Below the pieces are notes generated by a model. That model had not been told where the DNA came from and did not search any database. It saw only the letters and a list, made by a program, of their open reading frames with translations. From the IMG/VR virus record IMGVR_UViG_3300046512_000087, positions 29,404 to 93,403 of that record: a stretch of 64,000 nucleotides of DNA. One strand, written 5' to 3'. A program made the position numbers and the translations under genes. This stretch comes from a virus. This document shows, one piece after another, positions 1 through 64,000 of this stretch (position 1 is the stretch's first letter; every line of letters starts with the position of its first letter).

Positions 1-68
1 TTACGCTCAGCAGCCATCACCACACCCTGACCCGAGTAGTAGTGGTCCTGCACGTCCCAAGTAGACAT
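1..68 (-). CDS. major tail (tube) protein, N-terminal fragment (runs off window)
   Basis: Hand translation MSTWDVQDHYYSGQGVVMAAER; YYSGQG start is typical of siphovirus tail tube proteins; follows the head-tail genes. Confidence 0.6.
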   Translation of the reverse strand, partial: MSTWDVQDHYYSGQGVVMAAER

Positions 69-111
69 ATTGTGTTCCTCTTCAAAAACAGTTCAGGGTG
101 TAGGTTTGAGA

Positions 112-417
112 TCAAGCCGTTGCAGGCGCCCAGTCTACCAGGAGTTTTTTGCCGGTGGTGTCAGTCGAGACACGGATTTGACCGGCTGCCGAGATGGTCA
201 CGGTGTTCAGCGCCACGTCCACGCCGTCAGTCAGATTGACCACGCTCAGGATAGTGGAGCCGGTAGTGACACCCGCCAGGGCGATGTTGGTTGCAGCCGC
301 AGCACCGGCAACAGCGTTGTGCTTGCGAAGTTGCAATTGACGGATTGCTTGACCCAGCTGGCGATTGAAGCCGCTGCCGCCGTCACCGAGGGTCTTTGGA
401 ACAGTAATGAGTGGCAT
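112..417 (-). CDS. small virion structural protein (putative)
   Basis: 101 aa Ala/Gly/Thr-rich ORF within the structural gene order. Confidence 0.6.
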   Translation of the reverse strand: MPLITVPKTLGDGGSGFNRQLGQAIRQLQLRKHNAVAGAAAATNIALAGVTTGSTILSVVNLTDGVDVALNTVTISAAGQIRVSTDTTGKKLLVDWAPATA

Positions 418-489
418 GTTGAATCCTCTGAAAGCTGAATCAAGGGTAGTCAGGACCTGATTCTATGCTGTGGGGTACTACCTAACAAA

Positions 490-939
490 TCAGATAACGG
501 GGATCGGTACTGCCCAGCGCTGAGCCCACATCACCGTACCGTTCTTTTCATCCTCCGGGGTCTCCAGCAAAAAGCGGTAGAGGTGCCCGGATGGCGAGCG
601 TTTAGCGCGCATGGCCTTGCGGATCTCACCCATGATTCTCAGGTTACTGGCCTTGGCCTGGGGCGTGTTCAGGCTCTGACCTTCAGCAATGATCAGGACT
701 GTGAAGATGGCCTCGCCAGACGTGCCTGTACGGTTGGTGTCCTTGCCGGGCTCTGCTATAGCACGCATGCCCTCATAAATGACACCAGCACACGGCTTCA
801 CCGCTGCCTTGGATTTATCCATGAGTTCTTCGTAGCTCAGGACCGGGATCACTTTGTCGGTGAGTTTTGCAATTGATTGCAAGATCTCCTTCAGCTCATC
901 CATTACCCTGATGACCACATCGGTGTTGTCGGTAATCAT
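490..939 (-). CDS. tail completion/terminator-like protein
   Basis: 149 aa; size and position between the virion morphogenesis gene and the tail tube gene. Confidence 0.55.
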   Translation of the reverse strand: MITDNTDVVIRVMDELKEILQSIAKLTDKVIPVLSYEELMDKSKAAVKPCAGVIYEGMRAIAEPGKDTNRTGTSGEAIFTVLIIAEGQSLNTPQAKASNLRIMGEIRKAMRAKRSPSGHLYRFLLETPEDEKNGTVMWAQRWAVPIPVI

Positions 940-1373
940 GCCAATGCCTTCTTGATACGTTTGATCAGCAGACTGGTCACCAGAGTGGCGTCCTGTTCAC
1001 TGAAGCCCAGGAAGACCCGCTGGAGCTGGCCGTCCGTTCCGTTGTTGTGCCTTGCAGCGTAGGGGACATCTGTGGAGATGATACGGGCATCAGGGCCGTC
1101 TGCCGCCAGCTGGAGCGACCTGAACAGCCTGCCAGTGTCGAACAGTGTCCCACCGCCTCTACCAGTGCGCGCACGTTTCTTTGCGGCGCCAGACTGCACC
1201 CAGGGCGTCCCATCGGGATTCACCTGTTGCAGGTAGCGGGTACGGATGCGGTTAAAAAGAAAAGCCCCTGCCTCGTCAAGAATCTGAACGGTGTCAAGGG
1301 CTTGTTCCAGGTTCTTCAGGACAGCATCTACACCTGCTTGCCCTATAACGGTAACGCTGAGTCTTGTGGTCAT
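936..1373 (-). CDS. phage virion morphogenesis (Mu gpG / P2 gpS-like) protein
   Basis: Motifs PDGTPW, LFDTGRLFRSL, YAARHNNG, RVFLG. Confidence 0.8.
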   Translation of the reverse strand: MTTRLSVTVIGQAGVDAVLKNLEQALDTVQILDEAGAFLFNRIRTRYLQQVNPDGTPWVQSGAAKKRARTGRGGGTLFDTGRLFRSLQLAADGPDARIISTDVPYAARHNNGTDGQLQRVFLGFSEQDATLVTSLLIKRIKKALA

Positions 1374-1987
1374 CAGAACACCGGTCGGTAGGTGAAGCCG
1401 ATGTTCCTCAGATAAGGGCTCACGATAGCCATGGCATGATCACCCGACATACGAGCGCCCTTCTCGGCTTCGTCATTGCGGTTGGTAGGGGCGCCGAAGT
1501 TCCAGACGACGGGCACATAAGCCAGGATAGCCTCGGTGAGCCAGTCAGGCACGATCTCGATGTCCGAGTCTTCGTAGCCCGAGGAATATGCCACCTTCAC
1601 GAACTTGTCGGAGTACATCCGTTGGTCCACGTAGACGATTCCTCGAATGTAATCCACCTTGCCCGCTGTGGTGATATCCAGGGGCTCGTTGCATTCGTTC
1701 CAGGCCCGGCCACTGGTGATAGTCAGGGCGAGGTCTTTGCGTGCGAGGCCAGAACGCAGCTTCAGTCGGAACAAGCCCGCTGGAACTACGTCGTTGAAGA
1801 CACCCGGGTCGAGGTGAAAGATATCTTCACTCTCCTGGAACTGGAGATTGGAATCCAGCTCCACGCCGATCCTCAATTGAGCCGCACCGATTGCCGACTC
1901 AATAAAGGGAGCTACACCCAGGATGTCATCACCGATGGCCATGCGGCTTTTCACTACTTCGTTTGAAATCAGCAAAATGTCAGTCAT
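1373..1987 (-). CDS. head-tail connector/adaptor protein
   Basis: YSSGY...VPDWLTEAIL motif; position downstream of the capsid gene. Confidence 0.65.
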   Translation of the reverse strand: MTDILLISNEVVKSRMAIGDDILGVAPFIESAIGAAQLRIGVELDSNLQFQESEDIFHLDPGVFNDVVPAGLFRLKLRSGLARKDLALTITSGRAWNECNEPLDITTAGKVDYIRGIVYVDQRMYSDKFVKVAYSSGYEDSDIEIVPDWLTEAILAYVPVVWNFGAPTNRNDEAEKGARMSGDHAMAIVSPYLRNIGFTYRPVF

Positions 1988-2001
1988 GGCCTTGCTCCTG
2001 G

Positions 2002-2427
2002 TTAGACCGGTACGCCGTCGCCGTCGTTTTCCGAACCTTCAGGACCGTCTTCATCCAGGTGGTCGAAGAGTTCTGCTTCTTCTTCCTCGGTGGACAGGCT
2101 CAGACGGCCTTTGGAATCAACGGCGCCTTGTTCCAGCAGAGCGGCGTTGGCACTGATCGTTTCTTCACGCTGGAAGTAGTTGTCGATCTTGCCCTGGCGG
2201 TCCTGGGCTTCAGGCTTTTTCCAGCGCTTGAACATCGGTGCGCCGTCCAGTTCCCAGCCCAGCATGACCAGAGCCTGATCCTTGTTGGCGGTGTAGGTCA
2301 CGCCCGACTCGTAGAGCTTGCCCTGGCGATGCACACGTTGGACTTTACCGGCCAGGACCAGCTTCACGGTCTCTACTGCCGGTGCGGCGTTTTCATTTGC
2401 GTCTTTGTCGGTGATGTTGATGCCCAT
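2002..2427 (-). CDS. hypothetical protein (acidic C-terminus)
   Basis: 141 aa ORF with GGAG RBS. Confidence 0.65.
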   Translation of the reverse strand: MGINITDKDANENAAPAVETVKLVLAGKVQRVHRQGKLYESGVTYTANKDQALVMLGWELDGAPMFKRWKKPEAQDRQGKIDNYFQREETISANAALLEQGAVDSKGRLSLSTEEEEAELFDHLDEDGPEGSENDGDGVPV

Positions 2428-2498
2428 TGCCCTGTTACTCCACTGTTTTGGGAAAACCCGATTCTAGGGCCTTCTTGCAATTGATTGCAACGCCCAAT

Positions 2499-2531
2499 AA
2501 AAAAAGGGCGAAGCCTAAGCCCGCCCTTTTT
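2499..2531. terminator. bidirectional intrinsic terminator after major capsid gene
   Basis: aaaaaaGGGCG-loop-CGCCCtttttt. Confidence 0.8.
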
Positions 2532-2548
2532 CTTAACCAGCCCGGCTA

Positions 2549-3484
2549 TTACTGGCCGATGTTGGTGTACTTGACTACCGCATTCACTTCTTCGATCTGG
2601 AACGCCACACGGGCGGTCAGCACGATGATGAACTCACGGGTAGTGATGTCCTTATCGTATTCGATGGTGATCTGACGCTGCACGCCGAAGATGAAGTTCA
2701 GTGGGTTACTGAACAGACCGTTGGCAGTAGGCATCAGCGGCACGCCGGTAACCTGGGAACCGAACACGAACAGCGGCAGGTTGCCTTGAACTTGTTGGTC
2801 ACCCAGAGCAGTGGCGCGCTGGCCGTAGATGTCGCGCATTTCGGTTTCGTTGTCGGTCGAAACGAAGTGTTTCAGAGCCGAGCGGTTACGCAGGTACTTG
2901 TCAGGCATGGTTTTGACGCCAGTCTTGATCAAGTCCTTGTTGAACGGTACGCCGCCAGCGTCAACGACGTTAGCAGTGGACAGCTTCAGCCAGCCATCTT
3001 GCAGAGCCAGATAAGCGTCACCGGAGGTGGTGTCACCACGGATGCCCAGCTCTTCCAGGTCGAGAGCAGCACGCTCGCCCATCATGTCAACCAGGGTCTG
3101 ATGCAGGCCACCGGCGCCGGAGGTAGGAGCAGCGTTGATGTTGCCACGCTCGATGTTGTCTTCGATCACGTCGTACGGCAGACGGACTTCGGCAATCACT
3201 TCCTTGGTGTTCAGGGTCACTTGACCCAGATCAGGCTTGGAGCGCTGGCTTTCGGTCAGAGCAACGCCAGAAGTCGCGGCGCGCAGGATGCGGTTGCCGA
3301 AACCGATTTTGTTGATCTTCATTTCCGGGGTGTTCATGGTCACCGTGCGAACGCTTTGCAGCATGGTGTCCTGGTCGATCAGCGTGCGGATGAAGCGGTC
3401 GGTCTGGTCCGGGTTCAGCTTACCAGCGACGGCCAGATCAGACAGCGCCATGTCGGCCTTTTTGATCAGTTCTGCATTTTCCAT
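2549..3484 (-). CDS. major capsid protein (HK97-like fold)
   Basis: 311 aa; GKLNPDQTDRFI, EDNIE, LGIRGD motifs; follows scaffold and precedes a terminator. Confidence 0.9.
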   Translation of the reverse strand: MENAELIKKADMALSDLAVAGKLNPDQTDRFIRTLIDQDTMLQSVRTVTMNTPEMKINKIGFGNRILRAATSGVALTESQRSKPDLGQVTLNTKEVIAEVRLPYDVIEDNIERGNINAAPTSGAGGLHQTLVDMMGERAALDLEELGIRGDTTSGDAYLALQDGWLKLSTANVVDAGGVPFNKDLIKTGVKTMPDKYLRNRSALKHFVSTDNETEMRDIYGQRATALGDQQVQGNLPLFVFGSQVTGVPLMPTANGLFSNPLNFIFGVQRQITIEYDKDITTREFIIVLTARVAFQIEEVNAVVKYTNIGQ

Positions 3485-3517
3485 ATCAATTTCCTCGGTA
3501 CTAAGGGTAAGGCCGAC

Positions 3518-4657
3518 TTATTTGTTCCGTTGCTGCCGGGGGATCATGGCGGTATCGAACATCCCGGTGCGTGGATCGGGGTTTTCAGTTTTCTGGACCA
3601 GCTGGCCGCTTGGGGTGTCGCCACCAGCAGGAGGCGCTGCAACCAGTCCATTCACTGCGGTAACCGCACTCTCAGACTTCCGAGCGATTTCGTCAACACG
3701 ACCGCCCAGCTCTTTTTGAGTTTCTACCAGGGTGGCCTGACCTTCAGCAGTCTTCTGGACCAGTGCGGTCAGAGAAGTCAGGCTCTTCAGGATTTCTTCC
3801 AGGCCACCTTCGGACTTGACCACAGCTTCTGCAACCGGGGCCGGAGCTGTAACGGGCTCTACAACAGGTTCTACCGCTGGAGCCTCGGGCGCTGCTGGTA
3901 CTTCAGGCACAGCCGGAGCTTCTGGAGCCGCTGGCTTTTCACCTTCTTCAACCTTGGCTGGCTCGACCACAGGCTCTTCGGTCTTCTGGATCAGGGTGAG
4001 AGCCTTGGCAACCTCGGCTTCCATCTTGAACGCCTGGGAAGGCAGACCGTTGATCAAACCAGTGACGTAGGTCTGGAAGTCGGTGAACAGCTTGGTCGCA
4101 TCGCCAACGGCATCAGTCGGGCTGGACGAGTTGTAAAGCAGGGTGTACAGGGTGTCGGTGAACACACTGGTGGCAGTACGCACCGAGTCGTAGAAACCCT
4201 GGGCCTTCACGGCGGTAACGAAGTCACTCGAAACCTCATCGGAGTACGGCGCGAAGGATTTCATGACCAGCGCAACATCGGCAGACAGCTTCACCAGCTG
4301 GTACTCGCCACCTTCGACTGGAGTCTCCTGGCGGAACACAGTGGTGCCGTCTTCGCCGGTTTCCATGGCATCGACTTTGAAGCCGTTATCTTCCAGGGAT
4401 TTACGGACGGCCTCCAATTCAGGGCCCACCTTTGCAGCCGTAGCCACACCAACAATCACTGGACCGGTGGAGACTGCTTGGGCTTCACCCTTCAGTACCC
4501 GCGAGATCGCAGTGCTCAAACCATTCAAATTGATCATCAGGTTGCCCCCTTCCTCGGATTTCAGTACACGGAACGGAATCTTGTTCGCTCCACGCTTGAC
4601 CAGTGAGATGTAGCCGACATTGGCATCCGTCATCTCAGTAATAACTTTCTTCACCAT
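3518..4657 (-). CDS. capsid scaffolding protein with protease-like N-terminal segment
   Basis: N-terminal ISLVKRGAN motif, PAAPEAP low-complexity linker, coiled-coil C-terminus; directly upstream of capsid gene. Confidence 0.7.
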   Translation of the reverse strand: MVKKVITEMTDANVGYISLVKRGANKIPFRVLKSEEGGNLMINLNGLSTAISRVLKGEAQAVSTGPVIVGVATAAKVGPELEAVRKSLEDNGFKVDAMETGEDGTTVFRQETPVEGGEYQLVKLSADVALVMKSFAPYSDEVSSDFVTAVKAQGFYDSVRTATSVFTDTLYTLLYNSSSPTDAVGDATKLFTDFQTYVTGLINGLPSQAFKMEAEVAKALTLIQKTEEPVVEPAKVEEGEKPAAPEAPAVPEVPAAPEAPAVEPVVEPVTAPAPVAEAVVKSEGGLEEILKSLTSLTALVQKTAEGQATLVETQKELGGRVDEIARKSESAVTAVNGLVAAPPAGGDTPSGQLVQKTENPDPRTGMFDTAMIPRQQRNK

Positions 4658-4713
4658 GGCGATAGCCTCGTAGCACTGGCGCGAGTGTATACCCGCTCTG
4701 TTCTACCGAACAA

Positions 4714-5319
4714 TTACGCCAGTATGATTTCTGGGATGATGGCCAGCTCGTCTACAGTGGCGAATCGGTGAATGTGCTCTTCAGCAACCTCGGTGATGGT
4801 GCCTGCAATGATCAGGTGGAAGTGGCCATCCACGACATCGGTTTCTCCACCCAGGAACTTGCCGGTCTCGTCAAAGCGCACATACCAGTTGTGGACGTGG
4901 CCGTCATCTTCAGACGTGGTGCCGGTAGCCATGATTGGGTGATCAATCTCTATTTCCTGCTGTTCCCGGATGACATAGGCCTCCATGCTGAAGCCGTTCA
5001 ATTCCTTGTTCAGGATCTTCTGCCAGACATCTGGGTCAGCGATATGCACGCCTACTACCCAGGCTCCTTCGATGAAGGTTGGGTCCCCGGCCTGGGCAAT
5101 GAAGGACTCCACTACCTGGGCCTCGATCAGAATATTGTCGTGCATCATGTCGATGCTTCGGGTCTTGTCGGCACCCATGAAGCGCCACGCCATCTTGCGG
5201 ATCTCGTCCGCAGTCATGTACTCGTCGTGGGCGTCCAAGCGGTTGGGGGCGTAGACCTCGGAATACACCACTTGCAGGTACTCGGGTGGATCTGGTTTTA
5301 CTACCGGCGCGGCCATCAC
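4714..5319 (-). CDS. XkdF-like prohead serine protease
   Basis: VYSEVYAPN..DAH, IDMMHD, VVESF, GAWVVG, ELNGFS motifs. Confidence 0.8.
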   Translation of the reverse strand: MMAAPVVKPDPPEYLQVVYSEVYAPNRLDAHDEYMTADEIRKMAWRFMGADKTRSIDMMHDNILIEAQVVESFIAQAGDPTFIEGAWVVGVHIADPDVWQKILNKELNGFSMEAYVIREQQEIEIDHPIMATGTTSEDDGHVHNWYVRFDETGKFLGGETDVVDGHFHLIIAGTITEVAEEHIHRFATVDELAIIPEIILA

Positions 5320-5519
5320 TGAACTCCTGCAATTGATTGCAAGACTGTGGGGTCTGGCTCGGCACCGAACAACTCCTTCAGTCTTGCATCTGTATAGCCC
5401 AATTGAGACTTGAAAAACTCCCTGGACACGGTGTTATGCGTGATCTTCAGCGCAGCCAACGAGGCGTCTGTCAGGTCGATCTTCCCATCCATTACTTTCA
5501 CGGCCTGCTTACGCATCAC
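5316..5519 (-). CDS. hypothetical protein
   Basis: 67 aa ORF overlapping its neighbours in the operon. Confidence 0.55.
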   Translation of the reverse strand: MMRKQAVKVMDGKIDLTDASLAALKITHNTVSREFFKSQLGYTDARLKELFGAEPDPTVLQSIAGVQ

Positions 5520-7119
5520 CTTCTCCCAGGTTCTTCAGCACATCGGGGTCATCCGGCTTCACGCTCAAGGGGCTGCTCTTGCCTGCCAACAGGATCTTGC
5601 CAATAGGCTGACCGTCAATGCGGAAGGGAAGGTCTACAAGCGCCACCAGGGCCTTGGGGTCGCTGCTCTCCAGCAGATCTGTTACAGCCTTCTGCTCGTT
5701 CACTGTCAGGGTCAAGAACTCGTCATGCAGGGCACCACCCTGTAGTAGATCAATCTGGATTTGCTCCTTGAGGCTGTACCAGTCCGCTGATGCCGCTGTG
5801 TATCCGAGCTTGCTGTAGGTGTAGATGCCCAGGCTGCCCCCGGCTCCTACGGTGAAGATCTCGGCCCCCACCAGGGTGGAAGTCTTCATCATGGAGACAT
5901 GCAGGCGCCTGAAGAACAGGGCAGCCAGCTTCGGGTCGGCTGTCTTGAAGTCAATGAAGTTCGCGTACATGGTCCCAGTGAACGGGTCGAACACGGCATT
6001 GGCGTCGGCCACAATTCGAGGCTCTACGATCCTGGCGCGCATGCTGATTTCACCGTCTTCAGTGAACTTCAACAGGCCCTTGGTCTCGGAATCCAGCAGG
6101 TCTTTTGGAGCAAGGCCGGACAGCTCTGAAAGAACCTTGACAGGGCTCACACCAACATAGGAGTTCCAGTAGTCAAGCTGTGCCTGGGTAACTGGGGACT
6201 TCAGCTCATCGAAAGCACTCTCGGTGACGATCTCCCTGCTGGACTCTGTAGCGGTGGTCTCTTTCGGCACCAATACCGTGGTCTGTGCCGTACGCACACA
6301 AAGAGTCCTGCACCCAGGGTGAAAGGGTGGGATGTGCAAGCCCGCTGCCGTAAGTTGTTCAGCAGTCATCTCCTTGTAGGTCTTCAACGCCTCCGTGGTC
6401 TGCTTAGGCCAGGGCTGCACGGTCTTCAGGTCATCAGGGTTCTCCACCTTCAAGATCCTGGTGATCGACTCATGGGCATCTTCCACCCTGAAAACATGAC
6501 CATTGATGATCCGGCAGAAGGCACTGGTACGGCCATCAAGCACAGCGTCGAGGCGGTAGTCCGAGAACCCGAGTAGGTCTGCCTCCGCAGTGAACCCCCA
6601 GGTGGACAGCCTGCTGGCCTGCAAGGTGGCAAGCATCTGCATGCGCTCGTTACCCGTAGAGGCAAAGGAGACAAATTCGTCGAGGAATCGTGGCTTATCA
6701 GCCTTCTGGGCTACCCCATACTCGGCTTCCGAGTTTGCAATCAATTGCAAAGCCTTGTCCTGTACAGCTTCTGTCCCATTCAACGCAATGGACTGAATCA
6801 GAATCGTAGTCGTGTGGTTCAGCGTTTCATCGTACTTCCCGTTGGAAAACAGGGGGCTACGGGTTTGGGAGGCTTGGGCGGCGCCGAACACAGCAAAGGC
6901 CCACAGGGAATACTTCAGGTACTCACGGTTGGCCTCGGCGGCTGGCTTCAGGTCAATGGTGTCTACCAGCGCCCGGGCCGCATCAAAGTTACCACCGGCA
7001 ATCTCCTTGGTCATCTTCGCGTAAATGGCTGCCGCCTGTGGCGCCCAGGTCTTGTAGAGCCGGGCCATCATCCCCGACTCGATCTCCAGGTAAGTCCTGA
7101 CGTCCATCAGTGGCAGCAC
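5509..7119 (-). CDS. MuF/SPP1 gp7-like head morphogenesis protein with C-terminal extension
   Basis: AVLDGRTSAFC and PPFHPGCR MuF motifs; lies next to the portal gene. Confidence 0.8.
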   Translation of the reverse strand: MLPLMDVRTYLEIESGMMARLYKTWAPQAAAIYAKMTKEIAGGNFDAARALVDTIDLKPAAEANREYLKYSLWAFAVFGAAQASQTRSPLFSNGKYDETLNHTTTILIQSIALNGTEAVQDKALQLIANSEAEYGVAQKADKPRFLDEFVSFASTGNERMQMLATLQASRLSTWGFTAEADLLGFSDYRLDAVLDGRTSAFCRIINGHVFRVEDAHESITRILKVENPDDLKTVQPWPKQTTEALKTYKEMTAEQLTAAGLHIPPFHPGCRTLCVRTAQTTVLVPKETTATESSREIVTESAFDELKSPVTQAQLDYWNSYVGVSPVKVLSELSGLAPKDLLDSETKGLLKFTEDGEISMRARIVEPRIVADANAVFDPFTGTMYANFIDFKTADPKLAALFFRRLHVSMMKTSTLVGAEIFTVGAGGSLGIYTYSKLGYTAASADWYSLKEQIQIDLLQGGALHDEFLTLTVNEQKAVTDLLESSDPKALVALVDLPFRIDGQPIGKILLAGKSSPLSVKPDDPDVLKNLGEGDA

Positions 7120-8885
7120 CCGGCCAGTTCAATGACCCCTTCTTTAGTCGAGCCGAAAGCCCAGCTGGCAATCAGTAGATTGAACTCAGCCATTTCATCG
7201 GTGCTCAGGTCCTCGATTTTCGAGTGCATATCCGCGATATCAATGTCGGACAGCTCTGCCTTCACAGCCAACAACCCACGGGTACTGGCGTAGTCACGGG
7301 CCAGGGTGATCACCCGGCTCTCGGCTTTCTTCACCACCGCCAATTTGGCTGGGGATTGCGTGCCGGTAGGTGGCTTGCCTGCTGCATTCTTCTCAGGCGC
7401 AGTTGGTTGGGCTGGCTGGGCTTTCTGAGCGTCGATAGCGGCCTGGGCGAGTTCCTTGGTGGCGTTTGCAGTTTCCTCGTCGTACACCAGATTGACACCA
7501 CCGACAGACGCCACTTCTTGCACGTAGTCTTCGTCCTTGACCATACCCTTGAGCATTTCCAGGGCCTTGAGCTGGTTGTCCACGTTTTTCAACGTGATCG
7601 GCTTGCTGACAAAGCGCAGGGACTTGAAGCCCATGGCTTTCAAGATGGTCTTGTTGATGGTCTCGTCGAACTCGATACGCTCGGGGCGGAACACCTGTTC
7701 TTCCGCAACCATGTAGGCCACGACCGCAGTCGCGTAGTTGTAGTCATCAGAGCGCCCGAGGAACAGCTTGGGCAGGCGGAAACCTGCACGTACGTGCTCT
7801 TCAGTGGATACGTCGTACTTCTGGTACATCGAATCGTTGGCTGTCTGCGAGCCAAAACGTTCAACCGTAATCTGCACACCACCCCCCTTTTCAAGGGTGC
7901 CAGAGGTGGATTGGGCTTCTACTACAACGGCGCGCTGGCGGTTCTTCGACTTGCCGGACAGGTAACCCCGCAGCTGATCAGAAGCTGATGCAGCCAGGGC
8001 ACCACCCTGCACAAAGATGATCGCCGGGGGCATGCCACCCGCATCAAAGAATTCAAGGTTGGCCTCTTCGGCTTTCCGGCTGCCCAGGACGGAGGGGAGC
8101 TGGTTGATCCACCGTGGGACCGAGTACGGCGACCCAATGTCCGGGTTTACACCGAAGGCAATCAGTTCTGTGCCTCGTTGGTCCGCTGGAAGGGCCTCTC
8201 CATCTTTCACCCAGTCCCCGGTGTTCCGGTTCACTTCGCGGGTAGTGCCGAACTCGCGATAGTAGATGGTCTTCTGACCTACCTTCTGCACGTACCGGCG
8301 CTCGCGATCCCACATGCTCATGTCGATTTCTTTGCCGCCACGCTGCATTTTCTTGGTGACCAGCACCGGATCATCAAGTTTGACGAACCGCATCATGTGC
8401 CCTTCGACACTTCGGATAGCCAGAACGTCACCACTGACAGAGCGCAGCACCTCCAGGAAGCCATAGCCAATGGACTCCAGGTCCCGACGCAGCTTGCGGC
8501 GCAGCTGTAGGAACGACCGGCCAGGGATAGGCTCGTCAAAGAACTCTTTCGCCATCTGTTCTTCGTTGGGATCAACCTTTCCATCGGGGTCAGCAGGCAT
8601 GAACTCATGGCCAGTGCCGTCGATGTTCACTTCCATCGCCTCGATACACTGGCTTAGTGTGTTGTTCTGGTTGGGCAGCCGGGCCAGGACCTTGGGAACG
8701 AAGGGCGGTTGGATGACAACATTGGACGAACTCTGCGTGGTGAAGTACAGGTTCGAAAACTCGTCTTCAATCTGAAGAGCCGAATCAGCCATGACAAGGT
8801 AGGTATCTGCCCCAATAACCTTCTGAACGACGTGTACCTTGGGCTCAGCAATCTTCTTTTCAGTCCCTACAGCTGCCTTTGACAT
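7107..8885 (-). CDS. portal protein (PBSX-like)
   Basis: DLESIGYGFLEV, YSVPRW, FFDAGGMP, FRLPKLFLG motifs; start placed at ATG 8885 behind a GAGG RBS. Confidence 0.88.
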   Translation of the reverse strand: MSKAAVGTEKKIAEPKVHVVQKVIGADTYLVMADSALQIEDEFSNLYFTTQSSSNVVIQPPFVPKVLARLPNQNNTLSQCIEAMEVNIDGTGHEFMPADPDGKVDPNEEQMAKEFFDEPIPGRSFLQLRRKLRRDLESIGYGFLEVLRSVSGDVLAIRSVEGHMMRFVKLDDPVLVTKKMQRGGKEIDMSMWDRERRYVQKVGQKTIYYREFGTTREVNRNTGDWVKDGEALPADQRGTELIAFGVNPDIGSPYSVPRWINQLPSVLGSRKAEEANLEFFDAGGMPPAIIFVQGGALAASASDQLRGYLSGKSKNRQRAVVVEAQSTSGTLEKGGGVQITVERFGSQTANDSMYQKYDVSTEEHVRAGFRLPKLFLGRSDDYNYATAVVAYMVAEEQVFRPERIEFDETINKTILKAMGFKSLRFVSKPITLKNVDNQLKALEMLKGMVKDEDYVQEVASVGGVNLVYDEETANATKELAQAAIDAQKAQPAQPTAPEKNAAGKPPTGTQSPAKLAVVKKAESRVITLARDYASTRGLLAVKAELSDIDIADMHSKIEDLSTDEMAEFNLLIASWAFGSTKEGVIELAGCCH

Positions 8886-8937
8886 ACCTACCTCATGCAT
8901 GAATTCGCGTATGCCGGGAGTGTATGTCACCTAACGT

Positions 8938-8960
8938 AAAAAAGGGAGCACTAGGCTCCC
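8938..8960 (-). terminator. intrinsic terminator after polymerase/HNH genes
   Basis: GGGAGC-loop-GCTCCC followed by a T6 run on the minus strand. Confidence 0.75.
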
Positions 8961-8986
8961 AGGGTTTTGCAATTGATTGCAGGAAA

Positions 8987-9463
8987 TTAGTACGTCTTGC
9001 CAACCCGGGCGTCTACTACACAACCCTTTGAAACCTCAAACTTGGCAGCGTACTCCAAAGGCTTCCATCTGTAGCGCTTGTCGGCCCTGATTTCTGCAAC
9101 CTGTTCAGCCGTTAGCCGGGACCTATGACTCTCATGACCCTTCCGATATGTCCCCTGCTCCTTCTTATCCGCGATGTTTTCCTTCTGGGTCCCATAGCTC
9201 AAGTTATCAGGGGTATTGTCTCGATCACCTCCGGGGCCATGACGAACCACCTCGCCATCAGGGCGAATACCGTGAAAGGCCTCAGCCACTAGCACATGGA
9301 CTCTTCGGGTCTGACCCTCTACACAGACCCTGAGATATTTATCGGACGCATCACCTTCGAGAATGCGGGGACCGCCTCTGACTGCGGCTGAAGCACGAAT
9401 GCGCCCATGACTGGACGCCTCGTACCTAGGAAAGCTGGGGATCTGTTTCCATATCTCAAGCAA
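8987..9463 (-). CDS. NUMOD4-HNH homing endonuclease
   Basis: EIWKQIP..YEASSHGRI (NUMOD4); VHVLVAEAF, VVRH, DN..NL (HNH). Confidence 0.85.
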   Translation of the reverse strand: MLEIWKQIPSFPRYEASSHGRIRASAAVRGGPRILEGDASDKYLRVCVEGQTRRVHVLVAEAFHGIRPDGEVVRHGPGGDRDNTPDNLSYGTQKENIADKKEQGTYRKGHESHRSRLTAEQVAEIRADKRYRWKPLEYAAKFEVSKGCVVDARVGKTY

Positions 9464-11831
9464 GTTTGAGGTCCTTTAGGTCTGCCATTGAGGGGCCGAT
9501 TTTGCAGTCGGTCACGAACTTCAGCTGCGGGTTCCAGCCCACCTTCTCAAACGGCAGGTTCTCCATCTGATCCTTCTCGCGCTGGGCATAGAACTCGGCG
9601 TTGTCTTCAGGGATGTAGCGATACCCTGCGTCATGGACAAGACCAAAGCACGGGGCGTCCAAGTGGTAGCCCTTTTCCTTACCCTCAGCGATAGCCCAGA
9701 TCATCATGTCGGACAGCGTGCCCTGCACAGGGCTGTTGATGGCCCGGCGCTCTTCCTGGGAGCGGATATCCGACATCTTGCTGTTGATCAACGGCAGGTG
9801 GCGCACACGGCCCAGGGGCGAACGGACAAAGCCGTACTTCTTGGCGTGGGCCTTGTATTCCTTGTGGTACTCGGGCAATGCCGGGTAGGTCTCAAAGAAA
9901 CCATTACGAAAGGACTCAGATTCGTGGTTGGACAGGTTCACGTTGTAGCTGGTCTTGGCGAAGATCTGGAAGCCAGTGGCGCCCATGCCGTAAATCAGAC
10001 CGAAGTTACCTGACTTGCCGATTTGCCGGATGGCCGAGAACTTGTCCGGGTCTGTCAGCTTGAAGCCCATGATCTCTTCGACCGTGTAGCCCACGAACTT
10101 CGACGGAGTGATGACGTGCAGGTCCAGGTTGTCCCGGTAAACCTGAATCATGGTGGGCTCGTTGGCGATACAGGCGATTACCCTCAGTTCACCCTGGCTG
10201 TAGTCGTTCTCCATTACCAGCATGCCATCCGGGGCTACAAACACCTTGCGCAGCCGCTTAGCCCATTTCGTGTGCTTAGGGATAGTCTGGAACGCCGGGT
10301 CTTTGCAAGACAGACGCCCGGTGTTCGTGCCACCCTCGCCCTCGTCCTTGTTGCCAGCAAAGAGGAAGTAGGTGGGGTGGAACCTGCCGTCACTCCTGAT
10401 GTGCTTACGGAAGCCATGTACGTACGTGCCCAGCGTCTTGGTTGCCGTAGAGAAGTCGGACAGCAGGCCCACGAACGGTGCCGCGTCTTCATTGTCGGCA
10501 AACATCATCAGGTGTTCCATGGCCGACGAGATACCACCCTTGGGCGCATACATCTTCGGCGTCAGGTTCAGCCCCATGGGAGAGAACATGAAGTCGATCA
10601 GCAGGCTGGCTTTCGTCAGGTTCAGGCCACCACGCTTACTGAGGTCCTGGTGCTTGGCAACGATCCTGCCGCCCATGATCTTCTTGGCCTTGTGGATCAG
10701 CTGGTCAATCTCTTCATTCAGCTCCCCCTCCAGCTTGTTGTACTCGTTCAGGTCCACACAGACCCCGCCCTGCTCAATGAACTCCATTGCCCTGGCGGCG
10801 GGGTGGAGGATGTTGATGTAGAACCGGGTTAACGCTGGATCGGCTAGCAGGTCCTTCTTCTGCTCAATGGACACCCGGAGAGTGGCGTCACCATCACCAC
10901 AGGCGTAGGGCAGCAGGGTTTCTTTGGGGATCAGGTCCATACGGCCCTTGTCCACCGACGAGTTGAACACATCGTCATAGCCACCCATCGTCGTGTAGAT
11001 CTTGGCATGGACGTTCAGAGAGTTGCTGCGGTTCTCGTCAAGGATGGAGCCCACCAGGGTGGTATCGAACAGGAAGTTCGTACACTGGATGCCGGTATGC
11101 ACGTACAGCCAGTTCAGGTCGAACTTCAGGTTAGCGCCGCGCAGGGAGATCTTTTCCGACGTCAACAGCTCATGCAGCTGTACTACGAACTCAAGGTCCG
11201 TATTCAACCTGTAGGCCAGCTCTGCCCGGCTCTCAAAGTAAATGGCGTCACCCGTGCCTACCTGTGAGCTGGCCTGGATGGTAACGATGTAGGCGCCGGG
11301 GTGCGATCCATCAGCGGCGGGCTCGCGGTAAGGGTCGAAGCCAATGGTCTCCAGGTCCAGGGCCACGTCTACCCGTTTGCCGCCATTGGCCTTGAACTTG
11401 GCCCTGACATCGGCCAGCAGGTTGGTGAAGTGCTCCACGTAGTTGTACTTGCCAATCTCAGGCTGTACCACTCCGGTGTTGTGGACCCGGATAGCCAGAT
11501 TCACATCGCACAACAGGTCTACGTATTTGCCGTAATCCACCTCGCTGATGCCTGAGGAATAAGACGACAAAACCGGAGCACTGAGCCCCGGTACGGTAAT
11601 AGCGTTGTTGCGCAGGCTTGTGATCGTCCTGTTCTTGGGTAGCACCTTCATGTTTTGGAGGTAGGTGATGGGGTCATTACCCAACGTGAGAACAGCCTTC
11701 AGGTCAGGACGATCCGGGAGATACGCGAAGTTGTTGCAGATCTCGTACTCCAGGTCCGGGTACTGCTTCAACCGCCCACCGATTGCTGACAGCACCCGTG
11801 CAGCCGGGTCTTTAGTCCAGATTAAAAGCAT
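9456..11831 (-). CDS. polA: family A DNA polymerase with 3'-5' exonuclease and N-terminal UDG-like domain
   Basis: DLET (ExoI), TGRLS, DYSQGELR (motif A), RQIGKSGNFGLIYG (motif B), VHD (motif C). Confidence 0.95.
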   Translation of the reverse strand: MLLIWTKDPAARVLSAIGGRLKQYPDLEYEICNNFAYLPDRPDLKAVLTLGNDPITYLQNMKVLPKNRTITSLRNNAITVPGLSAPVLSSYSSGISEVDYGKYVDLLCDVNLAIRVHNTGVVQPEIGKYNYVEHFTNLLADVRAKFKANGGKRVDVALDLETIGFDPYREPAADGSHPGAYIVTIQASSQVGTGDAIYFESRAELAYRLNTDLEFVVQLHELLTSEKISLRGANLKFDLNWLYVHTGIQCTNFLFDTTLVGSILDENRSNSLNVHAKIYTTMGGYDDVFNSSVDKGRMDLIPKETLLPYACGDGDATLRVSIEQKKDLLADPALTRFYINILHPAARAMEFIEQGGVCVDLNEYNKLEGELNEEIDQLIHKAKKIMGGRIVAKHQDLSKRGGLNLTKASLLIDFMFSPMGLNLTPKMYAPKGGISSAMEHLMMFADNEDAAPFVGLLSDFSTATKTLGTYVHGFRKHIRSDGRFHPTYFLFAGNKDEGEGGTNTGRLSCKDPAFQTIPKHTKWAKRLRKVFVAPDGMLVMENDYSQGELRVIACIANEPTMIQVYRDNLDLHVITPSKFVGYTVEEIMGFKLTDPDKFSAIRQIGKSGNFGLIYGMGATGFQIFAKTSYNVNLSNHESESFRNGFFETYPALPEYHKEYKAHAKKYGFVRSPLGRVRHLPLINSKMSDIRSQEERRAINSPVQGTLSDMMIWAIAEGKEKGYHLDAPCFGLVHDAGYRYIPEDNAEFYAQREKDQMENLPFEKVGWNPQLKFVTDCKIGPSMADLKDLKLA

Positions 11832-12222
11832 TGATTGGTTTCCACTTCGAAGAAGGTTTATCGAACTTCAGGAACTTTACCGCAGCCTTGGTCACTGCCT
11901 CGAAAACTTTCTTCGGGCTGCCTGGGACCACGCCATCTTTCAGACCATCAACCTTGGTGCCGTCGAACAGGATAGCGTTTACGTTGTAGCCCTGGTTGGT
12001 CACGCAGAGGTACAGGTGCAGGTTCTTGCGCAGCTTCATGGTGGCCGACACGCACTCCGAGGTGAAGTTAACGGAGTGGATAGGCCCGCCAAAGTTCACT
12101 GACCAGTCACCCAGCTTCATCTCCTTGGACATTGCCCCGGTGAAGCCTCGGTCAGTAAGGGTCAAGCGGGCACCCAGGATATCAGCCACGGGGTACAGCA
12201 TAGAGTCCATATGATGGCTCAT
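11812..12222 (-). CDS. hypothetical protein
   Basis: 136 aa; overlaps neighbours in the operon. Confidence 0.6.
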   Translation of the reverse strand: MSHHMDSMLYPVADILGARLTLTDRGFTGAMSKEMKLGDWSVNFGGPIHSVNFTSECVSATMKLRKNLHLYLCVTNQGYNVNAILFDGTKVDGLKDGVVPGSPKKVFEAVTKAAVKFLKFDKPSSKWKPINAFNLD

Positions 12223-12410
12223 TGGATCACCTTAACAGTAGTGGTTTCGGTCAGGAGTACAAGCTCACTGCCTTGCACCAGGGGTTCAAAGGGTAGGTTG
12301 TCCGTCAGGGCGCCGACATTGGCATGCAGGACCTTGGCGGCATCGGAGGTGGTCATGCCTTCTGGCAACCCTACCTCAATCACCCGAGTAATGATGACCT
12401 TCAGCTTCAT
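12219..12410 (-). CDS. hypothetical protein
   Basis: 63 aa with ATGA overlaps. Confidence 0.55.
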   Translation of the reverse strand: MKLKVIITRVIEVGLPEGMTTSDAAKVLHANVGALTDNLPFEPLVQGSELVLLTETTTVKVIQ

Positions 12411-12643
12411 ACCTGCTCCAGAACAAGGTTCTTGCCTTGGACACTTGCGGACACGTCACCGATGGACACGCCCATCCAGTAGCAGGCCAGGGTCCAGTTG
12501 TCGTCTTCATGTTCAACCACAAAGGCCTGGACTTCTTCCCCGGCCAGCGCTGGGATTGGGGATGGAAGGTTGAAGGCGGCGCCAACGGGCGTGTCGATCA
12601 GGAGCTGCAACAGCTTCACAGCTGCCGGGGAATTAATTTTCAA
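12407..12643 (-). CDS. hypothetical protein
   Basis: 78 aa, operon packing. Confidence 0.55.
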   Translation of the reverse strand: MKINSPAAVKLLQLLIDTPVGAAFNLPSPIPALAGEEVQAFVVEHEDDNWTLACYWMGVSIGDVSASVQGKNLVLEQV

Positions 12644-13496
12644 GTTGGGCTTCCTTCAGGTTCTTGGCCTGCTGGTCAAAGCTGATACCGAGGTCCATCA
12701 ACACCGCGCCAATCACTCGGGGCGATGGGATGCCAGTGCAATCCAGATGAACCGACCAGTAACCGTTGTCAGTGAGACTGGCTGTCTCCGAGAAGCCCAG
12801 AGCCTTCAACTTACCCTTCTCGAAAGCGTTGGGTACGCCTTCAGCTCGCAAGGACACCTCGGAACCGTTGATTCGGGCAGCCACTTTCAGGCGCTGGGAG
12901 ATAGCTACAGCCCGGTAGATAGAACCTGGACTGGTGCCCCGAGTCATCTGGCCGACCACTGAGGCTGTGCGCAGCTGCACAACGTCTTTGAGGTTTACCT
13001 TCTTGGGCCCGGCGTCAAACATAGAGGGAACTGGGGCTGGGCCAATCACTGGCTTGGACGGGCCGAACTCGTTGCTGTAGTCGATTCCCGTTACCTTGGT
13101 CTTGAGATCTTCACCCACCAGTTTTGCAATTGATTGCACAGTCTCGGCAGATGCCTCGGTGACTTCAGGTTTCACCTTGGGCTTTACCAAAGCGTCAGGG
13201 TCATAGGTCAGGACGGCATTACCCTGGAGCCACTGATCAGCGCAGTCAGCCAGCAGCTTCTGCACCAATTTTGCTGAGATAATGAAAGTGGCTTCTGGCG
13301 CGTTTCCCTTTAACAGCGAGCTGGTGGAGACCGAAGTGTTGATCTTCATCACCGAGCCGTTGTTGTTCATCGACACGGAGTAGAAGCCAATCTCCGCTTT
13401 AATCCCAGCACTCACCAGGGCCTTATAAGTCACCGAGTGATCAGGGGCCATCTTCTCGAAAAAATCTACAGGATTCATACTTAACTTGATCCCCAT
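12633..13496 (-). CDS. hypothetical protein
   Basis: 287 aa behind a promoter and CAATGGAGT RBS. Confidence 0.75.
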   Translation of the reverse strand: MGIKLSMNPVDFFEKMAPDHSVTYKALVSAGIKAEIGFYSVSMNNNGSVMKINTSVSTSSLLKGNAPEATFIISAKLVQKLLADCADQWLQGNAVLTYDPDALVKPKVKPEVTEASAETVQSIAKLVGEDLKTKVTGIDYSNEFGPSKPVIGPAPVPSMFDAGPKKVNLKDVVQLRTASVVGQMTRGTSPGSIYRAVAISQRLKVAARINGSEVSLRAEGVPNAFEKGKLKALGFSETASLTDNGYWSVHLDCTGIPSPRVIGAVLMDLGISFDQQAKNLKEAQLEN

Positions 13497-13530
13497 GTGG
13501 GCTCACTCCATTGGTTTATCCTACCCGTGT

Positions 13531-13559
13531 ATTCTCGCTTTATTTGGTAGGTTTGTCAA
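13531..13559 (-). promoter_or_regulatory. sigma70-like promoter
   Basis: TTGACA-17bp-GAGAAT. Confidence 0.65.
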
Positions 13560-13566
13560 ATAGGAG

Positions 13567-14262
13567 TCAGGGTTTAACAGCCCAGATAGTCATTTTAGAG
13601 GCTACTGGGTCGATGGTTTTTACACCAGAAGGCTTGCCGGAGAAGCCAGTCCCGAGAGCCGACGTGCTCTTAGGCTTCGAGTGGGTGCTCGGGGAGATCG
13701 TGGTCTTGGGCCAGGACGTCGTAGCATAGGCCTTGCTGCCCTCTACCTTCGTGATCCCGAAGTGCTTGTTCAGGAACTCGATCTGGTCATGGGTTTCCAC
13801 GGCCTTCTTGCAGTAGTGCTTACGGACGTAAGTGATGCTGTCCAACTCGCCGGTCATGAACGTAACCAGCGCCGCCAGGAAGGTTCCGGTGCGGCCATGG
13901 CCACCAATGCAGCCTGCATGCAGTTTCTTTCCTGCCTGGATCTGCCCAGCGGCCCAACCCACCAGCTGCTTGAACTCAGCGGCATTTGACGGCGCGTGCA
14001 TGTCCTTGATCTGGAAATACACTTCTTCCGAGGTCTTGGCCCAGGGCCAGTGACCCTTGCTGAACGACATGCTGTAGTCGAAGCCAATGTAGATGTCGGC
14101 ATCCAAAACAACCGGGCTGGAACAGCTGCCACCGAAGACTTCGAACTCACCAATCTTCAGGCCAGGGTGAGTGCTGTAGCACTTTGCAAAGCCTGTGGGT
14201 TTACCACCTGAGGGGCTGCCGCTGGAGAACCCCAGCAAATCGTCATAATGTTTCAAGTTCAC
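13567..14262 (-). CDS. protein-tyrosine/dual-specificity phosphatase family protein
   Basis: HAGCIGGHGRTG (CX5R) and AVET..Q motifs. Confidence 0.85.
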   Translation of the reverse strand: MNLKHYDDLLGFSSGSPSGGKPTGFAKCYSTHPGLKIGEFEVFGGSCSSPVVLDADIYIGFDYSMSFSKGHWPWAKTSEEVYFQIKDMHAPSNAAEFKQLVGWAAGQIQAGKKLHAGCIGGHGRTGTFLAALVTFMTGELDSITYVRKHYCKKAVETHDQIEFLNKHFGITKVEGSKAYATTSWPKTTISPSTHSKPKSTSALGTGFSGKPSGVKTIDPVASKMTIWAVKP

Positions 14263-15320
14263 ACTCCATTGGTTTCAAGTTTTTTCTTGCGGATGAAAAT
14301 CTTGGCTTGTTTCCCTGGCATGACCGGGAAGGCCCCAGTGACAAGAAAGCCGGACTTCGTTTTTTCTGGCTCTGGCGGTTTCGGCGGAAACTTGGACTGC
14401 TGTTCCTTGATCTTCGAGTCGTAGTTGTGAAGAGCGCCAAGGTCTTTCACCTGCTGCCAGTTCACTTCCGAACCAAACAGATGCGGTTTCAGCTTGTTCA
14501 CCACATCCAGGCAGTAAAACACATCCTGAGAACAAGCAACTGGGCACTCTGAGTTCAGGATCATTTCCGGGATCTGACCAGAGCGCTGTACATCCAGGAT
14601 CGTGTACAGGCCCTGCCCAAAATGTTCGTACAGCATGCCCTTGTTGAACATCGGGCCATTGTTGTGGGCCAGGGTGTACGAAGTGTCCAGCATCACTTCC
14701 ATGCTGGTCTTCCCATGCAGCATATGCTCCAGGGTCTGAGAGATCAGGCCCCAGGGCTTGCCGCCGTAGCCACCACCAAACTTTCCGTTGTTGAACATAT
14801 AGGTGATGCCAGACGACAGGACGCCAATGCTGGTCTCCATATTAGATTCAACAAAGGCATTGGCCGCTGCATCAGAGCCCTTCCCCCGGATTTCCCGGTT
14901 GAAGTCAAAGGTCTCCATACCGTACAGCTCTTTGTACTTGGCCCAGAATGCATCCGTGCTGTGGTCATGGATATGCCGGGACTCACGCACGGTGATCAGA
15001 ATCATGTAGAACAACATCCGAGTACCCTGGCGCTCCAGAACCTGATGGTAAATCTGGGCCACCTTGGCAGCCCATTCAGGAAGTGGTTCGTTCGGCGTGA
15101 ACTCGGCTTTCACAACAGCCATCAAATGGTTCATGGCGTAGAAGTCTAGGGCTTCCCTTTCAGGTACGGCTTTATTCAGCCCGCCCTTCTCGACTTTACC
15201 TTTCCAGAACTCTTTGCAATTGATTGCAAGAACCTTTGATGGCGTGGACATCAGCTTGACGGGTCGGATGTACGGTGACTCCGAATACCAGCTCAAAGTC
15301 TGCGATTTGCCGTGTAACAT
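14259..15320 (-). CDS. conserved-looking hypothetical protein between two phosphatases
   Basis: 353 aa; RESRH, GGGYGGKPW, AHNNGPMFNK segments; own promoter and RBS. Confidence 0.75.
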   Translation of the reverse strand: MLHGKSQTLSWYSESPYIRPVKLMSTPSKVLAINCKEFWKGKVEKGGLNKAVPEREALDFYAMNHLMAVVKAEFTPNEPLPEWAAKVAQIYHQVLERQGTRMLFYMILITVRESRHIHDHSTDAFWAKYKELYGMETFDFNREIRGKGSDAAANAFVESNMETSIGVLSSGITYMFNNGKFGGGYGGKPWGLISQTLEHMLHGKTSMEVMLDTSYTLAHNNGPMFNKGMLYEHFGQGLYTILDVQRSGQIPEMILNSECPVACSQDVFYCLDVVNKLKPHLFGSEVNWQQVKDLGALHNYDSKIKEQQSKFPPKPPEPEKTKSGFLVTGAFPVMPGKQAKIFIRKKKLETNGV

Positions 15321-15352
15321 GGCTCACTCCATTGGATTTGTTTCTTAGGCGT

Positions 15353-15380
15353 ATCTTACCAAATTTGGTCAGTTTGTCAA
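15353..15380 (-). promoter_or_regulatory. sigma70-like promoter
   Basis: TTGACA-16bp-TAAGAT. Confidence 0.7.
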
Positions 15381-15845
15381 AGATTTACGCCAAAAGAACA
15401 GCCACGCCCACCGGCGTTTTGCCGCAATACGATCAAGGATCACATCCTGGATCTTGAACTCCATGACGAACTTGTACTGGTCTGCCGTCTCCACGGCGTG
15501 GGGGTAGTAGTTGGCGCGCACGTACTCCACGGGGTTCTCCACCCCGAATGCCCGAGCCAGGACAGCCAGGAACAGCCCGGTGCGGCCTCTGCCTGCCATG
15601 CAGCCTACGTATACAGGCTTGCCAGCCAGGATGAAGTCAACAGCCTCACGCAGGCCACGGGACAAATCCACCGGATCAGGGACACTGAAGTCCCGAGTGG
15701 GGATGTTGATCGAGCACGGGAGGTTGATCTCCTTGGCCATCTTGACGAATTCCATTTCCGGGTAATCGCGGGCCTCATGGCTCGGGCCACCGGTCAGGGT
15801 GAAGTATTGTTTCGAGTTCAGCGGGATTTGCAATTGACCAAGCAT
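15369..15845 (-). CDS. dual-specificity (CX5R) phosphatase
   Basis: DFSVP general-acid loop, VGCMAGRGRTG, AVET..Q. Confidence 0.85.
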   Translation of the reverse strand: MLGQLQIPLNSKQYFTLTGGPSHEARDYPEMEFVKMAKEINLPCSINIPTRDFSVPDPVDLSRGLREAVDFILAGKPVYVGCMAGRGRTGLFLAVLARAFGVENPVEYVRANYYPHAVETADQYKFVMEFKIQDVILDRIAAKRRWAWLFFWRKSLTN

Positions 15846-15873
15846 GTGTCACTCCATTGTTTCAAACGGGACT

Positions 15874-16176
15874 TCAGGAATATTCGACTTTGACCTCTCC
15901 GGCCCAGCCACATTTTGCACAACTCAGACCTAAGCAGTCTGGGCATTCTTCATGCACCGTCAGAGCCTGGGAGCCCTTTCGGTATACAACAACGTCGTCC
16001 AGCTGGCTCATGCGGGAAACCCGGTCGCCCTTTACCTCGAAGATCCAGCCGTGGAATCTCCGGTTGCCACGCTCATGAGTCAGGACAGCAGCCTTCTTCA
16101 CCATATCGCTCACGTCTTCAACCTTCAGGCTTAGGGACAGGCAGACATGGGTTACCTGGGGGCTGAATTCAAGCAT
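15874..16176 (-). CDS. hypothetical protein with C-terminal Cys cluster
   Basis: Start placed at ATG 16176; CPDC..CAKC. Confidence 0.6.
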   Translation of the reverse strand: MLEFSPQVTHVCLSLSLKVEDVSDMVKKAAVLTHERGNRRFHGWIFEVKGDRVSRMSQLDDVVVYRKGSQALTVHEECPDCLGLSCAKCGWAGEVKVEYS

Positions 16177-16441
16177 GACGGCCTGCCCGGTCAATCTGGA
16201 TGCTCCTGGGAGCTTCGATAGCGAGGCGGCTGGTCCGGTGACCCCTGGTAGGGGAAGACACACCGCAACTGATGAAGACGTCAGGCAGGACCTCCTGGCG
16301 CTCTTGATCGTTGATGGTGTATTCGGCGTCAGCGTTGATCTGGATCTTGATCTTCGTGCCGTCTTCGATGTCCAGGACATGAAGGGCATTAGTGCCGATG
16401 GTGATCATGCTACCTACGGATACGCCAAGTGAAAGTGCCAT
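16169..16441 (-). CDS. CsrA/RsmA-like RNA-binding protein (divergent)
   Basis: N-terminal LSL...ITIG and C-terminal RLAIEAPRSIQIDR match the CsrA pattern, with an internal insertion. Confidence 0.6.
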   Translation of the reverse strand: MALSLGVSVGSMITIGTNALHVLDIEDGTKIKIQINADAEYTINDQERQEVLPDVFISCGVSSPTRGHRTSRLAIEAPRSIQIDRAGRHA

Positions 16442-16445
16442 GATT

Positions 16446-16859
16446 CTATACTCCTAATAGACCCTTAGCCGCTGATGTCAGGTTCCAGGTACTGCCACCC
16501 TGAACTCCGCGCCTGGACTCCGGTGCTTCCACCAGACCCTTCGCTCTCAGGATTGTCAGGTAACTGGACACATCCGAAACAGAAAATATGTTTCCAAGAT
16601 CCGCCAGGGTCTGAGTGACCTCGGCAGAACTCGCAATTTCCAACGCTGTGAGAACCTTCAGGGTGTTCCACAGCTTCGTGTCTCTCTTGGGTAACTTGAT
16701 GTCCTCGCGGGTGTCCGTGCGCAGGATCTTCATGTTTTCCAACTGTGTGTACACCACTTTCTGGAATCCACACATACACTGAAGGGTCAAATCCACTCCA
16801 TTGCTTGTGGTGTACCGCGCGTTTGGCGACCCACACTTTGGACACTCCGTTCTGACCAT
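16446..16859 (-). CDS. Zn-ribbon + winged-helix DNA-binding protein
   Basis: CPKC...CMC; VSSYLTILRAKGLVE...GGSTW. Confidence 0.7.
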   Translation of the reverse strand: MVRTECPKCGSPNARYTTSNGVDLTLQCMCGFQKVVYTQLENMKILRTDTREDIKLPKRDTKLWNTLKVLTALEIASSAEVTQTLADLGNIFSVSDVSSYLTILRAKGLVEAPESRRGVQGGSTWNLTSAAKGLLGV

Positions 16860-16898
16860 GTGCTTTCTGCCGGTTAGATATTTCCGGCATTATAGGCA

Positions 16899-18866
16899 TC
16901 ATGCCAGCAACTCAGCAATCAGCTGGCGCTCGGTAATGTAGCCATGTTCAGTCACTACCCCGAAGCTCACGATCTTGATCCCCTGGCTTAGCTTCCATTC
17001 CAGCACCTTAGTCACGGCTTCTGTCGGTTTACCCGTCCAGACCACATCCTGTTCTGCCATTACCAGCTGCTCAAGATCTTTGGCGGAGGCCACGGTTTTG
17101 AGTTTGGTTTTCCATGGGGTCAGCACCCTTAGCTTTTTCTTTTGGTCTTCAGTGAGGCTGGACTCCAACATTTCAATCAGGGCTATATCCTTGGACTTGT
17201 CGTGATCCTCCGAGCGGAAGGGAGCAAAGAACTGCTGTTCCTCATGCCCAAGGGCTCTCGACAAGTCCAGGGTCAGGTCGAAGCTCTCATTGAGGGCCTT
17301 CTTCACGTAGTCCACGGCTTCGAGTACCGGCATGAACAGCAGCTCTGGCATCCGCAACAGCACCCCGTTGGTGACCAGCTTGTGTTCACGGGTGATCTCG
17401 TTGCAATTGATTGCAGCCCACATCATGGCCTTGAACTGCTGGATGTACGGGTCGGCACTGCCGTCAATAACGGGTACTTCGTGCATCCATACCCTGCCGG
17501 TGGCTCCATCAATGGAGACGGTGTTGCCCTCGACAAAGAAGCTGATGTCGGCACCGAGCCCAACCACACAAGGCTTGTTCATGCCCCTGGCAACTACCGC
17601 TGCGTGGGAGGTGGCGCCGCCAGTCATGGTCAGCACACCCTTGGCAGCATTCATTCCCCCAATGTCATCCGGGGTAGTTTCAGCGGTCACCAAGATGCAC
17701 GGGGTTTTGCAATTGATTGCAGCTTTCGATGAGGTGACGATCACTCCGCTTACAACACCAGAACAGGCGGGAATTCCCACGTAATCAGCCACGTTCAGGT
17801 AGTTAGGGTCCAGGATCGCCATCTGAGCCGTGTCGAACTGCTTGGCTGTAACCCGCTTCAGCGCCGCCTTGTAGGTCAGGGAGTAATCCTGGCACAGATC
17901 CAAGGCCAGTCTCACCGCCGCCCTGGCGCTACGCTTGGCATTCCGGGTTTGCAGGATGTAGAGCTGGCCGGACTGTACAGTGAATTCAACATCCTGCACG
18001 TCCTTGCGCTGCTCTTCCAGCTGGGCCACGGTATGCATCAACTGGTGGTACGCCTGAGGGTTCCAGGCTTCCATTTGCTGCAACGGGTCTGGGGTGCGGA
18101 TGCCAGCCACCACGTCCTCGCCTTGAGCCTTGATCAGGTACTCACCCAGGATATACGGCTCGCCGCTGTCAGGGTTACGGGTGAACAGGACACCAGTGCA
18201 GGACTTGTCATCCATGTTGCCGAAGACCATGGCCTGGACTGTCACGGCTGTGCCCCACTCTTCAGGGATGCCATTCAGGTCCCGGTAGATCTTGGCCCGA
18301 GGATTCTGCCAGCTTTCGAACACTGCCTTGATAGAGCCCAGGATCTGTTCCTCGGCATCCGGGAATTCTTCCTCGGCGTGTGCTTCGTACAGGTCCGACC
18401 GTTTATTCAGGTCCAGGCCTTCGAAGTGTTCACGGGGAATACCGGCCACTACACTGCCGTACATTTCAATCAACCGACAGGCGCTGTCGTTGGTGCATTC
18501 CTCGCCAATGCGCTTGGACCATTCTTCATAAGTGCCGGTGTCCAGACCCACGTTCAGGATCGTATCCATCATCCCGGGACAACTCACGCGAGCCCCCGAG
18601 CGCACCGACACCAGAGGCATGTAGCCAAAGTGCTTCTGGAGAGCCTTCAGATAAGGCTTGATCTCCTTCCGCACTTTAGTCATGAACTTGTCGGGGTTTT
18701 TGCAGAACTCTGCGTAGTTGGTCGTCGGGATCACGAAGCCAGGAGGAATGGGCAGACCTTCTTGGGTCATCTTCACCAACCCGGCGCCTTTACCCCCCAG
18801 GACCTCTACCGATTCTTCTTCAACGCTGTAGCCTTTGAGACCAAAAGCCTGGATATTTAAAGACAT
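16899..18866 (-). CDS. pyruvate phosphate dikinase-like protein (ATP-grasp + His swivel domains, non-canonical C-terminus)
   Basis: LGGKGAGL, LVSVRSGA..PGMMDTILNVG, TGVLFTRNP, AQGEDVVAG, LQTR, GGATSHAAVVARG; 655 aa, shorter than canonical PPDK. Confidence 0.9.
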   Translation of the reverse strand: MSLNIQAFGLKGYSVEEESVEVLGGKGAGLVKMTQEGLPIPPGFVIPTTNYAEFCKNPDKFMTKVRKEIKPYLKALQKHFGYMPLVSVRSGARVSCPGMMDTILNVGLDTGTYEEWSKRIGEECTNDSACRLIEMYGSVVAGIPREHFEGLDLNKRSDLYEAHAEEEFPDAEEQILGSIKAVFESWQNPRAKIYRDLNGIPEEWGTAVTVQAMVFGNMDDKSCTGVLFTRNPDSGEPYILGEYLIKAQGEDVVAGIRTPDPLQQMEAWNPQAYHQLMHTVAQLEEQRKDVQDVEFTVQSGQLYILQTRNAKRSARAAVRLALDLCQDYSLTYKAALKRVTAKQFDTAQMAILDPNYLNVADYVGIPACSGVVSGVIVTSSKAAINCKTPCILVTAETTPDDIGGMNAAKGVLTMTGGATSHAAVVARGMNKPCVVGLGADISFFVEGNTVSIDGATGRVWMHEVPVIDGSADPYIQQFKAMMWAAINCNEITREHKLVTNGVLLRMPELLFMPVLEAVDYVKKALNESFDLTLDLSRALGHEEQQFFAPFRSEDHDKSKDIALIEMLESSLTEDQKKKLRVLTPWKTKLKTVASAKDLEQLVMAEQDVVWTGKPTEAVTKVLEWKLSQGIKIVSFGVVTEHGYITERQLIAELLA

Positions 18867-18899
18867 TTACCGCACTCCATTGGGTTTTTCCTTACCCGT

Positions 18900-18927
18900 A
18901 TGATCTCATATTTACAGGGTTTGTCAA
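18900..18927 (-). promoter_or_regulatory. sigma70-like promoter
   Basis: TTGACA-16bp-GATCAT; CAATGGAGT RBS downstream. Confidence 0.55.
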
Positions 18928-18931
18928 ATGA

Positions 18932-19105
18932 TTAGCCCCAGCGATTGCCCTTATTACGCTTGCGCTCACCTTTGCCTTTCTTGACTCGGATTCCCAGGTC
19001 AATACTCAGAGGTGGAGGCGCCTCGATTTCGAGAGTGGCGATAGAGCCGTACAGCATGCAAAACAAGGCAACCCGTTCAGCTCCCAGAATCCGTATTCTG
19101 CTCAT
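18932..19105 (-). CDS. small basic hypothetical protein (57 aa)
   Basis: Hand-translated MSRIRILGAER...KRNKGNRWG; ATGA overlap with the ligase stop. Confidence 0.5.
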   Translation of the reverse strand: MSRIRILGAERVALFCMLYGSIATLEIEAPPPLSIDLGIRVKKGKGERKRNKGNRWG

Positions 19106-20064
19106 TCGTCCACCAGATCGTAGTCGTCACGGATGCAAACCCAGGTCGGGAACCGAGGCTTGGTTTTGATCCCTTTGGGGAAGAACTTGAACTTGATGAC
19201 CTTCTCGACAATCTTGCCGGGGTTCTGCCAGAAGTCCAGGGCTTCCTTCTCGGTCATGTTACCCGGAGACACCGTGATCTTGTCCCCTTTCTTCAGCAAC
19301 AGTTTCTTCGAGTGGGCGTCGAACACGTCTTCCATCAGGGTGCAGAGCATGTTGCCAAGCATGCCATTCGGGATCATGTTCTCCTGGTGGCTGGTGCGAA
19401 AGGTCTTGCCCAGCTCATTCTTCTGAGCCACGTTCCCGTTCTTATTGCCTTCGGTGATTTCGTTCACCATGGCGTTGGCTTCCATGAAACCCTTGATGCG
19501 CAGGTAGCCACCTTCTCGCACGGTGCTACGGCCTTCCTTGTGTGGCAGGTCGAGTGCTCGCATGATCGAGCCCTCGTAGCCTTCAGAGAGCCACAGGTCA
19601 TCCATTGCCAGCACTTCTTCCTTGGTCTTGGCGATGATCCAGGGAACGAGGCGCAGGTTGTCTGCAAGACCTTTATCTTTCAGCTCGTTGTAGCGGATGT
19701 CTCGCAGGGCCAAGCGGTCGATATAGGGCAGGCTCCGGGATTCAGGAGTCAGGTAGTCGAACAGCCACCAGTCCAGGGCGTTCGTCTTGTCCTTGCTACT
19801 GGTCACCGAGGTTGTGCCTCGGCACAAGTCCGGGTGGGTGGACATACCCTTGAGAGCCAGCTCACCATCGAAGCCGTTGTACTCAAAGCGGTCAAAGCAA
19901 CGGTTCACGAAGACGTTGGGGAAGCGCTTCAACGACCGGCCTGTCAATGGCCCGTCCAGAGCCAGGGCCCGCACGCCGTCAATCTTCGGCATCAAAATTA
20001 CGGGGAATTTCTGTTTATCCAGGTCAGCGTCACAGGCGAGATACGGCTTCGTCATGGTTTGCAC
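19102..20064 (-). CDS. ATP-dependent DNA ligase
   Basis: PKIDGVR (motif I), FDGEL, EGYEGSIMR, KPRFP. Confidence 0.92.
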   Translation of the reverse strand: MQTMTKPYLACDADLDKQKFPVILMPKIDGVRALALDGPLTGRSLKRFPNVFVNRCFDRFEYNGFDGELALKGMSTHPDLCRGTTSVTSSKDKTNALDWWLFDYLTPESRSLPYIDRLALRDIRYNELKDKGLADNLRLVPWIIAKTKEEVLAMDDLWLSEGYEGSIMRALDLPHKEGRSTVREGGYLRIKGFMEANAMVNEITEGNKNGNVAQKNELGKTFRTSHQENMIPNGMLGNMLCTLMEDVFDAHSKKLLLKKGDKITVSPGNMTEKEALDFWQNPGKIVEKVIKFKFFPKGIKTKPRFPTWVCIRDDYDLVDE

Positions 20065-20269
20065 TCAATTGCAAAGTTAGGAGTTGTACCAGCAGGGCAG
20101 CGAGAAATACTCGGTACTCCAGCGGGTCTTGGACTGCATGGCGCGGCACAACCACCGCACCTGTTGACTATCACCAACTACCACCCAACGGGGCAGCCAT
20201 AAGAACACGATCTTTTGGGACTCGGAATGCTTCATATCTGCCTCCGGGGTGGATTTGGTTTGAAGTTGT

Positions 20270-20297
20270 ATCGTACTTTAGGTACTAGGTTTGTCCA
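20270..20297 (-). promoter_or_regulatory. sigma70-like promoter with palindrome upstream
   Basis: TGGACA-16bp-TACGAT; palindrome at 20305. Confidence 0.6.
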
Positions 20298-20613
20298 ATG
20301 ATTTTGCAATTGATTGCACGCGAGCATCCCGCAGGCGTACACGGCGCTTCAGGGTCTGAAGGCTGTAATACACCATCTTCTCTGCGTCGTATACGCCGTC
20401 CTTGTCCATGCCCGGCTTGAACAAGTCCTGCTCCCTGGCAGCGCAAGAACGCCAGATAGCCTTGAACTGGTTGCCCTCGGCAAACGTCATGTTCAAAGCG
20501 TTGATGATGTCCTCACACTCACAGGTGTAGGGCTCTGGCAAGTTGGCAGGCTCGGGCACAAACAGCTTGTAGTACCCAACTGACCCACCAGTAGCCTTCT
20601 GTTCTTCACTCAC
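20278..20613 (-). CDS. DUF3310/SaV-like phage protein
   Basis: CEDIINAL..F.EGN.FKAIWR...DAEK..YY pattern. Confidence 0.6.
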   Translation of the reverse strand: MSEEQKATGGSVGYYKLFVPEPANLPEPYTCECEDIINALNMTFAEGNQFKAIWRSCAAREQDLFKPGMDKDGVYDAEKMVYYSLQTLKRRVRLRDARVQSIAKSLDKPST

Positions 20614-20797
20614 GTTTCATACCCTCCAGGATCTTCTGGGCTTTCGGACCCGGGAATCGGCGCCATTTGATGTGTGGGTAGTCAGCTGCCACTTGCCTGA
20701 ACGTGTGCCAGCTGCACCCAAACTCTTTGAAGGCTGAGGTCCTACTATGCCCCTTTGCGGCCAGGGCCATCAGAACAGCCTCCACTGACTCAGACAT
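20606..20797 (-). CDS. hypothetical protein
   Basis: 63 aa, operon packing. Confidence 0.5.
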   Translation of the reverse strand: MSESVEAVLMALAAKGHSRTSAFKEFGCSWHTFRQVAADYPHIKWRRFPGPKAQKILEGMKRE

Positions 20798-21731
20798 TCT
20801 CTCGGGCCATCCGGCGTTTATGCTCTGTCATCAGAGCCCGGTAAGTATCAGGTGGCAACATGTCCTTGGCTACAGTTTTGAGCAACGTGCCGTAGGCGAA
20901 GTCTTCTTCCTTGTGTATAGCAATGTTCACCAGTTTCAAATACACCCGGACTTTCGCCAGCTCCTTGCGGGCCTTCGACTTGGCCGACAGCCAGTAATTC
21001 TTCCGGGACTTTTCCAGCATCATCCGGGCTTCAGCATCCATGTACCGGCCAGCAGCGTCAGCCTCCCGCAACTGGAGGATCACCTTCTGCTCAATCAATG
21101 GCAGGCGGGACACCGCCGCGTAGTCGATGATTGGCGGGTCCTCGGCAAACACCATCGGAGTGAAAGGGATCTCTTCACGCGGTATCAACACGGCTGGTTT
21201 CTCCACCACCGGCAACTCCACTGGAGCCTCCAGAAACTTAGGCGGTGATTGCACTACCGTAAGCTCTGGCATGTCATGGGAGCGGGAGACATTGCAGGGC
21301 TGGCAGGCCAGGGTCATGTTGTTCCTACCATCCAGTCCTCCCCTGGCAAGGGGGATGATGTGCTCCAGTGTCGAGGTGTTGATAGTCACCTCACAGTTGC
21401 ACCACCGACAGGTATTTACACCCTTGTCCAACAGGGCCTGCCGGTGGCCTCTGCTCTCTTTGCTCCGGCGCCGAGCACGGTCCATCTTCGGAACAATAGC
21501 TGGAGCCCGGTTAGCCATCTCCACGGCCTCCAGGGGCGACACGTCATGCTTGCCTCTCACCGTGCCTGCAACATAGGCCGTGCGTTTGCTGCTGAACGGG
21601 TAGTAGTTGACCAGCAGCTGGCCTTTGATTTGGAAGTGGCCTGGGGCGGGTTCCGAAAAGTCCAGTTCTCTATCTTTGCACAGCTGATACAACGTAGCGT
21701 ACATCGCGTTCTGGGCCGTCCGTGTGCTCAT
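20790..21731 (-). CDS. HNH endonuclease domain protein
   Basis: CRWC...TLEHIIPLARGG...NMTLACQPCN. Confidence 0.8.
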   Translation of the reverse strand: MSTRTAQNAMYATLYQLCKDRELDFSEPAPGHFQIKGQLLVNYYPFSSKRTAYVAGTVRGKHDVSPLEAVEMANRAPAIVPKMDRARRRSKESRGHRQALLDKGVNTCRWCNCEVTINTSTLEHIIPLARGGLDGRNNMTLACQPCNVSRSHDMPELTVVQSPPKFLEAPVELPVVEKPAVLIPREEIPFTPMVFAEDPPIIDYAAVSRLPLIEQKVILQLREADAAGRYMDAEARMMLEKSRKNYWLSAKSKARKELAKVRVYLKLVNIAIHKEEDFAYGTLLKTVAKDMLPPDTYRALMTEHKRRMARENV

Positions 21732-22540
21732 GCCTGCTTCTCCAGCTCAGCCTTGTACAGGGCTTCTACGTGGGCGATGTGTTCCTGGGTCTGAGCCACA
21801 CCGGCAGCGTTACAGGCCAGGAACATCTTCAGGCAATCAGCCCGGCTGGCATTCTCCGGCAGAGTGCAAACGGCTACAGCCCTGTCCTCGAAGTTGTGGC
21901 GGTCCATATAGGACAGCTGATACCAGAACTTGCCGCGCCAGGACCAACGCCCCTCCATGAAGTCCAGGATGGCGTTGATGCGCTGCTTACCGTCGATGAT
22001 TTCAGTACGGTTTTCAGGCCACTTGTGGTGTTTGAAGATGAAACTGCCAATCGGGTAACCAGCAGCGATGTTATCCATCAAGGCCACCCGGTCTTCTTCA
22101 GTCCAGACATAGCCACGCTGGTAGTCGGGATTGTCGATGTAGCCCCAGCGCTGGATGCTGCTCAAGGCGCTACCAACGTGCTGGTTGGAGAACGGCCACA
22201 TCCAGCTACGGCCAATCATGGTGGTGTCTTCCCTGGTATCCAGCGGGATCACATCAGTCCAAGGCCACGCCCCGTACTTGATTCCGTCGTCAAATGGTCT
22301 CCCGTACTTCTCACCTTTGTCCAAGCACTTGATCACAATCACCTTGCCATCGTGGGCAGTGGCCACTACTTCAGGCTCCACCAGATTACCAACTTCCACT
22401 TTCATGCCCGGCCACAGAGTCCAGGTGGGCTCTGATAACGATGCTGGGTCTGTAAGGCGGGTGCTTTCAAAGTTACTGAGGCAGAGCTTGATCCACTCTT
22501 CTTCAGTTTCTGGGAGTTTCACTACTGCTTTCTTCGCCAT
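21728..22540 (-). CDS. DUF262 (ParB/Srx-fold, GmrS-like) domain protein
   Basis: PDYQRGYVW, YPIGSFIF, IIDGKQR. Confidence 0.8.
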   Translation of the reverse strand: MAKKAVVKLPETEEEWIKLCLSNFESTRLTDPASLSEPTWTLWPGMKVEVGNLVEPEVVATAHDGKVIVIKCLDKGEKYGRPFDDGIKYGAWPWTDVIPLDTREDTTMIGRSWMWPFSNQHVGSALSSIQRWGYIDNPDYQRGYVWTEEDRVALMDNIAAGYPIGSFIFKHHKWPENRTEIIDGKQRINAILDFMEGRWSWRGKFWYQLSYMDRHNFEDRAVAVCTLPENASRADCLKMFLACNAAGVAQTQEHIAHVEALYKAELEKQA

Positions 22541-22663
22541 TATTCTTCTTCCTGGTCAGGGTAATCGGGATCACGCGGGTCTGGGTGTTGGGCCATCTCC
22601 CGCTCTTGCCTACGTTGCCACAGTACCTGCTGGCGCAACTCATCTTCGTCTTCAGAGTACATC

Positions 22664-23185
22664 TCAGCCCCCTAAGATTTCTTTCTTCAACCTCGCAGCC
22701 ATATTACGGTGATAGAACCGTGTTGCCGCGAGGACATTGAGGGATTCTAGGTCCCCAGGCATCTCCGCCATGCCGTTGATGGATACCTCGGACATTTTCA
22801 GGTCATGCCGGGTTTTCTCCAGCGCATTCTTATCCAAGGAGTCAGGGTACTCTGCCAGAGCAAGCAGGATGAAGTCTGCAAGCTGCATGGGAGTAGCCTG
22901 CCCACCGAACTCTTTCTCTGCGTCTACCAAGATACTGGCCAACCGTTTTCTGGTCGGGATCATTGATACGTTCTCCAGCATCTTGCCCAGGTAGGTGTCC
23001 AGGGCCTGAATGTTTATGACCTTCTTTACGTAGTCAGGTGGGGTTTGGTCCATGTCCTTCAGGGATGGCAACTGCATTCCGACTTTGTAATGCTGGAGAG
23101 GCAACCCAAAGGCCGGTGGCACCTCCACATCGACAATCAGGGACGTAGCCATCTGGCCCGGTAGTTTCAGGGCCAGGGGTGTCAT
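22664..23185 (-). CDS. hypothetical protein
   Basis: Start placed at ATG 23185, just after the upstream stop. Confidence 0.6.
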   Translation of the reverse strand: MTPLALKLPGQMATSLIVDVEVPPAFGLPLQHYKVGMQLPSLKDMDQTPPDYVKKVINIQALDTYLGKMLENVSMIPTRKRLASILVDAEKEFGGQATPMQLADFILLALAEYPDSLDKNALEKTRHDLKMSEVSINGMAEMPGDLESLNVLAATRFYHRNMAARLKKEILGG

Positions 23186-23186
23186 C

Positions 23187-23477
23187 TTACTTCCCGGAGG
23201 CAACTTCACGTTCAATCTCCACCAGTTGGATATCCAAGACACAGTGCAGCACCAGACCTTGCTTGCCAGCTTCTTTCACAGCGGCGATTTCAGCAACGGT
23301 ACGGGACAGCGTGTGTTCTTCATGCAGGAATTTCAGGATCATCCCAGTGCCACCCCTACGGACTGACAACTCTACGCGGGTGACTACCTTGGGTGGGAGG
23401 TCCAGGACTGGGCGCTTGTTTGCCAGCTTGGATTTGTGACGGTTCAGGGCTCTGCGAATATCGGCTTCCAGACTCAT
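23187..23477 (-). CDS. hypothetical protein
   Basis: 96 aa behind promoter and AAGGAG RBS. Confidence 0.65.
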   Translation of the reverse strand: MSLEADIRRALNRHKSKLANKRPVLDLPPKVVTRVELSVRRGGTGMILKFLHEEHTLSRTVAEIAAVKEAGKQGLVLHCVLDIQLVEIEREVASGK

Positions 23478-23508
23478 TATCTACTCCTTAGATTTTGTCT
23501 ATACCGGT

Positions 23509-23536
23509 ATCTTACCTTATGCCTAGGGTTTGTCCA
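23509..23536 (-). promoter_or_regulatory. sigma70-like promoter with palindrome variant upstream
   Basis: TGGACA-16bp-TAAGAT; TGCAATTGAGTGCA at 23543. Confidence 0.65.
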
Positions 23537-23568
23537 ATGTTTTGCAATTGAGTGCAAACCCTCACAGG

Positions 23569-23838
23569 CTATTTCACCAACAGACTGGCGATCTTCACGG
23601 GCACACCACGATAGGTGACACCGTGCTCCAGGATGAACCGCACCAGACTCATGTCGCTGACGCGCATCAACGCTACTGGCAGTTGACCACAAGCTTTCAT
23701 TTCCCGCGCCATCTGGGCCAGTTCAGGCTCGGAAACAGTGTGGCTTTCCAGGCGCTTGCCAGTCTCTTTGAAGCAGGCAGCCTGGGCCTGATCGAAGCTG
23801 TACAGCAGCGGGGTCTTTTGCTGGGTGATAGGGTTCAT
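23569..23838 (-). CDS. hypothetical protein
   Basis: 89 aa. Confidence 0.55.
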   Translation of the reverse strand: MNPITQQKTPLLYSFDQAQAACFKETGKRLESHTVSEPELAQMAREMKACGQLPVALMRVSDMSLVRFILEHGVTYRGVPVKIASLLVK

Positions 23839-24011
23839 TCTGCATCCTTAATCTGCTGGGGAGTGGTGCCGCCAAAGACAGCAGGTTCACCGTCTTCTAC
23901 GTGCCATGGGATGTCATGCTCAGAATGGTCTGGGCACAACTTGATGTTCTGGCTGCCAATATGCACCAGATCCGTGTTACCGCAAATCGGGCAGACTTTA
24001 CTGGTCGGCAT
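23835..24011 (-). CDS. small Zn-finger hypothetical protein
   Basis: MPTSKVCPICG...CPDH. Confidence 0.5.
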   Translation of the reverse strand: MPTSKVCPICGNTDLVHIGSQNIKLCPDHSEHDIPWHVEDGEPAVFGGTTPQQIKDAE

Positions 24012-24409
24012 GTGAGTTCCGTTTCTTGCAATTGATTGCACGCTCTTGCTCGACCCGTTCCCGGAATTCTGCAAGGGCAGCTCGTTGTTCTGGGGTGGCC
24101 AGTTCATAGGCCCGGCGCTGGCGGGGAGCCAGTCGTCTTTCTTTTCTGTTTTCCATGGGATTCACTCCGTTGTATATCCAAATTATCTCTCATTTCAGCG
24201 AGCATTGCCAGGTCTGGAGTACGGCTTCAGCTTGTTGACTTCAGCAAAAGCCTTCGCATTCCTGAGTTTCTGGTAGGCCAGAGCCCGGCGCAATTGACGC
24301 TTGGACAAATGGCTCCAAAGTGCATGGACGACCAGTAGGCCAATAAGGATCACAGCTTTATCAAAATCGTCCACTTCACTCTCCTTCCATTGGAGGTATT
24401 TAAGTCTTT

Positions 24410-24437
24410 ATCGTACCTGTAGACTGCTAAAAGTCAA
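24410..24437 (-). promoter_or_regulatory. sigma70-like promoter with palindrome upstream
   Basis: TTGACT-16bp-TACGAT; palindrome at 24446. Confidence 0.6.
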
Positions 24438-24582
24438 AAGGCCCGTGCAATTGATTGCAAAGGCCTTCTATTTCACCTTGACCCAGCGGATGGAGCAGTA
24501 CAGCAGTTCTCCCTGGCTACGGGTCTTTGGAGTCGTCAGCTTCTGCCGCACTGACTTCACTGTCCTCCAGGTTTCAGCTCCG

Positions 24583-25065
24583 TTACTCTTGCACAGGACT
24601 TGCAGACTCAGAGCCATGACTGAACGCCTTCTGTTGTGCTTTGCCGCCAAACAACATATTGGGAGACTTGTCGTAATACAACTCCCCGGTTTTGCGGAAA
24701 TATTTGTCGAAGTGTTTTCCGTCCTGCACTACCAGACCGAAAGTCATCATCCTTGACAGGACAGCGCCGACTGTACGTTCATGCTTGCGGGCAATAGTCT
24801 CAGCGTCATCCCCGCTGTTGAAGCATTCCACCAGGAATTCATTCTCGTCTCCCGCCCAAATTACCCCAGAGCGGGCGGGTGCCCCTGGCTTTGGCTTGCT
24901 GTACTTGGGGTGGACCTTTAATTCCGTCGTGGACTTCAGCTCTTTAGCAACCTTCTCTTCGAAGTCTTTGCCCTGTACTACTTTCTTGGCAAACTTCCTC
25001 ACCATCTCAACCTCCGATTGGCTGCCAGCCCGCACCGATGTGGACTTCAACGCCTTCGATCTCAC
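24583..25065 (-). CDS. hypothetical protein (helix-turn-helix-like; true start probably MVRKF)
   Basis: W..DE..L...IARKHERTVGAV.SR pattern. Confidence 0.55.
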   Translation of the reverse strand: MRSKALKSTSVRAGSQSEVEMVRKFAKKVVQGKDFEEKVAKELKSTTELKVHPKYSKPKPGAPARSGVIWAGDENEFLVECFNSGDDAETIARKHERTVGAVLSRMMTFGLVVQDGKHFDKYFRKTGELYYDKSPNMLFGGKAQQKAFSHGSESASPVQE

Positions 25066-25453
25066 TCAGGTGGTCATCCTTGACGATCAACCGGCGCTCA
25101 CCCACGCACTCGTTATGTGGCCTGATGTTGCCTATGGCACAGAACAAGTAGTAGTCGAACTCATAGCAGCGCCCGTCGATACAGACGATGTACATACGGT
25201 CCTTGAGCTTGCCCCCTCCCAGGCGATAGAGCTTGATGTCACGGGGCTCTAGGGTTGGGTATAGGCCCTGAGCCTTGTAGCCCGCTGTGCAGCGTTTGCA
25301 GGGCTGGGCACCCAGTTCCTCGGGCCCTTGTACCGAGTGGGTAGCATCGAATGCATTGGTGCCACACAGGGCCTCACCGTTACGGAGGATGTGAGCTACC
25401 CGGCTTTGGTCGCCCCATTTGTTCTTGGCACAGAACCACCATACCCCGTTCAC
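25007..25453 (-). CDS. hypothetical protein
   Basis: 148 aa; H..ALCG..CKRC. Confidence 0.55.
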   Translation of the reverse strand: MNGVWWFCAKNKWGDQSRVAHILRNGEALCGTNAFDATHSVQGPEELGAQPCKRCTAGYKAQGLYPTLEPRDIKLYRLGGGKLKDRMYIVCIDGRCYEFDYYLFCAIGNIRPHNECVGERRLIVKDDHLSEIEGVEVHIGAGWQPIGG

Positions 25454-25713
25454 TCTCCGGGTCTCCGGTGGGCCATGGATTTTGCCAGATCTTCCAGCCT
25501 CTGTTCTTCCTTCCAGAGCCGTTCCTCTTGGGCAGTGAGAACTTTCACCTTCAATTGCCCTGGCTGAGACAGGTGACCAAAGAACGGGTGATCAGGGTGA
25601 CAGCCCCCAGCCCAAGAGCGCACGGCTACACGCACGTAGTCTTCGGCGTTCTTTTTAGTCATGCCATTTAGGTCAGGGATTTCAACAAGGAATACAGCCA
25701 TTTCACACTCCAT
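25450..25713 (-). CDS. hypothetical protein
   Basis: Behind a promoter and CAATGGAGT RBS. Confidence 0.55.
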   Translation of the reverse strand: MECEMAVFLVEIPDLNGMTKKNAEDYVRVAVRSWAGGCHPDHPFFGHLSQPGQLKVKVLTAQEERLWKEEQRLEDLAKSMAHRRPGE

Positions 25714-25734
25714 TGGGTTTTGATGCCTTTGGTT

Positions 25735-25762
25735 ATCTTACCTTAGGCATCTGGTTTGTCAA
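25735..25762 (-). promoter_or_regulatory. sigma70-like promoter with palindrome upstream
   Basis: TTGACA-16bp-TAAGAT; palindrome at 25767. Confidence 0.7.
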
Positions 25763-25938
25763 ACCTTGCAATTGATTGCAGGATTATTTCACCGGCTCCA
25801 GCGACTTGTCTTTCACCATGGTCAGCGGTGGGCTTCCCGCGTCTTTCTCCAACATGACGATGAAGAACACTGATACAACGAGGACAAACACCAAGGCAAA
25901 CAAGACCCGGATCTTCAACGGTATTACTCGACGAGATT

Positions 25939-26247
25939 TCATGTGGCTTCCTTAAAGACCTTGGTCGTGGTCTGTAGCTGTGCGAATAACCGGCACGCTG
26001 CCTTCCTGGCCAGTAGCTGTGCGCCTGGAGAATGATGGAACCGGTACAGAGTACCCGGCAACTGAACGACGTAGGGCGGGGCTGACAAGGGCTCTACCAA
26101 CATCAGGCCCCGCTCTTTATCACTTTCGTAACCGTAACACCCTGAGACCATCAACTCCAAGTCTAGTGCCTGCTCCACATGTAATATCTGTGGCTCAGTT
26201 AACTTTTCCAACTTTATTTCAACTTCTGGACAACCCATAACATGCAC
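25939..26247 (-). CDS. hypothetical protein
   Basis: 102 aa behind promoter and RBS. Confidence 0.55.
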   Translation of the reverse strand: MHVMGCPEVEIKLEKLTEPQILHVEQALDLELMVSGCYGYESDKERGLMLVEPLSAPPYVVQLPGTLYRFHHSPGAQLLARKAACRLFAQLQTTTKVFKEAT

Positions 26248-26271
26248 TCCATTGTTGGGTTAGTTCCCGTT

Positions 26272-26299
26272 AGTCTATCTAGTTGCCCTAGTTTGTCAA
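26272..26299 (-). promoter_or_regulatory. sigma70-like promoter
   Basis: TTGACA-16bp-TAGACT. Confidence 0.6.
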
Positions 26300-26797
26300 A
26301 TTGGGCTTAGTTTGGTTGTAGCTCCAGTGCCCGCCAATACGCACGCCCGCCCAGAACAACCCCAGTGACCTCCACCGAGCTGTGCCATCACCGGTATGCA
26401 GGGCTCGCTCAAATAGGGCATCACAGTCCCGCCTGGACAGCTGGGCTAGGTCGTACTCCCAGTCATGGATAAAGGCCGGACCCATCCCGTACCCTACAAC
26501 CATGGCGTACAGGGCCAGGAACACTACAGAAGCAATCCCGAAACAGCTCACCAGCCATTCCCATTTGCGGGCGGCAAGAACAAAGATCAGAACAGCTGCT
26601 ACCACTGCCAGGGAGGCGGTCCACTGACAGAGCCTGCGTAGTATTCGGATGGAGGCCAAGTCACTGACATAGCCAGCCGGGCAGGTACGAAGACCATGCA
26701 CTGGATCATTGAAGGTCAGGTCCTCATTCAGGCGGAAAGTCCAGCGACTGATCTGCTGAACATTCGGTCTCCCTGAAAACTTCCCGACCGGGGTCAC
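26288..26797 (-). CDS. DUF1353-like protein with inserted hydrophobic hairpin
   Basis: PAGYVSDLASI, AFIHDWEY, CDALF, GVRIGG. Confidence 0.7.
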   Translation of the reverse strand: MTPVGKFSGRPNVQQISRWTFRLNEDLTFNDPVHGLRTCPAGYVSDLASIRILRRLCQWTASLAVVAAVLIFVLAARKWEWLVSCFGIASVVFLALYAMVVGYGMGPAFIHDWEYDLAQLSRRDCDALFERALHTGDGTARWRSLGLFWAGVRIGGHWSYNQTKPNLTN

Positions 26798-27267
26798 GAT
26801 GGCAGTACCAAGGCAGGCAACTCGGCCAGGAACTCTTCCACGGTTGGCTGGGTGCGTTGTCCGCTCAGGACCTTGGCAAGCTGGTCATAAGCATACGCCC
26901 ACACCAGGGAACGCCACTCCCTGAAAGCCTTACCGTCCTCCTGGAACTTCGGTACTGCTGGCTCTTCCGCATAGCTCACGGCGGTAGAGATACTGTCGTA
27001 GCGGGCCTCCTGGGCAGCACCATCCAGCTTGGCCTGCACAGCTTGCTCGTACTGGGCGGTGATGTCTTCCGTGGTTGGGGGAACAGGCTGTGCAGGTGCT
27101 GGAGCTTCTGGCAAGACAACCCATTCACCGTACCAGATTGCTACCTCAGTGCCGGTCGTCTCAGGAGGGGAGGTAGAGGTGCTTCCCAGCGGCAAAGGCC
27201 CAAACTCGTCTACCTCTACAGTTCCTTTGTAGAGAAAATCAGCACCCCATAGGTACAAAGTAATCAT
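26794..27267 (-). CDS. tail fibre assembly-like protein
   Basis: VQAKLD..A...YDSI.TA.SYA...WRSLVW pattern; follows the fibre genes. Confidence 0.7.
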   Translation of the reverse strand: MITLYLWGADFLYKGTVEVDEFGPLPLGSTSTSPPETTGTEVAIWYGEWVVLPEAPAPAQPVPPTTEDITAQYEQAVQAKLDGAAQEARYDSISTAVSYAEEPAVPKFQEDGKAFREWRSLVWAYAYDQLAKVLSGQRTQPTVEEFLAELPALVLPS

Positions 27268-29336
27268 GATAGTACCTTCGCTTTGATATAAGCCTGCGTG
27301 TTTACGTTAACCGTAACTTCTGGAGTTACGAATTGAGTGGCTACGTCATACGGAACCCGTAAGAAGGTAGCGGCAATGGCAGTACCGTACGCCAGCTCTA
27401 CAAAAACCCCGGCGCCATACGCACCGACCTGCCAAGGAGCAGCCACGGGCAGCACTCGCTGTAACCAGGTCGCCCCATCTACCGAAGTTGCCGCCACGGC
27501 AGTACCATTGACTGCTGCGACAAATACACCATTACCAAACGCAAGGGTATACCAGTCGTCGCTAACCGGCATAGTCGCCCTGTTCCAGCCTCCTGTGCCG
27601 GACGATGAGTAATAAACGCCATCTGTGTACTCGCAGGTTACGACAAATACACCATTGCCATAGGCGATGGAAAGGATGGTATCCCCGGCAGTACCAGAGA
27701 TAGTCCGCTGCGTCCAAGTTATCCCGTCTGGAGAAGTTAAATAGAGGGGTACTCCGTAGGCTATCGCTACAAATAAGCCGTTACCGAAGATAACCTGAGT
27801 CCAGGAATAGACGGGTGTGGGAAGGGTGCGCTGCACCCATGTAATGCCATCCGTGGACGTAGCCGCAATAGTGGAGTCTTGGGCAATGGCTACAAACGTT
27901 CCGTTACCGTACGTGACAGATTTCCAAGTAGTCGTAGTTGGCAGAGTGCGTTGTGTCCAGGACGCCCCAAGGTTTGTGGAGGTGGCAGCAATAGCCGAGC
28001 CCGAGGCTACTGCAACAAAGACCCCAGCACCATACGCAATGGCTGCCCAGTTCGCGGAAACAGGAAGCGCTCGTTGCACCCACGCGCTGCCGTCTTGGGA
28101 GGTGGCAGCGATAGCCGAGCCGTACGCAATAGCTACAAACGACCCGGCATTAGAGGTTGACCTGCCATAGGTAGCGGCAATCCAATTTGCGCTAACTGGC
28201 AGCGCGCGCTGGGTAGTTAATGAATTGTACAGAATGCCTAGTACAGAAAATAACTCGGGGTAGCTACTCTGCAAGTACACAGTGTTGGCGGGCAGGTACT
28301 CAAGATTGGGTACGATGTCCAGCGTGATGCAGTTGCCAGGGGCGTTACTGTTGGTGCTGACCACTAAGAAAGTAGCGCCGCCGAATACGATAACACCCGT
28401 GTTATTCGCAGTAGGCATAGCCACGGATACCCAATTTACCCCGTCCGAGGTCATGGCTGTATTACCGCCAGTTTGGCTGGACGTCAGAAACACACCCCCG
28501 CCAAAGGCTATCTTATACCAACTGGACTGTATGGGCAGCACACGCTGTACCCAACTAATACCGTCAGTAGATGAAGCTACGATAGTCGAGCCCGAGGCTA
28601 CCGCCATAAACAGACCATTACCATAGGCTACAGCAGACCAAGCCGCAGACAGGGGCATACTTTGCTGCACCCAGGTGATTCCGTCTACAGAGGTGTACGA
28701 GACCGCGCTATTGGCAAGAATTGCCAGGAATTTCCCCCCACCGTACGTAATAGCTGCAATGCTGATGCTCGCTGGGAAGGCTCTTTGCACCCAAGTAATG
28801 CCGTCCGTAGAGGTAGCAAAAACAGTAGATGAGGTGTTATATGCCGAGGGGGTCGCTACAAACAGGCCCCCACCGTACACCAAGGTCGCCCAATATTGAG
28901 TAGATGGAAGGGTGCGCTGTACCCAAGTGATGCCATCCGTGGACGTAGCCGCTACGGCTGTATTGTTGCTAAGGGAGACAAAGACCCCTGCTCCGTACGC
29001 GATACAGGCCCACACACCAGACACTGGTAGTGCTTGTTGGGTCCACGTTAGTCCGTCCACAGAGCGTAAAGCTGTCGTGCTAGCGGTTCCAACTGTCAAG
29101 ACGTATGCCCCTGCGCCGTACGCCCCTCCTGTCCAGGCTGCACCAAGCCCGGTGGTTCTTGCTGTCGCTTTAAGCTGGGACGGTAGCTTACGAGTGGTGA
29201 GCAGAATATCGCCAATGGCTTGTCCCCCCGAAACTACGGGCACCCAACTATTGGCCGCGACACTCCAGGCGTACTGCTTTGTGGTATCTGCTGGCAGGTT
29301 CGCAAGGTTAGCCAGATTTCGTGATTGTCCAGGCAT
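27264..29336 (-). CDS. tail fibre / receptor-binding protein with beta-propeller-like repeats
   Basis: More than ten ~38-aa repeats TS.DGITWVQR.LP...W..IAYG.G.FVA; collar-like YPELF motif. Confidence 0.8.
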   Translation of the reverse strand: MPGQSRNLANLANLPADTTKQYAWSVAANSWVPVVSGGQAIGDILLTTRKLPSQLKATARTTGLGAAWTGGAYGAGAYVLTVGTASTTALRSVDGLTWTQQALPVSGVWACIAYGAGVFVSLSNNTAVAATSTDGITWVQRTLPSTQYWATLVYGGGLFVATPSAYNTSSTVFATSTDGITWVQRAFPASISIAAITYGGGKFLAILANSAVSYTSVDGITWVQQSMPLSAAWSAVAYGNGLFMAVASGSTIVASSTDGISWVQRVLPIQSSWYKIAFGGGVFLTSSQTGGNTAMTSDGVNWVSVAMPTANNTGVIVFGGATFLVVSTNSNAPGNCITLDIVPNLEYLPANTVYLQSSYPELFSVLGILYNSLTTQRALPVSANWIAATYGRSTSNAGSFVAIAYGSAIAATSQDGSAWVQRALPVSANWAAIAYGAGVFVAVASGSAIAATSTNLGASWTQRTLPTTTTWKSVTYGNGTFVAIAQDSTIAATSTDGITWVQRTLPTPVYSWTQVIFGNGLFVAIAYGVPLYLTSPDGITWTQRTISGTAGDTILSIAYGNGVFVVTCEYTDGVYYSSSGTGGWNRATMPVSDDWYTLAFGNGVFVAAVNGTAVAATSVDGATWLQRVLPVAAPWQVGAYGAGVFVELAYGTAIAATFLRVPYDVATQFVTPEVTVNVNTQAYIKAKVLS

Positions 29337-29380
29337 GTCTTTCTCCGAAAGCGGTTTTGCAATTGATTGCAGGAATCTGG

Positions 29381-31702
29381 TTACAGCTTGGCCCGGATAT
29401 AGGCGTTGAGGCCCTTGGTAGCTTTCACTGCCGGTGTCTTGAACTGCGTGGACGTGGTGTAGTTTGTGCTACGAGTCAGGCGGTAGTACACGGCAGTGTC
29501 AGCAGTAGTCTTGTCGTTACGCGCAATGCAGTTACCATCGGAATCAAACGTGTGCGAGATAGGGAACATCGCCCCGTAAGTGGTAACTCGGCTGCCTGTC
29601 CAGGTCTCGCCCTTGTCATAACTGACCCGGAGGTACGGGCCGGTGTAGATGACTATGGTGCCTTCGGGGGTGATGACGATGCTGTGACCGCCCCCGCGAG
29701 AGCCCTCCAGGTTGAGGGACTTCCAATTGATACCAGCATCGGTAGTGAGAAGTGTGCCAAGTCCTGGGCACACTGCGATAGTCATGCCTTGAGCGCTGTA
29801 CACCGTGGTTGCTGGCGCTGCACAGGAAATAGTCATGGTCCAACTGGTGCCGTTATCGTACGAGCCGCCAATGCCTGCAAAGCTCGGAGACACAGTAAAC
29901 CACGCGGAGATTCCGTCAGAGACGATCAAGTCTACGGGAACACCACCCGGTGTAGCGCCTACCGCAGTCCAGGTCGCGCCATTATCAGTGGAGCGATACC
30001 CTTGGCCGCCCGTGTCGCTACAGGCTACCCATACGCCCTTCTTGTCCGTATCGATGGCCCGGCAGGGTGCAAAAGTAGTAGGGTAGATGGCGGTAAAAGT
30101 AACTCCGTTATCGGTACTGCGATACACCCGAGCCCCGCCCGGAACCGTAACAACCCACACCCCTGCGCCATCAGTGGCTACTTGACCAAGGGCTGGTATC
30201 CCGGTGCCAGTGAGGGTGGCGATGTTGGTCCAAGTAACCCCGCCATCCGTGCTACGCCTCCCCACGCCCAAACCTGAACTCGTCGTGGTTCCTACAGCAA
30301 CCAGCACTTTGCTTTGCCCGGAGGCCATGGAATTTACGCCAGACTGGGTAGCTGTAGCCCAGGGAGTAATCGTAGTCCGCGCTGCATACTCGGCATTCGC
30401 TTCGATGTTGCCGACGATTGCAAAAAGTTCTGGGTAGGCAGCCTGGGTGTAAACCGTGCTCGGCAATACGTGGTTGGTCGGCGTAGTAGGGGAGGCGCTA
30501 TACAGCACATCGCCAATGGCTGCGGAAGACCCGGCTGTAGCGAAGGTCCCATCACCTCTCAAGAACTTAACCTGATCTCCCGCCACGGGGGTGGGCACAA
30601 GACCAGCCACACCGGCAGCACTGGCAGACGATCCGACCATCGCTGTAGCCAGCATAGACAACGTGGTGAAGGACATCACCGTCATCTTGTCAGCCAGCGA
30701 AGTTGATGCCGTGGTAAGGACAACTGTCGTGCCGTTGGTGGCCGTGTACTCGGATTTTTCCAGCAGGGCGCCAGACAACCAGACAATTGGGCTGGCTGTC
30801 CCAACAATATAACCCCCTGGGATGGTGAAGCTGGTCTGGCTGGCAGCAGTGGCCTGTACCTCAACCACACTCACGGCAGTAGAAGACGGGCTACCGGCTT
30901 TCTGGTAGTTGAACAGCCGCCATACGTTGGAACCCAAGTACACAGCCTCTACGGTGTCTCCCGAGGCGGTAGTGAGGGCGGCATTGCCTGGGACAAGCAG
31001 GGTGGAACTCGGTGTCAGGGCATATGCACCCTGGAAAATCAGCAGGCGGCGGATGCCGGTAGTGGGTGGCACGGCCATAGAACTGAACACGCCCCCGGCA
31101 CCGCTGGCATGAGAAACCAAAACCGTGTTGGCCAGGGTGTTGTAGCCAAGAACTCCGCTGGCGTCTACAGACAGGCCTACGGGTGGAGCCTCACCCAACG
31201 CAGAGGTCAGAGTACCCCCGGCAAACCCGATGATGCCTGTACCGTCAGCATGGATCGCCCCATCTACCTTCCACACTCCTGAGCCCAGGGAATGGAGGAT
31301 CACAGAGGCTCCAGCCAAGCACTGAAAGTCAATGGAGCCTGGGATGACGATGTTGGCGCTACTGGTCAACACCCGAGCAGAGCCCGCTCCAGTGAATTGA
31401 AGAATTCGGGTAGTGCCTTCCGGCATGGTCCCGAAAGAGGCAATGGCTACGTTGCCCGACAGACTCACCACGTTGGTGGTAGTGGTGCTCAGGTCTACGG
31501 CGCCCCCGGCAGGGATGGTAAGCACGGTGATCCCGTACCCAGCCAGATTTGCCAGCTTTGTCTTTTCAGTGGTCGTGTAGTCATTGGAAGACAGGCCGAA
31601 GCCTGTCGCCTTGTCCACTTTCCCGCTGAGCCCTGAAAGCAGGGACTTGATGTCTGCCCCAACGGACTGAGCCAGCGCAGTAACTCGGGTCGTCAGGCTC
31701 AT
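29381..31702 (-). CDS. tail fibre protein with Asp-box (BNR) repeats
   Basis: GLSSNDYTT.EK.KL, FLRGDGT, YPELF, repeated YRSTDNG.TW. Confidence 0.8.
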   Translation of the reverse strand: MSLTTRVTALAQSVGADIKSLLSGLSGKVDKATGFGLSSNDYTTTEKTKLANLAGYGITVLTIPAGGAVDLSTTTTNVVSLSGNVAIASFGTMPEGTTRILQFTGAGSARVLTSSANIVIPGSIDFQCLAGASVILHSLGSGVWKVDGAIHADGTGIIGFAGGTLTSALGEAPPVGLSVDASGVLGYNTLANTVLVSHASGAGGVFSSMAVPPTTGIRRLLIFQGAYALTPSSTLLVPGNAALTTASGDTVEAVYLGSNVWRLFNYQKAGSPSSTAVSVVEVQATAASQTSFTIPGGYIVGTASPIVWLSGALLEKSEYTATNGTTVVLTTASTSLADKMTVMSFTTLSMLATAMVGSSASAAGVAGLVPTPVAGDQVKFLRGDGTFATAGSSAAIGDVLYSASPTTPTNHVLPSTVYTQAAYPELFAIVGNIEANAEYAARTTITPWATATQSGVNSMASGQSKVLVAVGTTTSSGLGVGRRSTDGGVTWTNIATLTGTGIPALGQVATDGAGVWVVTVPGGARVYRSTDNGVTFTAIYPTTFAPCRAIDTDKKGVWVACSDTGGQGYRSTDNGATWTAVGATPGGVPVDLIVSDGISAWFTVSPSFAGIGGSYDNGTSWTMTISCAAPATTVYSAQGMTIAVCPGLGTLLTTDAGINWKSLNLEGSRGGGHSIVITPEGTIVIYTGPYLRVSYDKGETWTGSRVTTYGAMFPISHTFDSDGNCIARNDKTTADTAVYYRLTRSTNYTTSTQFKTPAVKATKGLNAYIRAKL

Positions 31703-31705
31703 GGG

Positions 31706-32260
31706 TTACGCCTTAGCAGCAGTGTAATCGGCCACGAAGTCGTGGTTGGTGTCGCCAACAGCAGCAGTGATTGCCGAAGTAACGTCGGCTGTAGCCACGG
31801 CGTCGATGTTGGAGCGAGCCTGGAGCTTCTGGGCAGAAGTCAGGGTCTGCACGTCATCGAAACGTACGCGGTTGTTGATCGCCGAAGCCAGGGTAGCAAG
31901 CTGGGCAGCATCACCCTCCAGCAGGTCCTGGAGTTCTTTCAACGTGTCGTAAGCCGCCGACGCGCCACCCAGAATAGCCGTTTGGATTTCAGTCTTGGCC
32001 AGGGCAATCGAGTCGAAGATCTTGTCGGCAGACCAAGTGACGAGAGTGTCACCGTTACCTGCGTTGTCATTGATCTGGGCACCCGCGCCACCAATGGCTG
32101 CGTACACCTCGTTCAAAGCCGCTACGAGGTTGCCCTTCGCAGTAGTGTTGAGCGCAGTAGTGTCACCGATCTTGTTGATCAGGTTCTTTACATCGCCGCC
32201 GACAGCCTGGGCCAACAGCGTAATTTTAGCGTCCATAGACATGGTTTTATCCTCGGGCAA
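31706..32260 (-). CDS. tail fibre-associated structural protein
   Basis: LNTTAKGNLVAALNE, TWSADKI, AYDTLKEL, QARSNI motifs. Confidence 0.7.
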   Translation of the reverse strand: MPEDKTMSMDAKITLLAQAVGGDVKNLINKIGDTTALNTTAKGNLVAALNEVYAAIGGAGAQINDNAGNGDTLVTWSADKIFDSIALAKTEIQTAILGGASAAYDTLKELQDLLEGDAAQLATLASAINNRVRFDDVQTLTSAQKLQARSNIDAVATADVTSAITAAVGDTNHDFVADYTAAKA

Positions 32261-32483
32261 GTAGGTAGGTCATCAGTGGATCGGGGGCAAATGTGTTGCT
32301 TACATACAGACCGCCATCCGTGCCTTCTTCCAGGCGATTATCTTCGTCCTGGCTGATGAACACGTTAGACAGAGGGGGTGGGGTTCCGACAAAGCCGCCT
32401 GTAAACGAGGTTTCAGACACCCCGCCATTGACCACAGTCACACAGGACAGCCCGCCGTGGATGAACCGGGTCTCTACCTTCAT
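32247..32483 (-). CDS. small tail-associated protein
   Basis: ISQDEDNRLEEGTDGGLYV motif; operon packing. Confidence 0.6.
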   Translation of the reverse strand: MKVETRFIHGGLSCVTVVNGGVSETSFTGGFVGTPPPLSNVFISQDEDNRLEEGTDGGLYVSNTFAPDPLMTYLLARG

Positions 32484-32815
32484 TTGGTCACCTCTGCTAC
32501 GCAGTGAAAGGTAACGGTTTCAGTAGAAACGATCTGGCCCACGGTGTTGGTGTACTCGACGTCGAAGCACAGGTCTCCCAACGGCCACAGCGCGGTGCTG
32601 GGCGCACTGGTCAGAACATACAGGCCCATGAACTCTTCACTTTTGGTCACGGTCAGCGTTTCTACCAGGAGATCCTTCTTACGGACCTGGGCGCGGATAG
32701 ACCAACCTTGGAGTTCTTGCAGTTTCCCGTCCACGCGAACTTCCCCGGTGAGTACCAGGGTATTTCCGCGCTTGTGGGTGAGTGAGGCAGTCATGGTGGC
32801 GTCCCGGCAATTCAA
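32480..32815 (-). CDS. BppU-like baseplate/fibre adaptor
   Basis: KRGNT, L.GWSIRAQVR, TALWP..L.FDV, TETV..VT. Confidence 0.6.
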   Translation of the reverse strand: MNCRDATMTASLTHKRGNTLVLTGEVRVDGKLQELQGWSIRAQVRKKDLLVETLTVTKSEEFMGLYVLTSAPSTALWPLGDLCFDVEYTNTVGQIVSTETVTFHCVAEVTK

Positions 32816-33048
32816 CTCAGCAGAGTCTAATCAGGCCGGGGCCACCGTGCAATTGATTGCAGGAGGGAGTTACAGTTGCTCTTTGCAGAAGTAAACGATT
32901 TTGGCGCGGGGCTTATCTTTTATCAGCTTCTCCACATACCGGTCTTTAGCCTTGCCACATAGTTCTTCCGTGGCCCAATACTGCTTCTTCACCGTACATT
33001 GTGGTTCCATGTAGGCGAGACAGGTCCAGACAATAAAAGCCCAATGCA

Positions 33049-33750
33049 TTACTGCTCTCCGTTCAGTTTACTGATTTCCTGCAAGCGTTGCAGCCATACC
33101 GGTGGGGAGGTATGGCGGTACAGCTTGTCGCCGCGCTTCAATGGACTGCCGTCCTCGCCGTAGATGAATTCGGCAAACAGACCTTCGTCACCCTCATTGA
33201 TTATCGCCACCGGCTCGCCACTACGCTCAGCCATCGCATATTCGAGCGCCTGTATCCGCTCCAATTGCTGCTGATTGATGATGTACCGTGTCGGCTCGCC
33301 ATCTTCATTGACGGGCTCACTGATGGTGATTTCGTTCGACAGCGTGTGCTCGGCGTTACCGTTGTACCAGCGAGGTACTGCGGGCTCAGGAGTGGATGTA
33401 CTTTCTACCAACACGAAGTCATCGGTGTAGTCCATGCAGTTGCAGTCAACTACGTTCGTTTCGCCTACTGACTCGCACTGGCAGAACAGCGCCGTCAGTT
33501 TCTCGAACAATTCGTCACTCATGGCAGTAGCTACTTCAGCTTTTGTCAGCGTAACGGTTCGGCGCTCTTTGTCTTGTGGGTGTTCGAACTCGAACGAAAG
33601 CGTTTCTGCGGGCTCTGGCGTGGCGGCGAGCGCTGGCGCTTTAAAGGTGTTCAGCTCTGCTACCAGGGCCCGTAGCTCGCCAACCGTTACCTGGAGGTTG
33701 CAGTCAAAACCGACCTTGTAGGTGTCATGCAATTCTGGAGGGATTTTCAT
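33049..33750 (-). CDS. hypothetical mosaic phage protein
   Basis: 233 aa ORF. Confidence 0.65.
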   Translation of the reverse strand: MKIPPELHDTYKVGFDCNLQVTVGELRALVAELNTFKAPALAATPEPAETLSFEFEHPQDKERRTVTLTKAEVATAMSDELFEKLTALFCQCESVGETNVVDCNCMDYTDDFVLVESTSTPEPAVPRWYNGNAEHTLSNEITISEPVNEDGEPTRYIINQQQLERIQALEYAMAERSGEPVAIINEGDEGLFAEFIYGEDGSPLKRGDKLYRHTSPPVWLQRLQEISKLNGEQ

Positions 33751-33751
33751 A

Positions 33752-34858
33752 TCAGTTCCCCGGAGCCTTGGGCTTCAGCATGAAGTGGGTGGGGTTGATG
33801 GTCTTGGTCTCCCACTCGTCGTTGTAACCATTCCACACCGCACCTTGCCAGCCGATGTCGTCAACCCAATGCCCTTCGACCACGCCTTCGGGATTGAAGT
33901 CTGGACATACCAGTTCTGGTCCGTACAGGAACATGCCTGGGATGTACTTGTCTTTGATGTCGGCAATGGGTAGCCATACCAGGGCCGGGTGCTTACCCTC
34001 TTTGACCACCCGGTAGACCCGTTGTACGTCCCAGATCTTACGTCCAAAGGTATCTGGATGCCCCCAGTCGGCTGTGCGGAAATCCTGGTAGTTCTTGTCA
34101 ATCCCGTTGTCATGCTCAAAGTCATGACGGTACGAGTAGCCAAACAACTCGAAGTTACCCTGGCCAGCCTCAACCGAGATCGAAGGGTCGAGAGCCATCT
34201 TGCACTCAATTGCAATCAGATCGGCCAGGGCCTTACGCGGGTCTCGTTCGTGGTTGATGGTCAGGCTATGGTTGATCACCAGGGCATCCAGCACCGCTTC
34301 TTTCCAGCCCTGGGCTTCCTTCAGCTGGTTGAGTGCATCTTGCAGGTTGGCTGTAACTGCCTTGTGCAACTTGATGATGTCTTTGGCTAGAAGCACCCCT
34401 GCCTTGTCGTAGTCCACCCGGGCATCACTGTCTGTCAGGCGTCCGGCTTCCCACACCGTTTCGTGGTACTTGGACAACAGGACTTCGAGGTCCAGGCTCT
34501 CTGCCGGGTTACGGCCAATGCTGGCGCCCAAGAGGTGGATCATCATGGCGAAGTTGGCCACGTCCACCGGGTCACCCTTGTCCATGTGTTCCCACAGCAT
34601 TTTGGACAGGTCTTCTGGATCACAGTCTTCCCAGCCACCACGACCCTTACGGCGGGATACCTCCAGCTTGGCCTTCATGACGTGGGCAAAGGAATCCACG
34701 GCCTTGTCATCGGAGTGCTGGACATTCACCAGCTCTTCGATAAGCACCAACACGGACTGGGTACGGATGTAACGGTGCATGGCACCCATGTACTCTTCTT
34801 GCCGGGAGGGCAAACCAGAGACGGTATCGCGTAATTCGCTCAAGGTTCTGATAGGCAT
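33752..34858 (-). CDS. multidomain hypothetical phage protein
   Basis: 368 aa; KGRGGW..C...KGDPVDVANFAMM segment and C-terminal PTHFM (DUF551-like). Confidence 0.7.
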   Translation of the reverse strand: MPIRTLSELRDTVSGLPSRQEEYMGAMHRYIRTQSVLVLIEELVNVQHSDDKAVDSFAHVMKAKLEVSRRKGRGGWEDCDPEDLSKMLWEHMDKGDPVDVANFAMMIHLLGASIGRNPAESLDLEVLLSKYHETVWEAGRLTDSDARVDYDKAGVLLAKDIIKLHKAVTANLQDALNQLKEAQGWKEAVLDALVINHSLTINHERDPRKALADLIAIECKMALDPSISVEAGQGNFELFGYSYRHDFEHDNGIDKNYQDFRTADWGHPDTFGRKIWDVQRVYRVVKEGKHPALVWLPIADIKDKYIPGMFLYGPELVCPDFNPEGVVEGHWVDDIGWQGAVWNGYNDEWETKTINPTHFMLKPKAPGN

Positions 34859-34891
34859 ACATCACTCCATTGGAATTTAGGTGTAGTGAGT

Positions 34892-34919
34892 ATCGTACCT
34901 CACTACCCTGGTTTGTCAA
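34892..34919 (-). promoter_or_regulatory. sigma70-like promoter with palindrome upstream
   Basis: TTGACA-16bp-TACGAT; palindrome at 34924. Confidence 0.7.
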
Positions 34920-35200
34920 ACCTTGCAATCAATTGCAAAGTCTTGGGTGGCTGTGTATTCGGAGCGGCGCCAGGATCGAGTGCCAACGAGCTGGTAGGAG
35001 AACACTGCTACTTCAGTCATTGATACGAACTGGTCCTTTACCTTCATCTGGTCGCTCAGGATCTGGTCGGCAATCAGACCTTGGATATTTTCCACATCAG
35101 CCCGGTCTGCAATGGGGCGGCTGGCAACAATGAACTCGGTGCCGTTGCCCTGGCTGGAAAAGAACCCAACCAGATACAGGTACTTGCGACGCGCAGCCAT
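34916..35200 (-). CDS. hypothetical protein
   Basis: 94 aa, TAATG overlap with dUTPase. Confidence 0.5.
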   Translation of the reverse strand: MAARRKYLYLVGFFSSQGNGTEFIVASRPIADRADVENIQGLIADQILSDQMKVKDQFVSMTEVAVFSYQLVGTRSWRRSEYTATQDFAIDCKV

Positions 35201-35670
35201 TACGCCATGCCCCTGAGTTCGGTACTACCAAAGCCTTGCTCGCCACGCTCGGTATCAGAGAGTTCGTCCACCAGCAGGAACTGGACTTGTTCCACCGGCA
35301 GTACCAGGGCCTGGGCAATTTTGTCTCCGGCTTTCACTACCAGAGGCCCGTCGTCATCCCGGGTGAGCTTGACCTTGAGCTGGCCACGGTAATCCGAGTC
35401 GATGATACCCACGCAGTTGGCGAGACGGGTATTGGACTTGAAGCCCTGGCCGCTACGGCTAAACACCAGCATGGCGAAGCCTTCCGGCACTTCAAAGGCC
35501 AAGCCCGTATCCACAGCCAGCGTGCCGATCCCGGAATGGCGGTCACCTTCGTCCGTTGGAACAGACAAATCGAAACAGGCCGAGCCCGGCGTCGAGTAGG
35601 TTGGCGTCACCGCGTCTTCACGCAACTTCTTCATCTTCACTTGCATACAGCTCTCCTGGTTTGCAATCAA
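35200..35670 (-). CDS. dut: dUTP diphosphatase (trimeric)
   Basis: SACFDL, SRSG, GIIDSDYRG, KIAQ, RGEQGFGST; true start probably MQVK. Confidence 0.95.
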   Translation of the reverse strand: MIANQESCMQVKMKKLREDAVTPTYSTPGSACFDLSVPTDEGDRHSGIGTLAVDTGLAFEVPEGFAMLVFSRSGQGFKSNTRLANCVGIIDSDYRGQLKVKLTRDDDGPLVVKAGDKIAQALVLPVEQVQFLLVDELSDTERGEQGFGSTELRGMA

Positions 35671-36044
35671 TTGCAGGGTTCGTTGGGTTCCACGCGGAAC
35701 TCGGCTTTACAGTCTGGGCACCGGGCATTCAAGAAGCCGTCCCGGGCCACCCGCATTCCATGAATCTGTTCGAAGTGCAACTTGGTGCCCTCATTGGGGC
35801 AGTTCAGCACACCGCGTTTCAGCGGTACTTCTGGGTCATGCTCAGGTTTCTCCCACGGCACCATAGATTTGTCCCAGTCTGCCTGGGTGCGGTGGTAGTG
35901 CTGGAGGGTAACGGTGTCTACATAGACGATACGGGTCTCACCACGGAGACTGGCAGCGCCCATGGAACCACATACAAGGCGGTACTTTCCGCCTTTTTCT
36001 ACATGGGTAAAGAAACGTGGCTTGCTCATGATACTTCCTTGCAA
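35667..36044 (-). CDS. hypothetical protein (DUF1653-like N-terminus, Cys motifs)
   Basis: FTHVEKGGKY...IVY; CPN..CPDC. Confidence 0.55.
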   Translation of the reverse strand: MQGSIMSKPRFFTHVEKGGKYRLVCGSMGAASLRGETRIVYVDTVTLQHYHRTQADWDKSMVPWEKPEHDPEVPLKRGVLNCPNEGTKLHFEQIHGMRVARDGFLNARCPDCKAEFRVEPNEPCN

Positions 36045-36568
36045 TTGATTGCAAACATTGGGCCCCAGCCCAAAATCATTTCGCCCTCTTCACCCACGGG
36101 CACTCCCGTGAAACTGAAGTCAGCACTGTTCACAAGCTCGCCCAGGTCACGCAGGAGGTTATGCTCCAGTCCTACGTACATGAACGAGGCTCCGTCCTCC
36201 AGCGCCTTCTCAAGGGCATACCCGGCCCATCCAGAATGGTCTGGTCGGCAGCACAGTGCCAGGGTGCCGGGCTTATAGTCCCATGACACCGCGTCGGCAA
36301 TCAGGACATGGCTCACACCGTCACGACGGCAGCTGTCTATGCCTTGTATTGTGACACCGCGCTTGATGCCGTCCAGAAACAGGTCACCGTTACCGGCGCC
36401 GATTTCCAACACACTGGTTTCATGCTTCTTCAGCAACGCGGTCAGCAGCTCCCAGAAGACTTCAGTCGGCTGGAAGAACCGCATCTTTGGCATAGCGAAG
36501 CCTTGGGCCTGCATGTTCTGCATAGCCATGCCCGTCAGGGTCGCAAAGAGATCTCGTTCCATACGCAC
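36026..36568 (-). CDS. class I SAM-dependent methyltransferase-like protein
   Basis: VLEIGAGNG motif I, QGID, IADA. Confidence 0.6.
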   Translation of the reverse strand: MRMERDLFATLTGMAMQNMQAQGFAMPKMRFFQPTEVFWELLTALLKKHETSVLEIGAGNGDLFLDGIKRGVTIQGIDSCRRDGVSHVLIADAVSWDYKPGTLALCCRPDHSGWAGYALEKALEDGASFMYVGLEHNLLRDLGELVNSADFSFTGVPVGEEGEMILGWGPMFAINCKEVS

Positions 36569-36569
36569 C

Positions 36570-37205
36570 TCAGACCAGATCGTTAAATCCGGCCACTACG
36601 AGTTCAGGGGACACGTAATCGTTGGGGTTCTTCTCCATTTCTTCCTTGGCGAAGGCCTCCATACGGTCGTTGTGTTCGGCGTCTTGTTCACCCAGGCGCA
36701 GCAGGTTCAGGTAGTCGTTGCCATAGGCCTCGAAGCTGATTTCCGTACGGATTTTACCTGTCAGCAAGTCGTTGGCCTTGAGAATCCGGCCCAGAGCCTT
36801 GATCTGCTCGGCAGTGGGCCAGCACTCGTTGCGCCCGTGGCTTACGTTGAAGCCGAACCGGCAGCTGATACGGACAAGAGGCAGCTTGTAGTTGCACTCC
36901 AATTCGAACTCCTGGTAGGCCATTACCGGGGGATTGTCACGGTTACCCGTAGGTTGGGGTGCCCCGAACGCTTTAGCCTGCTCTGGGCAGAGGATGGCGG
37001 CGATGACGCCGTGTACCGCGTACTTGTTGAGGACATACACCGTGCCGTCCGGGCCGATGACACAGCCATAGGGCATGCCGTAGAACGCATCGTCGCCGTC
37101 AGCAGGAGTTACCACCTGACTCAGGTAGTCAACTGCCATGGGCTCGGTGCTTTCTTCCAGCATGTAGCCGAATTGACGTGCACGGTCTTTAGTTACTGTT
37201 CTCAT
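36570..37205 (-). CDS. hypothetical protein
   Basis: 211 aa. Confidence 0.65.
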   Translation of the reverse strand: MRTVTKDRARQFGYMLEESTEPMAVDYLSQVVTPADGDDAFYGMPYGCVIGPDGTVYVLNKYAVHGVIAAILCPEQAKAFGAPQPTGNRDNPPVMAYQEFELECNYKLPLVRISCRFGFNVSHGRNECWPTAEQIKALGRILKANDLLTGKIRTEISFEAYGNDYLNLLRLGEQDAEHNDRMEAFAKEEMEKNPNDYVSPELVVAGFNDLV

Positions 37206-37726
37206 TGCTTTGGCTCCAGCTCAGTTTTCAGGCTACGACACCGGGAACAGTCGTCATGGCCCTTGGTGGTCTTGTTGCCGCACTTGCAGTCAGCTTGCAG
37301 TGCAGTCCTGGCACGATTCTTTCTCCGGTTGTCTGCATGTGCAACACAGAGACCGTGTACATGGCCCGCTGTTTCAGTGCGGCGGCACCCGGTATTGCTA
37401 CAGATGCGGGCATAGCCCTGGGTGTTGGCATGGAACGGGCGGTTACAGTGAGGGCAACCCTGGGCATGCCCTTTCACCGGCTTGTTGCAGTAGCCACAGA
37501 AGACATCCCGATCTTCGGCCAGGGCCGGATCAATGAAGGTGTTCTCCGGGCGCTCGGGCCTGCGCGGGATCTTTACCTTAGGGGCGGGGGTGGGCAGCAG
37601 AACAGCCTTGGTCTCACGCTGTTCATCCAGGAATATGCAGGTGCATTTCCGGTTATCCACGATCCAGATGCGGTTGTGTTCAGCCAGAGACCAGCAGCTG
37701 TTACACAGCATAAAAAGCATTTTCAT
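37202..37726 (-). CDS. Cys-rich multi-zinc-finger protein
   Basis: Multiple CxxC/CxC clusters. Confidence 0.6.
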   Translation of the reverse strand: MKMLFMLCNSCWSLAEHNRIWIVDNRKCTCIFLDEQRETKAVLLPTPAPKVKIPRRPERPENTFIDPALAEDRDVFCGYCNKPVKGHAQGCPHCNRPFHANTQGYARICSNTGCRRTETAGHVHGLCVAHADNRRKNRARTALQADCKCGNKTTKGHDDCSRCRSLKTELEPKQ

Positions 37727-37929
37727 TTGCTACTCCATGCGAAGGCAATCAGTTCCAGCAGGGTCACGGTCCACTCACCAGAACCGGCACTAACACTGCC
37801 TTCTCCAGCAGGCCAGAAATAGTGAATGATCAACTCACCGTCGCCCCAAGGTTCGATGCTGTCAGCGGTGCAGTTCCCGCCGTCTTGGTTCACAAAGGCA
37901 GTGGCCATTTGCAGGATCAGGTCGCTCAT
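37723..37929 (-). CDS. hypothetical protein
   Basis: 68 aa, operon packing. Confidence 0.5.
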   Translation of the reverse strand: MSDLILQMATAFVNQDGGNCTADSIEPWGDGELIIHYFWPAGEGSVSAGSGEWTVTLLELIAFAWSSK

Positions 37930-38181
37930 TTACCACCCCGGATCGCGTGCAGGGCGCTCGCCCATGACGTGTAGTTGAGAGCCAACGAGTTCAGCCCAGA
38001 AGAACTTCTTGTGGCTGTTGCCCATCATCTTGGTGAAGGCTGGGGTTTCTTCCTGCTCCCACATGATGGACCGGTCTTGGTTGTAGATCAGGATCGAGCC
38101 ACCTGGGCTGCTGGTAGCCACGGCCTTCTGGACCTTGACGATGAATTCCTTGGGAGTCCTCTTCATACCGCGTCTACCCAC
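37930..38181 (-). CDS. hypothetical protein
   Basis: 83 aa. Confidence 0.5.
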   Translation of the reverse strand: MGRRGMKRTPKEFIVKVQKAVATSSPGGSILIYNQDRSIMWEQEETPAFTKMMGNSHKKFFWAELVGSQLHVMGERPARDPGW

Positions 38182-38361
38182 GCAGTGATCTGGGTGTCGA
38201 GGGCTTCCAGATCCACGAGATCTTCATGATCAGCGTCTTCAGCTACTTCGGCAAAGCCATGTTCGAAGCCTTCGAGATAGGCGGCCTTCAGCATTTCAGC
38301 CAGTTTGGATTCAGTCAGTTGCTTCATAGCACCACTCCTATTGGTGTTTTGGAATACCGTT

Positions 38362-38389
38362 ATCTTACCTTACGGGCTAGGTTTGTCCA
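38362..38389 (-). promoter_or_regulatory. sigma70-like promoter with palindrome upstream
   Basis: TGGACA-16bp-TAAGAT; palindrome at 38397. Confidence 0.65.
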
Positions 38390-38571
38390 ATTGTTTTGCA
38401 ATTGATTGCAGGACTACGGCTCAACACGGTCTGAGCTTCGTGGTAGTTGGCGTAACCACGCTTGCGGGCCAGCTGTTCCAGGACATCGGCATGCTTCATG
38501 CCAGTAGCCTTCTTGATTTCTGCCGCCGTGCGCTTGAACTCGTCAAGCAACGTTCCTGTTTTGGAAGACAT
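38377..38571 (-). CDS. hypothetical protein
   Basis: 64 aa; KR.A..IKK..G..H...LE.LA..GY pattern. Confidence 0.5.
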   Translation of the reverse strand: MSSKTGTLLDEFKRTAAEIKKATGMKHADVLEQLARKRGYANYHEAQTVLSRSPAINCKTIGQT

Positions 38572-38572
38572 A

Positions 38573-39154
38573 TCAGGGCTCCAGGGGCAGCTGGTCGCAT
38601 TGCTGCAAGCCGTTCTTTTCTACACAGTCGTCCCAGGCTTCATGCTCTGAGTCGAAAAGGTCTCCCACCCCGCACCCTGGCTCACCTGCCCAAAAGAACT
38701 GGACTTCAGGACCCTCCAGCTCGTTAGTCATCAGGACCTTAAACCCCGCAGAAGAACACAGGTCGATAGTCGGCTGGTTTGGGAGCGCACCCGGGTACTC
38801 CACTATCGAGATGTCCCAGCTATCAACCGCGTTGGTCTCCCAGTCTCGGTGAACGTTTACACAGGTTGTGTAGTACAGCTTGCCTACCACCAATCCTTCC
38901 GTTGGGATAAGCACCCGGTCACAGCAGTCAGAGTCTTGAGAATATTCCTCGGCCAGAACATCAAAACCATTACTGTAAACCCGGACCAGCATCGAACCAA
39001 AGATAGGCAGGCCCTGGCCGGACAGGGCAAAAGCCTTCGAGACTGTGATTGCCCGGTATACCGTAAGACTTTCTTCTACGCTTGGGTTTGCAATCAATTG
39101 CAAGGTGTTACCGGTCATAGGCTTTGCTCCAATCAGGTTTGTGTTTTTCTTCAA
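38573..39154 (-). CDS. hypothetical protein
   Basis: 193 aa. Confidence 0.6.
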   Translation of the reverse strand: MKKNTNLIGAKPMTGNTLQLIANPSVEESLTVYRAITVSKAFALSGQGLPIFGSMLVRVYSNGFDVLAEEYSQDSDCCDRVLIPTEGLVVGKLYYTTCVNVHRDWETNAVDSWDISIVEYPGALPNQPTIDLCSSAGFKVLMTNELEGPEVQFFWAGEPGCGVGDLFDSEHEAWDDCVEKNGLQQCDQLPLEP

Positions 39155-39516
39155 AGCTGGACAACTTGCTCAGAGGCAGCCATTTCGTGTGCTTCTTGCA
39201 AGCGTCACACTGGTATCGGAATTCCTTACGAATGTGACGGCCACCCTTCCCGAACCAGTGCTGCACTTCATAGCAGGGTAGGTACAGGTGGTGGCCCTGG
39301 CGGCATTTCCGCATTCTGAGCCAGTGGCGGATCAGCCGGAGCATGTGTTCCTCCACAGATGGACAGTGAGTTCGCCGGACGAGTTCTCGGTCTTGTAGCC
39401 GGTCCACGTATCACTGCTAAGCTGGCCACCGAAGTCATGGGTGAAGCCAGCCCACTTGGTCATGCGCCGGGTCAACACCATGCGCTTCTTAGTCACCAGC
39501 TTACGGTCGTAGGACA

Positions 39517-39726
39517 TTACACCGCTTCCCAGTACAGGGTTTCAAGAAGGGCCGTATCGATGCGGTCACCAGCAAAGATCTCCACCCGTACGGCCTTGGT
39601 GGTGATGCGGCGGATGCCTTTGATCATCGGGGCCTTGGATTTGTAGGCGTTGGTGACGAAGCGGTTTCTCATTCCCACCTCGTCATACGTGCCATCTGAG
39701 TTACGGATTGTAACGATGGCCTTCAT
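39517..39726 (-). CDS. hypothetical protein
   Basis: 69 aa. Confidence 0.5.
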   Translation of the reverse strand: MKAIVTIRNSDGTYDEVGMRNRFVTNAYKSKAPMIKGIRRITTKAVRVEIFAGDRIDTALLETLYWEAV

Positions 39727-39727
39727 G

Positions 39728-40300
39728 TCAGCACACCAACAACAGATGGCAGCAACCTTCTCGTTTCTCGCAAGGCACTCGCTCGTTATCTCCGTTCAGA
39801 GGAGGTTCTCCTTGAGCCACTACAACCCACGGGGTGGCAATGCCTGTCGGGCTATTCGAGTTAGCGAACTGCTCCACTTGGGCATTGGTGAATGCCTCTG
39901 GCACACAGACTTGCATGGTACACAAGGCCGTTCTTACGACTTCAGGCCCAGTAGAGACTCCCAGCTGAACCTTCTTAGTTGCGCGGATCGCGTAGATATT
40001 CACCTCGTCCATCTGGATGACATCGCCTTCATGCAGGCCATGGATAAACCCGAACATCAGGTTGCCATGCACTGTCCCGGTGAGGGTAGTAGCGGCGCGG
40101 CCTGTAACCAGGACCCAGAAGCGCTCGTTACGATACTGGGTTTGACCAGTAGGCTCGAAGGGCGCGCAGACCTTCACTAAGTCCCCTGGCTTGACCTCGG
40201 CAGTCTCACTCCGGGCCGGGCAGGAGAAGGTTGCAGGACTGCTCACGGCAATCTGGCGGGCATCAATCAGTTTCGGGGTCTTGGTAGCCATTTGTGTCAC
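39728..40300 (-). CDS. hypothetical protein (DUF2314-like N-terminal part)
   Basis: GDLVKV, ERFWVLV, G...GNL pattern. Confidence 0.6.
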   Translation of the reverse strand: MTQMATKTPKLIDARQIAVSSPATFSCPARSETAEVKPGDLVKVCAPFEPTGQTQYRNERFWVLVTGRAATTLTGTVHGNLMFGFIHGLHEGDVIQMDEVNIYAIRATKKVQLGVSTGPEVVRTALCTMQVCVPEAFTNAQVEQFANSNSPTGIATPWVVVAQGEPPLNGDNERVPCEKREGCCHLLLVC

Positions 40301-40324
40301 TCCATTGTTTGGTTAACTGAACGT

Positions 40325-40352
40325 ATCTTACCAGATTTACCCGGTTTGTCCA
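40325..40352 (-). promoter_or_regulatory. sigma70-like promoter
   Basis: TGGACA-16bp-TAAGAT; palindrome at 40367. Confidence 0.65.
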
Positions 40353-40357
40353 ATTAA

Positions 40358-40621
40358 TTACTCTTTTGCAATTGATTGCACGGGAGTCTTACCGTACCAG
40401 AACTCCTTGAAGGCCTCAGGAGCCGCTTCGTCGAAGGCCTGGGCCATCTGGGTCAGGAAGTTCTGCATCTTGTTCCACTCGACCATCAGGGGCTCTGCTT
40501 GGCTCTTGTCCAGCAACAGGTCCACCCGGTCATCTGTAGTGCAGACACCTATCTTGCCATCAGGACTTCCACCCAACTCCATCAGTTCAGGCCAGCGTTC
40601 TTCAATGTACTTAGTTCTCAT
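40358..40621 (-). CDS. hypothetical protein
   Basis: 87 aa. Confidence 0.55.
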   Translation of the reverse strand: MRTKYIEERWPELMELGGSPDGKIGVCTTDDRVDLLLDKSQAEPLMVEWNKMQNFLTQMAQAFDEAAPEAFKEFWYGKTPVQSIAKE

Positions 40622-40624
40622 GTT

Positions 40625-40933
40625 TCACCCGTACATCATCAAGTTAGGATTGGTCTTCAGTTCGTACAGCAGGAACATCCGGTACTCGGCGGTCAGTTGT
40701 GGCAGGAAGAACAACAGGTTGCGATGGCACTGATCAGCAAACTTCTCGGCAAGATGTCTGCCTGGGTGCTCATCGAACAGATACACCATCATGTCAGTGC
40801 AGATCTTTCGCTGTAGCTGCTCCAGGTCTTTCACCTGAGCAAGGTACTCATAGGTGCCGTCGCCTTTCAACTTAGCACGCACGCCGTCCGGGTCTTTGGC
40901 CCACTGGGCTTTGAAGTCGGTGAACCGGCTCAT
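40625..40933 (-). CDS. hypothetical protein
   Basis: 102 aa. Confidence 0.55.
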   Translation of the reverse strand: MSRFTDFKAQWAKDPDGVRAKLKGDGTYEYLAQVKDLEQLQRKICTDMMVYLFDEHPGRHLAEKFADQCHRNLLFFLPQLTAEYRMFLLYELKTNPNLMMYG

Positions 40934-41316
40934 GACTTTCTCCGTTTTACTTTCCGTTCTGCTGCCTTCAGGCGAGTCAGAAACTCAGTGAGCATGGCAG
41001 ACCGGATCTTGGCGTAGAGGGCCGGGCTGGTAATGGGGTTGGGCAAGTACATCTCGACGTAGGTGTCGTGGGAGTTCCACGGGGCCTGGGACATAGACCA
41101 CCTGAGGGCAGGCACGAAATCAGGGTTGAACTCTTCAGCCTCGCCCATCATGTTGACAATGCCTTTACCCTTGCGCACGTTGCCCAGGCGGTCAATACAG
41201 AAGTCTGTGAGGGTGGCCAACACCGCGTCGTCACACCAGATCTTGTGGGTCAGATCTTCGTCACTGGCTTTGTAGAACACCGTCTCTACGATGTCTCCGT
41301 ATTCCAGAGTCACCAT
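40930..41316 (-). CDS. hypothetical protein
   Basis: 128 aa. Confidence 0.55.
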   Translation of the reverse strand: MVTLEYGDIVETVFYKASDEDLTHKIWCDDAVLATLTDFCIDRLGNVRKGKGIVNMMGEAEEFNPDFVPALRWSMSQAPWNSHDTYVEMYLPNPITSPALYAKIRSAMLTEFLTRLKAAERKVKRRKS

Positions 41317-41507
41317 TACAGATACCCCGGTCGGGAGGCCAGGATCTTCTTGCAGGCCTCACAGGTTACAGAGGTGTGCCGGACATCTACTCGGGCGTGA
41401 GCACTTCCGTTGCCACACAAAGGCATCGGGCCCTGGAAGTCACCATTGCTTCCGGTCTTACGGCGCATCTGGTCCTGGGACAACCGGAGGTGGATTACGT
41501 CTTTCAT
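41316..41507 (-). CDS. hypothetical protein
   Basis: 63 aa, operon packing. Confidence 0.5.
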   Translation of the reverse strand: MKDVIHLRLSQDQMRRKTGSNGDFQGPMPLCGNGSAHARVDVRHTSVTCEACKKILASRPGYL

Positions 41508-41695
41508 AACTCGTACCTTTTGAATGCAGGCAATTTGTTTTTGCCCTTGGGACGCTTCTTGTACTGTCGGGCAAAGACTTGAATGACCTTCACCTCCCGT
41601 GGATACAGGGCTATGAACAGATTCAGTTCAAAGGCGTTGGGGAACTGCCAAACAGCCCGCCCTTTAGGCCCATACCCGACCAGCCAGAACCTCAT
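41504..41695 (-). CDS. hypothetical protein
   Basis: 63 aa, operon packing. Confidence 0.5.
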   Translation of the reverse strand: MRFWLVGYGPKGRAVWQFPNAFELNLFIALYPREVKVIQVFARQYKKRPKGKNKLPAFKRYEL

Positions 41696-42243
41696 TACTG
41701 GCTCTTCCCTGGGTAATCCCCGGTCCAGCCTTCAGACAACGACTGGGACCGACACTGGAAGCTGCTTACTTCACCAGAGATCGGGTAGCAACGATACGTG
41801 TCTTTATAGTCCAGGACAGCAATCACGTTCTCGCCGTGGCGCTTGTGCAAAGGCTGCAAGGTGCTGGGCTGGTTCACCCACATACGGCGGGGCACCGGGC
41901 GCTTGATCTTCTCCAGCTCGACAATCTCAGCATCTTTGTCGGCTACCCGCTGCTCCATCAGGGTCAGGCGGTCCCGCAGGTTCTGCGCACTCACCGAAAT
42001 GGACTCGCCTACCTTGGTGGCGATCTCCAGCTTTTCTTCCAAGGCGTTGATGAAGTCCTGGGCCTCGTCCATGACCTTGCTGGCTTCATACTGGTCTACC
42101 CAGTTGCCGCTGGTGTTCTCAAACTTCTGTATCGAGTTGCCGGACGGTGACAGCAGGAAGCTGAAGCGGGGAATGGCACAGAACTTGTCCCACCACTCAT
42201 AGCCTTTACGGGTTTTCACATCGCGAATCATGACTTTCTCCAC
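41695..42243 (-). CDS. hypothetical coiled-coil protein
   Basis: 182 aa. Confidence 0.6.
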   Translation of the reverse strand: MEKVMIRDVKTRKGYEWWDKFCAIPRFSFLLSPSGNSIQKFENTSGNWVDQYEASKVMDEAQDFINALEEKLEIATKVGESISVSAQNLRDRLTLMEQRVADKDAEIVELEKIKRPVPRRMWVNQPSTLQPLHKRHGENVIAVLDYKDTYRCYPISGEVSSFQCRSQSLSEGWTGDYPGKSQ

Positions 42244-42310
42244 TCAATTGGGTTTGTCCGTTGTTCTTATCTTACGGGTTTGTCCAATCGTTTGCAATTG
42301 ATTGCAGGAA

Positions 42311-42940
42311 TTACCCGGCGTACTTGGACTCGTTGCCTACGTCGTCACCAATTTCATTCGGGAAGCCATAGGTCAACGCCGCGTACTTGAACACTGGCAG
42401 CCCATACTGGGTGTACTGGTTCTTCAGGACCTCCAGACCCTTGTCGTCTTGGAAGGCGTAGAACCACATGCCTACTACTTGGGCCATCATGGCTGCACTG
42501 ATGCCGCGCTGGTCAATTGCCTTTTCAAAGCCGAAGTCCACGTCTTTACGAAACTGCTCCATCACAGCTTCACGGGTCCAAGGTGCAATCACGCGGTCTG
42601 GGGAATTGCCAGTGATCTCATACCCAGCCTCCAGTAACTGGGCATCTGTCATGAACTCAGCCAGTCTGTTGAAGTCACGGTGATCCATGCACTGTGGGCC
42701 ACGGGCAATCACTTCGGCAAGCGGACGCAGGGCTGGTCGGATGTCACGCTCGTAGAAATAGCAGAGCATGTCTTTCGGGGCTGGCCATGTGTGGCCGGGG
42801 TCCAGCTCTACCGCGATGCGCTCGTCACGACCGAACTCAGTAGCCAGAGGCATACTGGTGCCCTTGAACGGTGCGAAGCGTTCAAAGCCTTTCACGGTGC
42901 CCTGACCGTATTGCGTGTCTACGCGCATACCTACTTTCAT
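42311..42940 (-). CDS. hypothetical protein
   Basis: 209 aa with AAGGAG RBS. Confidence 0.7.
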   Translation of the reverse strand: MKVGMRVDTQYGQGTVKGFERFAPFKGTSMPLATEFGRDERIAVELDPGHTWPAPKDMLCYFYERDIRPALRPLAEVIARGPQCMDHRDFNRLAEFMTDAQLLEAGYEITGNSPDRVIAPWTREAVMEQFRKDVDFGFEKAIDQRGISAAMMAQVVGMWFYAFQDDKGLEVLKNQYTQYGLPVFKYAALTYGFPNEIGDDVGNESKYAG

Positions 42941-42950
42941 TTCTTTCTCC

Positions 42951-43205
42951 TTAATAACAGAACCAGCCCCGGCATTTGGTGCATTTCACACCGCCGCCTG
43001 GGGCGCATTGGATATCGTGTTTACAGTCCGGGTCTGCTTCCCACAGTTCTTGGTCTTCCAAGCAGACTTGTTCCTTTGGCGCCGGGACCGACTGCATGGT
43101 CTCAGTGTCGTGCCAGCCATCTTCCGCCCAATAGCTTTTGCGGGTCCCAGCAAAGCCAAAGTCTTGGGCACCGGCGAAGTCACCCTTCTTGTGTTGAACG
43201 ATCAT
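42951..43205 (-). CDS. hypothetical protein
   Basis: 84 aa; C-terminal GGGVKCTKCRGWFCY. Confidence 0.55.
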   Translation of the reverse strand: MIVQHKKGDFAGAQDFGFAGTRKSYWAEDGWHDTETMQSVPAPKEQVCLEDQELWEADPDCKHDIQCAPGGGVKCTKCRGWFCY

Positions 43206-43420
43206 TTACGACCTCTCCATTCAATTGCTATTGCTGGGCCATCGAAGCCCTTCAGGAATGCTACCGGCTCCCACAACCATGCATCGCGCAACGCGAGTTC
43301 AATGGTCTTGGAGTCGAATCGATCAGCCCGGATCTTGATCTCAGTGCCGGGCTCTGCCACTGCTGACGTGACGATCAGGTTGTAGCGGCGGGTAATCTGG
43401 TTCTGGGAGGCTGCGAACAT
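43202..43420 (-). CDS. hypothetical protein
   Basis: 72 aa. Confidence 0.5.
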   Translation of the reverse strand: MFAASQNQITRRYNLIVTSAVAEPGTEIKIRADRFDSKTIELALRDAWLWEPVAFLKGFDGPAIAIEWRGRK

Positions 43421-43424
43421 GGTC

Positions 43425-43727
43425 TTAGGCCCACAGCTTGTTGATAAGGGTCTTCATGGCCTTCACGCGGCGGACATCGTTGCCCCGCTCGTACATGGCC
43501 TTGGTAGTTTCAACGGCTTCCATGAACGCTTCCAAAGCCTTGGATTCTTCCATCTCGAACATGTACTCAGTGAACAACCGGTTCATGTCACGGGAGACTT
43601 CCACCAGAGTCTGGCTATCCAGGTCAAAGAGATCGGCCAAGCCTTTCTTGGTGACTGAGACCAACGCGGCTGCTACTGCCTTACGGGTCGGGGTCATGAT
43701 CAATGCGTTCATTCTGTACTTCTCCAC
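43425..43727 (-). CDS. hypothetical protein
   Basis: 100 aa behind a promoter. Confidence 0.55.
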   Translation of the reverse strand: MEKYRMNALIMTPTRKAVAAALVSVTKKGLADLFDLDSQTLVEVSRDMNRLFTEYMFEMEESKALEAFMEAVETTKAMYERGNDVRRVKAMKTLINKLWA

Positions 43728-43757
43728 TCAATTGGAAGGGGTTGTTCCCATAAACGT

Positions 43758-43785
43758 ATCTTGCCACACCTAGCTGGTTTGTCAA
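43758..43785 (-). promoter_or_regulatory. sigma70-like promoter with palindrome upstream
   Basis: TTGACA-16bp-CAAGAT; palindrome at 43793. Confidence 0.6.
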
Positions 43786-44206
43786 ATAAGTTTGCAATTG
43801 ATTGCACGGCAGGTTCGGAACACCGTTGCTGCGGCTCGGCAGTAGCGTCTCCGGCTTTCACACTTACATGCCAGTGCATTGACACGCCGCCCCGACTTAC
43901 CAGGTCTTTCTCCCGGCACTTGTGGCCGGACTCCTGTTACGAGGAACGGTAGCCGCTGGCATAAGGGCCGCATCTTTAAGCTATCCTCCGCGTGCAATCT
44001 TGCAATACCGTGTTGGCAGTGGCCTCTACTACGACTGCCCGGCAGCATCGGTGAGTTGTCAGTGCAACCGCATCCCGACTGTGGCTGGTCAACCACTACC
44101 ACCCTGTGCTGGACACCAGCGTCAATGTGTAGGCCAAGTCTCTAATCACCATTGCGGTGTGGATCGCGGCGCTAGCTCAATCAGCCTACGCCAAATCACG
44201 GGCAAG

Positions 44207-44227
44207 AAAAAGCCCTCCGTAGAGGGC
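44207..44227 (-). terminator. intrinsic terminator
   Basis: GCCCTC-TACG-GAGGGC then TTTTT on the minus strand. Confidence 0.8.
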
Positions 44228-44277
44228 CAATCCTATCGTTGCGTCCGTGCCAGCTTCTTAACTGCCAGTCCAAAGTA

Positions 44278-44550
44278 TCACTCGGACTCTTCCTCGTCTA
44301 CACCTGGGGCGCCCACCGGCACGATGTCGATGTAGTAGGCCTGCCCTACAACCAGCTTCTCAGCAGTCGAGGTAATGATGTTGGCTTGGAAGTTGCCATA
44401 CGGCGTGTACTTGCCGTAAACAAAGTCTTCTGTTGCCGGGTTGTTCGAGTAGACGGCACCGAAGCTGACGCGAGACATCGGGTTGTCAGGGTTGTTGTCA
44501 GAAGACTCAACGCCATGGCAGATCATCTTGCAGCGGATATGAACAGTCAT
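44278..44550 (-). CDS. hypothetical phage protein
   Basis: RCKM.C...V.FGAVY...F.KYTPYG...YYID pattern. Confidence 0.65.
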   Translation of the reverse strand: MTVHIRCKMICHGVESSDNNPDNPMSRVSFGAVYSNNPATEDFVYGKYTPYGNFQANIITSTAEKLVVGQAYYIDIVPVGAPGVDEEESE

Positions 44551-44619
44551 CTTGACTTCCTCTCAAATGGATTTAGCAGGGAGGTCTATCCGTCTTGCGC
44601 CTGCCGATACAGCTTACTC

Positions 44620-44889
44620 TTACGGGGTTACAGGATCAACCGGGGTCTGGGCTGCCAGCCAATCGTCGTAGCCAAGGCGAGTCTCGCCGGTGCGGACATC
44701 TTTACCCCACAGCTCCAGGCGGTGTTCTTCCTGTACACGGGCGCTGTATTCTTCCGGTGCTTCGATCTGTACTCGGCTCTGGGCTTGGACATCGCCAAAG
44801 CAATCACGGATGGCCGCATCGCTCTCGAAGGGCCCAACCACCGAGATGCTGCCGACGCCGTGAACCAGTACATACGTAGGTGTAGTCAT
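44620..44889 (-). CDS. hypothetical protein
   Basis: 89 aa with AGGAG RBS. Confidence 0.55.
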   Translation of the reverse strand: MTTPTYVLVHGVGSISVVGPFESDAAIRDCFGDVQAQSRVQIEAPEEYSARVQEEHRLELWGKDVRTGETRLGYDDWLAAQTPVDPVTP

Positions 44890-44904
44890 GTCTTTCTCCT
44901 GTTA

Positions 44905-45510
44905 TCAGCCGATATTGGCCTTCAGTTCAGCATATCTGAAATACAACGCCCTGTGCAGGCTAATGTAATCAGCTACCTTCAATTTGTACTTGCCTACCCG
45001 GGCCGCAGGGCGGATCTCAATCACCTGCCCATGCTCTGTGATCTCCAGGATGCCTACAGTGTCTGCTACCCAGGCCGGAATCTTCGGGATCAAAAAGGTC
45101 GGTACAGCGTAGTAGAACTGACAGACCTTCTTCCTCTCCTTGGACTTCCACTTATCCTTGTGCTGGTCGGCATGCCAGTCACTCAGACTGATCTTCACCT
45201 CTACCTCAGCCACATACCGGGCTTTGGTGATCCTGATGAAGTCGGCAATGCCGCCGCCAAACGTGATACCGGTGTAGCACTCGTTCACTGCCCAGTCGAA
45301 GTACCAGAGCAGGGCTTTCTGGATACTTTTTTCAGTGTGCTTGGTCTTTACATCTGTCGAGGACTTGGGCACGAACTTCAGGTTCTTGGGCTTGCCTTCG
45401 TTCAGTAATTTCACATCCGGTTTTGCAATTGATTGCAGGCGCTTGCACGGGATCGACTTCGGGTAGCCCTTCAGGTCAATCGGTGGGCACAGATCCCAGG
45501 TGAGGGCCAT
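44905..45510 (-). CDS. MmcB-like PD-(D/E)xK nuclease family protein
   Basis: IADF...EVEVKISLSDW.AD..K...FYYAVP. Confidence 0.65.
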   Translation of the reverse strand: MALTWDLCPPIDLKGYPKSIPCKRLQSIAKPDVKLLNEGKPKNLKFVPKSSTDVKTKHTEKSIQKALLWYFDWAVNECYTGITFGGGIADFIRITKARYVAEVEVKISLSDWHADQHKDKWKSKERKKVCQFYYAVPTFLIPKIPAWVADTVGILEITEHGQVIEIRPAARVGKYKLKVADYISLHRALYFRYAELKANIG

Positions 45511-45519
45511 GGTCTTCTC

Positions 45520-47373
45520 CTACGCGGTCTCTGCATCTTGGTATTCAGCAGTCTCTTCTTTCACTCTGCTGGCGCTCAGGTACTCTTCTGTCGGGGCTAT
45601 GCCATGCTGACCCCACACTTCCCTACGTAGACAGATGCCATACACAACGCCTGCAAGGGCGTCTGCCACGTCTTTCGAGTTGTAGGCGTTGTGGTCTACC
45701 TTTTTCTTCTTATGGTTGATCTCAAGGGCTACCAGCTCCTTCTGCAACAGGTCGTGGTGGGGGAGCATGACGCGCTGATCATACAGAGCCCGCTTCAACA
45801 TGCTGTACGGCACCATGCTGGTGTCCATGGATTCAATGCCTGCCGCAAAGCCCTTCTGCCTGAGGATCTGTACGGTGTCTCGGCTCTGGTAACTGTCGAG
45901 GCTCACCCACTGGATAGGCATGCCCAGGTCCCGCAGCTTATACAGCAGACTCCTGATCTTGTTGAACTGGATCTCCCCTGCTGGAGGCGGGCGCACTTCC
46001 AACACCATGTCGATATGGACTTCGGGGCACATCTCTTCTTCCCTCAGCACGAACCGAGGTACATGGCCAATGACTACCCCGGCGCTGTCTCCTGTCAATG
46101 CCAAGTCGATGTGGCAATACCGGGGGTACTGAAGGTTCTTGAACCTCTTCGGCAGGATGATGCAAGGCATGGTCTGGAAGTCAGTTACCTGATCCCGGAC
46201 GACGTTATGACCCTTGCCAAAGTTCGACACCACCATCTCACTGTTGGGCATGAACGGGGCGGTGGCCAGGGTGCTATGACCAGCGATGTCTCGTAGGGCC
46301 TTGGTGATGTCTTCCTTGAACTCCTGGGCGAACTCTACGGGCACATGGTCGAGCAAGTGCATGTCCTGCTCTGGCAGCTCTTCTGCTTCCTGCTCTGTCA
46401 GTACACGGGGGCGGCGCACAGCATCCCCCACGAACAATGGGAACATGTCGCCACAGAAGGCATGAGGCTTGATATCCCATACGCGCTTGTCATAGACGAA
46501 GATGCGCGGGTTTTCTTTGGCCTCTTCCATCTTAGTATCCGTGAACTCGCCGGGTATACGCTTAGACGAGACCACGCACAACAGCCCTGGGATATTACGG
46601 CCTGCCTGCATGAAGCGGGACTTACGGCGCCGGGCAATCGAGTTATACAACTCAACAGCTTGGTTGTAAGTGCCGCCATCTGCCGACTGCTTCGAGTTCT
46701 CAACTACCGCCATGAAGTTGATCTCGTCGATGATGCCTCCAATGATGTTCTGGCCAATCGAAGCCGTCTCGCTACCGGACACTGGCTCTACTTCGATGTT
46801 GTTGTCGAAGCGCAGGATCGAGGTCAGGCTACGGTCGAACGGGAATACGGTCTTGAAGTAAGGGCTCGCGGCGATCAGGTTGTAGAACCGGTTGAAGTCA
46901 ACGGTCTTGGCCGTGCTCTTACGCAGGGACTGGAAGATCATCTTCAGTTCTGAACTGGAGTCCAGGCCAAACGACTGCTGGGGGTTCGCCATGCAGGACA
47001 GCACATACAGTTGATACGCCTGGGAGTACAGGGCAATCGTAGTCTTGGCTGACCCGATGCCTCCTGTGAGTACAGCCTCATCATAGCGCCCGCTGTTCAT
47101 CTCTTCGAACTCACGGAGTACAGGCGGGTAGACCTCACTGGCCTTGTTCAGATAGAACTGGCTACACAGAAAGGTCTTAGCATCTACTGGCTCTCGTACC
47201 CAGGAGATCGGGGCGAGGAATTCCTTGTCGTTAGCCACCAACATCTTGATCAGATTCACCAGCCATAGATGGCGTCGGTCTGGATCGGTGATGGTGTTGG
47301 CCTGTGCAATCAATTGCAAAGTTCGCTGAGGCCCCAGCAGTCCTTCTAACACTCGCTCGGGGGTTGGCCTCAT
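45520..47373 (-). CDS. terL: terminase large subunit
   Basis: LTGGIGSAKT (Walker A), GGIIDEINF (Walker B), HIDLALTGD and KVDH..SKDVADA nuclease motifs. Confidence 0.9.
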   Translation of the reverse strand: MRPTPERVLEGLLGPQRTLQLIAQANTITDPDRRHLWLVNLIKMLVANDKEFLAPISWVREPVDAKTFLCSQFYLNKASEVYPPVLREFEEMNSGRYDEAVLTGGIGSAKTTIALYSQAYQLYVLSCMANPQQSFGLDSSSELKMIFQSLRKSTAKTVDFNRFYNLIAASPYFKTVFPFDRSLTSILRFDNNIEVEPVSGSETASIGQNIIGGIIDEINFMAVVENSKQSADGGTYNQAVELYNSIARRRKSRFMQAGRNIPGLLCVVSSKRIPGEFTDTKMEEAKENPRIFVYDKRVWDIKPHAFCGDMFPLFVGDAVRRPRVLTEQEAEELPEQDMHLLDHVPVEFAQEFKEDITKALRDIAGHSTLATAPFMPNSEMVVSNFGKGHNVVRDQVTDFQTMPCIILPKRFKNLQYPRYCHIDLALTGDSAGVVIGHVPRFVLREEEMCPEVHIDMVLEVRPPPAGEIQFNKIRSLLYKLRDLGMPIQWVSLDSYQSRDTVQILRQKGFAAGIESMDTSMVPYSMLKRALYDQRVMLPHHDLLQKELVALEINHKKKKVDHNAYNSKDVADALAGVVYGICLRREVWGQHGIAPTEEYLSASRVKEETAEYQDAETA

Positions 47374-48053
47374 CCTCGCATTTCCTCAGTAAACTCGCCT
47401 TCAGCCACGTTTTCATCCGGGCCCAGCACGCCTTCTCCACGCAGGAACTCCAGAGCCAGTAACGTAGCCTGTCTCTCCTGGTCGAAGCCCTGTACCTTGC
47501 TGGCCTGCTGTTGCTCAGCCGCTGACAACTTGTGCTCTACTTCCATAGGCACTTTCTTCAGCATGCCGACGTCCATGTGCAGGCTGGCCAGATCCTTCAA
47601 CATGTAGTGCAGGTTCAAAATGTTCTTGGTCTGGGCGTCCAGGAGAGTAGGGGAGTTCTTTTCTAGCTCGGCCATCTTGGCTACCCGGTGCATCTGGGTG
47701 TGTATCAGCTTCTCCATCTCCTGGATAGGCAGGAACCGGATACCCAGCTCTTCTACCTTCTCGGCCACGCGGGTCAGCGTGTCGTTATCAGCAAACTTGG
47801 CTACCAGGGCTACCTGCTTCGGCTCAATCAGCTCTTCCTTGTAGCGGTACAGCATGCGGCGCAACGTGTTCGGGTCCTTGTCGGTCAGTAGCTCCCACTT
47901 CTGTTGGATCATCCGCACCAATTCCGTGGGCGAGCCGTTACCCAGGATGTGGGTGTCGATGGCAGCGCGCTTATCTAACGGGAGTGAGAGGATGTCCTGG
48001 AACGCAATGGACTTCTTGACCTTCTTATGCTGCACAGGGGCTACTTTTGCCAT
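47370..48053 (-). CDS. probable terminase small subunit
   Basis: Helical 227-aa protein with ATGA overlap immediately upstream of terL. Confidence 0.55.
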   Translation of the reverse strand: MAKVAPVQHKKVKKSIAFQDILSLPLDKRAAIDTHILGNGSPTELVRMIQQKWELLTDKDPNTLRRMLYRYKEELIEPKQVALVAKFADNDTLTRVAEKVEELGIRFLPIQEMEKLIHTQMHRVAKMAELEKNSPTLLDAQTKNILNLHYMLKDLASLHMDVGMLKKVPMEVEHKLSAAEQQQASKVQGFDQERQATLLALEFLRGEGVLGPDENVAEGEFTEEMRG

Positions 48054-48056
48054 GGT

Positions 48057-48854
48057 TTAGCCCTCTACCTTCTCTACCTCGGGGAAGTCCTTCAGAGACT
48101 CCCACAGTTCTGGCATGCCACCTCCTGCAATTGATTGCAAAACCAGACGTACCATCGAGTCCATGCCACGGTTCATTTCCTGGCAGCGGGTAGCCACCTG
48201 AGTGAAGGCTTTCAGGTCATGGGTCTTCAGTGGCAGCCACACGGATTCCTGCTTACCGAAGTCCAGGATCATGAAGCCGAAGGGGAGGGTGTCACCGTAC
48301 TTGGTGAACATTTTGTTTAGCAACACGGACAGACCGTCGATGGTCTTGATCTCTTCCGCTGCCTTCTTGAACTCGGCCTGGGCCTGCTTAGGGAGAGAGT
48401 CGGACATCTGCCCTATCAGCTTCTTGAACAGATCTTCGTCCGCGAAACCAAAAGACTCGGCCAGGAGGTCATCAGAGTATTTCTGGTTCAGGCTCTGGTA
48501 CAGCTTCAGGAACTTCGGAGTATCCAGCTTACCTCTGATCATGTTCATCCGAGTGATCTGGAAGCGCTCCAGGTCTTCGTCGAACTCAGGGTCGTCAATG
48601 ATGGTGCAGGGCACTTCATCAAAGCCCAGGAGCTTGCCTGCTTCATAGCGGTGATAGCCACCAATGACTCGGTACTTGCCCCCATCAATAGGTCTTACGA
48701 ACACTGGATCAATGAAGCCCACGGCGTCGATGTTTGCACACAGGAGATTGAACTCCTTGGCTGACATTTTGTTAGGGTTAATTTCCTGCGGAACGAGCAA
48801 ATCTACCGCAATATTGGCCCGAATTAGCGCTTTTGTCTTAGTTACCGCGTCCAT
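48057..48854 (-). CDS. ParB/Srx N-terminal domain protein with possible HTH
   Basis: NPNKM, GFIDPVFVR, YRVIGGYHRY; YSDDLLAESFGF HTH-like segment; start at ATG 48854 behind AAGGAG. Confidence 0.85.
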   Translation of the reverse strand: MDAVTKTKALIRANIAVDLLVPQEINPNKMSAKEFNLLCANIDAVGFIDPVFVRPIDGGKYRVIGGYHRYEAGKLLGFDEVPCTIIDDPEFDEDLERFQITRMNMIRGKLDTPKFLKLYQSLNQKYSDDLLAESFGFADEDLFKKLIGQMSDSLPKQAQAEFKKAAEEIKTIDGLSVLLNKMFTKYGDTLPFGFMILDFGKQESVWLPLKTHDLKAFTQVATRCQEMNRGMDSMVRLVLQSIAGGGMPELWESLKDFPEVEKVEG

Positions 48855-48864
48855 GTCATACTCC

Positions 48865-49959
48865 TTATGGGCTTGGCGTCTGGAAGCAATTTGGATACTG
48901 AGGACCGGAATCATATCGAGGTAGGCCTAGTATTGATAGCCTGTCGAAGGGTTTCTGTTGTTCGTAGCCGATCTCCATGTTCTCCAACTCTGTTATCAGA
49001 GCGGTATGATCTTGAACTTTTCTCAGCGTCTCAATACTTTCAGAAATCTTATCCAGTGACAGCACTGACTCTCTCACTCTCAGTACCTCTGTGTTCTCAG
49101 TCTTCTCTGTCTCTCCTGTACATAGTTCTTCGTGTAGCTTCTCTCCTGGTCGTAATCCTATTTCTTTTATCTTCAACGGGATTTGCATCTGTTCTGCTAC
49201 CCACGACGCTACCTCGGCAATTTTTTTGGGCTCGCCCATGGTTAGCAGGAAGCGCTGGCCTTGCAATTGATTGCAGGAAGTCACGAGGCTAACTGCCTCT
49301 GGGATGCTCATGAAGAACCTTGTCACAGACATGTCGGTAATCGTCACAGGCATACCCAGGCTCAGTTGCTCATAGAACAGAGGGATCACAGAGCCTGATG
49401 AGCCTATGACGTTACCGAACCTTACTACCTTGCTGCCTTCCACCATACTCAATGCCATATGCTCTACCAGGGCCTTTGTCGCCCCCATTACATTGGCTGG
49501 CTTCACTGCTTTGTCTGTGCTGATTACTACCAGGGATATAGGGGCCCGCAAATTTTTGAGCATGGTGAACAACGAGTGGGCTTCCAGCACATTGTTGTCT
49601 ACAGCCGAGAGCGAGTTCTCTTCCACCATTGGCACATGCTTGTAAGCGCCTGCGTGGAAGCACAGTGTTGGTTCATAGTCTTCAAGCACCTTCTGGAGTC
49701 TTGGGCTTCCATAGCTACCCAGCACTGGCTTTGTTACCACGCCCATCGACACCAGCTTCCGATTGATCTCGTACAGTGAGAACTCATTCAGCTCTACCAG
49801 CACAAGCCTCGACACGCCTTGCAGTGCCAGGAAGGTACACAGGGCGGAACCGATGCTGCCCCCGGCGCCGGTAACCATTATGGTCTGCCCCTGGTACTGA
49901 GTGCCTGTCTCCCATTTGTCCTGGCCCAAGCGAGCCACTAGAGCTTCCAGTGTAATCAT
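48865..49959 (-). CDS. NDP-sugar 4,6-dehydratase (CapD/PglF/WbpM family, soluble domain)
   Basis: VTGAGGSIGS, HAGAYKHVP, ISTDKAV.P.NVMGATK, VRFGNVIGSSGSVIPLF, GLRPGEKLHEEL. Confidence 0.92.
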   Translation of the reverse strand: MITLEALVARLGQDKWETGTQYQGQTIMVTGAGGSIGSALCTFLALQGVSRLVLVELNEFSLYEINRKLVSMGVVTKPVLGSYGSPRLQKVLEDYEPTLCFHAGAYKHVPMVEENSLSAVDNNVLEAHSLFTMLKNLRAPISLVVISTDKAVKPANVMGATKALVEHMALSMVEGSKVVRFGNVIGSSGSVIPLFYEQLSLGMPVTITDMSVTRFFMSIPEAVSLVTSCNQLQGQRFLLTMGEPKKIAEVASWVAEQMQIPLKIKEIGLRPGEKLHEELCTGETEKTENTEVLRVRESVLSLDKISESIETLRKVQDHTALITELENMEIGYEQQKPFDRLSILGLPRYDSGPQYPNCFQTPSP

Positions 49960-49974
49960 GGTAATCCTTGGTCG

Positions 49975-49998
49975 AAAAAAGAGGGCTTTCGCCCCCTC
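49975..49998 (-). terminator. intrinsic terminator between glycosyltransferase and dehydratase
   Basis: GAGGGGGCGAAAGCCCTC hairpin followed by T6 on the minus strand. Confidence 0.7.
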
Positions 49999-50018
49999 TG
50001 ATGGTGATTGTGCTGAGC

Positions 50019-51479
50019 CTACTCTTTTTTCAAATGGCCTGCACGTACCCCGGCGTCCTGGTATCCGAAGTGGAGCTTCAGTGCTACTCGGAGATATTGC
50101 CAGTTGGTCATCCAGATAAGCCCAGCTTCCTCGGCAAATTTCTGGGTGCTCTGTACCTTCAAGGCCGTCAGGTCTTCATGGAGCCCGGCAGACATTGCAT
50201 CGGCCATCACGAACTCAGTGCCTGCGTAGTTCCTGAGTGCGGCTACAGTCCCATTGGTTTTACCGCTCTGGCCCAACTTGACTTTACGGGCTTCAGCTTC
50301 CAGGCACTCGGCCAGCAGGTGGTTGTACATCCCGTCTTCATTCTCACGGCGGGTGTACTCAGGCACAAACCAGGAGCTGTACCACTCGGCAAATTTTGCG
50401 TACATGCCTTCATAGTCGTTCTTGAACAAATTGATCATGCCGAAGCCTTCAGTCTCGTTGGCTACGTAGAACGGGTAGCTTTCTCCCAGCATGCCTACCG
50501 ACCATGGAGCCTTGATAGCGATCAGAGGCACGCCAAACATCACGGGCTCCAACTTGGAGAGGGACAGCTCCACATCGACCGAGAAGGCCAGGGCCACATC
50601 CATTTCTTCCCGGCTGATCCGCCAGAATTCTTCCCGGGCTGGGTGCAGGACTTCAATGGCTTCTGCGTCCAGGAACTTGTCGCCTTCAGTCACGGTGCAG
50701 ACGAAGGGGCGCACTGTCTCCGAGTGCAGGATGAACTGGTTCTTCAGCATGTCGTTCATTACATGGATGCGGGTGCCGAATCTTTCCAGGCGACCCACAA
50801 ACGCCACGCCCAATTTTCGGTCACCCTTGTAGCGGTGCTCGGTCTTCAATCCGTAGTCATGCTTGCTCAGGCGCAGCTGGCAGACTTCACGCAGTTTTTC
50901 ATTCAGGGTCTTCCTGGCCGAAAAGCTCACATGCTCTGCCGCTACTTGAGCCACCCAGGTTTTTTCATGGTAGGCCGGGATAAGAGTGATGTCGGCGTCC
51001 AGGTACGAGGCCAGGAGCATACGGTCTTGGGATTCCGGCGCCGACTGGCCGACAGTGGGCTTCTTGCTCAACACCATCATGTCTTCAATGGCAATGATCT
51101 TGCGCATCCAACCGAGCATAGGCTGGCGAGGGGACGTGGAGATAGCGCGCATCTGGGCGATCTGTGGCACACGGACTGTCACCAACACATCCCAGTCCCA
51201 GGTCTTCACGCTGTAGAAGCTGATCAACTCGGCCATGTCGTCGCTGAGGCGCAGGTATTCACGCATGCGATCTTTGTGCTGGCGGATGGGCAGGTACAGG
51301 ATTCGGTCACTGACTGGGTAGAAGGCTTTCTCTTCGTCATCCAGGCGGTCTGGGATAGGCCAGTAGATGAAACAGGTAGGGTCGGCCTCCAGCAACAACC
51401 CAGCCAGGGTCACAAACTGGATAGTCGTGGAGCACTTGGCTGGGGACGAGGTGAGTATGCAGTCAAACAGGACTTTCAT
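50019..51479 (-). CDS. GT-B fold glycosyltransferase (divergent GT4-like)
   Basis: AFVGRL and DVALAFS..ELSLSKLEPVMFGVPLIA donor-binding motifs. Confidence 0.75.
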   Translation of the reverse strand: MKVLFDCILTSSPAKCSTTIQFVTLAGLLLEADPTCFIYWPIPDRLDDEEKAFYPVSDRILYLPIRQHKDRMREYLRLSDDMAELISFYSVKTWDWDVLVTVRVPQIAQMRAISTSPRQPMLGWMRKIIAIEDMMVLSKKPTVGQSAPESQDRMLLASYLDADITLIPAYHEKTWVAQVAAEHVSFSARKTLNEKLREVCQLRLSKHDYGLKTEHRYKGDRKLGVAFVGRLERFGTRIHVMNDMLKNQFILHSETVRPFVCTVTEGDKFLDAEAIEVLHPAREEFWRISREEMDVALAFSVDVELSLSKLEPVMFGVPLIAIKAPWSVGMLGESYPFYVANETEGFGMINLFKNDYEGMYAKFAEWYSSWFVPEYTRRENEDGMYNHLLAECLEAEARKVKLGQSGKTNGTVAALRNYAGTEFVMADAMSAGLHEDLTALKVQSTQKFAEEAGLIWMTNWQYLRVALKLHFGYQDAGVRAGHLKKE

Positions 51480-52153
51480 GGGAGTTCCTTGTCAATGATT
51501 CGAATGGGTACATAGGCCTCGGCAATTCCCTTGCCCATCTGTAGGCCTCGGGTTTTTGCCAGGGTCACCAGACCGTCGTAGCCCACGATGCTCTTTTCCC
51601 GTCCAGACACCTGAGAGGCATGGCATGCGTAGGCTGCCAGCTTGGCTTCCAGGTCTTCCGAGACGAGCCCGACGTACCGCGTGCAATTGATTGCAAAACC
51701 CAATTGCGGGCCGTGGTACTGAGTCGGCTGCTCATAGGCGTAGACACTGGCACCCTCAGCCTTGGTAGGGCGTAGGGCTGCCGTACAGGCCTCCCAGACG
51801 ACGTTGTGATCTTTTGCATGGCTGGGTAGCGGGATGTAGATCTCGTCGTACCCTTCGCGTAATACGGCGTCAAGGGCCGTCACCAGTTTGGAGATAGGCT
51901 GCTGGTCAAAGTTGGAGGCCGATGCAAAGTTCAGCCAGTGGATGTTCGACACCTTGAGGACTTCAGCCGCTTTCTTCTGCTCGTCCATCCGGGTAGTCCA
52001 GCTCACCTTACTACCTGAAGCCATGGCCAGGGTTCCCGAGCCACAAACTACCGCAATGTCAACGGTGTGACCGGCCTTGGACATCTTGTACATGAGCCCG
52101 CCACAGCCAATTTCTACATCGTCTGGGTGTGGGCTGATAAAGAGTGCTTTCAT
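51476..52153 (-). CDS. PIG-L/LmbE family de-N-acetylase
   Basis: SPHPDDVEIGCGG, HAKDH, K..AYACHASQ, AEAY; start at ATG 52153. Confidence 0.9.
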   Translation of the reverse strand: MKALFISPHPDDVEIGCGGLMYKMSKAGHTVDIAVVCGSGTLAMASGSKVSWTTRMDEQKKAAEVLKVSNIHWLNFASASNFDQQPISKLVTALDAVLREGYDEIYIPLPSHAKDHNVVWEACTAALRPTKAEGASVYAYEQPTQYHGPQLGFAINCTRYVGLVSEDLEAKLAAYACHASQVSGREKSIVGYDGLVTLAKTRGLQMGKGIAEAYVPIRIIDKELP

Positions 52154-52662
52154 GGGTAATTCCTCGCCCCCTGGAGATCCTTCTCTGAAAAAATCAATGG
52201 CAATCCTACGCACATCGACTGGTACAACTCTGTCAGATCAGGACACACGCCATCCAGGCAGATGCAGTATTCATCACTGGCCTTGTACTCGGTGGTTGAC
52301 CCATACAGGATCACGGTATCGGTCAGAGAAATGATCCCGTTCGCCCACAGGGGAGGGGTGATAGAGGCTTCCATGCCAGGGGTCAGCTTTCTGATTTCGA
52401 AGTTGCACTGCTTGTTCTGGAACCCGGCCACCGGCACCAGGATGTGCAGGGCTGTGCCTTCAAGGACAATCGTAGCCTTGGTCTGAGGCACGACCGAGAA
52501 GTGCAGACCTCGCACAGACCCGGCCACGCTGGTCAACAGGTTCACCTGTTTCAGATCTGGCACGCCCATCTTGGATACGCGCATCAGCTCCGAGAACCCG
52601 CCACGGTGGTCTGTGAAGGTCTTTCGGGCTTTAGGCAACAATGGAATAACCCTCAAGCTCAC
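52150..52662 (-). CDS. dTDP-4-dehydrorhamnose 3,5-epimerase family (RmlC-like cupin)
   Basis: FTDHRGGFSE, QVN, VRGLHF, IFSEKD. Confidence 0.85.
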   Translation of the reverse strand: MSLRVIPLLPKARKTFTDHRGGFSELMRVSKMGVPDLKQVNLLTSVAGSVRGLHFSVVPQTKATIVLEGTALHILVPVAGFQNKQCNFEIRKLTPGMEASITPPLWANGIISLTDTVILYGSTTEYKASDEYCICLDGVCPDLTELYQSMCVGLPLIFSEKDLQGARNYP

Positions 52663-53710
52663 CTTCCAGGGCCACCCACAGATCTCGCACGTCTTCTTCG
52701 GTCAGGTCGTGGTGGTAGGGCAGGGCGATGGTAGCGCGGGCAACTTCCTCGCACACAGGCAGGGGCTGGCGCACGAACTCTTTCAGGTGTTCCAGGTGAT
52801 GCAAGGCCACAAAGTACGGCTTCAGCGGCACTGAGCTGTAGGTAACCAGGGTCTTCTTGTCTACTGTCTTGGGCACTTCAATGACGTAGACAAACGGGAC
52901 ATAGGAATCCCCTGGCAGCACACGCTGTACCCGGTACTTTTCAAAGCGGCGGTCGAGAAGGTCGTAGGCGTTGAACTTGCCCACACAGATCTCGTTGAAC
53001 CGCTCCATCTGAGCACAGCCCACGGCGGCATGCAGGTCGCTCATGCGGTAGTTGTAGCCATAGCTCTGTTCATACATCGAAGCCCCGGCCAGGACGCCAT
53101 GACGAGACAGGGCTCTCACTTTTTCAGCCAGGGTCTTGTTGCGGGTCACCAGCATGCCACCATCGCCGGTCGTGATTTGCTTGTTGGGGAAAAACGAGAA
53201 GACAGCAGCGTCTGCGTATTGCCCGACCAGTTCACCCTTGTGGCGTGCGCCAAGGGCCTCGCAAGCATCTTGCACGATGTAGATGGAGCCCGGCAGGATA
53301 TCTCGGATACCTGAGACGTCACACGGGACACCAAAGATGTCCACCGGGATAACGGCCTTGGTGCGATAGGTCAGCACCTGCTGAACAGTCTGCGGGGTGA
53401 TGTTGTAGGTGTGGCGATCAATGTCTGCAAAAACCGGAGTCGCGCCAACGGCCAACACCACATTTACGCTGGCCACCATGGTAAACGGCGAGACAATAAC
53501 CTCGTCACCCGGGCCAATGCCCAGGGCTTCGAGAGCCAGCTTCAGGGCTGAAGTGCCACTGTTCATAGCCACGGCGTAGTCATAGCCCCAGGCCTTGAAT
53601 GCGGCTTCGAAGCGGTCCACGAACGGGCCCGAGGCCAGCTGGCCGGAGTTCATGACTTCCTGCACATAACGGCTTTCAAGAGCAGAGAGATTGGGCTTGG
53701 AAAACTGCAT
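52631..53710 (-). CDS. DegT/DnrJ/EryC1 PLP sugar aminotransferase
   Basis: NSGTSAL, GPGDEVI, QDACEALG, FSFFPNKQITTGDGG, GYNYRM. Confidence 0.93.
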   Translation of the reverse strand: MQFSKPNLSALESRYVQEVMNSGQLASGPFVDRFEAAFKAWGYDYAVAMNSGTSALKLALEALGIGPGDEVIVSPFTMVASVNVVLAVGATPVFADIDRHTYNITPQTVQQVLTYRTKAVIPVDIFGVPCDVSGIRDILPGSIYIVQDACEALGARHKGELVGQYADAAVFSFFPNKQITTGDGGMLVTRNKTLAEKVRALSRHGVLAGASMYEQSYGYNYRMSDLHAAVGCAQMERFNEICVGKFNAYDLLDRRFEKYRVQRVLPGDSYVPFVYVIEVPKTVDKKTLVTYSSVPLKPYFVALHHLEHLKEFVRQPLPVCEEVARATIALPYHHDLTEEDVRDLWVALEGELEGYSIVA

Positions 53711-53712
53711 GG

Positions 53713-54336
53713 TTACACCTCTGGCTTCACGCCGACAAAGATCATGCGGCGGCGCAGAAAAGGGATGGGGAATTTGCCGAAGTAGTAAGCCTGTTCACAA
53801 CGGAAGCCGTTCTCGTACATCAGCTGCTTCAGCTCACCCATTGTGGGTTCACGGACCATGGTCGCATCGGGCTTGTAGCCGTTGAACAGGTTCAGGGGTT
53901 TGCGCAGGCGAGCGGGCAGAGGGTTGTGTGTGACTACAACGATCTTGGCCCCTGGAGTCATCCGGTCCCAAACCCCGCCAAGCAGGGTGTCGAGGTCTTC
54001 CACTTGGTTGATGGTGTGGATGAACGCTACGAAGCCAATCCCGTCTGGGACCAGACTCGGAGTCCTGTAGAAGCTGCAATCCGTATGTCTTTGGGCGGCT
54101 ATGGTCAGGGCGGCAGGATTGACGTCTACCCCGTAGTAGTTAACGCCCTCATCCAATCCGGTCTTGCAGAGCCCGATGAATCGGCCAGTGTTACAGCCCA
54201 GGTCCATGACCTCGGTCACCGGGTAGGGGATATGAGATAGCACTTCGCGTGCTTCTGCCTTCCACCAGGGGGTGGTGGCAAAAACATCAGCCTTTCGTGC
54301 ATATTTGTGGCCCCACTTGGGGTTCAAGGTTTCCAT
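53713..54336 (-). CDS. class I SAM-dependent methyltransferase
   Basis: MDLGCNTG, YGVDVN, MTPGAK. Confidence 0.85.
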   Translation of the reverse strand: METLNPKWGHKYARKADVFATTPWWKAEAREVLSHIPYPVTEVMDLGCNTGRFIGLCKTGLDEGVNYYGVDVNPAALTIAAQRHTDCSFYRTPSLVPDGIGFVAFIHTINQVEDLDTLLGGVWDRMTPGAKIVVVTHNPLPARLRKPLNLFNGYKPDATMVREPTMGELKQLMYENGFRCEQAYYFGKFPIPFLRRRMIFVGVKPEV

Positions 54337-54992
54337 TCAGCGGCTCCAAGGACTTGAGAAAGGGGGTGCTCATGCTCTGCAATCAATTGCAAAATAGAAT
54401 CCGTGCTCAATCCTTGAGTAAGGTGCTGGTAGTGGACGGGGTACTGGAAGTCAGAATCCATGTAGGCCTTCGCGCCAATACCGGCCAGATACCGGAAGTC
54501 TGTTCCTACGTTGCGCTCTAACCGGGTCTGTAGACGCTGGGTCTTGCTTGGGCCCGCTGTGGGCTCTTCGTCAAACACCAGGGGGGTAGTGATGCCCAGG
54601 AGGGTAGCCAGCTGGTACATCAGGACTTTGTTCAGATAGACCAGGGGGACCGGCTCCTGAGTCAGGACATGCAGAAGGTTAACTACTCCCTCCAGGCGGT
54701 GGTGGAACTTGAAGCGCTTCACCATCAGGCTCTTTTCGATCCTTTGGCAAATGCCACCATCGCTGGTAATGATGATGTCTGCCAGTCTCGGCCCGGTCTG
54801 CTGGAAGGGCAGGGTAACCCAAGCATTCTGGATCTTGACTCGGTGTTCAAAATCCCTGCGGCTGAAGTCCGTGGCATTGGAGATCACGCAAACATCCGCC
54901 GACGCCACCTTGTTCCAAAATCCAATCCAGGGCAGGAAGACAGACTGGTGGCTGGCCACTTTTTTAGGAGCAGGCTTTAATCCGTGCATCAA
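54324..54992 (-). CDS. WbqC-like protein (putative amino-sugar acyl/glycyl transferase)
   Basis: HQSVFLPWIGFWNKV..AD, YLAGIGAKAYM, LS.DSI. Confidence 0.8.
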   Translation of the reverse strand: MMHGLKPAPKKVASHQSVFLPWIGFWNKVASADVCVISNATDFSRRDFEHRVKIQNAWVTLPFQQTGPRLADIIITSDGGICQRIEKSLMVKRFKFHHRLEGVVNLLHVLTQEPVPLVYLNKVLMYQLATLLGITTPLVFDEEPTAGPSKTQRLQTRLERNVGTDFRYLAGIGAKAYMDSDFQYPVHYQHLTQGLSTDSILQLIAEHEHPLSQVLGAAEWKP

Positions 54993-56061
54993 TGAGTTCC
55001 TTGCGAAATTGGTCTGTCTCCATTATGGCTCGGAGTTCCGCATGGCGACTAGGGGTCAGGAACACACTTTTCGCTTCAATATCTTCGGCATGAAGGCGCA
55101 AGGCAGTCAGCTGGGTATTGGTGGCTTCCAGATCTACCAGGGCAGTCTCGGCCTGGAACAGGATGCGGTGGAACATCGGGATGGACACCCAGGCTGGGAA
55201 CACATCGTTGGTGCTCATGAAGATCTTGTTGGCGCGCAGACCATCCCGTGTGTGCTTATCCAACGCCCAGTCAGGAACACCAGCAATGTACACCGGGTCT
55301 TTCAAGGCATAGCTGTTGGTGACCAGGGGCTCGCTGTATTCCATTTCGAGCACCAGGGGCATGGCGGCATTGAGGAAGGCGCAGCTTTTCTTGTTGCCAC
55401 AGTGGTAGGTGTAGAGAATTTCTTTGTCGGTGGTTACCAGGGCCATTTCTGCATCCACGGCAGCCCGGTCACGGACAATCTCGGTTTCAAACCAGGGATT
55501 GGATTTGTCTTCAGCCTTCCAACCCAATTTGGCCATGGTGTCGCCAATGCGGTTGGTCTGAGGATCTTCACGATCAAAGACAAAGTAGGCGCAGCACACG
55601 GCCTCACACAGGGCTCGGCTCTTGGCCTCACGGGTCAGTTCATGTACCAGCCAACTAACAGCGCGGAGCTGGTTGGTAGATTTGCGCACAGCGGCCCAGC
55701 GGCAAAAGTGCATGGTCAACGCACACGCTCTCCAGTTACCAGGGCCCACATCTTCCAGTGCGATAGTTGGCAGTCGAGTCCAGAGGTATTCCCGGTCTGA
55801 GCTGTTGAAGATCGCTTGAGCGTAGAACACAGCCTTTTCAGTCATGCCACGGCGAATGCATTTCTGCATGGCCGAAGCCACTTTGTAGCGGCTGGTGGGG
55901 TCTTTCAAAGTGACGTCGTAGTCCACGAAGTCAAAGCCCTGCTCCCCATTCACAATCTGACCTGTCAACGTTTCCATGGCCCAGGCGTCAAGAGCTGCCC
56001 CGTCAAACATCGGGGCGCCTAAATCTAACTCCAGGTTCTTCTTGATAATCGTCAAAGCCAC
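54964..56061 (-). CDS. MgsA/RarA C-terminal-like domain protein (no AAA+ domain)
   Basis: SAMQKCIRRG, RL.TIALEDVG, PDWALDKHT; no Walker A seen. Confidence 0.7.
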   Translation of the reverse strand: MALTIIKKNLELDLGAPMFDGAALDAWAMETLTGQIVNGEQGFDFVDYDVTLKDPTSRYKVASAMQKCIRRGMTEKAVFYAQAIFNSSDREYLWTRLPTIALEDVGPGNWRACALTMHFCRWAAVRKSTNQLRAVSWLVHELTREAKSRALCEAVCCAYFVFDREDPQTNRIGDTMAKLGWKAEDKSNPWFETEIVRDRAAVDAEMALVTTDKEILYTYHCGNKKSCAFLNAAMPLVLEMEYSEPLVTNSYALKDPVYIAGVPDWALDKHTRDGLRANKIFMSTNDVFPAWVSIPMFHRILFQAETALVDLEATNTQLTALRLHAEDIEAKSVFLTPSRHAELRAIMETDQFRKELIDARIKACS

Positions 56062-56110
56062 TTGCTACTCCTTAGAATGAAACAGGGGCCCTAATCAGCC
56101 CCTGTGTACT

Positions 56111-56139
56111 ATCTTGCTATTATTTGTTGGGTTTGTCAA
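56111..56139 (-). promoter_or_regulatory. sigma70-like promoter for the modification cluster
   Basis: TTGACA-17bp-CAAGAT. Confidence 0.55.
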
Positions 56140-56375
56140 AGAGGTTTGGGCAGCTTGTACAGCACAACCTTACAGTTGACTGCCACTACCTCTATCTTTG
56201 CAGTATCAGGACCTACCCTTCTGTTATCCAGCAACAGCTCTACTACGGATAGGCCCGTCTCGGCCTCAAACACTGAAATTGAATTCCGTATGTAAATCAG
56301 CAGCTTATCTTCCAGACCCTTTTTATGGGCCAGTAGTCTTTCCATGCCATCCCAGTATTTGAAGTCTTTCATCAC
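56136..56375 (-). CDS. hypothetical protein
   Basis: 79 aa. Confidence 0.5.
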   Translation of the reverse strand: MMKDFKYWDGMERLLAHKKGLEDKLLIYIRNSISVFEAETGLSVVELLLDNRRVGPDTAKIEVVAVNCKVVLYKLPKPL

Positions 56376-56446
56376 ACACTCCGTTGGTTATTGATACCTC
56401 TCCATGTCGGACTTCTTACTCGACAACTTTTGCAATTGATTGCAAG

Positions 56447-56686
56447 CTACTCCCAGAGGATGTGCTTGCGAGCCAGCTCTGCAATACGCAGCAGGGTGCA
56501 GCGCTGGCATTTATTGTAGACCGTGCCCTTGTGCCTGAATGCGGAGTTATAGCTGTGTGGATCTTCACAGCCCGTGCGGTCATGATCAGGTGCCAGCATG
56601 TCGATGTAGGACATCAGGGTTTGTTCTTCTACTTCATCGTCCATCTTCTTTCCCTCAGGGTTTCTGCCATCCACAGTCGTCGGCAA
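56447..56686 (-). CDS. hypothetical protein
   Basis: H.R..C.D...CQRC pattern; true start probably MDDEV. Confidence 0.5.
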   Translation of the reverse strand: MPTTVDGRNPEGKKMDDEVEEQTLMSYIDMLAPDHDRTGCEDPHSYNSAFRHKGTVYNKCQRCTLLRIAELARKHILWE

Positions 56687-57074
56687 ATTTACTCAAGGTT
56701 GTCAGCCCTGGCCTTCTGGCTTTCAGCCCTACAGGGTCGGGGAGTTCACCCTTTCCCACGTACATGCCCTTTACATCCAGCTTCACCTTGATACTCATAG
56801 CCCGGCGCCAATCATTAGGCTCCATGGGTTCGCGGGTGAGCACCGATAACAACAGCCCGGCCCCGATTTTACTCAGGTGCTGCTCAGCCAGGGCGCAGGC
56901 TACGAACTCCAGATTCTGCTTGCGAAGGAGGTTAAAGGTTTGGTTACCCTTGGACTCAAACTCCAGGGGCTCTGTGACTTCACGGATGATCCCGGTGATC
57001 AAACCAGACCCTTCTGCGCCCATGTCTTTCAACAAGCGGTAGGCCCGGGCCTTTTTCTCGATACTGATCTGCAT
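56655..57074 (-). CDS. hypothetical protein
   Basis: 139 aa with AAGGAG RBS. Confidence 0.6.
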   Translation of the reverse strand: MQISIEKKARAYRLLKDMGAEGSGLITGIIREVTEPLEFESKGNQTFNLLRKQNLEFVACALAEQHLSKIGAGLLLSVLTREPMEPNDWRRAMSIKVKLDVKGMYVGKGELPDPVGLKARRPGLTTLSKFADDCGWQKP

Positions 57075-57097
57075 ACCTACTCCTTAAAGTTTTGCAA

Positions 57098-57292
57098 TCA
57101 ATTGCACAGGACTACACTCACGTCTTCGATGACCAGTCGGCGCCCCGCTGAGACAGACAGGTGTAACGCTTGTACCTGCCTACCTGTTTGCGAGCCCAGT
57201 AAATTCAGTCTCCGCTGCACGTAGTCTCTGATGTCCCTCTCCGCTTCTGTGCGGAGCATCACTTCTACTTCTTGGGGGACCGACTGGCTCAT
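57098..57292 (-). CDS. hypothetical protein
   Basis: 64 aa. Confidence 0.45.
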   Translation of the reverse strand: MSQSVPQEVEVMLRTEAERDIRDYVQRRLNLLGSQTGRQVQALHLSVSAGRRLVIEDVSVVLCN

Positions 57293-57293
57293 T

Positions 57294-57947
57294 TTAAACC
57301 GCCTTAGCTGTTTCTGGGTCCAGGAAGAAAGTGCCGTTTTCCAGACGCACTCTTACCGGCACCAGTTGGAATTTATGCTGAAAGGGGATAGGGATGCCGT
57401 TCATTGCAGACTCAGGACTTCCCCAAGAATCTGCTTTCTGCCTTTGTACTAAACGGGCTTCACCCGTTTTCTCAACCTGAACGTAGTTTTCAGAGTGGGC
57501 ATGCTTCATGAGCCAGTGGTAGTCAGGCACTTGCAGCTGTACAGCTTTCAAGTCCACCCACTCCTGGAAACCGCACTCAGTACGATTGGCCTCTACTTCT
57601 TTCTTCCATTCGGCGCGCTGCTCATCCCTGCGGTAGATCTTCGCCACTTGAGTCAGGGTTTTGACGTCGGTGAACTTCTCCAGGTCCATCATCAGACGCT
57701 CAGGGATTTTTCCGAACTCTTCCTCAGTTACCGGCCCGATAAGCAGAGTATCGAGGCCTGTGCGCACGAACATGAAGGTGCCCTGGGGCTCTCGGGCATG
57801 CGCTGACCAGCCCATCCAAGCTGCATGGACCAGGGCATTGAGAAATTTGCCATTCTCGTCTTGGTTAACTGGGGCCGAATAATCGTGGTCTCCCAAAAGG
57901 CCCGGCGCAATTTCTTTGAAGCGTTCCAGCAATTTCGAGTCGTTCAT
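57294..57947 (-). CDS. hypothetical protein
   Basis: 217 aa with GGAGG RBS. Confidence 0.65.
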   Translation of the reverse strand: MNDSKLLERFKEIAPGLLGDHDYSAPVNQDENGKFLNALVHAAWMGWSAHAREPQGTFMFVRTGLDTLLIGPVTEEEFGKIPERLMMDLEKFTDVKTLTQVAKIYRRDEQRAEWKKEVEANRTECGFQEWVDLKAVQLQVPDYHWLMKHAHSENYVQVEKTGEARLVQRQKADSWGSPESAMNGIPIPFQHKFQLVPVRVRLENGTFFLDPETAKAV

Positions 57948-57971
57948 ACAGCCTCCAATAGCTGTCAGGTG

Positions 57972-58352
57972 TTACAGTGGCTTTACAACACAGACAATAC
58001 TGCGTGTCTTTTTGCAGATCACGGTATGGGTGATGGCGTAGGACTTGCCGTCGATTTCCCAGGAGTCACCCAGCTCTGCATAGGCCTCTTCCAGGTTCTT
58101 GTCGGCTTCAATCTCGTATTCCTCGGCCAATTTATCCCGGATAAACACCCGAAAATGATTGGGCTTGGTGTCAGCAGAGAAGCGGCCACGCCATGCCAAA
58201 TACCGAGTAACCCCTACATGGATCATGCAGAGGATGGCGCAGGTGAAGCACATCAGGGCCAAGATGCTTTCGGTAGTGACAGAGCCCAGGATCAGGAACT
58301 GCATACCTGTAACGCTTTGATACTGAGTTGGTGTCATGGTTGGTTCCTGCAA
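57972..58352 (-). CDS. hypothetical membrane protein
   Basis: Hydrophobic N-terminal segment. Confidence 0.55.
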   Translation of the reverse strand: MQEPTMTPTQYQSVTGMQFLILGSVTTESILALMCFTCAILCMIHVGVTRYLAWRGRFSADTKPNHFRVFIRDKLAEEYEIEADKNLEEAYAELGDSWEIDGKSYAITHTVICKKTRSIVCVVKPL

Positions 58353-58365
58353 TTGATTGCAAACG

Positions 58366-58719
58366 TTAGAGGCTGAGTCTCGCTGGTTTTATTTTCCGAA
58401 GGGGCACGTCATCGCAGTAGCCATCGCGCAGGCGCTGCACCACGGCTTTTGCCTCGTCCTGGAAGTGCCCTGTCTTGATCTTACCCAAAACAGCCTTGCA
58501 CACTTCCCCACTACTGAACTCGGCGTCCACCAACATTCCTTCGCACGGCGTCCAGGTCTGGATGTTGTCCAGGGTTTCCTGAGCAATGCCTTTCTCGATG
58601 TACGCGAGGATCTTGGTGTTCATGCTGACGTGCTGGGCAGTAGCCAGCTCGGTGATGAGAGCACGCATGCCCTCGGGGAAACGAACTACGAATTTGTCTG
58701 CGGTGCGAGAGTCGAACAT
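58366..58719 (-). CDS. Arc-family ribbon-helix-helix regulator, AmrZ/AlgZ-like
   Basis: SRTADKFVVRFPEGMR...SMN closely resembles Pseudomonas AmrZ as recalled (SRTADKFVVRLPEGMR...SMN). Confidence 0.85.
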   Translation of the reverse strand: MFDSRTADKFVVRFPEGMRALITELATAQHVSMNTKILAYIEKGIAQETLDNIQTWTPCEGMLVDAEFSSGEVCKAVLGKIKTGHFQDEAKAVVQRLRDGYCDDVPLRKIKPARLSL

Positions 58720-58773
58720 GGATACACTCCGTTGAGGATTTCGCCTTCATGGCGTATTTATCCTATATCCCGT

Positions 58774-58802
58774 ATTATCTGGAGATACGCACAGTTTGTC
58801 AA
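58774..58802 (-). promoter_or_regulatory. sigma70-like promoter
   Basis: TTGACA-17bp-GATAAT. Confidence 0.7.
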
Positions 58803-58834
58803 AGAAGCAGCCTTTGAATTCTTTGCCCAGACAC

Positions 58835-58865
58835 AAAAAAGCCGAGATCTAAGTCCCGGCTTTTT
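58835..58865. terminator. bidirectional intrinsic terminator
   Basis: aaaaaaGCCGAGA-loop-TCCCGGCttttt. Confidence 0.75.
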
Positions 58866-58879
58866 CAAGTAACTGGTGA

Positions 58880-59515
58880 TCAGGCTTGAGGATCAGGCCA
58901 GTCTTCACCATATACCTTGGACTGTGCTGCCTTTACCGCTTTCACGGTAGCTGGCTTGGGCTTCTTGCCCGGCACTTTCGGCGCTGCTTTCTTCGCCTTG
59001 CTGATCCCGGTTTTGATGGCCTTAGCAACTTTTTCAGTCAGAGTCTTCTCAGGCTTTTTGGCCCCCACCAGCTCAGGCTCTGGACGCAGCAGGCTTACGA
59101 CCACGTTACGAGCAACCTCGGTCAGGTCCTTGCCGTATTGTTTCTGGAACAACGACACGCTGGCCGGGTTGTACGAGGGCTTATCGTTGAGGAAAGCCCC
59201 GCCGAAGATCGGGAGGTACTGGCCTGCCGACTCACCTTTCCCACGTACCAGGAATACCGGCAAGTTTCCGTCCAGGTTTGGGATCACGCGGATGCCATGG
59301 GCAATCAGGGTGATGTAGGGTTCCAGGGCCAGGAGTTCGGGATTGTCGTCGAGATAGGCCTGGGTGTTCAGGGCTTTGGCAACCAGCTCCGCTTTCTCGA
59401 CATTCAGGGTCTTGGCAACAGGCTTGCCGCCGCCATTCATTACCATCACCTGAAAATTGTGAGTGCCAAAGTTGTCTTTGGTCTTGCCTACGCGGTACTT
59501 CGTGGACTTCGCCAT
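58880..59515 (-). CDS. hypothetical protein with Lys/Ala-rich histone-like tail
   Basis: C-terminal KAKKAAPKVPGKKPKPATVKAVKAA. Confidence 0.7.
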   Translation of the reverse strand: MAKSTKYRVGKTKDNFGTHNFQVMVMNGGGKPVAKTLNVEKAELVAKALNTQAYLDDNPELLALEPYITLIAHGIRVIPNLDGNLPVFLVRGKGESAGQYLPIFGGAFLNDKPSYNPASVSLFQKQYGKDLTEVARNVVVSLLRPEPELVGAKKPEKTLTEKVAKAIKTGISKAKKAAPKVPGKKPKPATVKAVKAAQSKVYGEDWPDPQA

Positions 59516-59533
59516 TTCATAGTTCCTTTGCAG

Positions 59534-59935
59534 TTAGCGCCACTGTGGTCGATAGAACTTCGCTTCACGCTCGGTTACCCGAACTTTGAAAGTTCTGCCA
59601 CTTTGTGACTCAAGGGTGGTGTAGCCATCTTCAGGATTGAAGTTTTTGACTTGGAACGGCTCGCCTGTAGCCAGACGGATGAACATCAGCGTTCCATCGT
59701 GTTCTTTTGCCAGATGATCCAAGGCCATCAACAGATTGTTGTCTTTGGTCTGGTCTTCTTCAACCTTGGGCTCTTCAGCATTCCAAGGTAGCGCTGGGGA
59801 GTCAGCCTTGACCGGCTCGACCGGCTCGACAACAGGGTCTGTCGCCAGGATGTCTTCCAGCATGGTGGTCGTGGGCTGAGCTGGGGCGGGAGTGACTACC
59901 TCCCCGGTGGCCTTGCTTTTGATAACGAGAGCCAT
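59534..59935 (-). CDS. hypothetical protein
   Basis: 133 aa behind CAATGGAGT RBS. Confidence 0.65.
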   Translation of the reverse strand: MALVIKSKATGEVVTPAPAQPTTTMLEDILATDPVVEPVEPVKADSPALPWNAEEPKVEEDQTKDNNLLMALDHLAKEHDGTLMFIRLATGEPFQVKNFNPEDGYTTLESQSGRTFKVRVTEREAKFYRPQWR

Positions 59936-59961
59936 ATCTCACTCCATTGGGGTGTTCATGT

Positions 59962-59986
59962 AAAAGAGGCGGCTTTCGCCGCCCCC
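59962..59986 (-). terminator. intrinsic terminator
   Basis: GGCGGC-GAAA-GCCGCC followed by a T-rich tail on the minus strand. Confidence 0.7.
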
Positions 59987-60002
59987 TGATTACCGCTGGT
60001 GC

Positions 60003-60797
60003 TTAGACCTTCACTTCCAGATCGACTTCCGGGAACAACTCGGAGAAGGCAGTCAGCGCGCCTTCCCAGCCCAGGGTGCCCATCAAAGACTTCAGGTCAG
60101 TGACGGCATCGCCGCTGGATTCGGCCTTGGCCAAAGCGCTGTTGCCACCGACGTAACCGGCACAGATCATTTCCAGGGCCACGTTGTCGTACTCGGTGCT
60201 GCATTCGGCCTTGGCCTTGTTCAGCGCGGTAGTAACGATTTCCGACTGGTCGTTGTGCAGCTTGAAGGTGATCTTGGTGATGTCGTCTTTGGTGCTGGCT
60301 TCACCGCCTTCACCCTTGTCCAGGGTTGCCTTCAACATCGCTTGCAGCTCGACCACAGTGCAGTTGCTGGCCTTCTCGACCCAGCTGTCAACGTTGTCAA
60401 CGGTCAGGTGGCGGGCCAGCTCTTTCAGCTTGGTCCAGCCCAGGCCCTGCACTTTTTCCCAGGGAATCTGCTTACCGACCAGCTCGGTGTAGATTTCCAT
60501 CAGGTAGCGAGCTTTGCGGCCTTGGAAGCCATAGCGCTCGTACACGAAGAGGTCGAACGACTCGTAGCCTTCGAACCACGCATTGTCGAAGATCACCTTC
60601 AACACTCCGCCCAGCTTGAAGTAGTCGGACTCGATGCTGTCGGCCAGCTTCTCGGCCATGTTCAAAGCCTTGGTTTTGGTCAGCTGCTCGACTTCCAGGG
60701 CGGTGTTCTGCAACCAGTCAGCACTGGTGGCCGCTTCTTTCTTGGCCTTGGTTTCAGTTGCTGGCTTGACTTCTTGCTCTTGACTCATTTCATGCAC
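60003..60797 (-). CDS. hypothetical, probably abundant DNA-binding/replication-associated protein
   Basis: 264 aa with own promoter and terminator; GYESF..F....G...RKA.YL...LGWTKL pattern. Confidence 0.7.
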   Translation of the reverse strand: MHEMSQEQEVKPATETKAKKEAATSADWLQNTALEVEQLTKTKALNMAEKLADSIESDYFKLGGVLKVIFDNAWFEGYESFDLFVYERYGFQGRKARYLMEIYTELVGKQIPWEKVQGLGWTKLKELARHLTVDNVDSWVEKASNCTVVELQAMLKATLDKGEGGEASTKDDITKITFKLHNDQSEIVTTALNKAKAECSTEYDNVALEMICAGYVGGNSALAKAESSGDAVTDLKSLMGTLGWEGALTAFSELFPEVDLEVKV

Positions 60798-60840
60798 TCC
60801 TAGCGGTATAAGGGGAGGGAGTTATTTGCCCTGTCCCCTT

Positions 60841-60868
60841 ATTCTACCTATTACGTGGGGTTTGTCCA
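60841..60868 (-). promoter_or_regulatory. sigma70-like promoter with palindrome upstream
   Basis: TGGACA-16bp-TAGAAT; palindrome at 60876. Confidence 0.65.
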
Positions 60869-60893
60869 ATTGTTTTGCAATTGATTGCAGGAA

Positions 60894-61514
60894 TTACGCT
60901 ACCGGCTCAGCGGTGTCTGCCTTCACAGCAGGCGGTTTCGGGGCGAAGAACTCGGGGCCCCAGATGCTGGACAGATAGCTGAAGTGGTCGGCCAGGACCT
61001 CGGCAGGCGCGATCTTCAACAGGGCGTACGTGAACGCATACACCTCGTTCAACAGCTCAGTCAGCTTGGCCTGTGCCTGAGCCACGGTGCTCTCGTCCAT
61101 GTCCAGCTTCTCGGTCAGGCCACCGCCATCGGTGAGCACGCGGACCAGGGACAGCAGGTCGTTGGACAGGCGGTGGATGTGCAGCAGGGATTCAGTGGTG
61201 GTCTCGCCAACCAGCTTCACCTTCTTGCCCGAGCCTGGAAGTTTTACCTTCAGGGCCTTGGCCAGTACGAAGGAGTGCTCGAAGACCGGGCCCAGATCAC
61301 GGTAGGCCTCTGCTTTCAGTTCTTCGTTGAGCTGGGTGCCTGCCACATACGGGGACAGCGTGGTCATCAGGGTGCCAGCGGCTACGGCCAGGGAAATCGC
61401 CGCGTGGACGTAAGTGGCGGTGAGGGTCTTGCGAGGCAGTACGCGCAGGTGGGATTTGACGTCTTTGACAGGGGCGACCAGGGCCGCTGCACGTTTAAAG
61501 GCATTAGCTTGCAT
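60894..61514 (-). CDS. hypothetical protein
   Basis: Start placed at ATG 61514 (MQANAF) behind AAGGAG. Confidence 0.65.
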   Translation of the reverse strand: MQANAFKRAAALVAPVKDVKSHLRVLPRKTLTATYVHAAISLAVAAGTLMTTLSPYVAGTQLNEELKAEAYRDLGPVFEHSFVLAKALKVKLPGSGKKVKLVGETTTESLLHIHRLSNDLLSLVRVLTDGGGLTEKLDMDESTVAQAQAKLTELLNEVYAFTYALLKIAPAEVLADHFSYLSSIWGPEFFAPKPPAVKADTAEPVA

Positions 61515-61989
61515 GAAAAACTCCTTTCGGAAGAATGAGGAAATCAGATTTAGCGATGTGTTCCCCCAGTCTTGCCAGGGCATATCCATCGACAACATCG
61601 TCTGACTTAGATTCAAATCCCCAGCGCTCCTTAACAGCAGCAGCCATCTGAGGTTTCTTTGCATTCCCCTTGCCGGTGATGAACAGCTTCAGCGACGTGG
61701 GAGGCACCAACCACCACGAATGGCCCAACTCTTTCAGGCCTAAACGTATTCCGGTGCCGATTTCGACCAAATCTACCAGACTGTTCTTGTTACCAAAAGC
61801 ATAATCTTCGATAACGATCAAATCTGGGGTCCATTCCGCTACTACGTTCTTGACTGACTTTGCAATCAATTGCACGCGGTCAAAACCTTTGGCCTTGGGG
61901 AAGTGAATAAGTTTCGAGCCATACGTCTCTCCGTTATCCACGCACCCCATCCCGGTGTAGGTACTGATGTCGATGCCAACTACTCGCAT
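61504..61989 (-). CDS. ruvC: RuvC-like Holliday junction resolvase
   Basis: VVGIDIS..TG, IVIEDY, PTSLK.FITGKGNAKK, DDVVDG. Confidence 0.85.
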   Translation of the reverse strand: MRVVGIDISTYTGMGCVDNGETYGSKLIHFPKAKGFDRVQLIAKSVKNVVAEWTPDLIVIEDYAFGNKNSLVDLVEIGTGIRLGLKELGHSWWLVPPTSLKLFITGKGNAKKPQMAAAVKERWGFESKSDDVVDGYALARLGEHIAKSDFLILPKGVFHAS

Positions 61990-62001
61990 ACTGCCGTTCG
62001 C

Positions 62002-62898
62002 CTATTCGGAATAAATCAATCCTTGCTTATCTGCCAGATGCCAACACTCGGTACAGACGCTGCATTTCTTGGCAGGCTTATCTCCGGGCCCACTACAAAT
62101 TGGCGCGGGCATTACACCATCCTCTTTGAAGACCTTTACCTGCATGGCCTTGTCCAGGTATGGCTGAACACTCTCGTCATCGCGTTCAATGTCAAACTCC
62201 TTGAATGGGAGTATAGCACTTGTTTTCGGGTCCTTTTTACCGAATCCGCGACTGACGTAGAGAATCTTTGCTGCGTTCAAATTGATCGAAGACTTGAAGG
62301 GATGGCTGCTGTCATCAATCAGCTTCAGATACATCCGGGTCCTGATCCTGTGCTCGGCCATCGGCGCTGCCAGTTTGGCGAAGTCCTCTACATTGAGGAT
62401 CTTCAACTCGGTAACAACCTTCTTGCTGCCGCCCAGGTCGAAGAACACGTCAATGCCACCTGAGACGTCGTAGGTGGAGGAAACGAAGTTGACTTCCTCA
62501 TACCGGTAGTTGCAGTGCTTCTTGTGGCCTGTGGCTGAGCACCACGTCTGTGGCTTCGAACAGAAGGTGCCACGCTGGGCACAGCGGATACACTCCCAGT
62601 TGCCTATGGCCTCGTTGCCGCCCCACACTTCAGCAACCATGTCCCCTGTCGCGTTGCCAACATCGAATGTCGCTTGCAGGGCGGCGCTGATGTATTCGTC
62701 CTTCAGCTTCTTGCCCGTGGAGTGCAACAGGGCCAACCGGCGAGGGCAGAAGTCTTCTTTGGTGATGTCAGAGGCATGAACTACAGAGTGGTCCCTGGCT
62801 GGCTTCCACCCCTCCAGGTTTTTCTTCAGCACATCGATCACGGACTTCTTCGGGGCCAGGGATTCCTGAACCGCTTTATTCATCCATTTTAGAGCCAT
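62002..62898 (-). CDS. Cas4-like / PD-(D/E)xK exonuclease
   Basis: HASDI...CPR, GGID, TELK, C-terminal Cys cluster. Confidence 0.7.
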   Translation of the reverse strand: MALKWMNKAVQESLAPKKSVIDVLKKNLEGWKPARDHSVVHASDITKEDFCPRRLALLHSTGKKLKDEYISAALQATFDVGNATGDMVAEVWGGNEAIGNWECIRCAQRGTFCSKPQTWCSATGHKKHCNYRYEEVNFVSSTYDVSGGIDVFFDLGGSKKVVTELKILNVEDFAKLAAPMAEHRIRTRMYLKLIDDSSHPFKSSINLNAAKILYVSRGFGKKDPKTSAILPFKEFDIERDDESVQPYLDKAMQVKVFKEDGVMPAPICSGPGDKPAKKCSVCTECWHLADKQGLIYSE

Positions 62899-63277
62899 GC
62901 TCCAAAGCCTCCATCAGCTCTTGGTACTCGGCCAGGGGCATTGCCACCCAGTCTCCATTGGGGCGGGCTTTGCCTTCGGGGGTGACGAAGCTCATGGTCA
63001 GCAAAGGGCGGGCCCCCTTGGACCGGGCCTCATGGGTGATCTTTACCAGCCACGCATAATCCACAGGCAAAGTCATGTGGATAGTGGACTTCGCTTCACC
63101 CAGGAATTTCCAGGTTCCGGTCTGCAAAGTCATATCCCCTTTCGCACCACGCATAGCGCCAGAAGCCGGTGTTAACCGGCCCCCAGTCTTTTTAGCCAAG
63201 CGTGCTTCGCTGGTCTTGCCATGGGCATTTTTAGGTGCCGACGCCTGCCTACGCAGGAAAGCTGAGTTTTCCATCAC
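62876..63277 (-). CDS. PD-(D/E)xK endonuclease (Hjc-like)
   Basis: SE..LAK..GG..PASGA...KGD...GEAKST. Confidence 0.65.
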   Translation of the reverse strand: MMENSAFLRRQASAPKNAHGKTSEARLAKKTGGRLTPASGAMRGAKGDMTLQTGTWKFLGEAKSTIHMTLPVDYAWLVKITHEARSKGARPLLTMSFVTPEGKARPNGDWVAMPLAEYQELMEALEHGSKMDE

Positions 63278-64000
63278 TTGGCTGCGCCCTCGGCCTCAAG
63301 CAGGAAGAACTTACTGGACTGGCTGGCAGTAATGGCCGTGTGCAACTTCGCAGCAAAAGCCAGGTCGTCCAGGTAGCGCTGTTGAATCGGGATCAGGGTA
63401 GGGAACACTTCCCCATACAGCTGCCACCCAGACCCTTTCTCTACCTTGGACAATACGCCCATGTCCTTCAGATGGCCTGACACGACGTTCCAGCTGTTAG
63501 TCTTACCAACTCCCACCGCAGGCAGCAGCCCCATATCGTATTTGAACGAGGACTGGGTGATGGGCACCTTCGATTTCTTGATCACAGCTGCTGTGTCTTT
63601 GTACGCCGGTAGTTCGGGACTGATGGTTTTCTCAATCACGTTCTTGCCATACAGACGGACAGTCAGGCTGGACAGGAACTTCATGGTCTGGCCCCCTGGC
63701 ATGGTTTCAGGATCACCAAACATCACACCGATTTTGTGGCGAGTCTGGTTCACAAAGATCACCGCAGGCCTGTGGCCCCGCTTACCCTCTTCCGACAGGG
63801 CGATGACCATCTTGTTGCAGATACGCTTGATCAAGATCGACGCAGTGCCAACATCGAACTTCTCTGCTGACTGCTCGATTTCCTTGGCTGCAATCACACA
63901 AGCCAGCGAGTCAACAACCAGTAGGGCTACTTCCTCGGCATGGATTAAGGCGTCGATCATGTCGGCGGCTTCTTCACCATAACCCGGTTTCACACAAGGA
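63274..64000 (-). CDS. recA: RecA-like recombinase, C-terminal part (5' end outside window)
   Basis: LLVVDSLA (Walker B), FVNQTRHKIGVMFGDPETMPGG..KF. Confidence 0.9.
   Translation of the reverse strand, partial: PCVKPGYGEEAADMIDALIHAEEVALLVVDSLACVIAAKEIEQSAEKFDVGTASILIKRICNKMVIALSEEGKRGHRPAVIFVNQTRHKIGVMFGDPETMPGGQTMKFLSSLTVRLYGKNVIEKTISPELPAYKDTAAVIKKSKVPITQSSFKYDMGLLPAVGVGKTNSWNVVSGHLKDMGVLSKVEKGSGWQLYGEVFPTLIPIQQRYLDDLAFAAKLHTAITASQSSKFFLLEAEGAAK

Follow-up and report, generated by a model that had tools for sequence, protein, structure and literature searches.

A family-wide array of 14-bp palindromes in phage genomes, possibly operators for a dimeric ParB/KorB-type protein

The palindrome array and its position relative to genes

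The window analysed here is a 64-kb stretch of DNA (bases 29404–93403 of a 93,403-bp phage record), and all genes (about 118) lie on the minus strand. A sequence scan found 34 exact and 3 one-mismatch copies of a 14-bp palindrome in the window, 27 on the plus and 10 on the minus strand, which recovers every copy and the strand split given in an earlier sequence-only reading. The three variants (20060, 23543 and 34201) carry one common substitution, ATTGCA to AGTGCA, and the central TG/CA was invariant in the window, as that reading had noted. Because all genes are on the minus strand, most copies read TGCAATCAATTGCA on the coding strand; the orientation bias relative to transcription was consistent (68–78%). 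The whole record holds 47 exact copies (32 plus, 15 minus) and 3 variants. The site core is AT-rich, in a genome of 55% GC.

One hundred dinucleotide-preserving shuffles of the window gave a mean of 0.02 copies (maximum 1) against the 37 observed, far below the real count, as had been claimed. Codon-shuffled sequence had been set beforehand as the test that could refute the array; coding sequence holds 28 copies, but synonymous-codon shuffling of the called genes left 0.35 (maximum 2), and the array therefore stands. Sites were also spaced more evenly than chance (inter-site CV of 0.55 versus 0.97–0.98 in two null models, P < 0.0002).

The sequence-only reading emphasized copies inside genes. 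The 28 copies are there, but a stronger pattern was hidden by that emphasis: enrichment at gene junctions and early promoters is the main anatomy of the array. Of 53 sites, 23 were intergenic and a further 14 lay within 25 codons of a gene end, so that about 70% of copies are between genes or close to a gene end, although coding sequence makes up 88% of the genome. Eight of 12 strict sigma70-like promoters had a site 4–14 bp upstream of the -35 box, and in one relative (L139) about 16 early promoters each have a site about 8 bp upstream. In the window, the promoter-proximal sites are 20305..20318 (+, 7 bp upstream of the -35 box of TGGACA-N-TACGAT), 38397..38410 (+), 43793..43806 (+) and 60876..60889 (+, in the promoter of the candidate reader gene described below), all at 7 bp; the variant 23543..23556 (+) at 6 bp; 25767..25780 (+) and 34924..34937 (−, the minority orientation) at 4 bp; and 40367..40380 (+) at 14 bp. 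These sites are centred near -47 to -57; for about 40 others, no promoter is close by.

A Shine-Dalgarno sequence (SD) directly follows about ten sites, and some are 0–6 nt from one. The protease gene (4714–5319) has site 5328..5341 (+) immediately before its SD and ATG, 36040..36053 (+) has the same position before another SD and ATG, and 57093..57106 (−) is intergenic, adjoins the SD and lies 18 nt before the ATG. The variant 20060..20073 (−, AGTGCA arm) is 4 nt before the ATG of a ligase-like gene (19102–20064), 35662..35675 (−) is 15 nt before that of the dUTPase gene, and 8968..8981 (+) is intergenic, with the portal gene starting 37 nt further on, a junction also occupied in G004. Just downstream of the major capsid gene (2549–3484), the intergenic site 2476..2489 (+) follows a terminator-like hairpin with the next start 48 nt on, and the same junction carries a site in DLP5 and G004. 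Further intergenic sites lie between a stop codon 9 nt before and an ATG 21 nt after (29358..29371, +), between a stop 8 nt before and a start 32 nt after (32848..32861, +), 4 nt after a stop and followed by a TTGGACAAACC promoter-like box (42293..42306, +) and 2 nt after a stop (56431..56444, +). The Arc-like gene ends 4 nt before site 58348..58361 (+), and another 10 nt separate this site from the ATG that follows. Site 54378..54391 (−) marks the junction of genes 54324–54992 and 53713–54336, whilst 61861..61874 (−) lies between called genes 60894–61664 and 62002–62898, in an uncalled ORF (61504–61989). Site 24027..24040 (+) is in a stretch without a called gene, and 24446..24459 (+) lies within what reads as a terminator-like hairpin (AAGGCC...GGCCTT, then a T run).

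Within genes, sites were found at codon 19 of 490–939 (868..881, +, LQSIA; shared with G001 at the orthologous codon), codon 123 of the MuF-like gene (6736..6749, −, LQLIA; also there in DLP5, G001, G004 and G005, some with a flipped centre), codon 119 of 12633–13496 (13125..13138, +) and codon 30 of 14259–15320 (15215..15228, +, AINC; the same codon in G004). The PPDK-like dikinase gene has two, at codon 483 (17402..17415, +) and at codon 381 (17708..17721, +, AINC), the latter shared with G004 and, flipped to AIDC, with DLP5. Others lie inside 33752–34858 (variant, 34201..34214, −), 48865–49959 (49262..49275, +) and 51476–52213 (51682..51695, +), and near the 5′ ends of 38573–39154 (39089..39102, −) and 44905–45510 (45424..45437, +). 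The sequence-only reading needs correcting on terL: 9456–11831 is DNA polymerase I, and the large terminase, by orthology to the annotated DLP3/DLP5 gene, is 45520–47373, with a site at codon 18 (47305..47318, −). Finally, 48126..48139 (+) is at codon 258 (QSIA) of a ParB/sulfiredoxin-like gene; DLP5 and TM16 share this codon, and Q.IA appears in the consensus of a 33-sequence family alignment.

Conservation of the site family among related phages

The repeat belongs to a family, TGCAA-N4-TTGCA, in which the arms are constant and the 4-bp centre is lineage-specific. Each of the 14 related genomes or fragments that were read end to end carries it, as do most of 67 additional metagenomic loci from IMG/VR; this is a large clade with dozens of evenly spaced copies per genome. 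Carriers are G001–G005, DLP5, DLP3, Summit, RcZahn, TM16, PG28, KarBoss and SIO-2; the cultured ones include Stenotrophomonas, Vibrio, Rhodobacter and Rhizobium phages, and the hosts span Alpha- and Gammaproteobacteria. The complete genome G001 has about 30 degenerate sites, a common variant in PG28 alters one arm only (TGCAGTTAATTGCA, 19 copies), and L159 has TGCAA-ACGT-TTGCA.

Between DLP5, DLP3 and Summit the conservation footprint is exactly 14 bp, with flanks at background: 21 of 25 sites were identical in DLP3 and 25 of 25 in Summit, against backgrounds of 18% and 37% identical 14-mers, respectively. Orthologues that are about 45% identical have their intragenic sites at the very same codons, and TCAA/TTGA flips of the centre at orthologous codons change the encoded residue (QSIA/QLIA, AINC/AIDC). 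The flank constraint is symmetric, with A absent at -1 to -3 and T absent at +1 to +3. The codon shuffling, the sharp 14-bp footprint and these fixed positions with a centre that is sometimes flipped bear out the earlier view that selection is at the DNA level, not on a protein motif.

In an Acidobacteriaceae MAG, 21 of 21 sites fell within the first 48 kb of one contig and no site of this type was found in the remaining roughly 4.65 Mb; the array is phage-specific. One relative sits at the end of a 374-kb bacterial contig.

Candidate readers and alternative explanations

Among the four proteins suggested as readers by the sequence-only reading, the best candidate is the product of 60003..60797 (−), a predicted ParB/KorB-type helix-turn-helix (HTH) protein of 264 aa (261 aa from the ATG) without the ParB N-domain. 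It belongs to phrog_17202 and matched no Pfam family. Its structure model (pLDDT 79) matched the ParB DNA-binding domain with parS (Z 7.7), Spo0J (Z 6.9) and the KorB DNA-binding domain with its operator (Z 6.7), and ParB/KorB/SopB/VirB DNA-binding domains made up 7 of the top 13 matches (Z 4.1–7.7), although scores of Z 6–8 are middling for an all-helical domain. Most other top-13 matches were Raf1 alpha-domains, including rank 1 (Z 9.0); Raf1 is not known to bind DNA. The gene was present in every relative checked, its HTH helix has invariant residues (R91, K92, Y95, I99 and Y100), and 28 of 60 related loci carry a site upstream of the gene. Recognition-helix variants track site variants; this covariation parallels the phylogeny, with exceptions both ways (L134, L144 and G001); in L143 the top palindrome differs, yet the homologue has a normal recognition helix.

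The other three fared poorly. The Arc-like protein (58366) occurs in this genome alone, not in its relatives, and is the single classic repressor domain among 30 small early-region proteins screened. The proposed winged HTH at 16446 was a poor candidate, its ORF having no Pfam family. The ParB-like protein at 48057 has a confident N-domain only, and is absent from a complete motif-carrying relative.

This last protein (48057..48914, −; Pfam ParB_N 2e-09) nevertheless gives the first alternative, in which it reads the sites, alone or with the 264-aa protein as a split ParB, as loading or targeting points for modification or packaging. Its ParB/sulfiredoxin-type N-domain matched PadC (Z 12.1), the KorB N-domain (Z 11.2) and sulfiredoxin (Z 9.8), and its best PDB sequence match is Noc. 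The gene lies between sugar-tailoring genes on one side and a 227-aa gene preceding terL on the other; the targets could be the terminase next to it, for packaging, or the nearby sugar-tailoring and glycosyltransferase genes, for a DNA modification that is site-directed or spreads. That its own gene carries the conserved codon-258 site recalls Bacillus subtilis, where a parS site lies inside spo0J. We consider this reading unlikely. The motif is GGYHR, not GERRxR, and although one Spo0J alignment extends to model residue 170 (Z 7.8, rmsd 4.7), the model past residue 110 is of low confidence with no clear HTH match. G001 lacks both this gene and the glycosyltransferase but keeps its degenerate sites, and in G003 and PG28 the protein is only 26% identical though the site arms are unchanged.

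At stoperators, which are numerous repressor-binding sites spread across a phage genome, elongation is stopped by the bound repressor (PMC9283540), and a separate lysogeny repressor might in this way shut early promoters and stop elongation across a plasmid prophage. The dispersed sites, mostly in short intergenic gaps with a bias to one orientation, would fit, as would the relative on the bacterial contig and the temperate lifestyle of DLP5 and DLP3, of which DLP5 was isolated as a phagemid (PMC5834331, PMC7326821). Stoperators are, however, asymmetric and bound by a monomeric two-domain repressor (PMC9283540, PMC6550527), whereas the phage site is nearly palindromic with symmetric flanks and flips orientation at orthologous positions. 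The screen of small early proteins yielded no conserved classic repressor domain, which together with these differences makes such immunity distinctly unlikely. The motif-carrying Vibrio relatives are described as lytic, so that lysogeny alone cannot be the whole role of the system.

The position near -47 to -57 of early promoters and the AT-rich core could also indicate a strong UP-like element for host polymerase, or a binding site for some conserved regulator of the host, LacI/PurR-type boxes being similar in appearance; the L159 form resembles a PurR box. This is very unlikely given the roughly 40 sites away from promoters (some next to an SD), the strict conservation of GC-containing arms, the differing centres between phage lineages, the absence of the 14-mer from 4.65 Mb of host DNA around a prophage, and the span of hosts over two proteobacterial classes. 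T5-type programmed nicks, or recombination or mobile-element junctions, are highly improbable: the regular spacing would suit them, as would the phage's HNH protein, its DNA ligase-like gene and its DNA polymerase, T5-like by the Summit annotation, but DLP5/DLP3/Summit mosaic breakpoints are not near sites (P = 0.48 and 0.91), the sites have stayed fixed over very long evolutionary times, and a palindrome nicked on both strands would be a double-strand break. The slimmest chance goes to an RNA hairpin for processing, stabilization or translational control near ribosome-binding sites, since although one-strand gene order means that every site is transcribed, and some precede an SD, the hairpin is weak (about -2.5 kcal/mol, 5-bp stem), arms are conserved and not co-varying, common variants such as that of PG28 alter one arm only, both loop orientations occur even at one orthologous position, and flank constraints are symmetric on DNA.

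Proposed operator function and known systems

The array is known in kind from plasmid RK2, and for these phages was not found in the literature searched. RK2 has 12 OB sites, the phage genome 47–50. KorB/OB on this IncP-1 plasmid is a 13–14-bp palindrome repeated around a mobile replicon, with some copies directly upstream of strong-promoter -35 boxes and others kilobases away or inside genes (PMC11790492). The phage array is alike in palindrome length, in its promoter-adjacent, remote and intragenic copies and in having a candidate with a ParB-type HTH. It differs in that the replicon is a tailed phage with lytic relatives carrying the array too, spacing is even, many intragenic sites are at conserved codons, and no ParA/IncC and no KorA-like partner was found. 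The candidate also lacks the CTPase N-domain and would form no sliding clamp on its own, so the KorB clamp mechanism is not simply transferable.

Noc of B. subtilis, a ParB-family protein without a ParA partner, reads palindromes of similar length (NBS) at many dispersed sites, which the phage arrangement resembles. Noc acts in chromosomal nucleoid occlusion, for which it requires a membrane-targeting helix and its CTPase N-domain; the phage array shows no sign of such a role. The plasmid prophage N15 likewise has palindromic SopB sites scattered in its genome, late region included, but these are four, with a SopA partner, against about 50 and no ParA found here. Like the array, Cluster A stoperators (L5, Bxb1) number in the dozens, are 13–14 bp long and are dispersed through the genome of a temperate phage; most occupy short gaps between genes, and they are orientation-biased and lineage-variable (PMC9283540, PMC6550527). 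In the present phages the orientation bias is only 68–78%, the fold of the candidate reader differs, and Proteobacteria are the hosts.

The favoured reading is operators for a dimeric phage protein, most probably the 264-aa product acting in the manner of KorB at OB sites, and we hold it with about even confidence. The earlier proposal of genome-wide binding sites for a dimeric protein agrees with all the sequence evidence tested (shuffles, footprint, symmetric flanks, flips and spacing). Its list of roles, from silencing and compaction to modification, packaging and ejection, was too broad to confirm, and the site anatomy points first to transcription control. The 14-bp element would be a double-stranded DNA site read by a homodimer, one TGCAA arm per subunit, the likeliest reader being this clade-wide protein with a modelled HTH core. 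The orientation bias is not accounted for by a symmetric dimer.

By analogy with KorB, the protein bound just upstream of the -35 box would turn down near-consensus early promoters, its own among them; from -47 to -57 it could instead activate. The remaining sites, roughly 40 at intervals of about 1.9 kb, lie at junctions and fixed codons and would hold the protein along the genome. Such occupancy would block read-through or organize the DNA of a genome transcribed from a single strand, and may serve the plasmid-prophage state known for DLP5 and DLP3.

A genome-wide array of 14-bp palindromes

Matches to TGCAATTGATTGCA with at most one mismatch numbered 37 in the window, 34 of them exact and three sharing one common substitution, with 27 on the plus strand and 10 on the minus strand. 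This confirmed the sequence-only reading in its count, composition, strand split and positions. Dinucleotide-preserving shuffles of the window held a mean of 0.02 copies. The window spans bases 29404-93403 of an IMG/VR virus record of 93,403 bp, estimated to be 95% complete, and across this whole record there were 47 exact copies and three variants. A self-trained codon model placed all of the approximately 118 genes on the minus strand (the gene calls come from our own simple codon model, and start codons are approximate), so TGCAATCAATTGCA is the majority form of the site on the coding strand (32 vs 15). The earlier claim that selection acts on the DNA rather than on a protein motif also stood: 28 sites were observed in coding sequence, compared with 0.35 (maximum 2) after synonymous codons were permuted within genes. 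The peptide (L/M/V)Q(S/L)IA occurred 18 times in the proteome, 18/18 on the motif, where residue shuffling expects 0.08, and AI(N/D)C was likewise found in the proteome of this phage only where a site is written. The peptide sequence at the sites is thus dictated by the DNA, and not the reverse.

Judged by DNA polymerase I (9456-11831), the closest cultured relatives were the Stenotrophomonas phages DLP5, Summit and DLP3 (genus Delepquintavirus), at 54–56% identity, with Rhodobacter phage RcZahn, Rhizobium phage RHph_TM16 and the Vibrio SIO-2 group more remote. Both DLP5 and DLP3 have a temperate lifestyle, the former having been recovered as a phagemid (PMC5834331, PMC7326821). Reciprocal best hits with DLP5 covered only 40 genes, with a median identity of 46%, and the phage is therefore a distant relative of DLP5. 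A megablast search of the phage collection with 20 kb of the window found no near-identical record. Nearly all genes lay on one strand in every relative with gene calls. No integrase or classic repressor was identified among the 50 proteins of this phage scanned in Pfam and the 10 scanned in PHROGs.

Palindromes of the family TGCAA-N4-TTGCA were present in every relative examined, far above the 0.02–0.07 copies expected from base composition, with constant arms and a 4-bp centre that varies by lineage. The centre TCAA/TTGA was shared by this phage (G000), DLP5, Summit, DLP3 and the related 30-kb fragment G004, with 11–47 exact copies each. Related genome G002 carried CCAC/GTGG (21 copies), G003 the perfectly palindromic CTAG (14 copies), and TM16 CATA/CAAA. 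Vibrio phage PG28 carried TGCAATTAATTGCA and TGCAGTTAATTGCA (approximately 27 copies), and looser variants were seen in RcZahn, KarBoss, SIO-2 and the related genomes G001 and G005. Most of 67 further IMG/VR loci encoding the candidate reader discussed below also held the site family, among them locus L139 with 29 copies of its site in 20 kb. In a metagenome-assembled genome (MAG) of the Acidobacteriaceae, 21/21 such sites fell within the opening 48 kb of one 374-kb contig and none in the remaining approximately 4.65 Mb, which marks the motif as specific to phages rather than a property of host DNA; either a prophage integrated there or a chimeric contig would account for this layout. The segment itself (G007:C20:1-48200) is a close relative of our phage at the end of the contig, with a candidate reader 55% identical, suggesting either an integrated prophage in a bacterium whose phylum is remote from those of the cultured hosts or, again, a chimeric contig.

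Some features of these genomes were recorded alongside the array. At L139:14600-15700, where the site is TGCAATTAATTGCA, eight sites are packed into approximately 1 kb, with recurring words similar to ACATGTTAA and a five-fold tandem repeat of GGAGAGTCTCGGC in between, an arrangement that resembles an origin or a centromere-like region. No iteron or origin-like cluster was found at 23400-26400 of the window, and a tandem-repeat search of the whole window returned only two short arrays. The gene at 9456-11831, taken for a terminase in the sequence-only reading, is DNA polymerase I. Adjoining it is a conserved block (13567-18866), all of whose genes are present in 8/8 complete relatives. It encodes a PPDK-like dikinase (655 aa; PPDK_N and PEP-utilizers swivel domains, with no further Pfam domain after approximately residue 460), two DSP-PTPase-like phosphatases (231 and 158 aa), labeled “thymidylate synthase” in PHROGs with no support from Pfam, and a 353-aa protein of unknown function (phrog_20946). 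The 90-aa protein of 16169-16441, conserved in 6/8 relatives, matched CsrA weakly in Pfam, with an E-value (1.5e-06) slightly above the cut-off. Adjacent genes at 20790-22540 encode a 270-aa protein of the GmrSD_N family (DUF262; E 2e-21) and a 313-aa HNH endonuclease, and the pair looks like a split GmrSD-type modification-dependent nuclease. Two large genes at 27264-31702, of 690 and 773 aa, contain repeats of the beta-propeller or BNR/sortilin type. They lie where AT skew turns positive (28001-32000), which happens nowhere else in the window, and GC skew is positive there too; this pair may be a recent acquisition, as the codon-model score of the 690-aa gene is barely over threshold.

Placement and conservation of the sites

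Enrichment of the sites at gene boundaries was strong in all genomes. In G000, 23/53 sites were intergenic and a further 14 lay within 25 codons of a gene end, while 15/16 sites in G003 were at boundaries. The usual layout was a stop codon, 2–12 nt and then the site, followed on its 3′ side by a near-consensus sigma70-type promoter, or by a Shine-Dalgarno sequence and ATG within 0–20 nt. Twelve promoters matched a strict T[GT]GACAAA-spacer-TAAGAT-like pattern, and in eight of these a site was positioned 4–14 bp upstream of the −35 box. Locus L139 had approximately 16 early promoters, each with a site approximately 8 bp upstream. A different word, the 10-mer CAATGGAGTG, lies over ribosome-binding sites and is among the most frequent in DLP5 (15 copies).

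Sites were more evenly spaced than chance in G000, DLP5 and G004 (coefficients of variation of 0.55, 0.44 and 0.39, compared with approximately 0.95 both under random positions and under random gene starts; P < 0.001), and regular spacing was not significant in G002 and G003. Orientation was biased relative to transcription by 68–78% in all asymmetric lineages (32:15 in G000, 18:8 in DLP5 and 16:5 in G002), and alike for intergenic and intragenic sites.

Between DLP5 and DLP3, which are 83% identical overall, 21/25 aligned sites were fully identical, compared with 18% of all 14-mers; between DLP5 and Summit (90% identical overall) the figures were 25/25 and 37%. Identity per position was 0.92–1.00 over exactly 14 bp, with background levels on either side. 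Intragenic sites kept the same codons among orthologs of approximately 45% identity, such as codon 123 of the MuF-like protein (five genomes), codon 381 of the dikinase (three genomes) and codon 258 of the ParB/Srx-like protein (G000, DLP5 and TM16), and several further genes likewise kept a site at the orthologous codon. These sites are old and position-specific. At several orthologous codons the centre was flipped, changing the residue (S/L or N/D). Both orientations of the centre are largely interchangeable. Constraint on the flanks was symmetric, with no A at three upstream positions and no T at three downstream; 12/14 positions of the site are palindromic, and several lineages have perfect palindromes.

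The candidate reader and its rivals

Given that phages of hosts as different as Vibrio and Stenotrophomonas share the same arms, a protein reading them should be clade-wide and have a conserved DNA-reading surface. Clustering the proteins of eight complete genomes left few non-structural core families of unknown role, among them a 264-aa protein encoded at 60003-60797. It belongs to phrog_17202 (unknown function) and to no Pfam family; it has 373 close homologs, and at 50% identity its family accounts for 3,286 representative clusters of a 1.8-billion-protein library. The DLP5 ortholog is encoded at bases 47752-48564 of the DLP5 record. Its AlphaFold model has a mean pLDDT of 79, rising above 90 over most of residues 30–150. 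Residues 37–165 of this model matched the DNA-binding domains of ParB on parS (6s6h; Z 7.7 over 116 aligned residues), Spo0J (Z 6.9) and KorB (Z 6.7 for the domain on its operator, 1r71, and 6.2 for 8qa8), with SopB, P1 ParB and VirB lower (Z 4.1–4.7). The alpha-domain of the Rubisco chaperone Raf1 scored Z 6.5–9.0, and unrelated folds below approximately 4.6. These alignments were made with VIA-align, which was clearer than Foldseek; Foldseek against the PDB returned nothing at E ≤ 0.001, and ParB entries only at E of approximately 1. As the Z-scores are middling for a helical domain, the model points to a ParB/KorB-type DNA-binding fold as probable rather than certain.

In the model, residues 78–105 form a helix-turn-helix, and all of 30 sequences have R91, K92, Y95, I99 and Y100 unchanged. 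The CTPase N-domain of ParB (GERRxR) is absent, a disordered N-terminus leading directly into the DNA-binding domain. The gene is the first behind a site-bearing promoter at 60797-60890 in G000, and a site lay upstream of it in 28/60 related loci, where a rough chance estimate from site density is approximately 18%. Longer homologs (approximately 400–435 aa) in G002, G003, RcZahn and TM16 have an extra N-terminal stretch of approximately 150 residues, which opens with a conserved peptide resembling S-L-x-L-L-K/N-G-G-K, continues with acidic linkers and is missing from the G000/DLP5 branch.

Variants of the recognition helix accompanied variants of the site. RKA[R/K]YL was found with CA/TG centres, YRKA[T/S/M]YW with TTAA (7/7 loci), RKAQYQ with CCAC, RKAKYF with ACGT, and DRTIRYM with GGCAAT arms. 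As this sequence correlation follows phylogeny and has exceptions, it is no more than suggestive for the candidate as the reader.

The main rival is the ParB/Srx-like protein encoded at 48057-48914, which may be the reader in its stead or, possibly, its partner. Its assignment was confident only for a ParB/sulfiredoxin N-domain, the model matching PadC (Z 12.1), the KorB N-domain (Z 11.2) and sulfiredoxin (Z 9.8), with the motif GGYHR in place of GERRxR. The complete genome G001 encodes neither this protein nor the glycosyltransferase, and keeps the sites in degenerate form. The gene is encoded with sugar-tailoring genes beside the terminase: the cluster from it to 56061 (48057-56061), annotated in the sequence-only reading as sugar-tailoring enzymes and a glycosyltransferase, lies upstream of a gene pair ending in terL. 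Within it, a 486-aa gene (50019-51479) has homologs in most relatives and is absent from G001, G003 and PG28, which keep the motif.

These two proteins could also act as a split ParB, with the product of 60003-60797 marking the approximately 50 positions and recruiting the separate ParB/sulfiredoxin N-domain protein, so that the lattice would direct DNA glycosylation or a packaging-coupled step and not transcription alone. We consider this very improbable; if true, it would be a site-addressed genome-marking system with no described counterpart. As other readers, an Arc-like protein was set aside because it occurs only in G000, and the ORF at 16446 because it matches no Pfam family; in another twenty small early proteins, Pfam showed no DNA-binding domain.

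Several readings of the site that involve no such reader were rejected. The −24/−12 elements of the sigma54 consensus are separated by 2 bp more than the arms of the site, and a sigma54 promoter was rejected on this spacing. Only the ATCAA core of the IHF consensus fits the site, and lineages with other centres lack this core. Promoters for a phage RNA polymerase were also rejected, as none of ten large proteins scanned in Pfam was an RNA polymerase, and as several sites lie 9–11 nt from an ATG and therefore have no room to be promoters for that gene. A structured RNA or REP-like hairpin was dismissed because the fold is weak (approximately −2.5 kcal/mol) and the arms are conserved in sequence without compensatory change, common variants altering a single arm; a role at recombination or mosaic junctions was dismissed because breakpoints between DLP5 and DLP3/Summit were no nearer to sites than random positions.

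Comparison with known operator systems and significance

The explanation we prefer is an operator array for a ParB/KorB-type protein, for which KorB of plasmid RK2, itself of the ParB family, is the closest worked example (PMC11790492). On RK2, some OB operators lie directly upstream of −35 boxes, and OB also represses from 4 bp upstream of the −35 box or from 1.5 kb away (PMC11790492). The array resembles this network in being a short palindrome dispersed over the replicon (47 exact copies and three variants in 93 kb) and present in relatives, and in having some sites immediately before −35 boxes, here at 8/12 strict promoters. It differs in that the candidate reader lacks the CTPase N-domain (GERRxR) of clamp-forming ParB proteins. 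No KGGxGK[ST] Walker box of a ParA/IncC partner was found in the called proteins, which contained only helicase-like and AAA-like P-loops.

By analogy with KorB, the candidate reader would repress the near-consensus early promoters, giving early shut-off, silencing of a plasmid-prophage, or both. We favor repression because, in our judgement, near-consensus promoters should not need an activator. Promoter-distal sites may act as roadblocks or architectural anchors on a genome transcribed in one direction; KorB-type sliding cannot be assumed for them, as the candidate has no clamp domain.

Stoperators of Cluster A mycobacteriophages are mostly in short intergenic regions, and the sites here are likewise mostly intergenic or near gene ends (37/53 sites in G000, 15/16 in G003). 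Cluster A phages are temperate and have an immunity repressor; of the phages here, the relatives DLP5 and DLP3 are temperate, and the scanned proteins of G000 included no classic repressor. In contrast to stoperators, which are asymmetric, bound by a monomeric repressor and set in one orientation to transcription, the sites here are 12/14 palindromic with symmetric flanks, occur at 32:15 in G000 and flip at orthologous codons. A ParABS centromere has a few parS sites clustered near parAB, unlike the approximately 50 evenly spaced sites here, and no ParA was found by the Walker-box pattern.

The motif strings were not found in the searchable literature, where the sole substring match came from a Salmonella paper on another subject. 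Neither the DLP3 nor the RcZahn paper mentions palindromes, and promoters go unmentioned in the DLP3 paper. The kind of system is known from KorB/OB, Noc/NBS and stoperators. The new elements are its occurrence across a large clade of proteobacterial phages, a candidate reader with the DNA-binding domain only, the even spacing, and intragenic sites fixed at codons.

The array is a hallmark of a very large phage clade and is undescribed in the literature searched. Cultured members of this clade have been put forward for therapeutic or biocontrol use (Stenotrophomonas DLP3, DLP5 and Summit; Vibrio PG28 and SIO-2), and the hypothesis is therefore directly testable at the bench. If it is true, the motif would be a simple signature for recognizing prophages of the clade and mapping their early promoters. 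Regulatory DNA would also be able to dictate protein sequence, the site peptides staying at the same codons across approximately 45% protein identity, and the plasmid-style global control circuit of KorB/OB would have an equivalent in phages, based on a DNA-binding domain of the ParB type without the clamp domain.

What the first reader, a model, noticed from the sequence alone, without database searches (positions are those of the whole stretch)
48057..48854. ParB-like protein as candidate reader of the palindrome, linking it to modification and packaging
Seen: a ParB N-terminal domain with GGYHR, then an HTH-like segment (YSDDLLAESFGFADEDLFKKL). There is no ParA in the window, and the gene sits between the sugar genes and terS and itself contains a palindrome (48126). 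Established: ParB-CTP clamps load at ~16-bp palindromic parS sites and slide. The extended repeat TTGCAATTGATTGCAA has that length and symmetry. Inference: dispersed parS-like sites could load a clamp that delivers the glycosyltransferase or terminase to phage DNA only, giving self/non-self discrimination.
Basis: inference. Interest (0 to 1): 0.8.

Follow-up and report, generated by a model that had tools for sequence, protein, structure and literature searches.

The report
Orphan phage ParB, not the palindrome reader
The gene is a real ParB-fold protein that travels with a phage DNA-sugar-modification cassette, but comparison of 16 phage genomes indicates that the genome-wide 14-bp palindromes are more likely read by a different, universally conserved protein that carries a ParB-type DNA-binding domain.

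Summary
Window 48057-48854 (-) encodes a 265-aa protein with a ParB N-terminal (ParB/Srx) domain and the motif GGYHR. It lies between amino-sugar/glycosyltransferase genes and terS/terL, no ParA is found in the 93-kb phage genome, and one palindrome copy lies in its 3' end.

Its link to a modification cassette is conserved: GT, ParB and terminase lie together in 9 relatives. It also matches published ParB-dependent phage DNA-modifying enzymes.

- Two complete phages, G002 and G003, carry the identical TGCAATTGATTGCA lattice without this gene or this GT.
- Three more lattice phages (RHph_I4, HJ05, SIO-2) lack a full-length copy.
- Arthrobacter phage Kitkat has the ParB-GT pair but no lattice.
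- The protein is acidic throughout and lacks the canonical CTPase residues.

A better candidate reader turned up at window 60003-60797. It is a core 264-aa protein whose residues 38-165 model as a ParB/Noc/KorB DNA-binding domain. It is present in all 15 lattice genomes and absent from Kitkat. It correctly predicted lattices in three untested phages, and a lattice site precedes its ORF in 11 of 14 genomes.

The first-stage scan had already noted the lattice on this genome.

The parts
48057..48854 (-). Orphan ParB_N (ParB/Srx-fold) protein, 265 aa, PHROG 26387: the gene of the finding
   Evidence: Family alignment A1 has invariant N26-P-N28, G65-G66, R69, Q99, R102 and N104.
48126..48139 (.). 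Lattice site TGCAATTGATTGCA inside the 3' end of the ParB gene (codons L-Q-S-I-A)
   Evidence: The same codon position carries a site in Summit, G001 and RHph_TM16. Q[S/L]IA occurs there in about 27 of 50 family members.
47370..48053 (-). 227-aa protein, small-terminase candidate by position only
   Evidence: No Pfam or PHROG hit. Weak homologues lie in the same position in KarBoss, RHph_TM16, RcZahn, Summit and G001.
45520..47373 (-). Large terminase subunit
   Evidence: PHROG 17415. 33-52% identical to the (mostly annotated) TerL of the relatives.
50019..51479 (-). 486-aa glycosyltransferase homologue, separated from ParB here by the dehydratase gene
   Evidence: 25-32% identical to the annotated GTs of KarBoss, RcZahn, Summit, RHph_TM16 and G001. 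The Summit annotation cites an HHpred GT-B hit. Family alignment A2.
48865..49959 (-). Polysacc_synt_2 (CapD/PglF-type) nucleotide-sugar 4,6-dehydratase
   Evidence: Pfam E=1.4e-78.
51476..54992 (-). Rest of the amino-sugar cassette: PIG-L deacetylase, RmlC-like cupin, DegT aminotransferase, SAM methyltransferase, WbqC-like protein
60003..60797 (-). 264-aa core protein (PHROG 17202) with a ParB/Spo0J/Noc/KorB-type DNA-binding domain: the better candidate reader of the lattice
   Evidence: Model pLDDT 85.8. Residues 38-165 match 4umk_C (Z 9.7), 6t1f_D (9.0), 6y93_B (8.7) and 1r71_D (6.8); the next unrelated row has Z 3.5. Present in 15 of 15 lattice genomes and absent from Kitkat.
60876..60889 (.). 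Lattice site 6 nt upstream of the TTGGAC -35 box of the promoter in front of the 264-aa gene
   Evidence: A site at the opening of this ORF occurs in 11 of 14 genomes, P about 1e-9.
868..61874 (.). Genome-wide lattice of TGCA-N6-TGCA sites: 38 in the window, 52 in the genome, 47 of them exactly TGCAATTGATTGCA
   Evidence: Spacing is more even than random: CV 0.56, none of 5000 simulations as even.

Best explanation
The gene encodes an orphan ParB/Srx-fold protein with three parts: a ParB_N nucleotide-binding domain, an acidic helical middle and a small C-terminal domain. It belongs to a phage family, PHROG 26387.

It is a component of a swappable DNA-modification island that sits just upstream of the terminase genes. 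In this phage the island holds an amino-sugar pathway and a GT-B glycosyltransferase.

The most likely mechanism is inferred, not shown. The protein binds a nucleotide through its retained GxxR motif and acts as the partner or activator that lets the neighbouring glycosyltransferase work on double-stranded phage DNA. This would parallel the ParB homologues that activate phage thymine dioxygenases.

It is probably not the sequence-specific reader of the TGCA-N6-TGCA lattice. That role fits better the core 264-aa protein at window 60003-60797, which has a ParB/Noc/KorB-type helix-turn-helix DNA-binding domain but no ParB_N domain.
For: Shown:
- ParB_N fold with GxxR kept.
- GT-ParB adjacency is conserved across five proteobacterial host genera and in an actinobacterial phage.
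- In the close relatives G002 and G014 (TerL 45-47% identical, as close as Summit) the island holds other ParB_N proteins instead. G002, like the distant G003, also has a ParB_N-Methyltransf_23 fusion. So the ParB_N gene changes together with the modifying enzyme while the lattice stays identical.

Literature:
- Phage ParB homologues activate cognate T-dioxygenases, lack an obvious DNA-binding domain, and co-occur with GTs and terminases (PMC13229309).
- Phage DNA GTs have ParB-like neighbours (bioRxiv 10.1101/2023.12.21.572611).
- The ParB fold binds CTP, ATP or GTP and is often fused to methyltransferases in phages (PMC12704722).
- DNA of relative DLP3 resisted all 15 restriction enzymes tried (PMC7326821).

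Against a reader role for this gene:
- Lattice and gene dissociate in both directions.
- All domains are acidic, and acidic residues are conserved in the HTH-like helix.
- No lattice site lies at the opening of this gene in 0 of 12 genomes.

For the alternative reader:
- ParB/Noc DNA-binding fold.
- Co-occurrence with the lattice in 15 of 15 genomes, and absence from lattice-free Kitkat.
- A passed prediction test on three phages not examined before.
- A lattice site precedes its ORF in 11 of 14 genomes, P about 1e-9.
Against: - No direct evidence that the GT acts on DNA rather than on a virion protein or a host glycan.
- No hydroxymethyl-pyrimidine route was found. TET/JBP is absent from all 9 genomes searched.
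- The helical middle of this protein does align to KorB/Noc DNA-binding regions in long structural alignments, so some DNA binding cannot be excluded.
- A lattice site is positionally conserved inside the gene's 3' end.
- Every lattice genome tested except SIO-2 has at least one ParB_N protein of some kind.
- The 264-aa protein is a core gene of this phage clade, so its co-occurrence with the lattice is confounded by common descent.
- Lattice sites also precede the prohead protease gene in 10 of 15 genomes, so the site upstream of the 264-aa gene is not unique.
Confidence: 0.5

Rival explanations
1. Split-ParB model. The 264-aa DNA-binding-domain protein reads the lattice. The orphan ParB_N protein of the finding, or its non-orthologous substitutes in other phages, docks on it or is loaded by it. 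This brings the glycosyltransferase (or a methyltransferase) to phage DNA only.
For: - The two halves of a canonical ParB, the NTP-binding N-domain and the HTH DNA-binding domain, are found in two separate proteins of the same genome.
- In G003 the homologue of the 264-aa protein is the gene immediately upstream of a ParB_N gene and two genes upstream of a ParB_N-methyltransferase fusion.
- Nearly all lattice genomes have some ParB_N protein.
- The lattice is evenly spaced, as expected of loading sites meant to cover a genome.
Against: - In this genome the two genes are 11 kb apart.
- No ParB_N protein was detected in SIO-2 by two searches. Sensitivity is limited, since the same Pfam search missed KarBoss's known copy.
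- ParB_N partners of unrelated architecture (families A1 and A4) would all have to dock on the same reader.
- Kitkat keeps ParB and GT with neither lattice nor the 264-aa protein.
- No interaction test could be run.
Confidence: 0.18
2. This ParB-like protein itself recognises the palindrome, closes as an NTP-dependent clamp and spreads, delivering GT or terminase.
For: - ParB_N fold.
- A 14-16-bp dyad with two TGCA arms one helical turn apart, like parS, NBS or KorB operators.
- A1-type ParB co-occurs with the lattice in 9 genomes.
- A lattice site is conserved inside the gene, as parS is inside some parB genes. The parS comparison is my own knowledge.
Against: - The identical lattice occurs in complete genomes G002 and G003 that lack this protein's middle and C-terminal domains. 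hhalign of A1 against A4 aligns 78 N-domain columns only.
- Kitkat has the protein without a lattice.
- The CTPase residues Q/R of box I, E/R of box II and N of box III are replaced.
- The HTH-like helix is acidic and the middle domain has no Arg.
Confidence: 0.12
3. Packaging accessory. A ParB-like nuclease-domain protein works with TerS/TerL in headful packaging, for example in pac cleavage or concatemer processing.
For: - It lies immediately upstream of terS/terL in 9 genomes, with overlapping or abutting reading frames.
- RcZahn is circularly permuted and RcTiptonus uses P1-type headful packaging (PMC8601537).
- Lattice sites recur in the ParB 3' end and about 750-850 bp downstream, at the terS/terL junction.
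Against: - G002 and G014 have related TerL but no such gene next to it.
- G001 keeps the gene, but the GT moved downstream of terL, so the cassette is mobile relative to the terminase.
- No nuclease catalytic motif can be named for this family.
- Kitkat's copy is not adjacent to a terminase gene in the record.
Confidence: 0.12
4. Partition protein of a plasmid prophage, as proposed for DLP3 and DLP5, with the dispersed palindromes as centromere sites.
For: The DLP3 authors report that DLP5 was isolated as a phagemid, and they attribute this to its two ParB-domain proteins (PMC7326821).
Against: - No ParA in the genome, and the N-terminus has no LG(K/R)GL-type ParA-binding motif (sequence).
- 47 sites spread at about 2-kb spacing, many inside genes, are unlike a centromere.
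- The gene sits in a modification and packaging operon.
Confidence: 0.05

Closest known systems
ParB homologues that activate phage thymine dioxygenases (ParB176 with 5mYOX176; O'Toole et al., PNAS 2026, PMC13229309)
   Same: An orphan phage ParB with an N-terminal nucleotide-binding domain, a short helical segment and a C-terminal domain, and no obvious DNA-binding domain. It is encoded beside DNA-hypermodification genes, GTs and terminases, and has no ParA.
   Different: No TET/JBP dioxygenase in this phage or 8 relatives. The constant neighbour here is a GT-B glycosyltransferase with an amino-sugar pathway. The box I arginine that those ParBs keep is Asn here. Sequence relatedness to ParB176 was not tested, because no usable reference sequence was available.
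KorB of plasmid RK2 (ParB-family CTP clamp and global repressor; PMC11790492)
   Same: It is the top structural match over the longest stretch (8qa9_B, Z 14.3, 158 residues). From my own knowledge, RK2 carries about a dozen dispersed 13-bp palindromic operators, some just upstream of -35 boxes. Here 10 of 38 window sites lie 4-13 nt upstream of a -35 box.
   Different: KorB has a GERR box, a basic HTH and a ParA partner (IncC). This protein has GGYHR, an acidic helical region and no ParA. The KorB-like DNA-binding fold is clearer in the separate 264-aa protein (1r71_D Z 6.8, 4umk_C Z 9.7).
Noc and its dispersed 14-bp palindromic binding sites in Bacillus
   Same: A ParB paralogue that reads many dispersed 14-bp palindromes rather than a centromere (own knowledge; PDB titles). 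The VH2_2019 homologue is even annotated 'noc'.
   Different: Noc is a single chain with a CTPase domain, an HTH and a membrane-targeting helix. Here the N-domain protein and the DNA-binding-domain protein are separate genes, and the N-domain protein is dispensable for the lattice.
Phage ParB_N-methyltransferase fusions (N6_N4_Mtase and Methyltransf_23; PMC12704722)
   Same: A ParB_N module coupled to a DNA-modifying enzyme. In lattice phages G002 and G003 this fusion type occupies the island upstream of the terminase, where the present phage has ParB plus GT.
   Different: Here the ParB_N protein is a separate polypeptide and the enzyme is a glycosyltransferase. The phage's own Methyltransf_23 protein is unrelated to the fused one.

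Membership tests
Pfam ParB_N (PF02195) / ParB-Srx fold | Sequence match above the gathering score, and the fold | tested here: met
   37.8 bits against a cut-off of 26.3. Z 13-14 at rmsd 1.4-1.7 A to ParB, Noc and KorB N-domains.
PHROG 26387 (phage 'ParB-like partition nuclease') | Full-length profile match | tested here: met
   E=1.7e-83, residues 4-246 on profile positions 2-241 of 252. 309 database proteins with E<=1e-10.
Canonical CTP-dependent ParB clamp (ParABS, Noc, KorB) | Box I Q-P-R, box II G-E-R-R and box III E-N residues that bind and hydrolyse CTP | tested here: not met
   Aligned residues are N26-P27-N28, G66-Y67-H68-R69 (family consensus GGHHR) and E96-R/K97. Only the GxxR arginine is kept.
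Canonical CTP-dependent ParB clamp (ParABS, Noc, KorB) | HTH DNA-binding domain after the N-domain | tested here: inconclusive
   No Pfam HTH_ParB hit. Long structural alignments reach residue 192 (KorB) or 225 (Noc) at rmsd 6.7-6.9 A. pLDDT is 58-70 there. The region is net acidic with conserved D129, E133, D139 and E140.
Canonical CTP-dependent ParB clamp (ParABS, Noc, KorB) | ParA partner and an N-terminal ParA-binding motif | tested here: not met
   PF13614 finds nothing in the genome, while 14 of 14 control genomes score. The N-terminus MDAVTKTKALIR has no LG(K/R)GL motif.
Canonical CTP-dependent ParB clamp (ParABS, Noc, KorB) | Specific binding to a palindromic site, then NTP-dependent spreading | not testable with these tools
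   Needs EMSA or BLI, a CTPase assay or ChIP-seq. Comparative evidence argues against it.
ParB activators of phage DNA-modifying enzymes (5mYOX-associated ParB) | Encoded next to a TET/JBP dioxygenase | tested here: not met
   PF12851 is absent at E<=1 from this genome and 8 relatives.
ParB activators of phage DNA-modifying enzymes (5mYOX-associated ParB) | [quoted passage not shown] | tested here: met
   Architecture. Neighbourhood. Criteria as described in PMC13229309.
ParB/Noc/KorB DNA-binding domain (tested for the 264-aa protein at 60003-60797) | Fold of the HTH DNA-binding domain | tested here: met
   Matches: 4umk_C Z 9.7 (111 aa), 6t1f_D Z 9.0, 6y93_B Z 8.7 (112 of 116 aa), 1r71_D Z 6.8. 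The only other family among the top 20 rows is the Raf1 alpha-domain, and the next row has Z 3.5. Caveat: Z under about 13 can be a common arrangement for helical proteins.
ParB/Noc/KorB DNA-binding domain (tested for the 264-aa protein at 60003-60797) | Sequence-profile match to a curated HTH_ParB family | tested here: not met
   No Pfam family for the protein or consistently for its 59 aligned relatives. No PDB sequence hit.

The most novel reading that the evidence does not exclude
A split ParB system. A core protein with only the ParB DNA-binding domain reads an evenly spaced, genome-wide lattice of TGCA-N6-TGCA sites. Interchangeable orphan ParB_N nucleotide-binding proteins dock on it. 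One is GT-associated, as here; others are methyltransferase-fused, as in G002 and G003. Chemically different DNA hypermodifications, and perhaps packaging, would then be confined to DNA that carries the phage's own lattice. That would be a self-marking device.
Probability: 0.15. Interest if true: 0.85.

Novelty: new variant of a known kind. Interest (0 to 1): 0.5.

Why it matters
Orphan ParB-fold proteins are common in phages, and their roles are only now being worked out. This one ties the fold to a glycosyltransferase and amino-sugar cassette that lacks any TET/JBP enzyme. That extends the 'ParB as activator of DNA-modifying enzymes' idea to a new enzyme class, if the GT acts on DNA.

The check also redirects experiments on a striking and, as far as my searches show, undescribed genome-wide palindrome lattice. 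The lattice is shared by at least 15 phages of Stenotrophomonas, Rhizobium, Rhodobacter, Agrobacterium, Vibrio and Aeromonas. Experiments should move away from this gene and toward a specific, testable reader candidate, the 264-aa protein. Culturable phages such as Summit, DLP3, RcZahn and SIO-2 are available for the tests.

Tried and rejected
- TET/JBP (PF12851) was not found in this genome or 8 relatives.
- Literature search for the motif strings gave only two chance hits. Searches on the relatives' papers found no mention of the repeats.
- Host-factor reader rejected: RcZahn and RcTiptonus share host strain YW1 but have different motif centres.
- De novo dyad and k-mer search in Kitkat found no lattice of any sequence.
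- MerR-like 141-aa protein (L046:972-1397) considered as reader. It was not detected in G003, RcZahn, RHph_TM16, RcTiptonus or JP1 by tblastn.
- 130-aa conserved protein (L046:575-967) considered. It has no DNA-binding features.
- The 133-aa and 260-aa core proteins are resolvase-like and SSB-like.
- The phage's own Methyltransf_23 protein is not homologous to the methyltransferase part of the G002 and G003 ParB fusions.
- Apparent C-terminal similarity between the A1 and A4 ParB families in a MAFFT alignment was not confirmed by hhalign.
- Covariation between the motif half-site and residues of the 264-aa protein (GWTK versus GWSK) is suggestive but not clean.
- The genome search PF02195 search missed KarBoss's known copy, so its negative result for SIO-2 is weak.
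- A crude ORF caller over-called antisense ORFs. Coding versus intergenic counts are rough, and the Summit annotation was used instead.
Full report
**What is there.** The window is the right-hand 64 kb of a 93,403-bp single-contig phage genome, estimated 95% complete. The finding's gene is the ORF 48057..48914 on the minus strand. AAGGAG lies 7 nt upstream of it, and it follows the stop of the upstream gene.

Pfam finds a ParB N-terminal domain, E=2e-9. PHROG 26387, 'ParB-like partition nuclease', matches over the full length, E=1.7e-83. The closest solved proteins by sequence are Noc and Spo0J, and GGYHR aligns with the GERR box.

An AlphaFold model built on 50 relatives has mean pLDDT 78.6. 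The N-domain scores above 90, the helices at 112-189 score 58-70, and a beta-hairpin plus three-helix C-terminal domain scores about 80. Residues 10-107 superpose on the CTP-binding domains of ParB, Noc and KorB at Z 13-14, rmsd 1.4-1.7 A.

The neighbours on the same strand run as follows:
- WbqC-like protein
- SAM methyltransferase
- DegT aminotransferase
- RmlC-like cupin
- PIG-L deacetylase
- a 486-aa glycosyltransferase homologue
- a CapD/PglF-type dehydratase
- this gene
- a 227-aa terS candidate with no family match
- terL

No ParA is found in the whole genome.

**The palindrome.** TGCAATTGATTGCA occurs 47 times exactly in 93 kb. The general form TGCA-N6-TGCA occurs 52 times against 2.2 expected, and only spacer 6 is enriched. 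Sites are spaced more evenly than chance: CV 0.56, and none of 5000 simulations was as even. Most sites lie inside genes. In the window, 10 of 38 sit 4-13 nt upstream of the -35 box of a promoter family, TTGGACaaacc...TAAGAT. One copy lies in the 3' end of the ParB gene.

**Conserved module.** The order GT-(small ORFs)-ParB-hypothetical-terL recurs in these phages:
- Stenotrophomonas phages Summit, DLP_3 and DLP_5 (ParB 54% identical)
- Rhizobium phages RHph_TM16 and Y1_11
- Rhodobacter phages RcZahn and RcTiptonus
- Vibrio phages KarBoss and VH2_2019
- Agrobacterium phage JP1

GT-ParB also recurs in Arthrobacter phage Kitkat.

Eight of these nine fetched genomes carry their own TGCA-N6-TGCA lattice, with 18-37 sites against 1-2 expected. 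The centres track phage lineage:
- ATTGAT in Summit
- ATCGAT in RcTiptonus
- AACGTT in JP1
- ATTAAC in the Vibrio phages
- ACATAT in RHph_TM16

**The refutation test.** A scan of IMG/VR for the exact 14-mer gave further genomes, three of them 100% complete by CheckV, all with the identical lattice:
- G002: 98 kb, GC 62%, 50 exact copies
- G003: 95 kb, 22 copies
- G014: 95 kb, GC 47%, 30 copies
- G001: 98 kb, 39 copies

G001 has the gene at 45% identity. G002 and G014 are as close to this phage as Summit is (TerL 45-47% identical, dozens of shared genes). Even so, they lack both the full-length protein and the GT.

G002 and G003 instead encode a different ParB_N protein of 240 or 259 aa, with a 'GHTR' motif and a Cys-rich middle. 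They also encode a ParB_N-Methyltransf_23 fusion. A profile-profile comparison of the two ParB families aligns only 78 N-domain columns. G014 has two short ParB_N proteins. One of them resembles this family only up to residue 147.

The converse also holds. Kitkat has the ParB at 33% identity and a GT, but no TGCA-N6-TGCA site and no other dyad lattice.

The lattice and this gene therefore dissociate in both directions. Two unrelated C-terminal architectures are unlikely to read the same 14 bp.

**The protein itself argues the same way.** The residues that canonical ParB uses to bind and hydrolyse CTP are replaced. Box I QPR becomes N26-P-N28, GERR becomes G-Y-H-R (family consensus GGHHR), and box III EN becomes E-R/K. 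Only the GxxR arginine is kept. A recent survey shows that the fold can bind CTP, ATP or GTP through that arginine (PMC12704722). Nucleotide binding therefore remains plausible, but a parS-loaded CTP clamp cannot be assumed.

All three domains are net acidic. The HTH-like helix carries conserved Asp and Glu, and the middle domain has no arginine.

**What the gene most likely does.** The region upstream of the terminase behaves as a swappable DNA-modification island that always contains a ParB_N protein. Here the island holds an amino-sugar pathway plus GT. In G002 and G003 it holds a methyltransferase fused to ParB_N.

The published precedent is direct. Phage ParB homologues without an obvious DNA-binding domain activate their cognate thymine dioxygenases on double-stranded DNA. 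They co-occur with GTs (31% of neighbourhoods), ParBs (27%) and terminases (19%) (PMC13229309). Phage DNA glycosyltransferases have ParB-like neighbours. DNA of the relative DLP3 resisted all 15 restriction enzymes tried.

I therefore rank 'nucleotide-binding partner or activator of the glycosyltransferase on DNA' first, at 0.5. This is an inference. No TET/JBP or other hydroxymethylase was found, the GT's substrate is unknown, and the complex predictor was closed.

**A better reader candidate.** Genes shared by every lattice genome are few:
- replication and recombination proteins
- capsid, protease, portal and TerL
- two proteins of unknown function

One of the unknowns, window 60003-60797 (264 aa, PHROG 17202), drew weak ParB-HTH leads from the protein atlas. 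I collected relatives (1852 representative clusters at E<1e-3), aligned 59 and folded the protein, giving pLDDT 85.8.

Residues 38-165 match the DNA-binding domains solved on their DNA sites:
- Spo0J-parS, 4umk_C: Z 9.7 over 111 aa
- ParB-parS, 6t1f_D: Z 9.0
- Noc-NBS, 6y93_B: Z 8.7 over 112 of 116 aa
- KorB-operator, 1r71_D: Z 6.8

The only other family among the top 20 rows is the Raf1 alpha-domain, and the next row scores Z 3.5. Relatives often add a Lys/Ala/Pro-rich N-terminal tail.

The family is present in all 12 lattice genomes then in hand, including JP1 and G003, and is absent from Kitkat.

As a prediction test I took three phages that have this protein but had not been examined. All three have lattices:
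- RHph_I4: 46 sites, TGCAAC-NG-GTTGCA
- HJ05: 18 sites
- SIO-2: 9 sites plus variants

Expected counts were 0.3-1.8. None of the three has a full-length copy of the finding's ParB.

A lattice site lies at the opening of this protein's ORF in 11 of 14 genomes (P about 1e-9), against 0 of 12 for the finding's ParB gene.

Caveats:
- The protein is a clade core gene, so co-occurrence is confounded by descent.
- The protease gene also has an upstream site in 10 of 15 genomes.
- Z values below 13 for helical domains are not proof.
- No curated sequence family matches.

**Remaining possibility.** The two halves of a canonical ParB are thus encoded separately. In G003 the DNA-binding-domain gene sits directly upstream of a ParB_N gene. 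I give it about 0.15-0.18.

**Verdict.** The gene is a genuine orphan ParB-fold protein and a new variant of the recently recognised class of ParB-like partners of phage DNA-modifying enzymes. It is probably not the palindrome reader. The lattice itself had already been noted by the first stage on this genome. What this report adds is that the lattice extends to at least 15 phages, that it is separable from this gene, and that a specific alternative reader can now be tested.

Noticed in passing
window 60003-60797 (-): A 264-aa core protein (PHROG 17202, no Pfam family) folds with a ParB/Spo0J/Noc/KorB-type DNA-binding domain. It co-occurs with the TGCA-N6-TGCA lattice in 15 of 15 genomes, so it is a candidate lattice reader.
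   Followed up: yes
window 20305, 23543, 24446, 25767, 34924, 38397, 40367, 42293, 43793, 60876: Ten lattice sites lie 4-13 nt upstream of a shared sigma70-like promoter (TTGGAC/TTGACA aaacc, 16-17 nt spacer, TAAGAT/TACGAT). In 9 of the 10, the CA-centred orientation is on the transcribed-gene strand.
   Followed up: partly
window 48126 and other intragenic sites; Summit, G001, G002, G014: Many lattice sites sit at the same codon positions in orthologous genes of phages that are only about 50% identical in protein. At the ParB site, the residue alternates Ser (TCA) and Leu (TTG). That is exactly the flip of the central CA/TG dinucleotide, a sign of selection on the DNA rather than the protein.
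   Followed up: partly
15 lattice genomes (window 4714-5319 is the protease gene here): A lattice site lies at the opening of the prohead protease ORF in 10 of 15 genomes. The same holds for the AAA ATPase in 6 of 15 and the portal in 5 of 15, but in 0-2 of 15 for most other core genes.
   Followed up: no
L166:3596-5880 (G002) and L173:11114-13951 (G003): These lattice phages replace the GT-ParB pair with a 240 or 259-aa ParB_N protein that has a conserved Cys-rich segment (ELDCLCG...ADCL...VCG), plus a ParB_N-Methyltransf_23 fusion. G003 has a rhomboid protease gene between the two.
   Followed up: partly
L181:9243-12182 (G001): The TerL match in G001 is split. The main part lies at 10425-12122, and a further 24-residue piece (79% identical) lies about 1.1 kb downstream at 9243-9314. 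This suggests an insertion, such as an intein, an intron or a homing element, in the terminase gene.
   Followed up: no
window 5509-7119 (-): The portal-adjacent 536-aa protein matches Phage_Mu_F and minor-head-protein families. Its Summit homologue is annotated as a second 'ParB-like nuclease domain protein' (IPR014956). PF02195 finds only one ParB_N in this genome.
   Followed up: partly
Stenotrophomonas phage DLP3 (PMC7326821): The published paper reports that DLP3 DNA resists all 15 restriction enzymes tried. It attributes the ParB genes to phagemid partition and the GT to LPS conversion. Neither the lattice nor a DNA-glycosylation role is discussed.
   Followed up: partly
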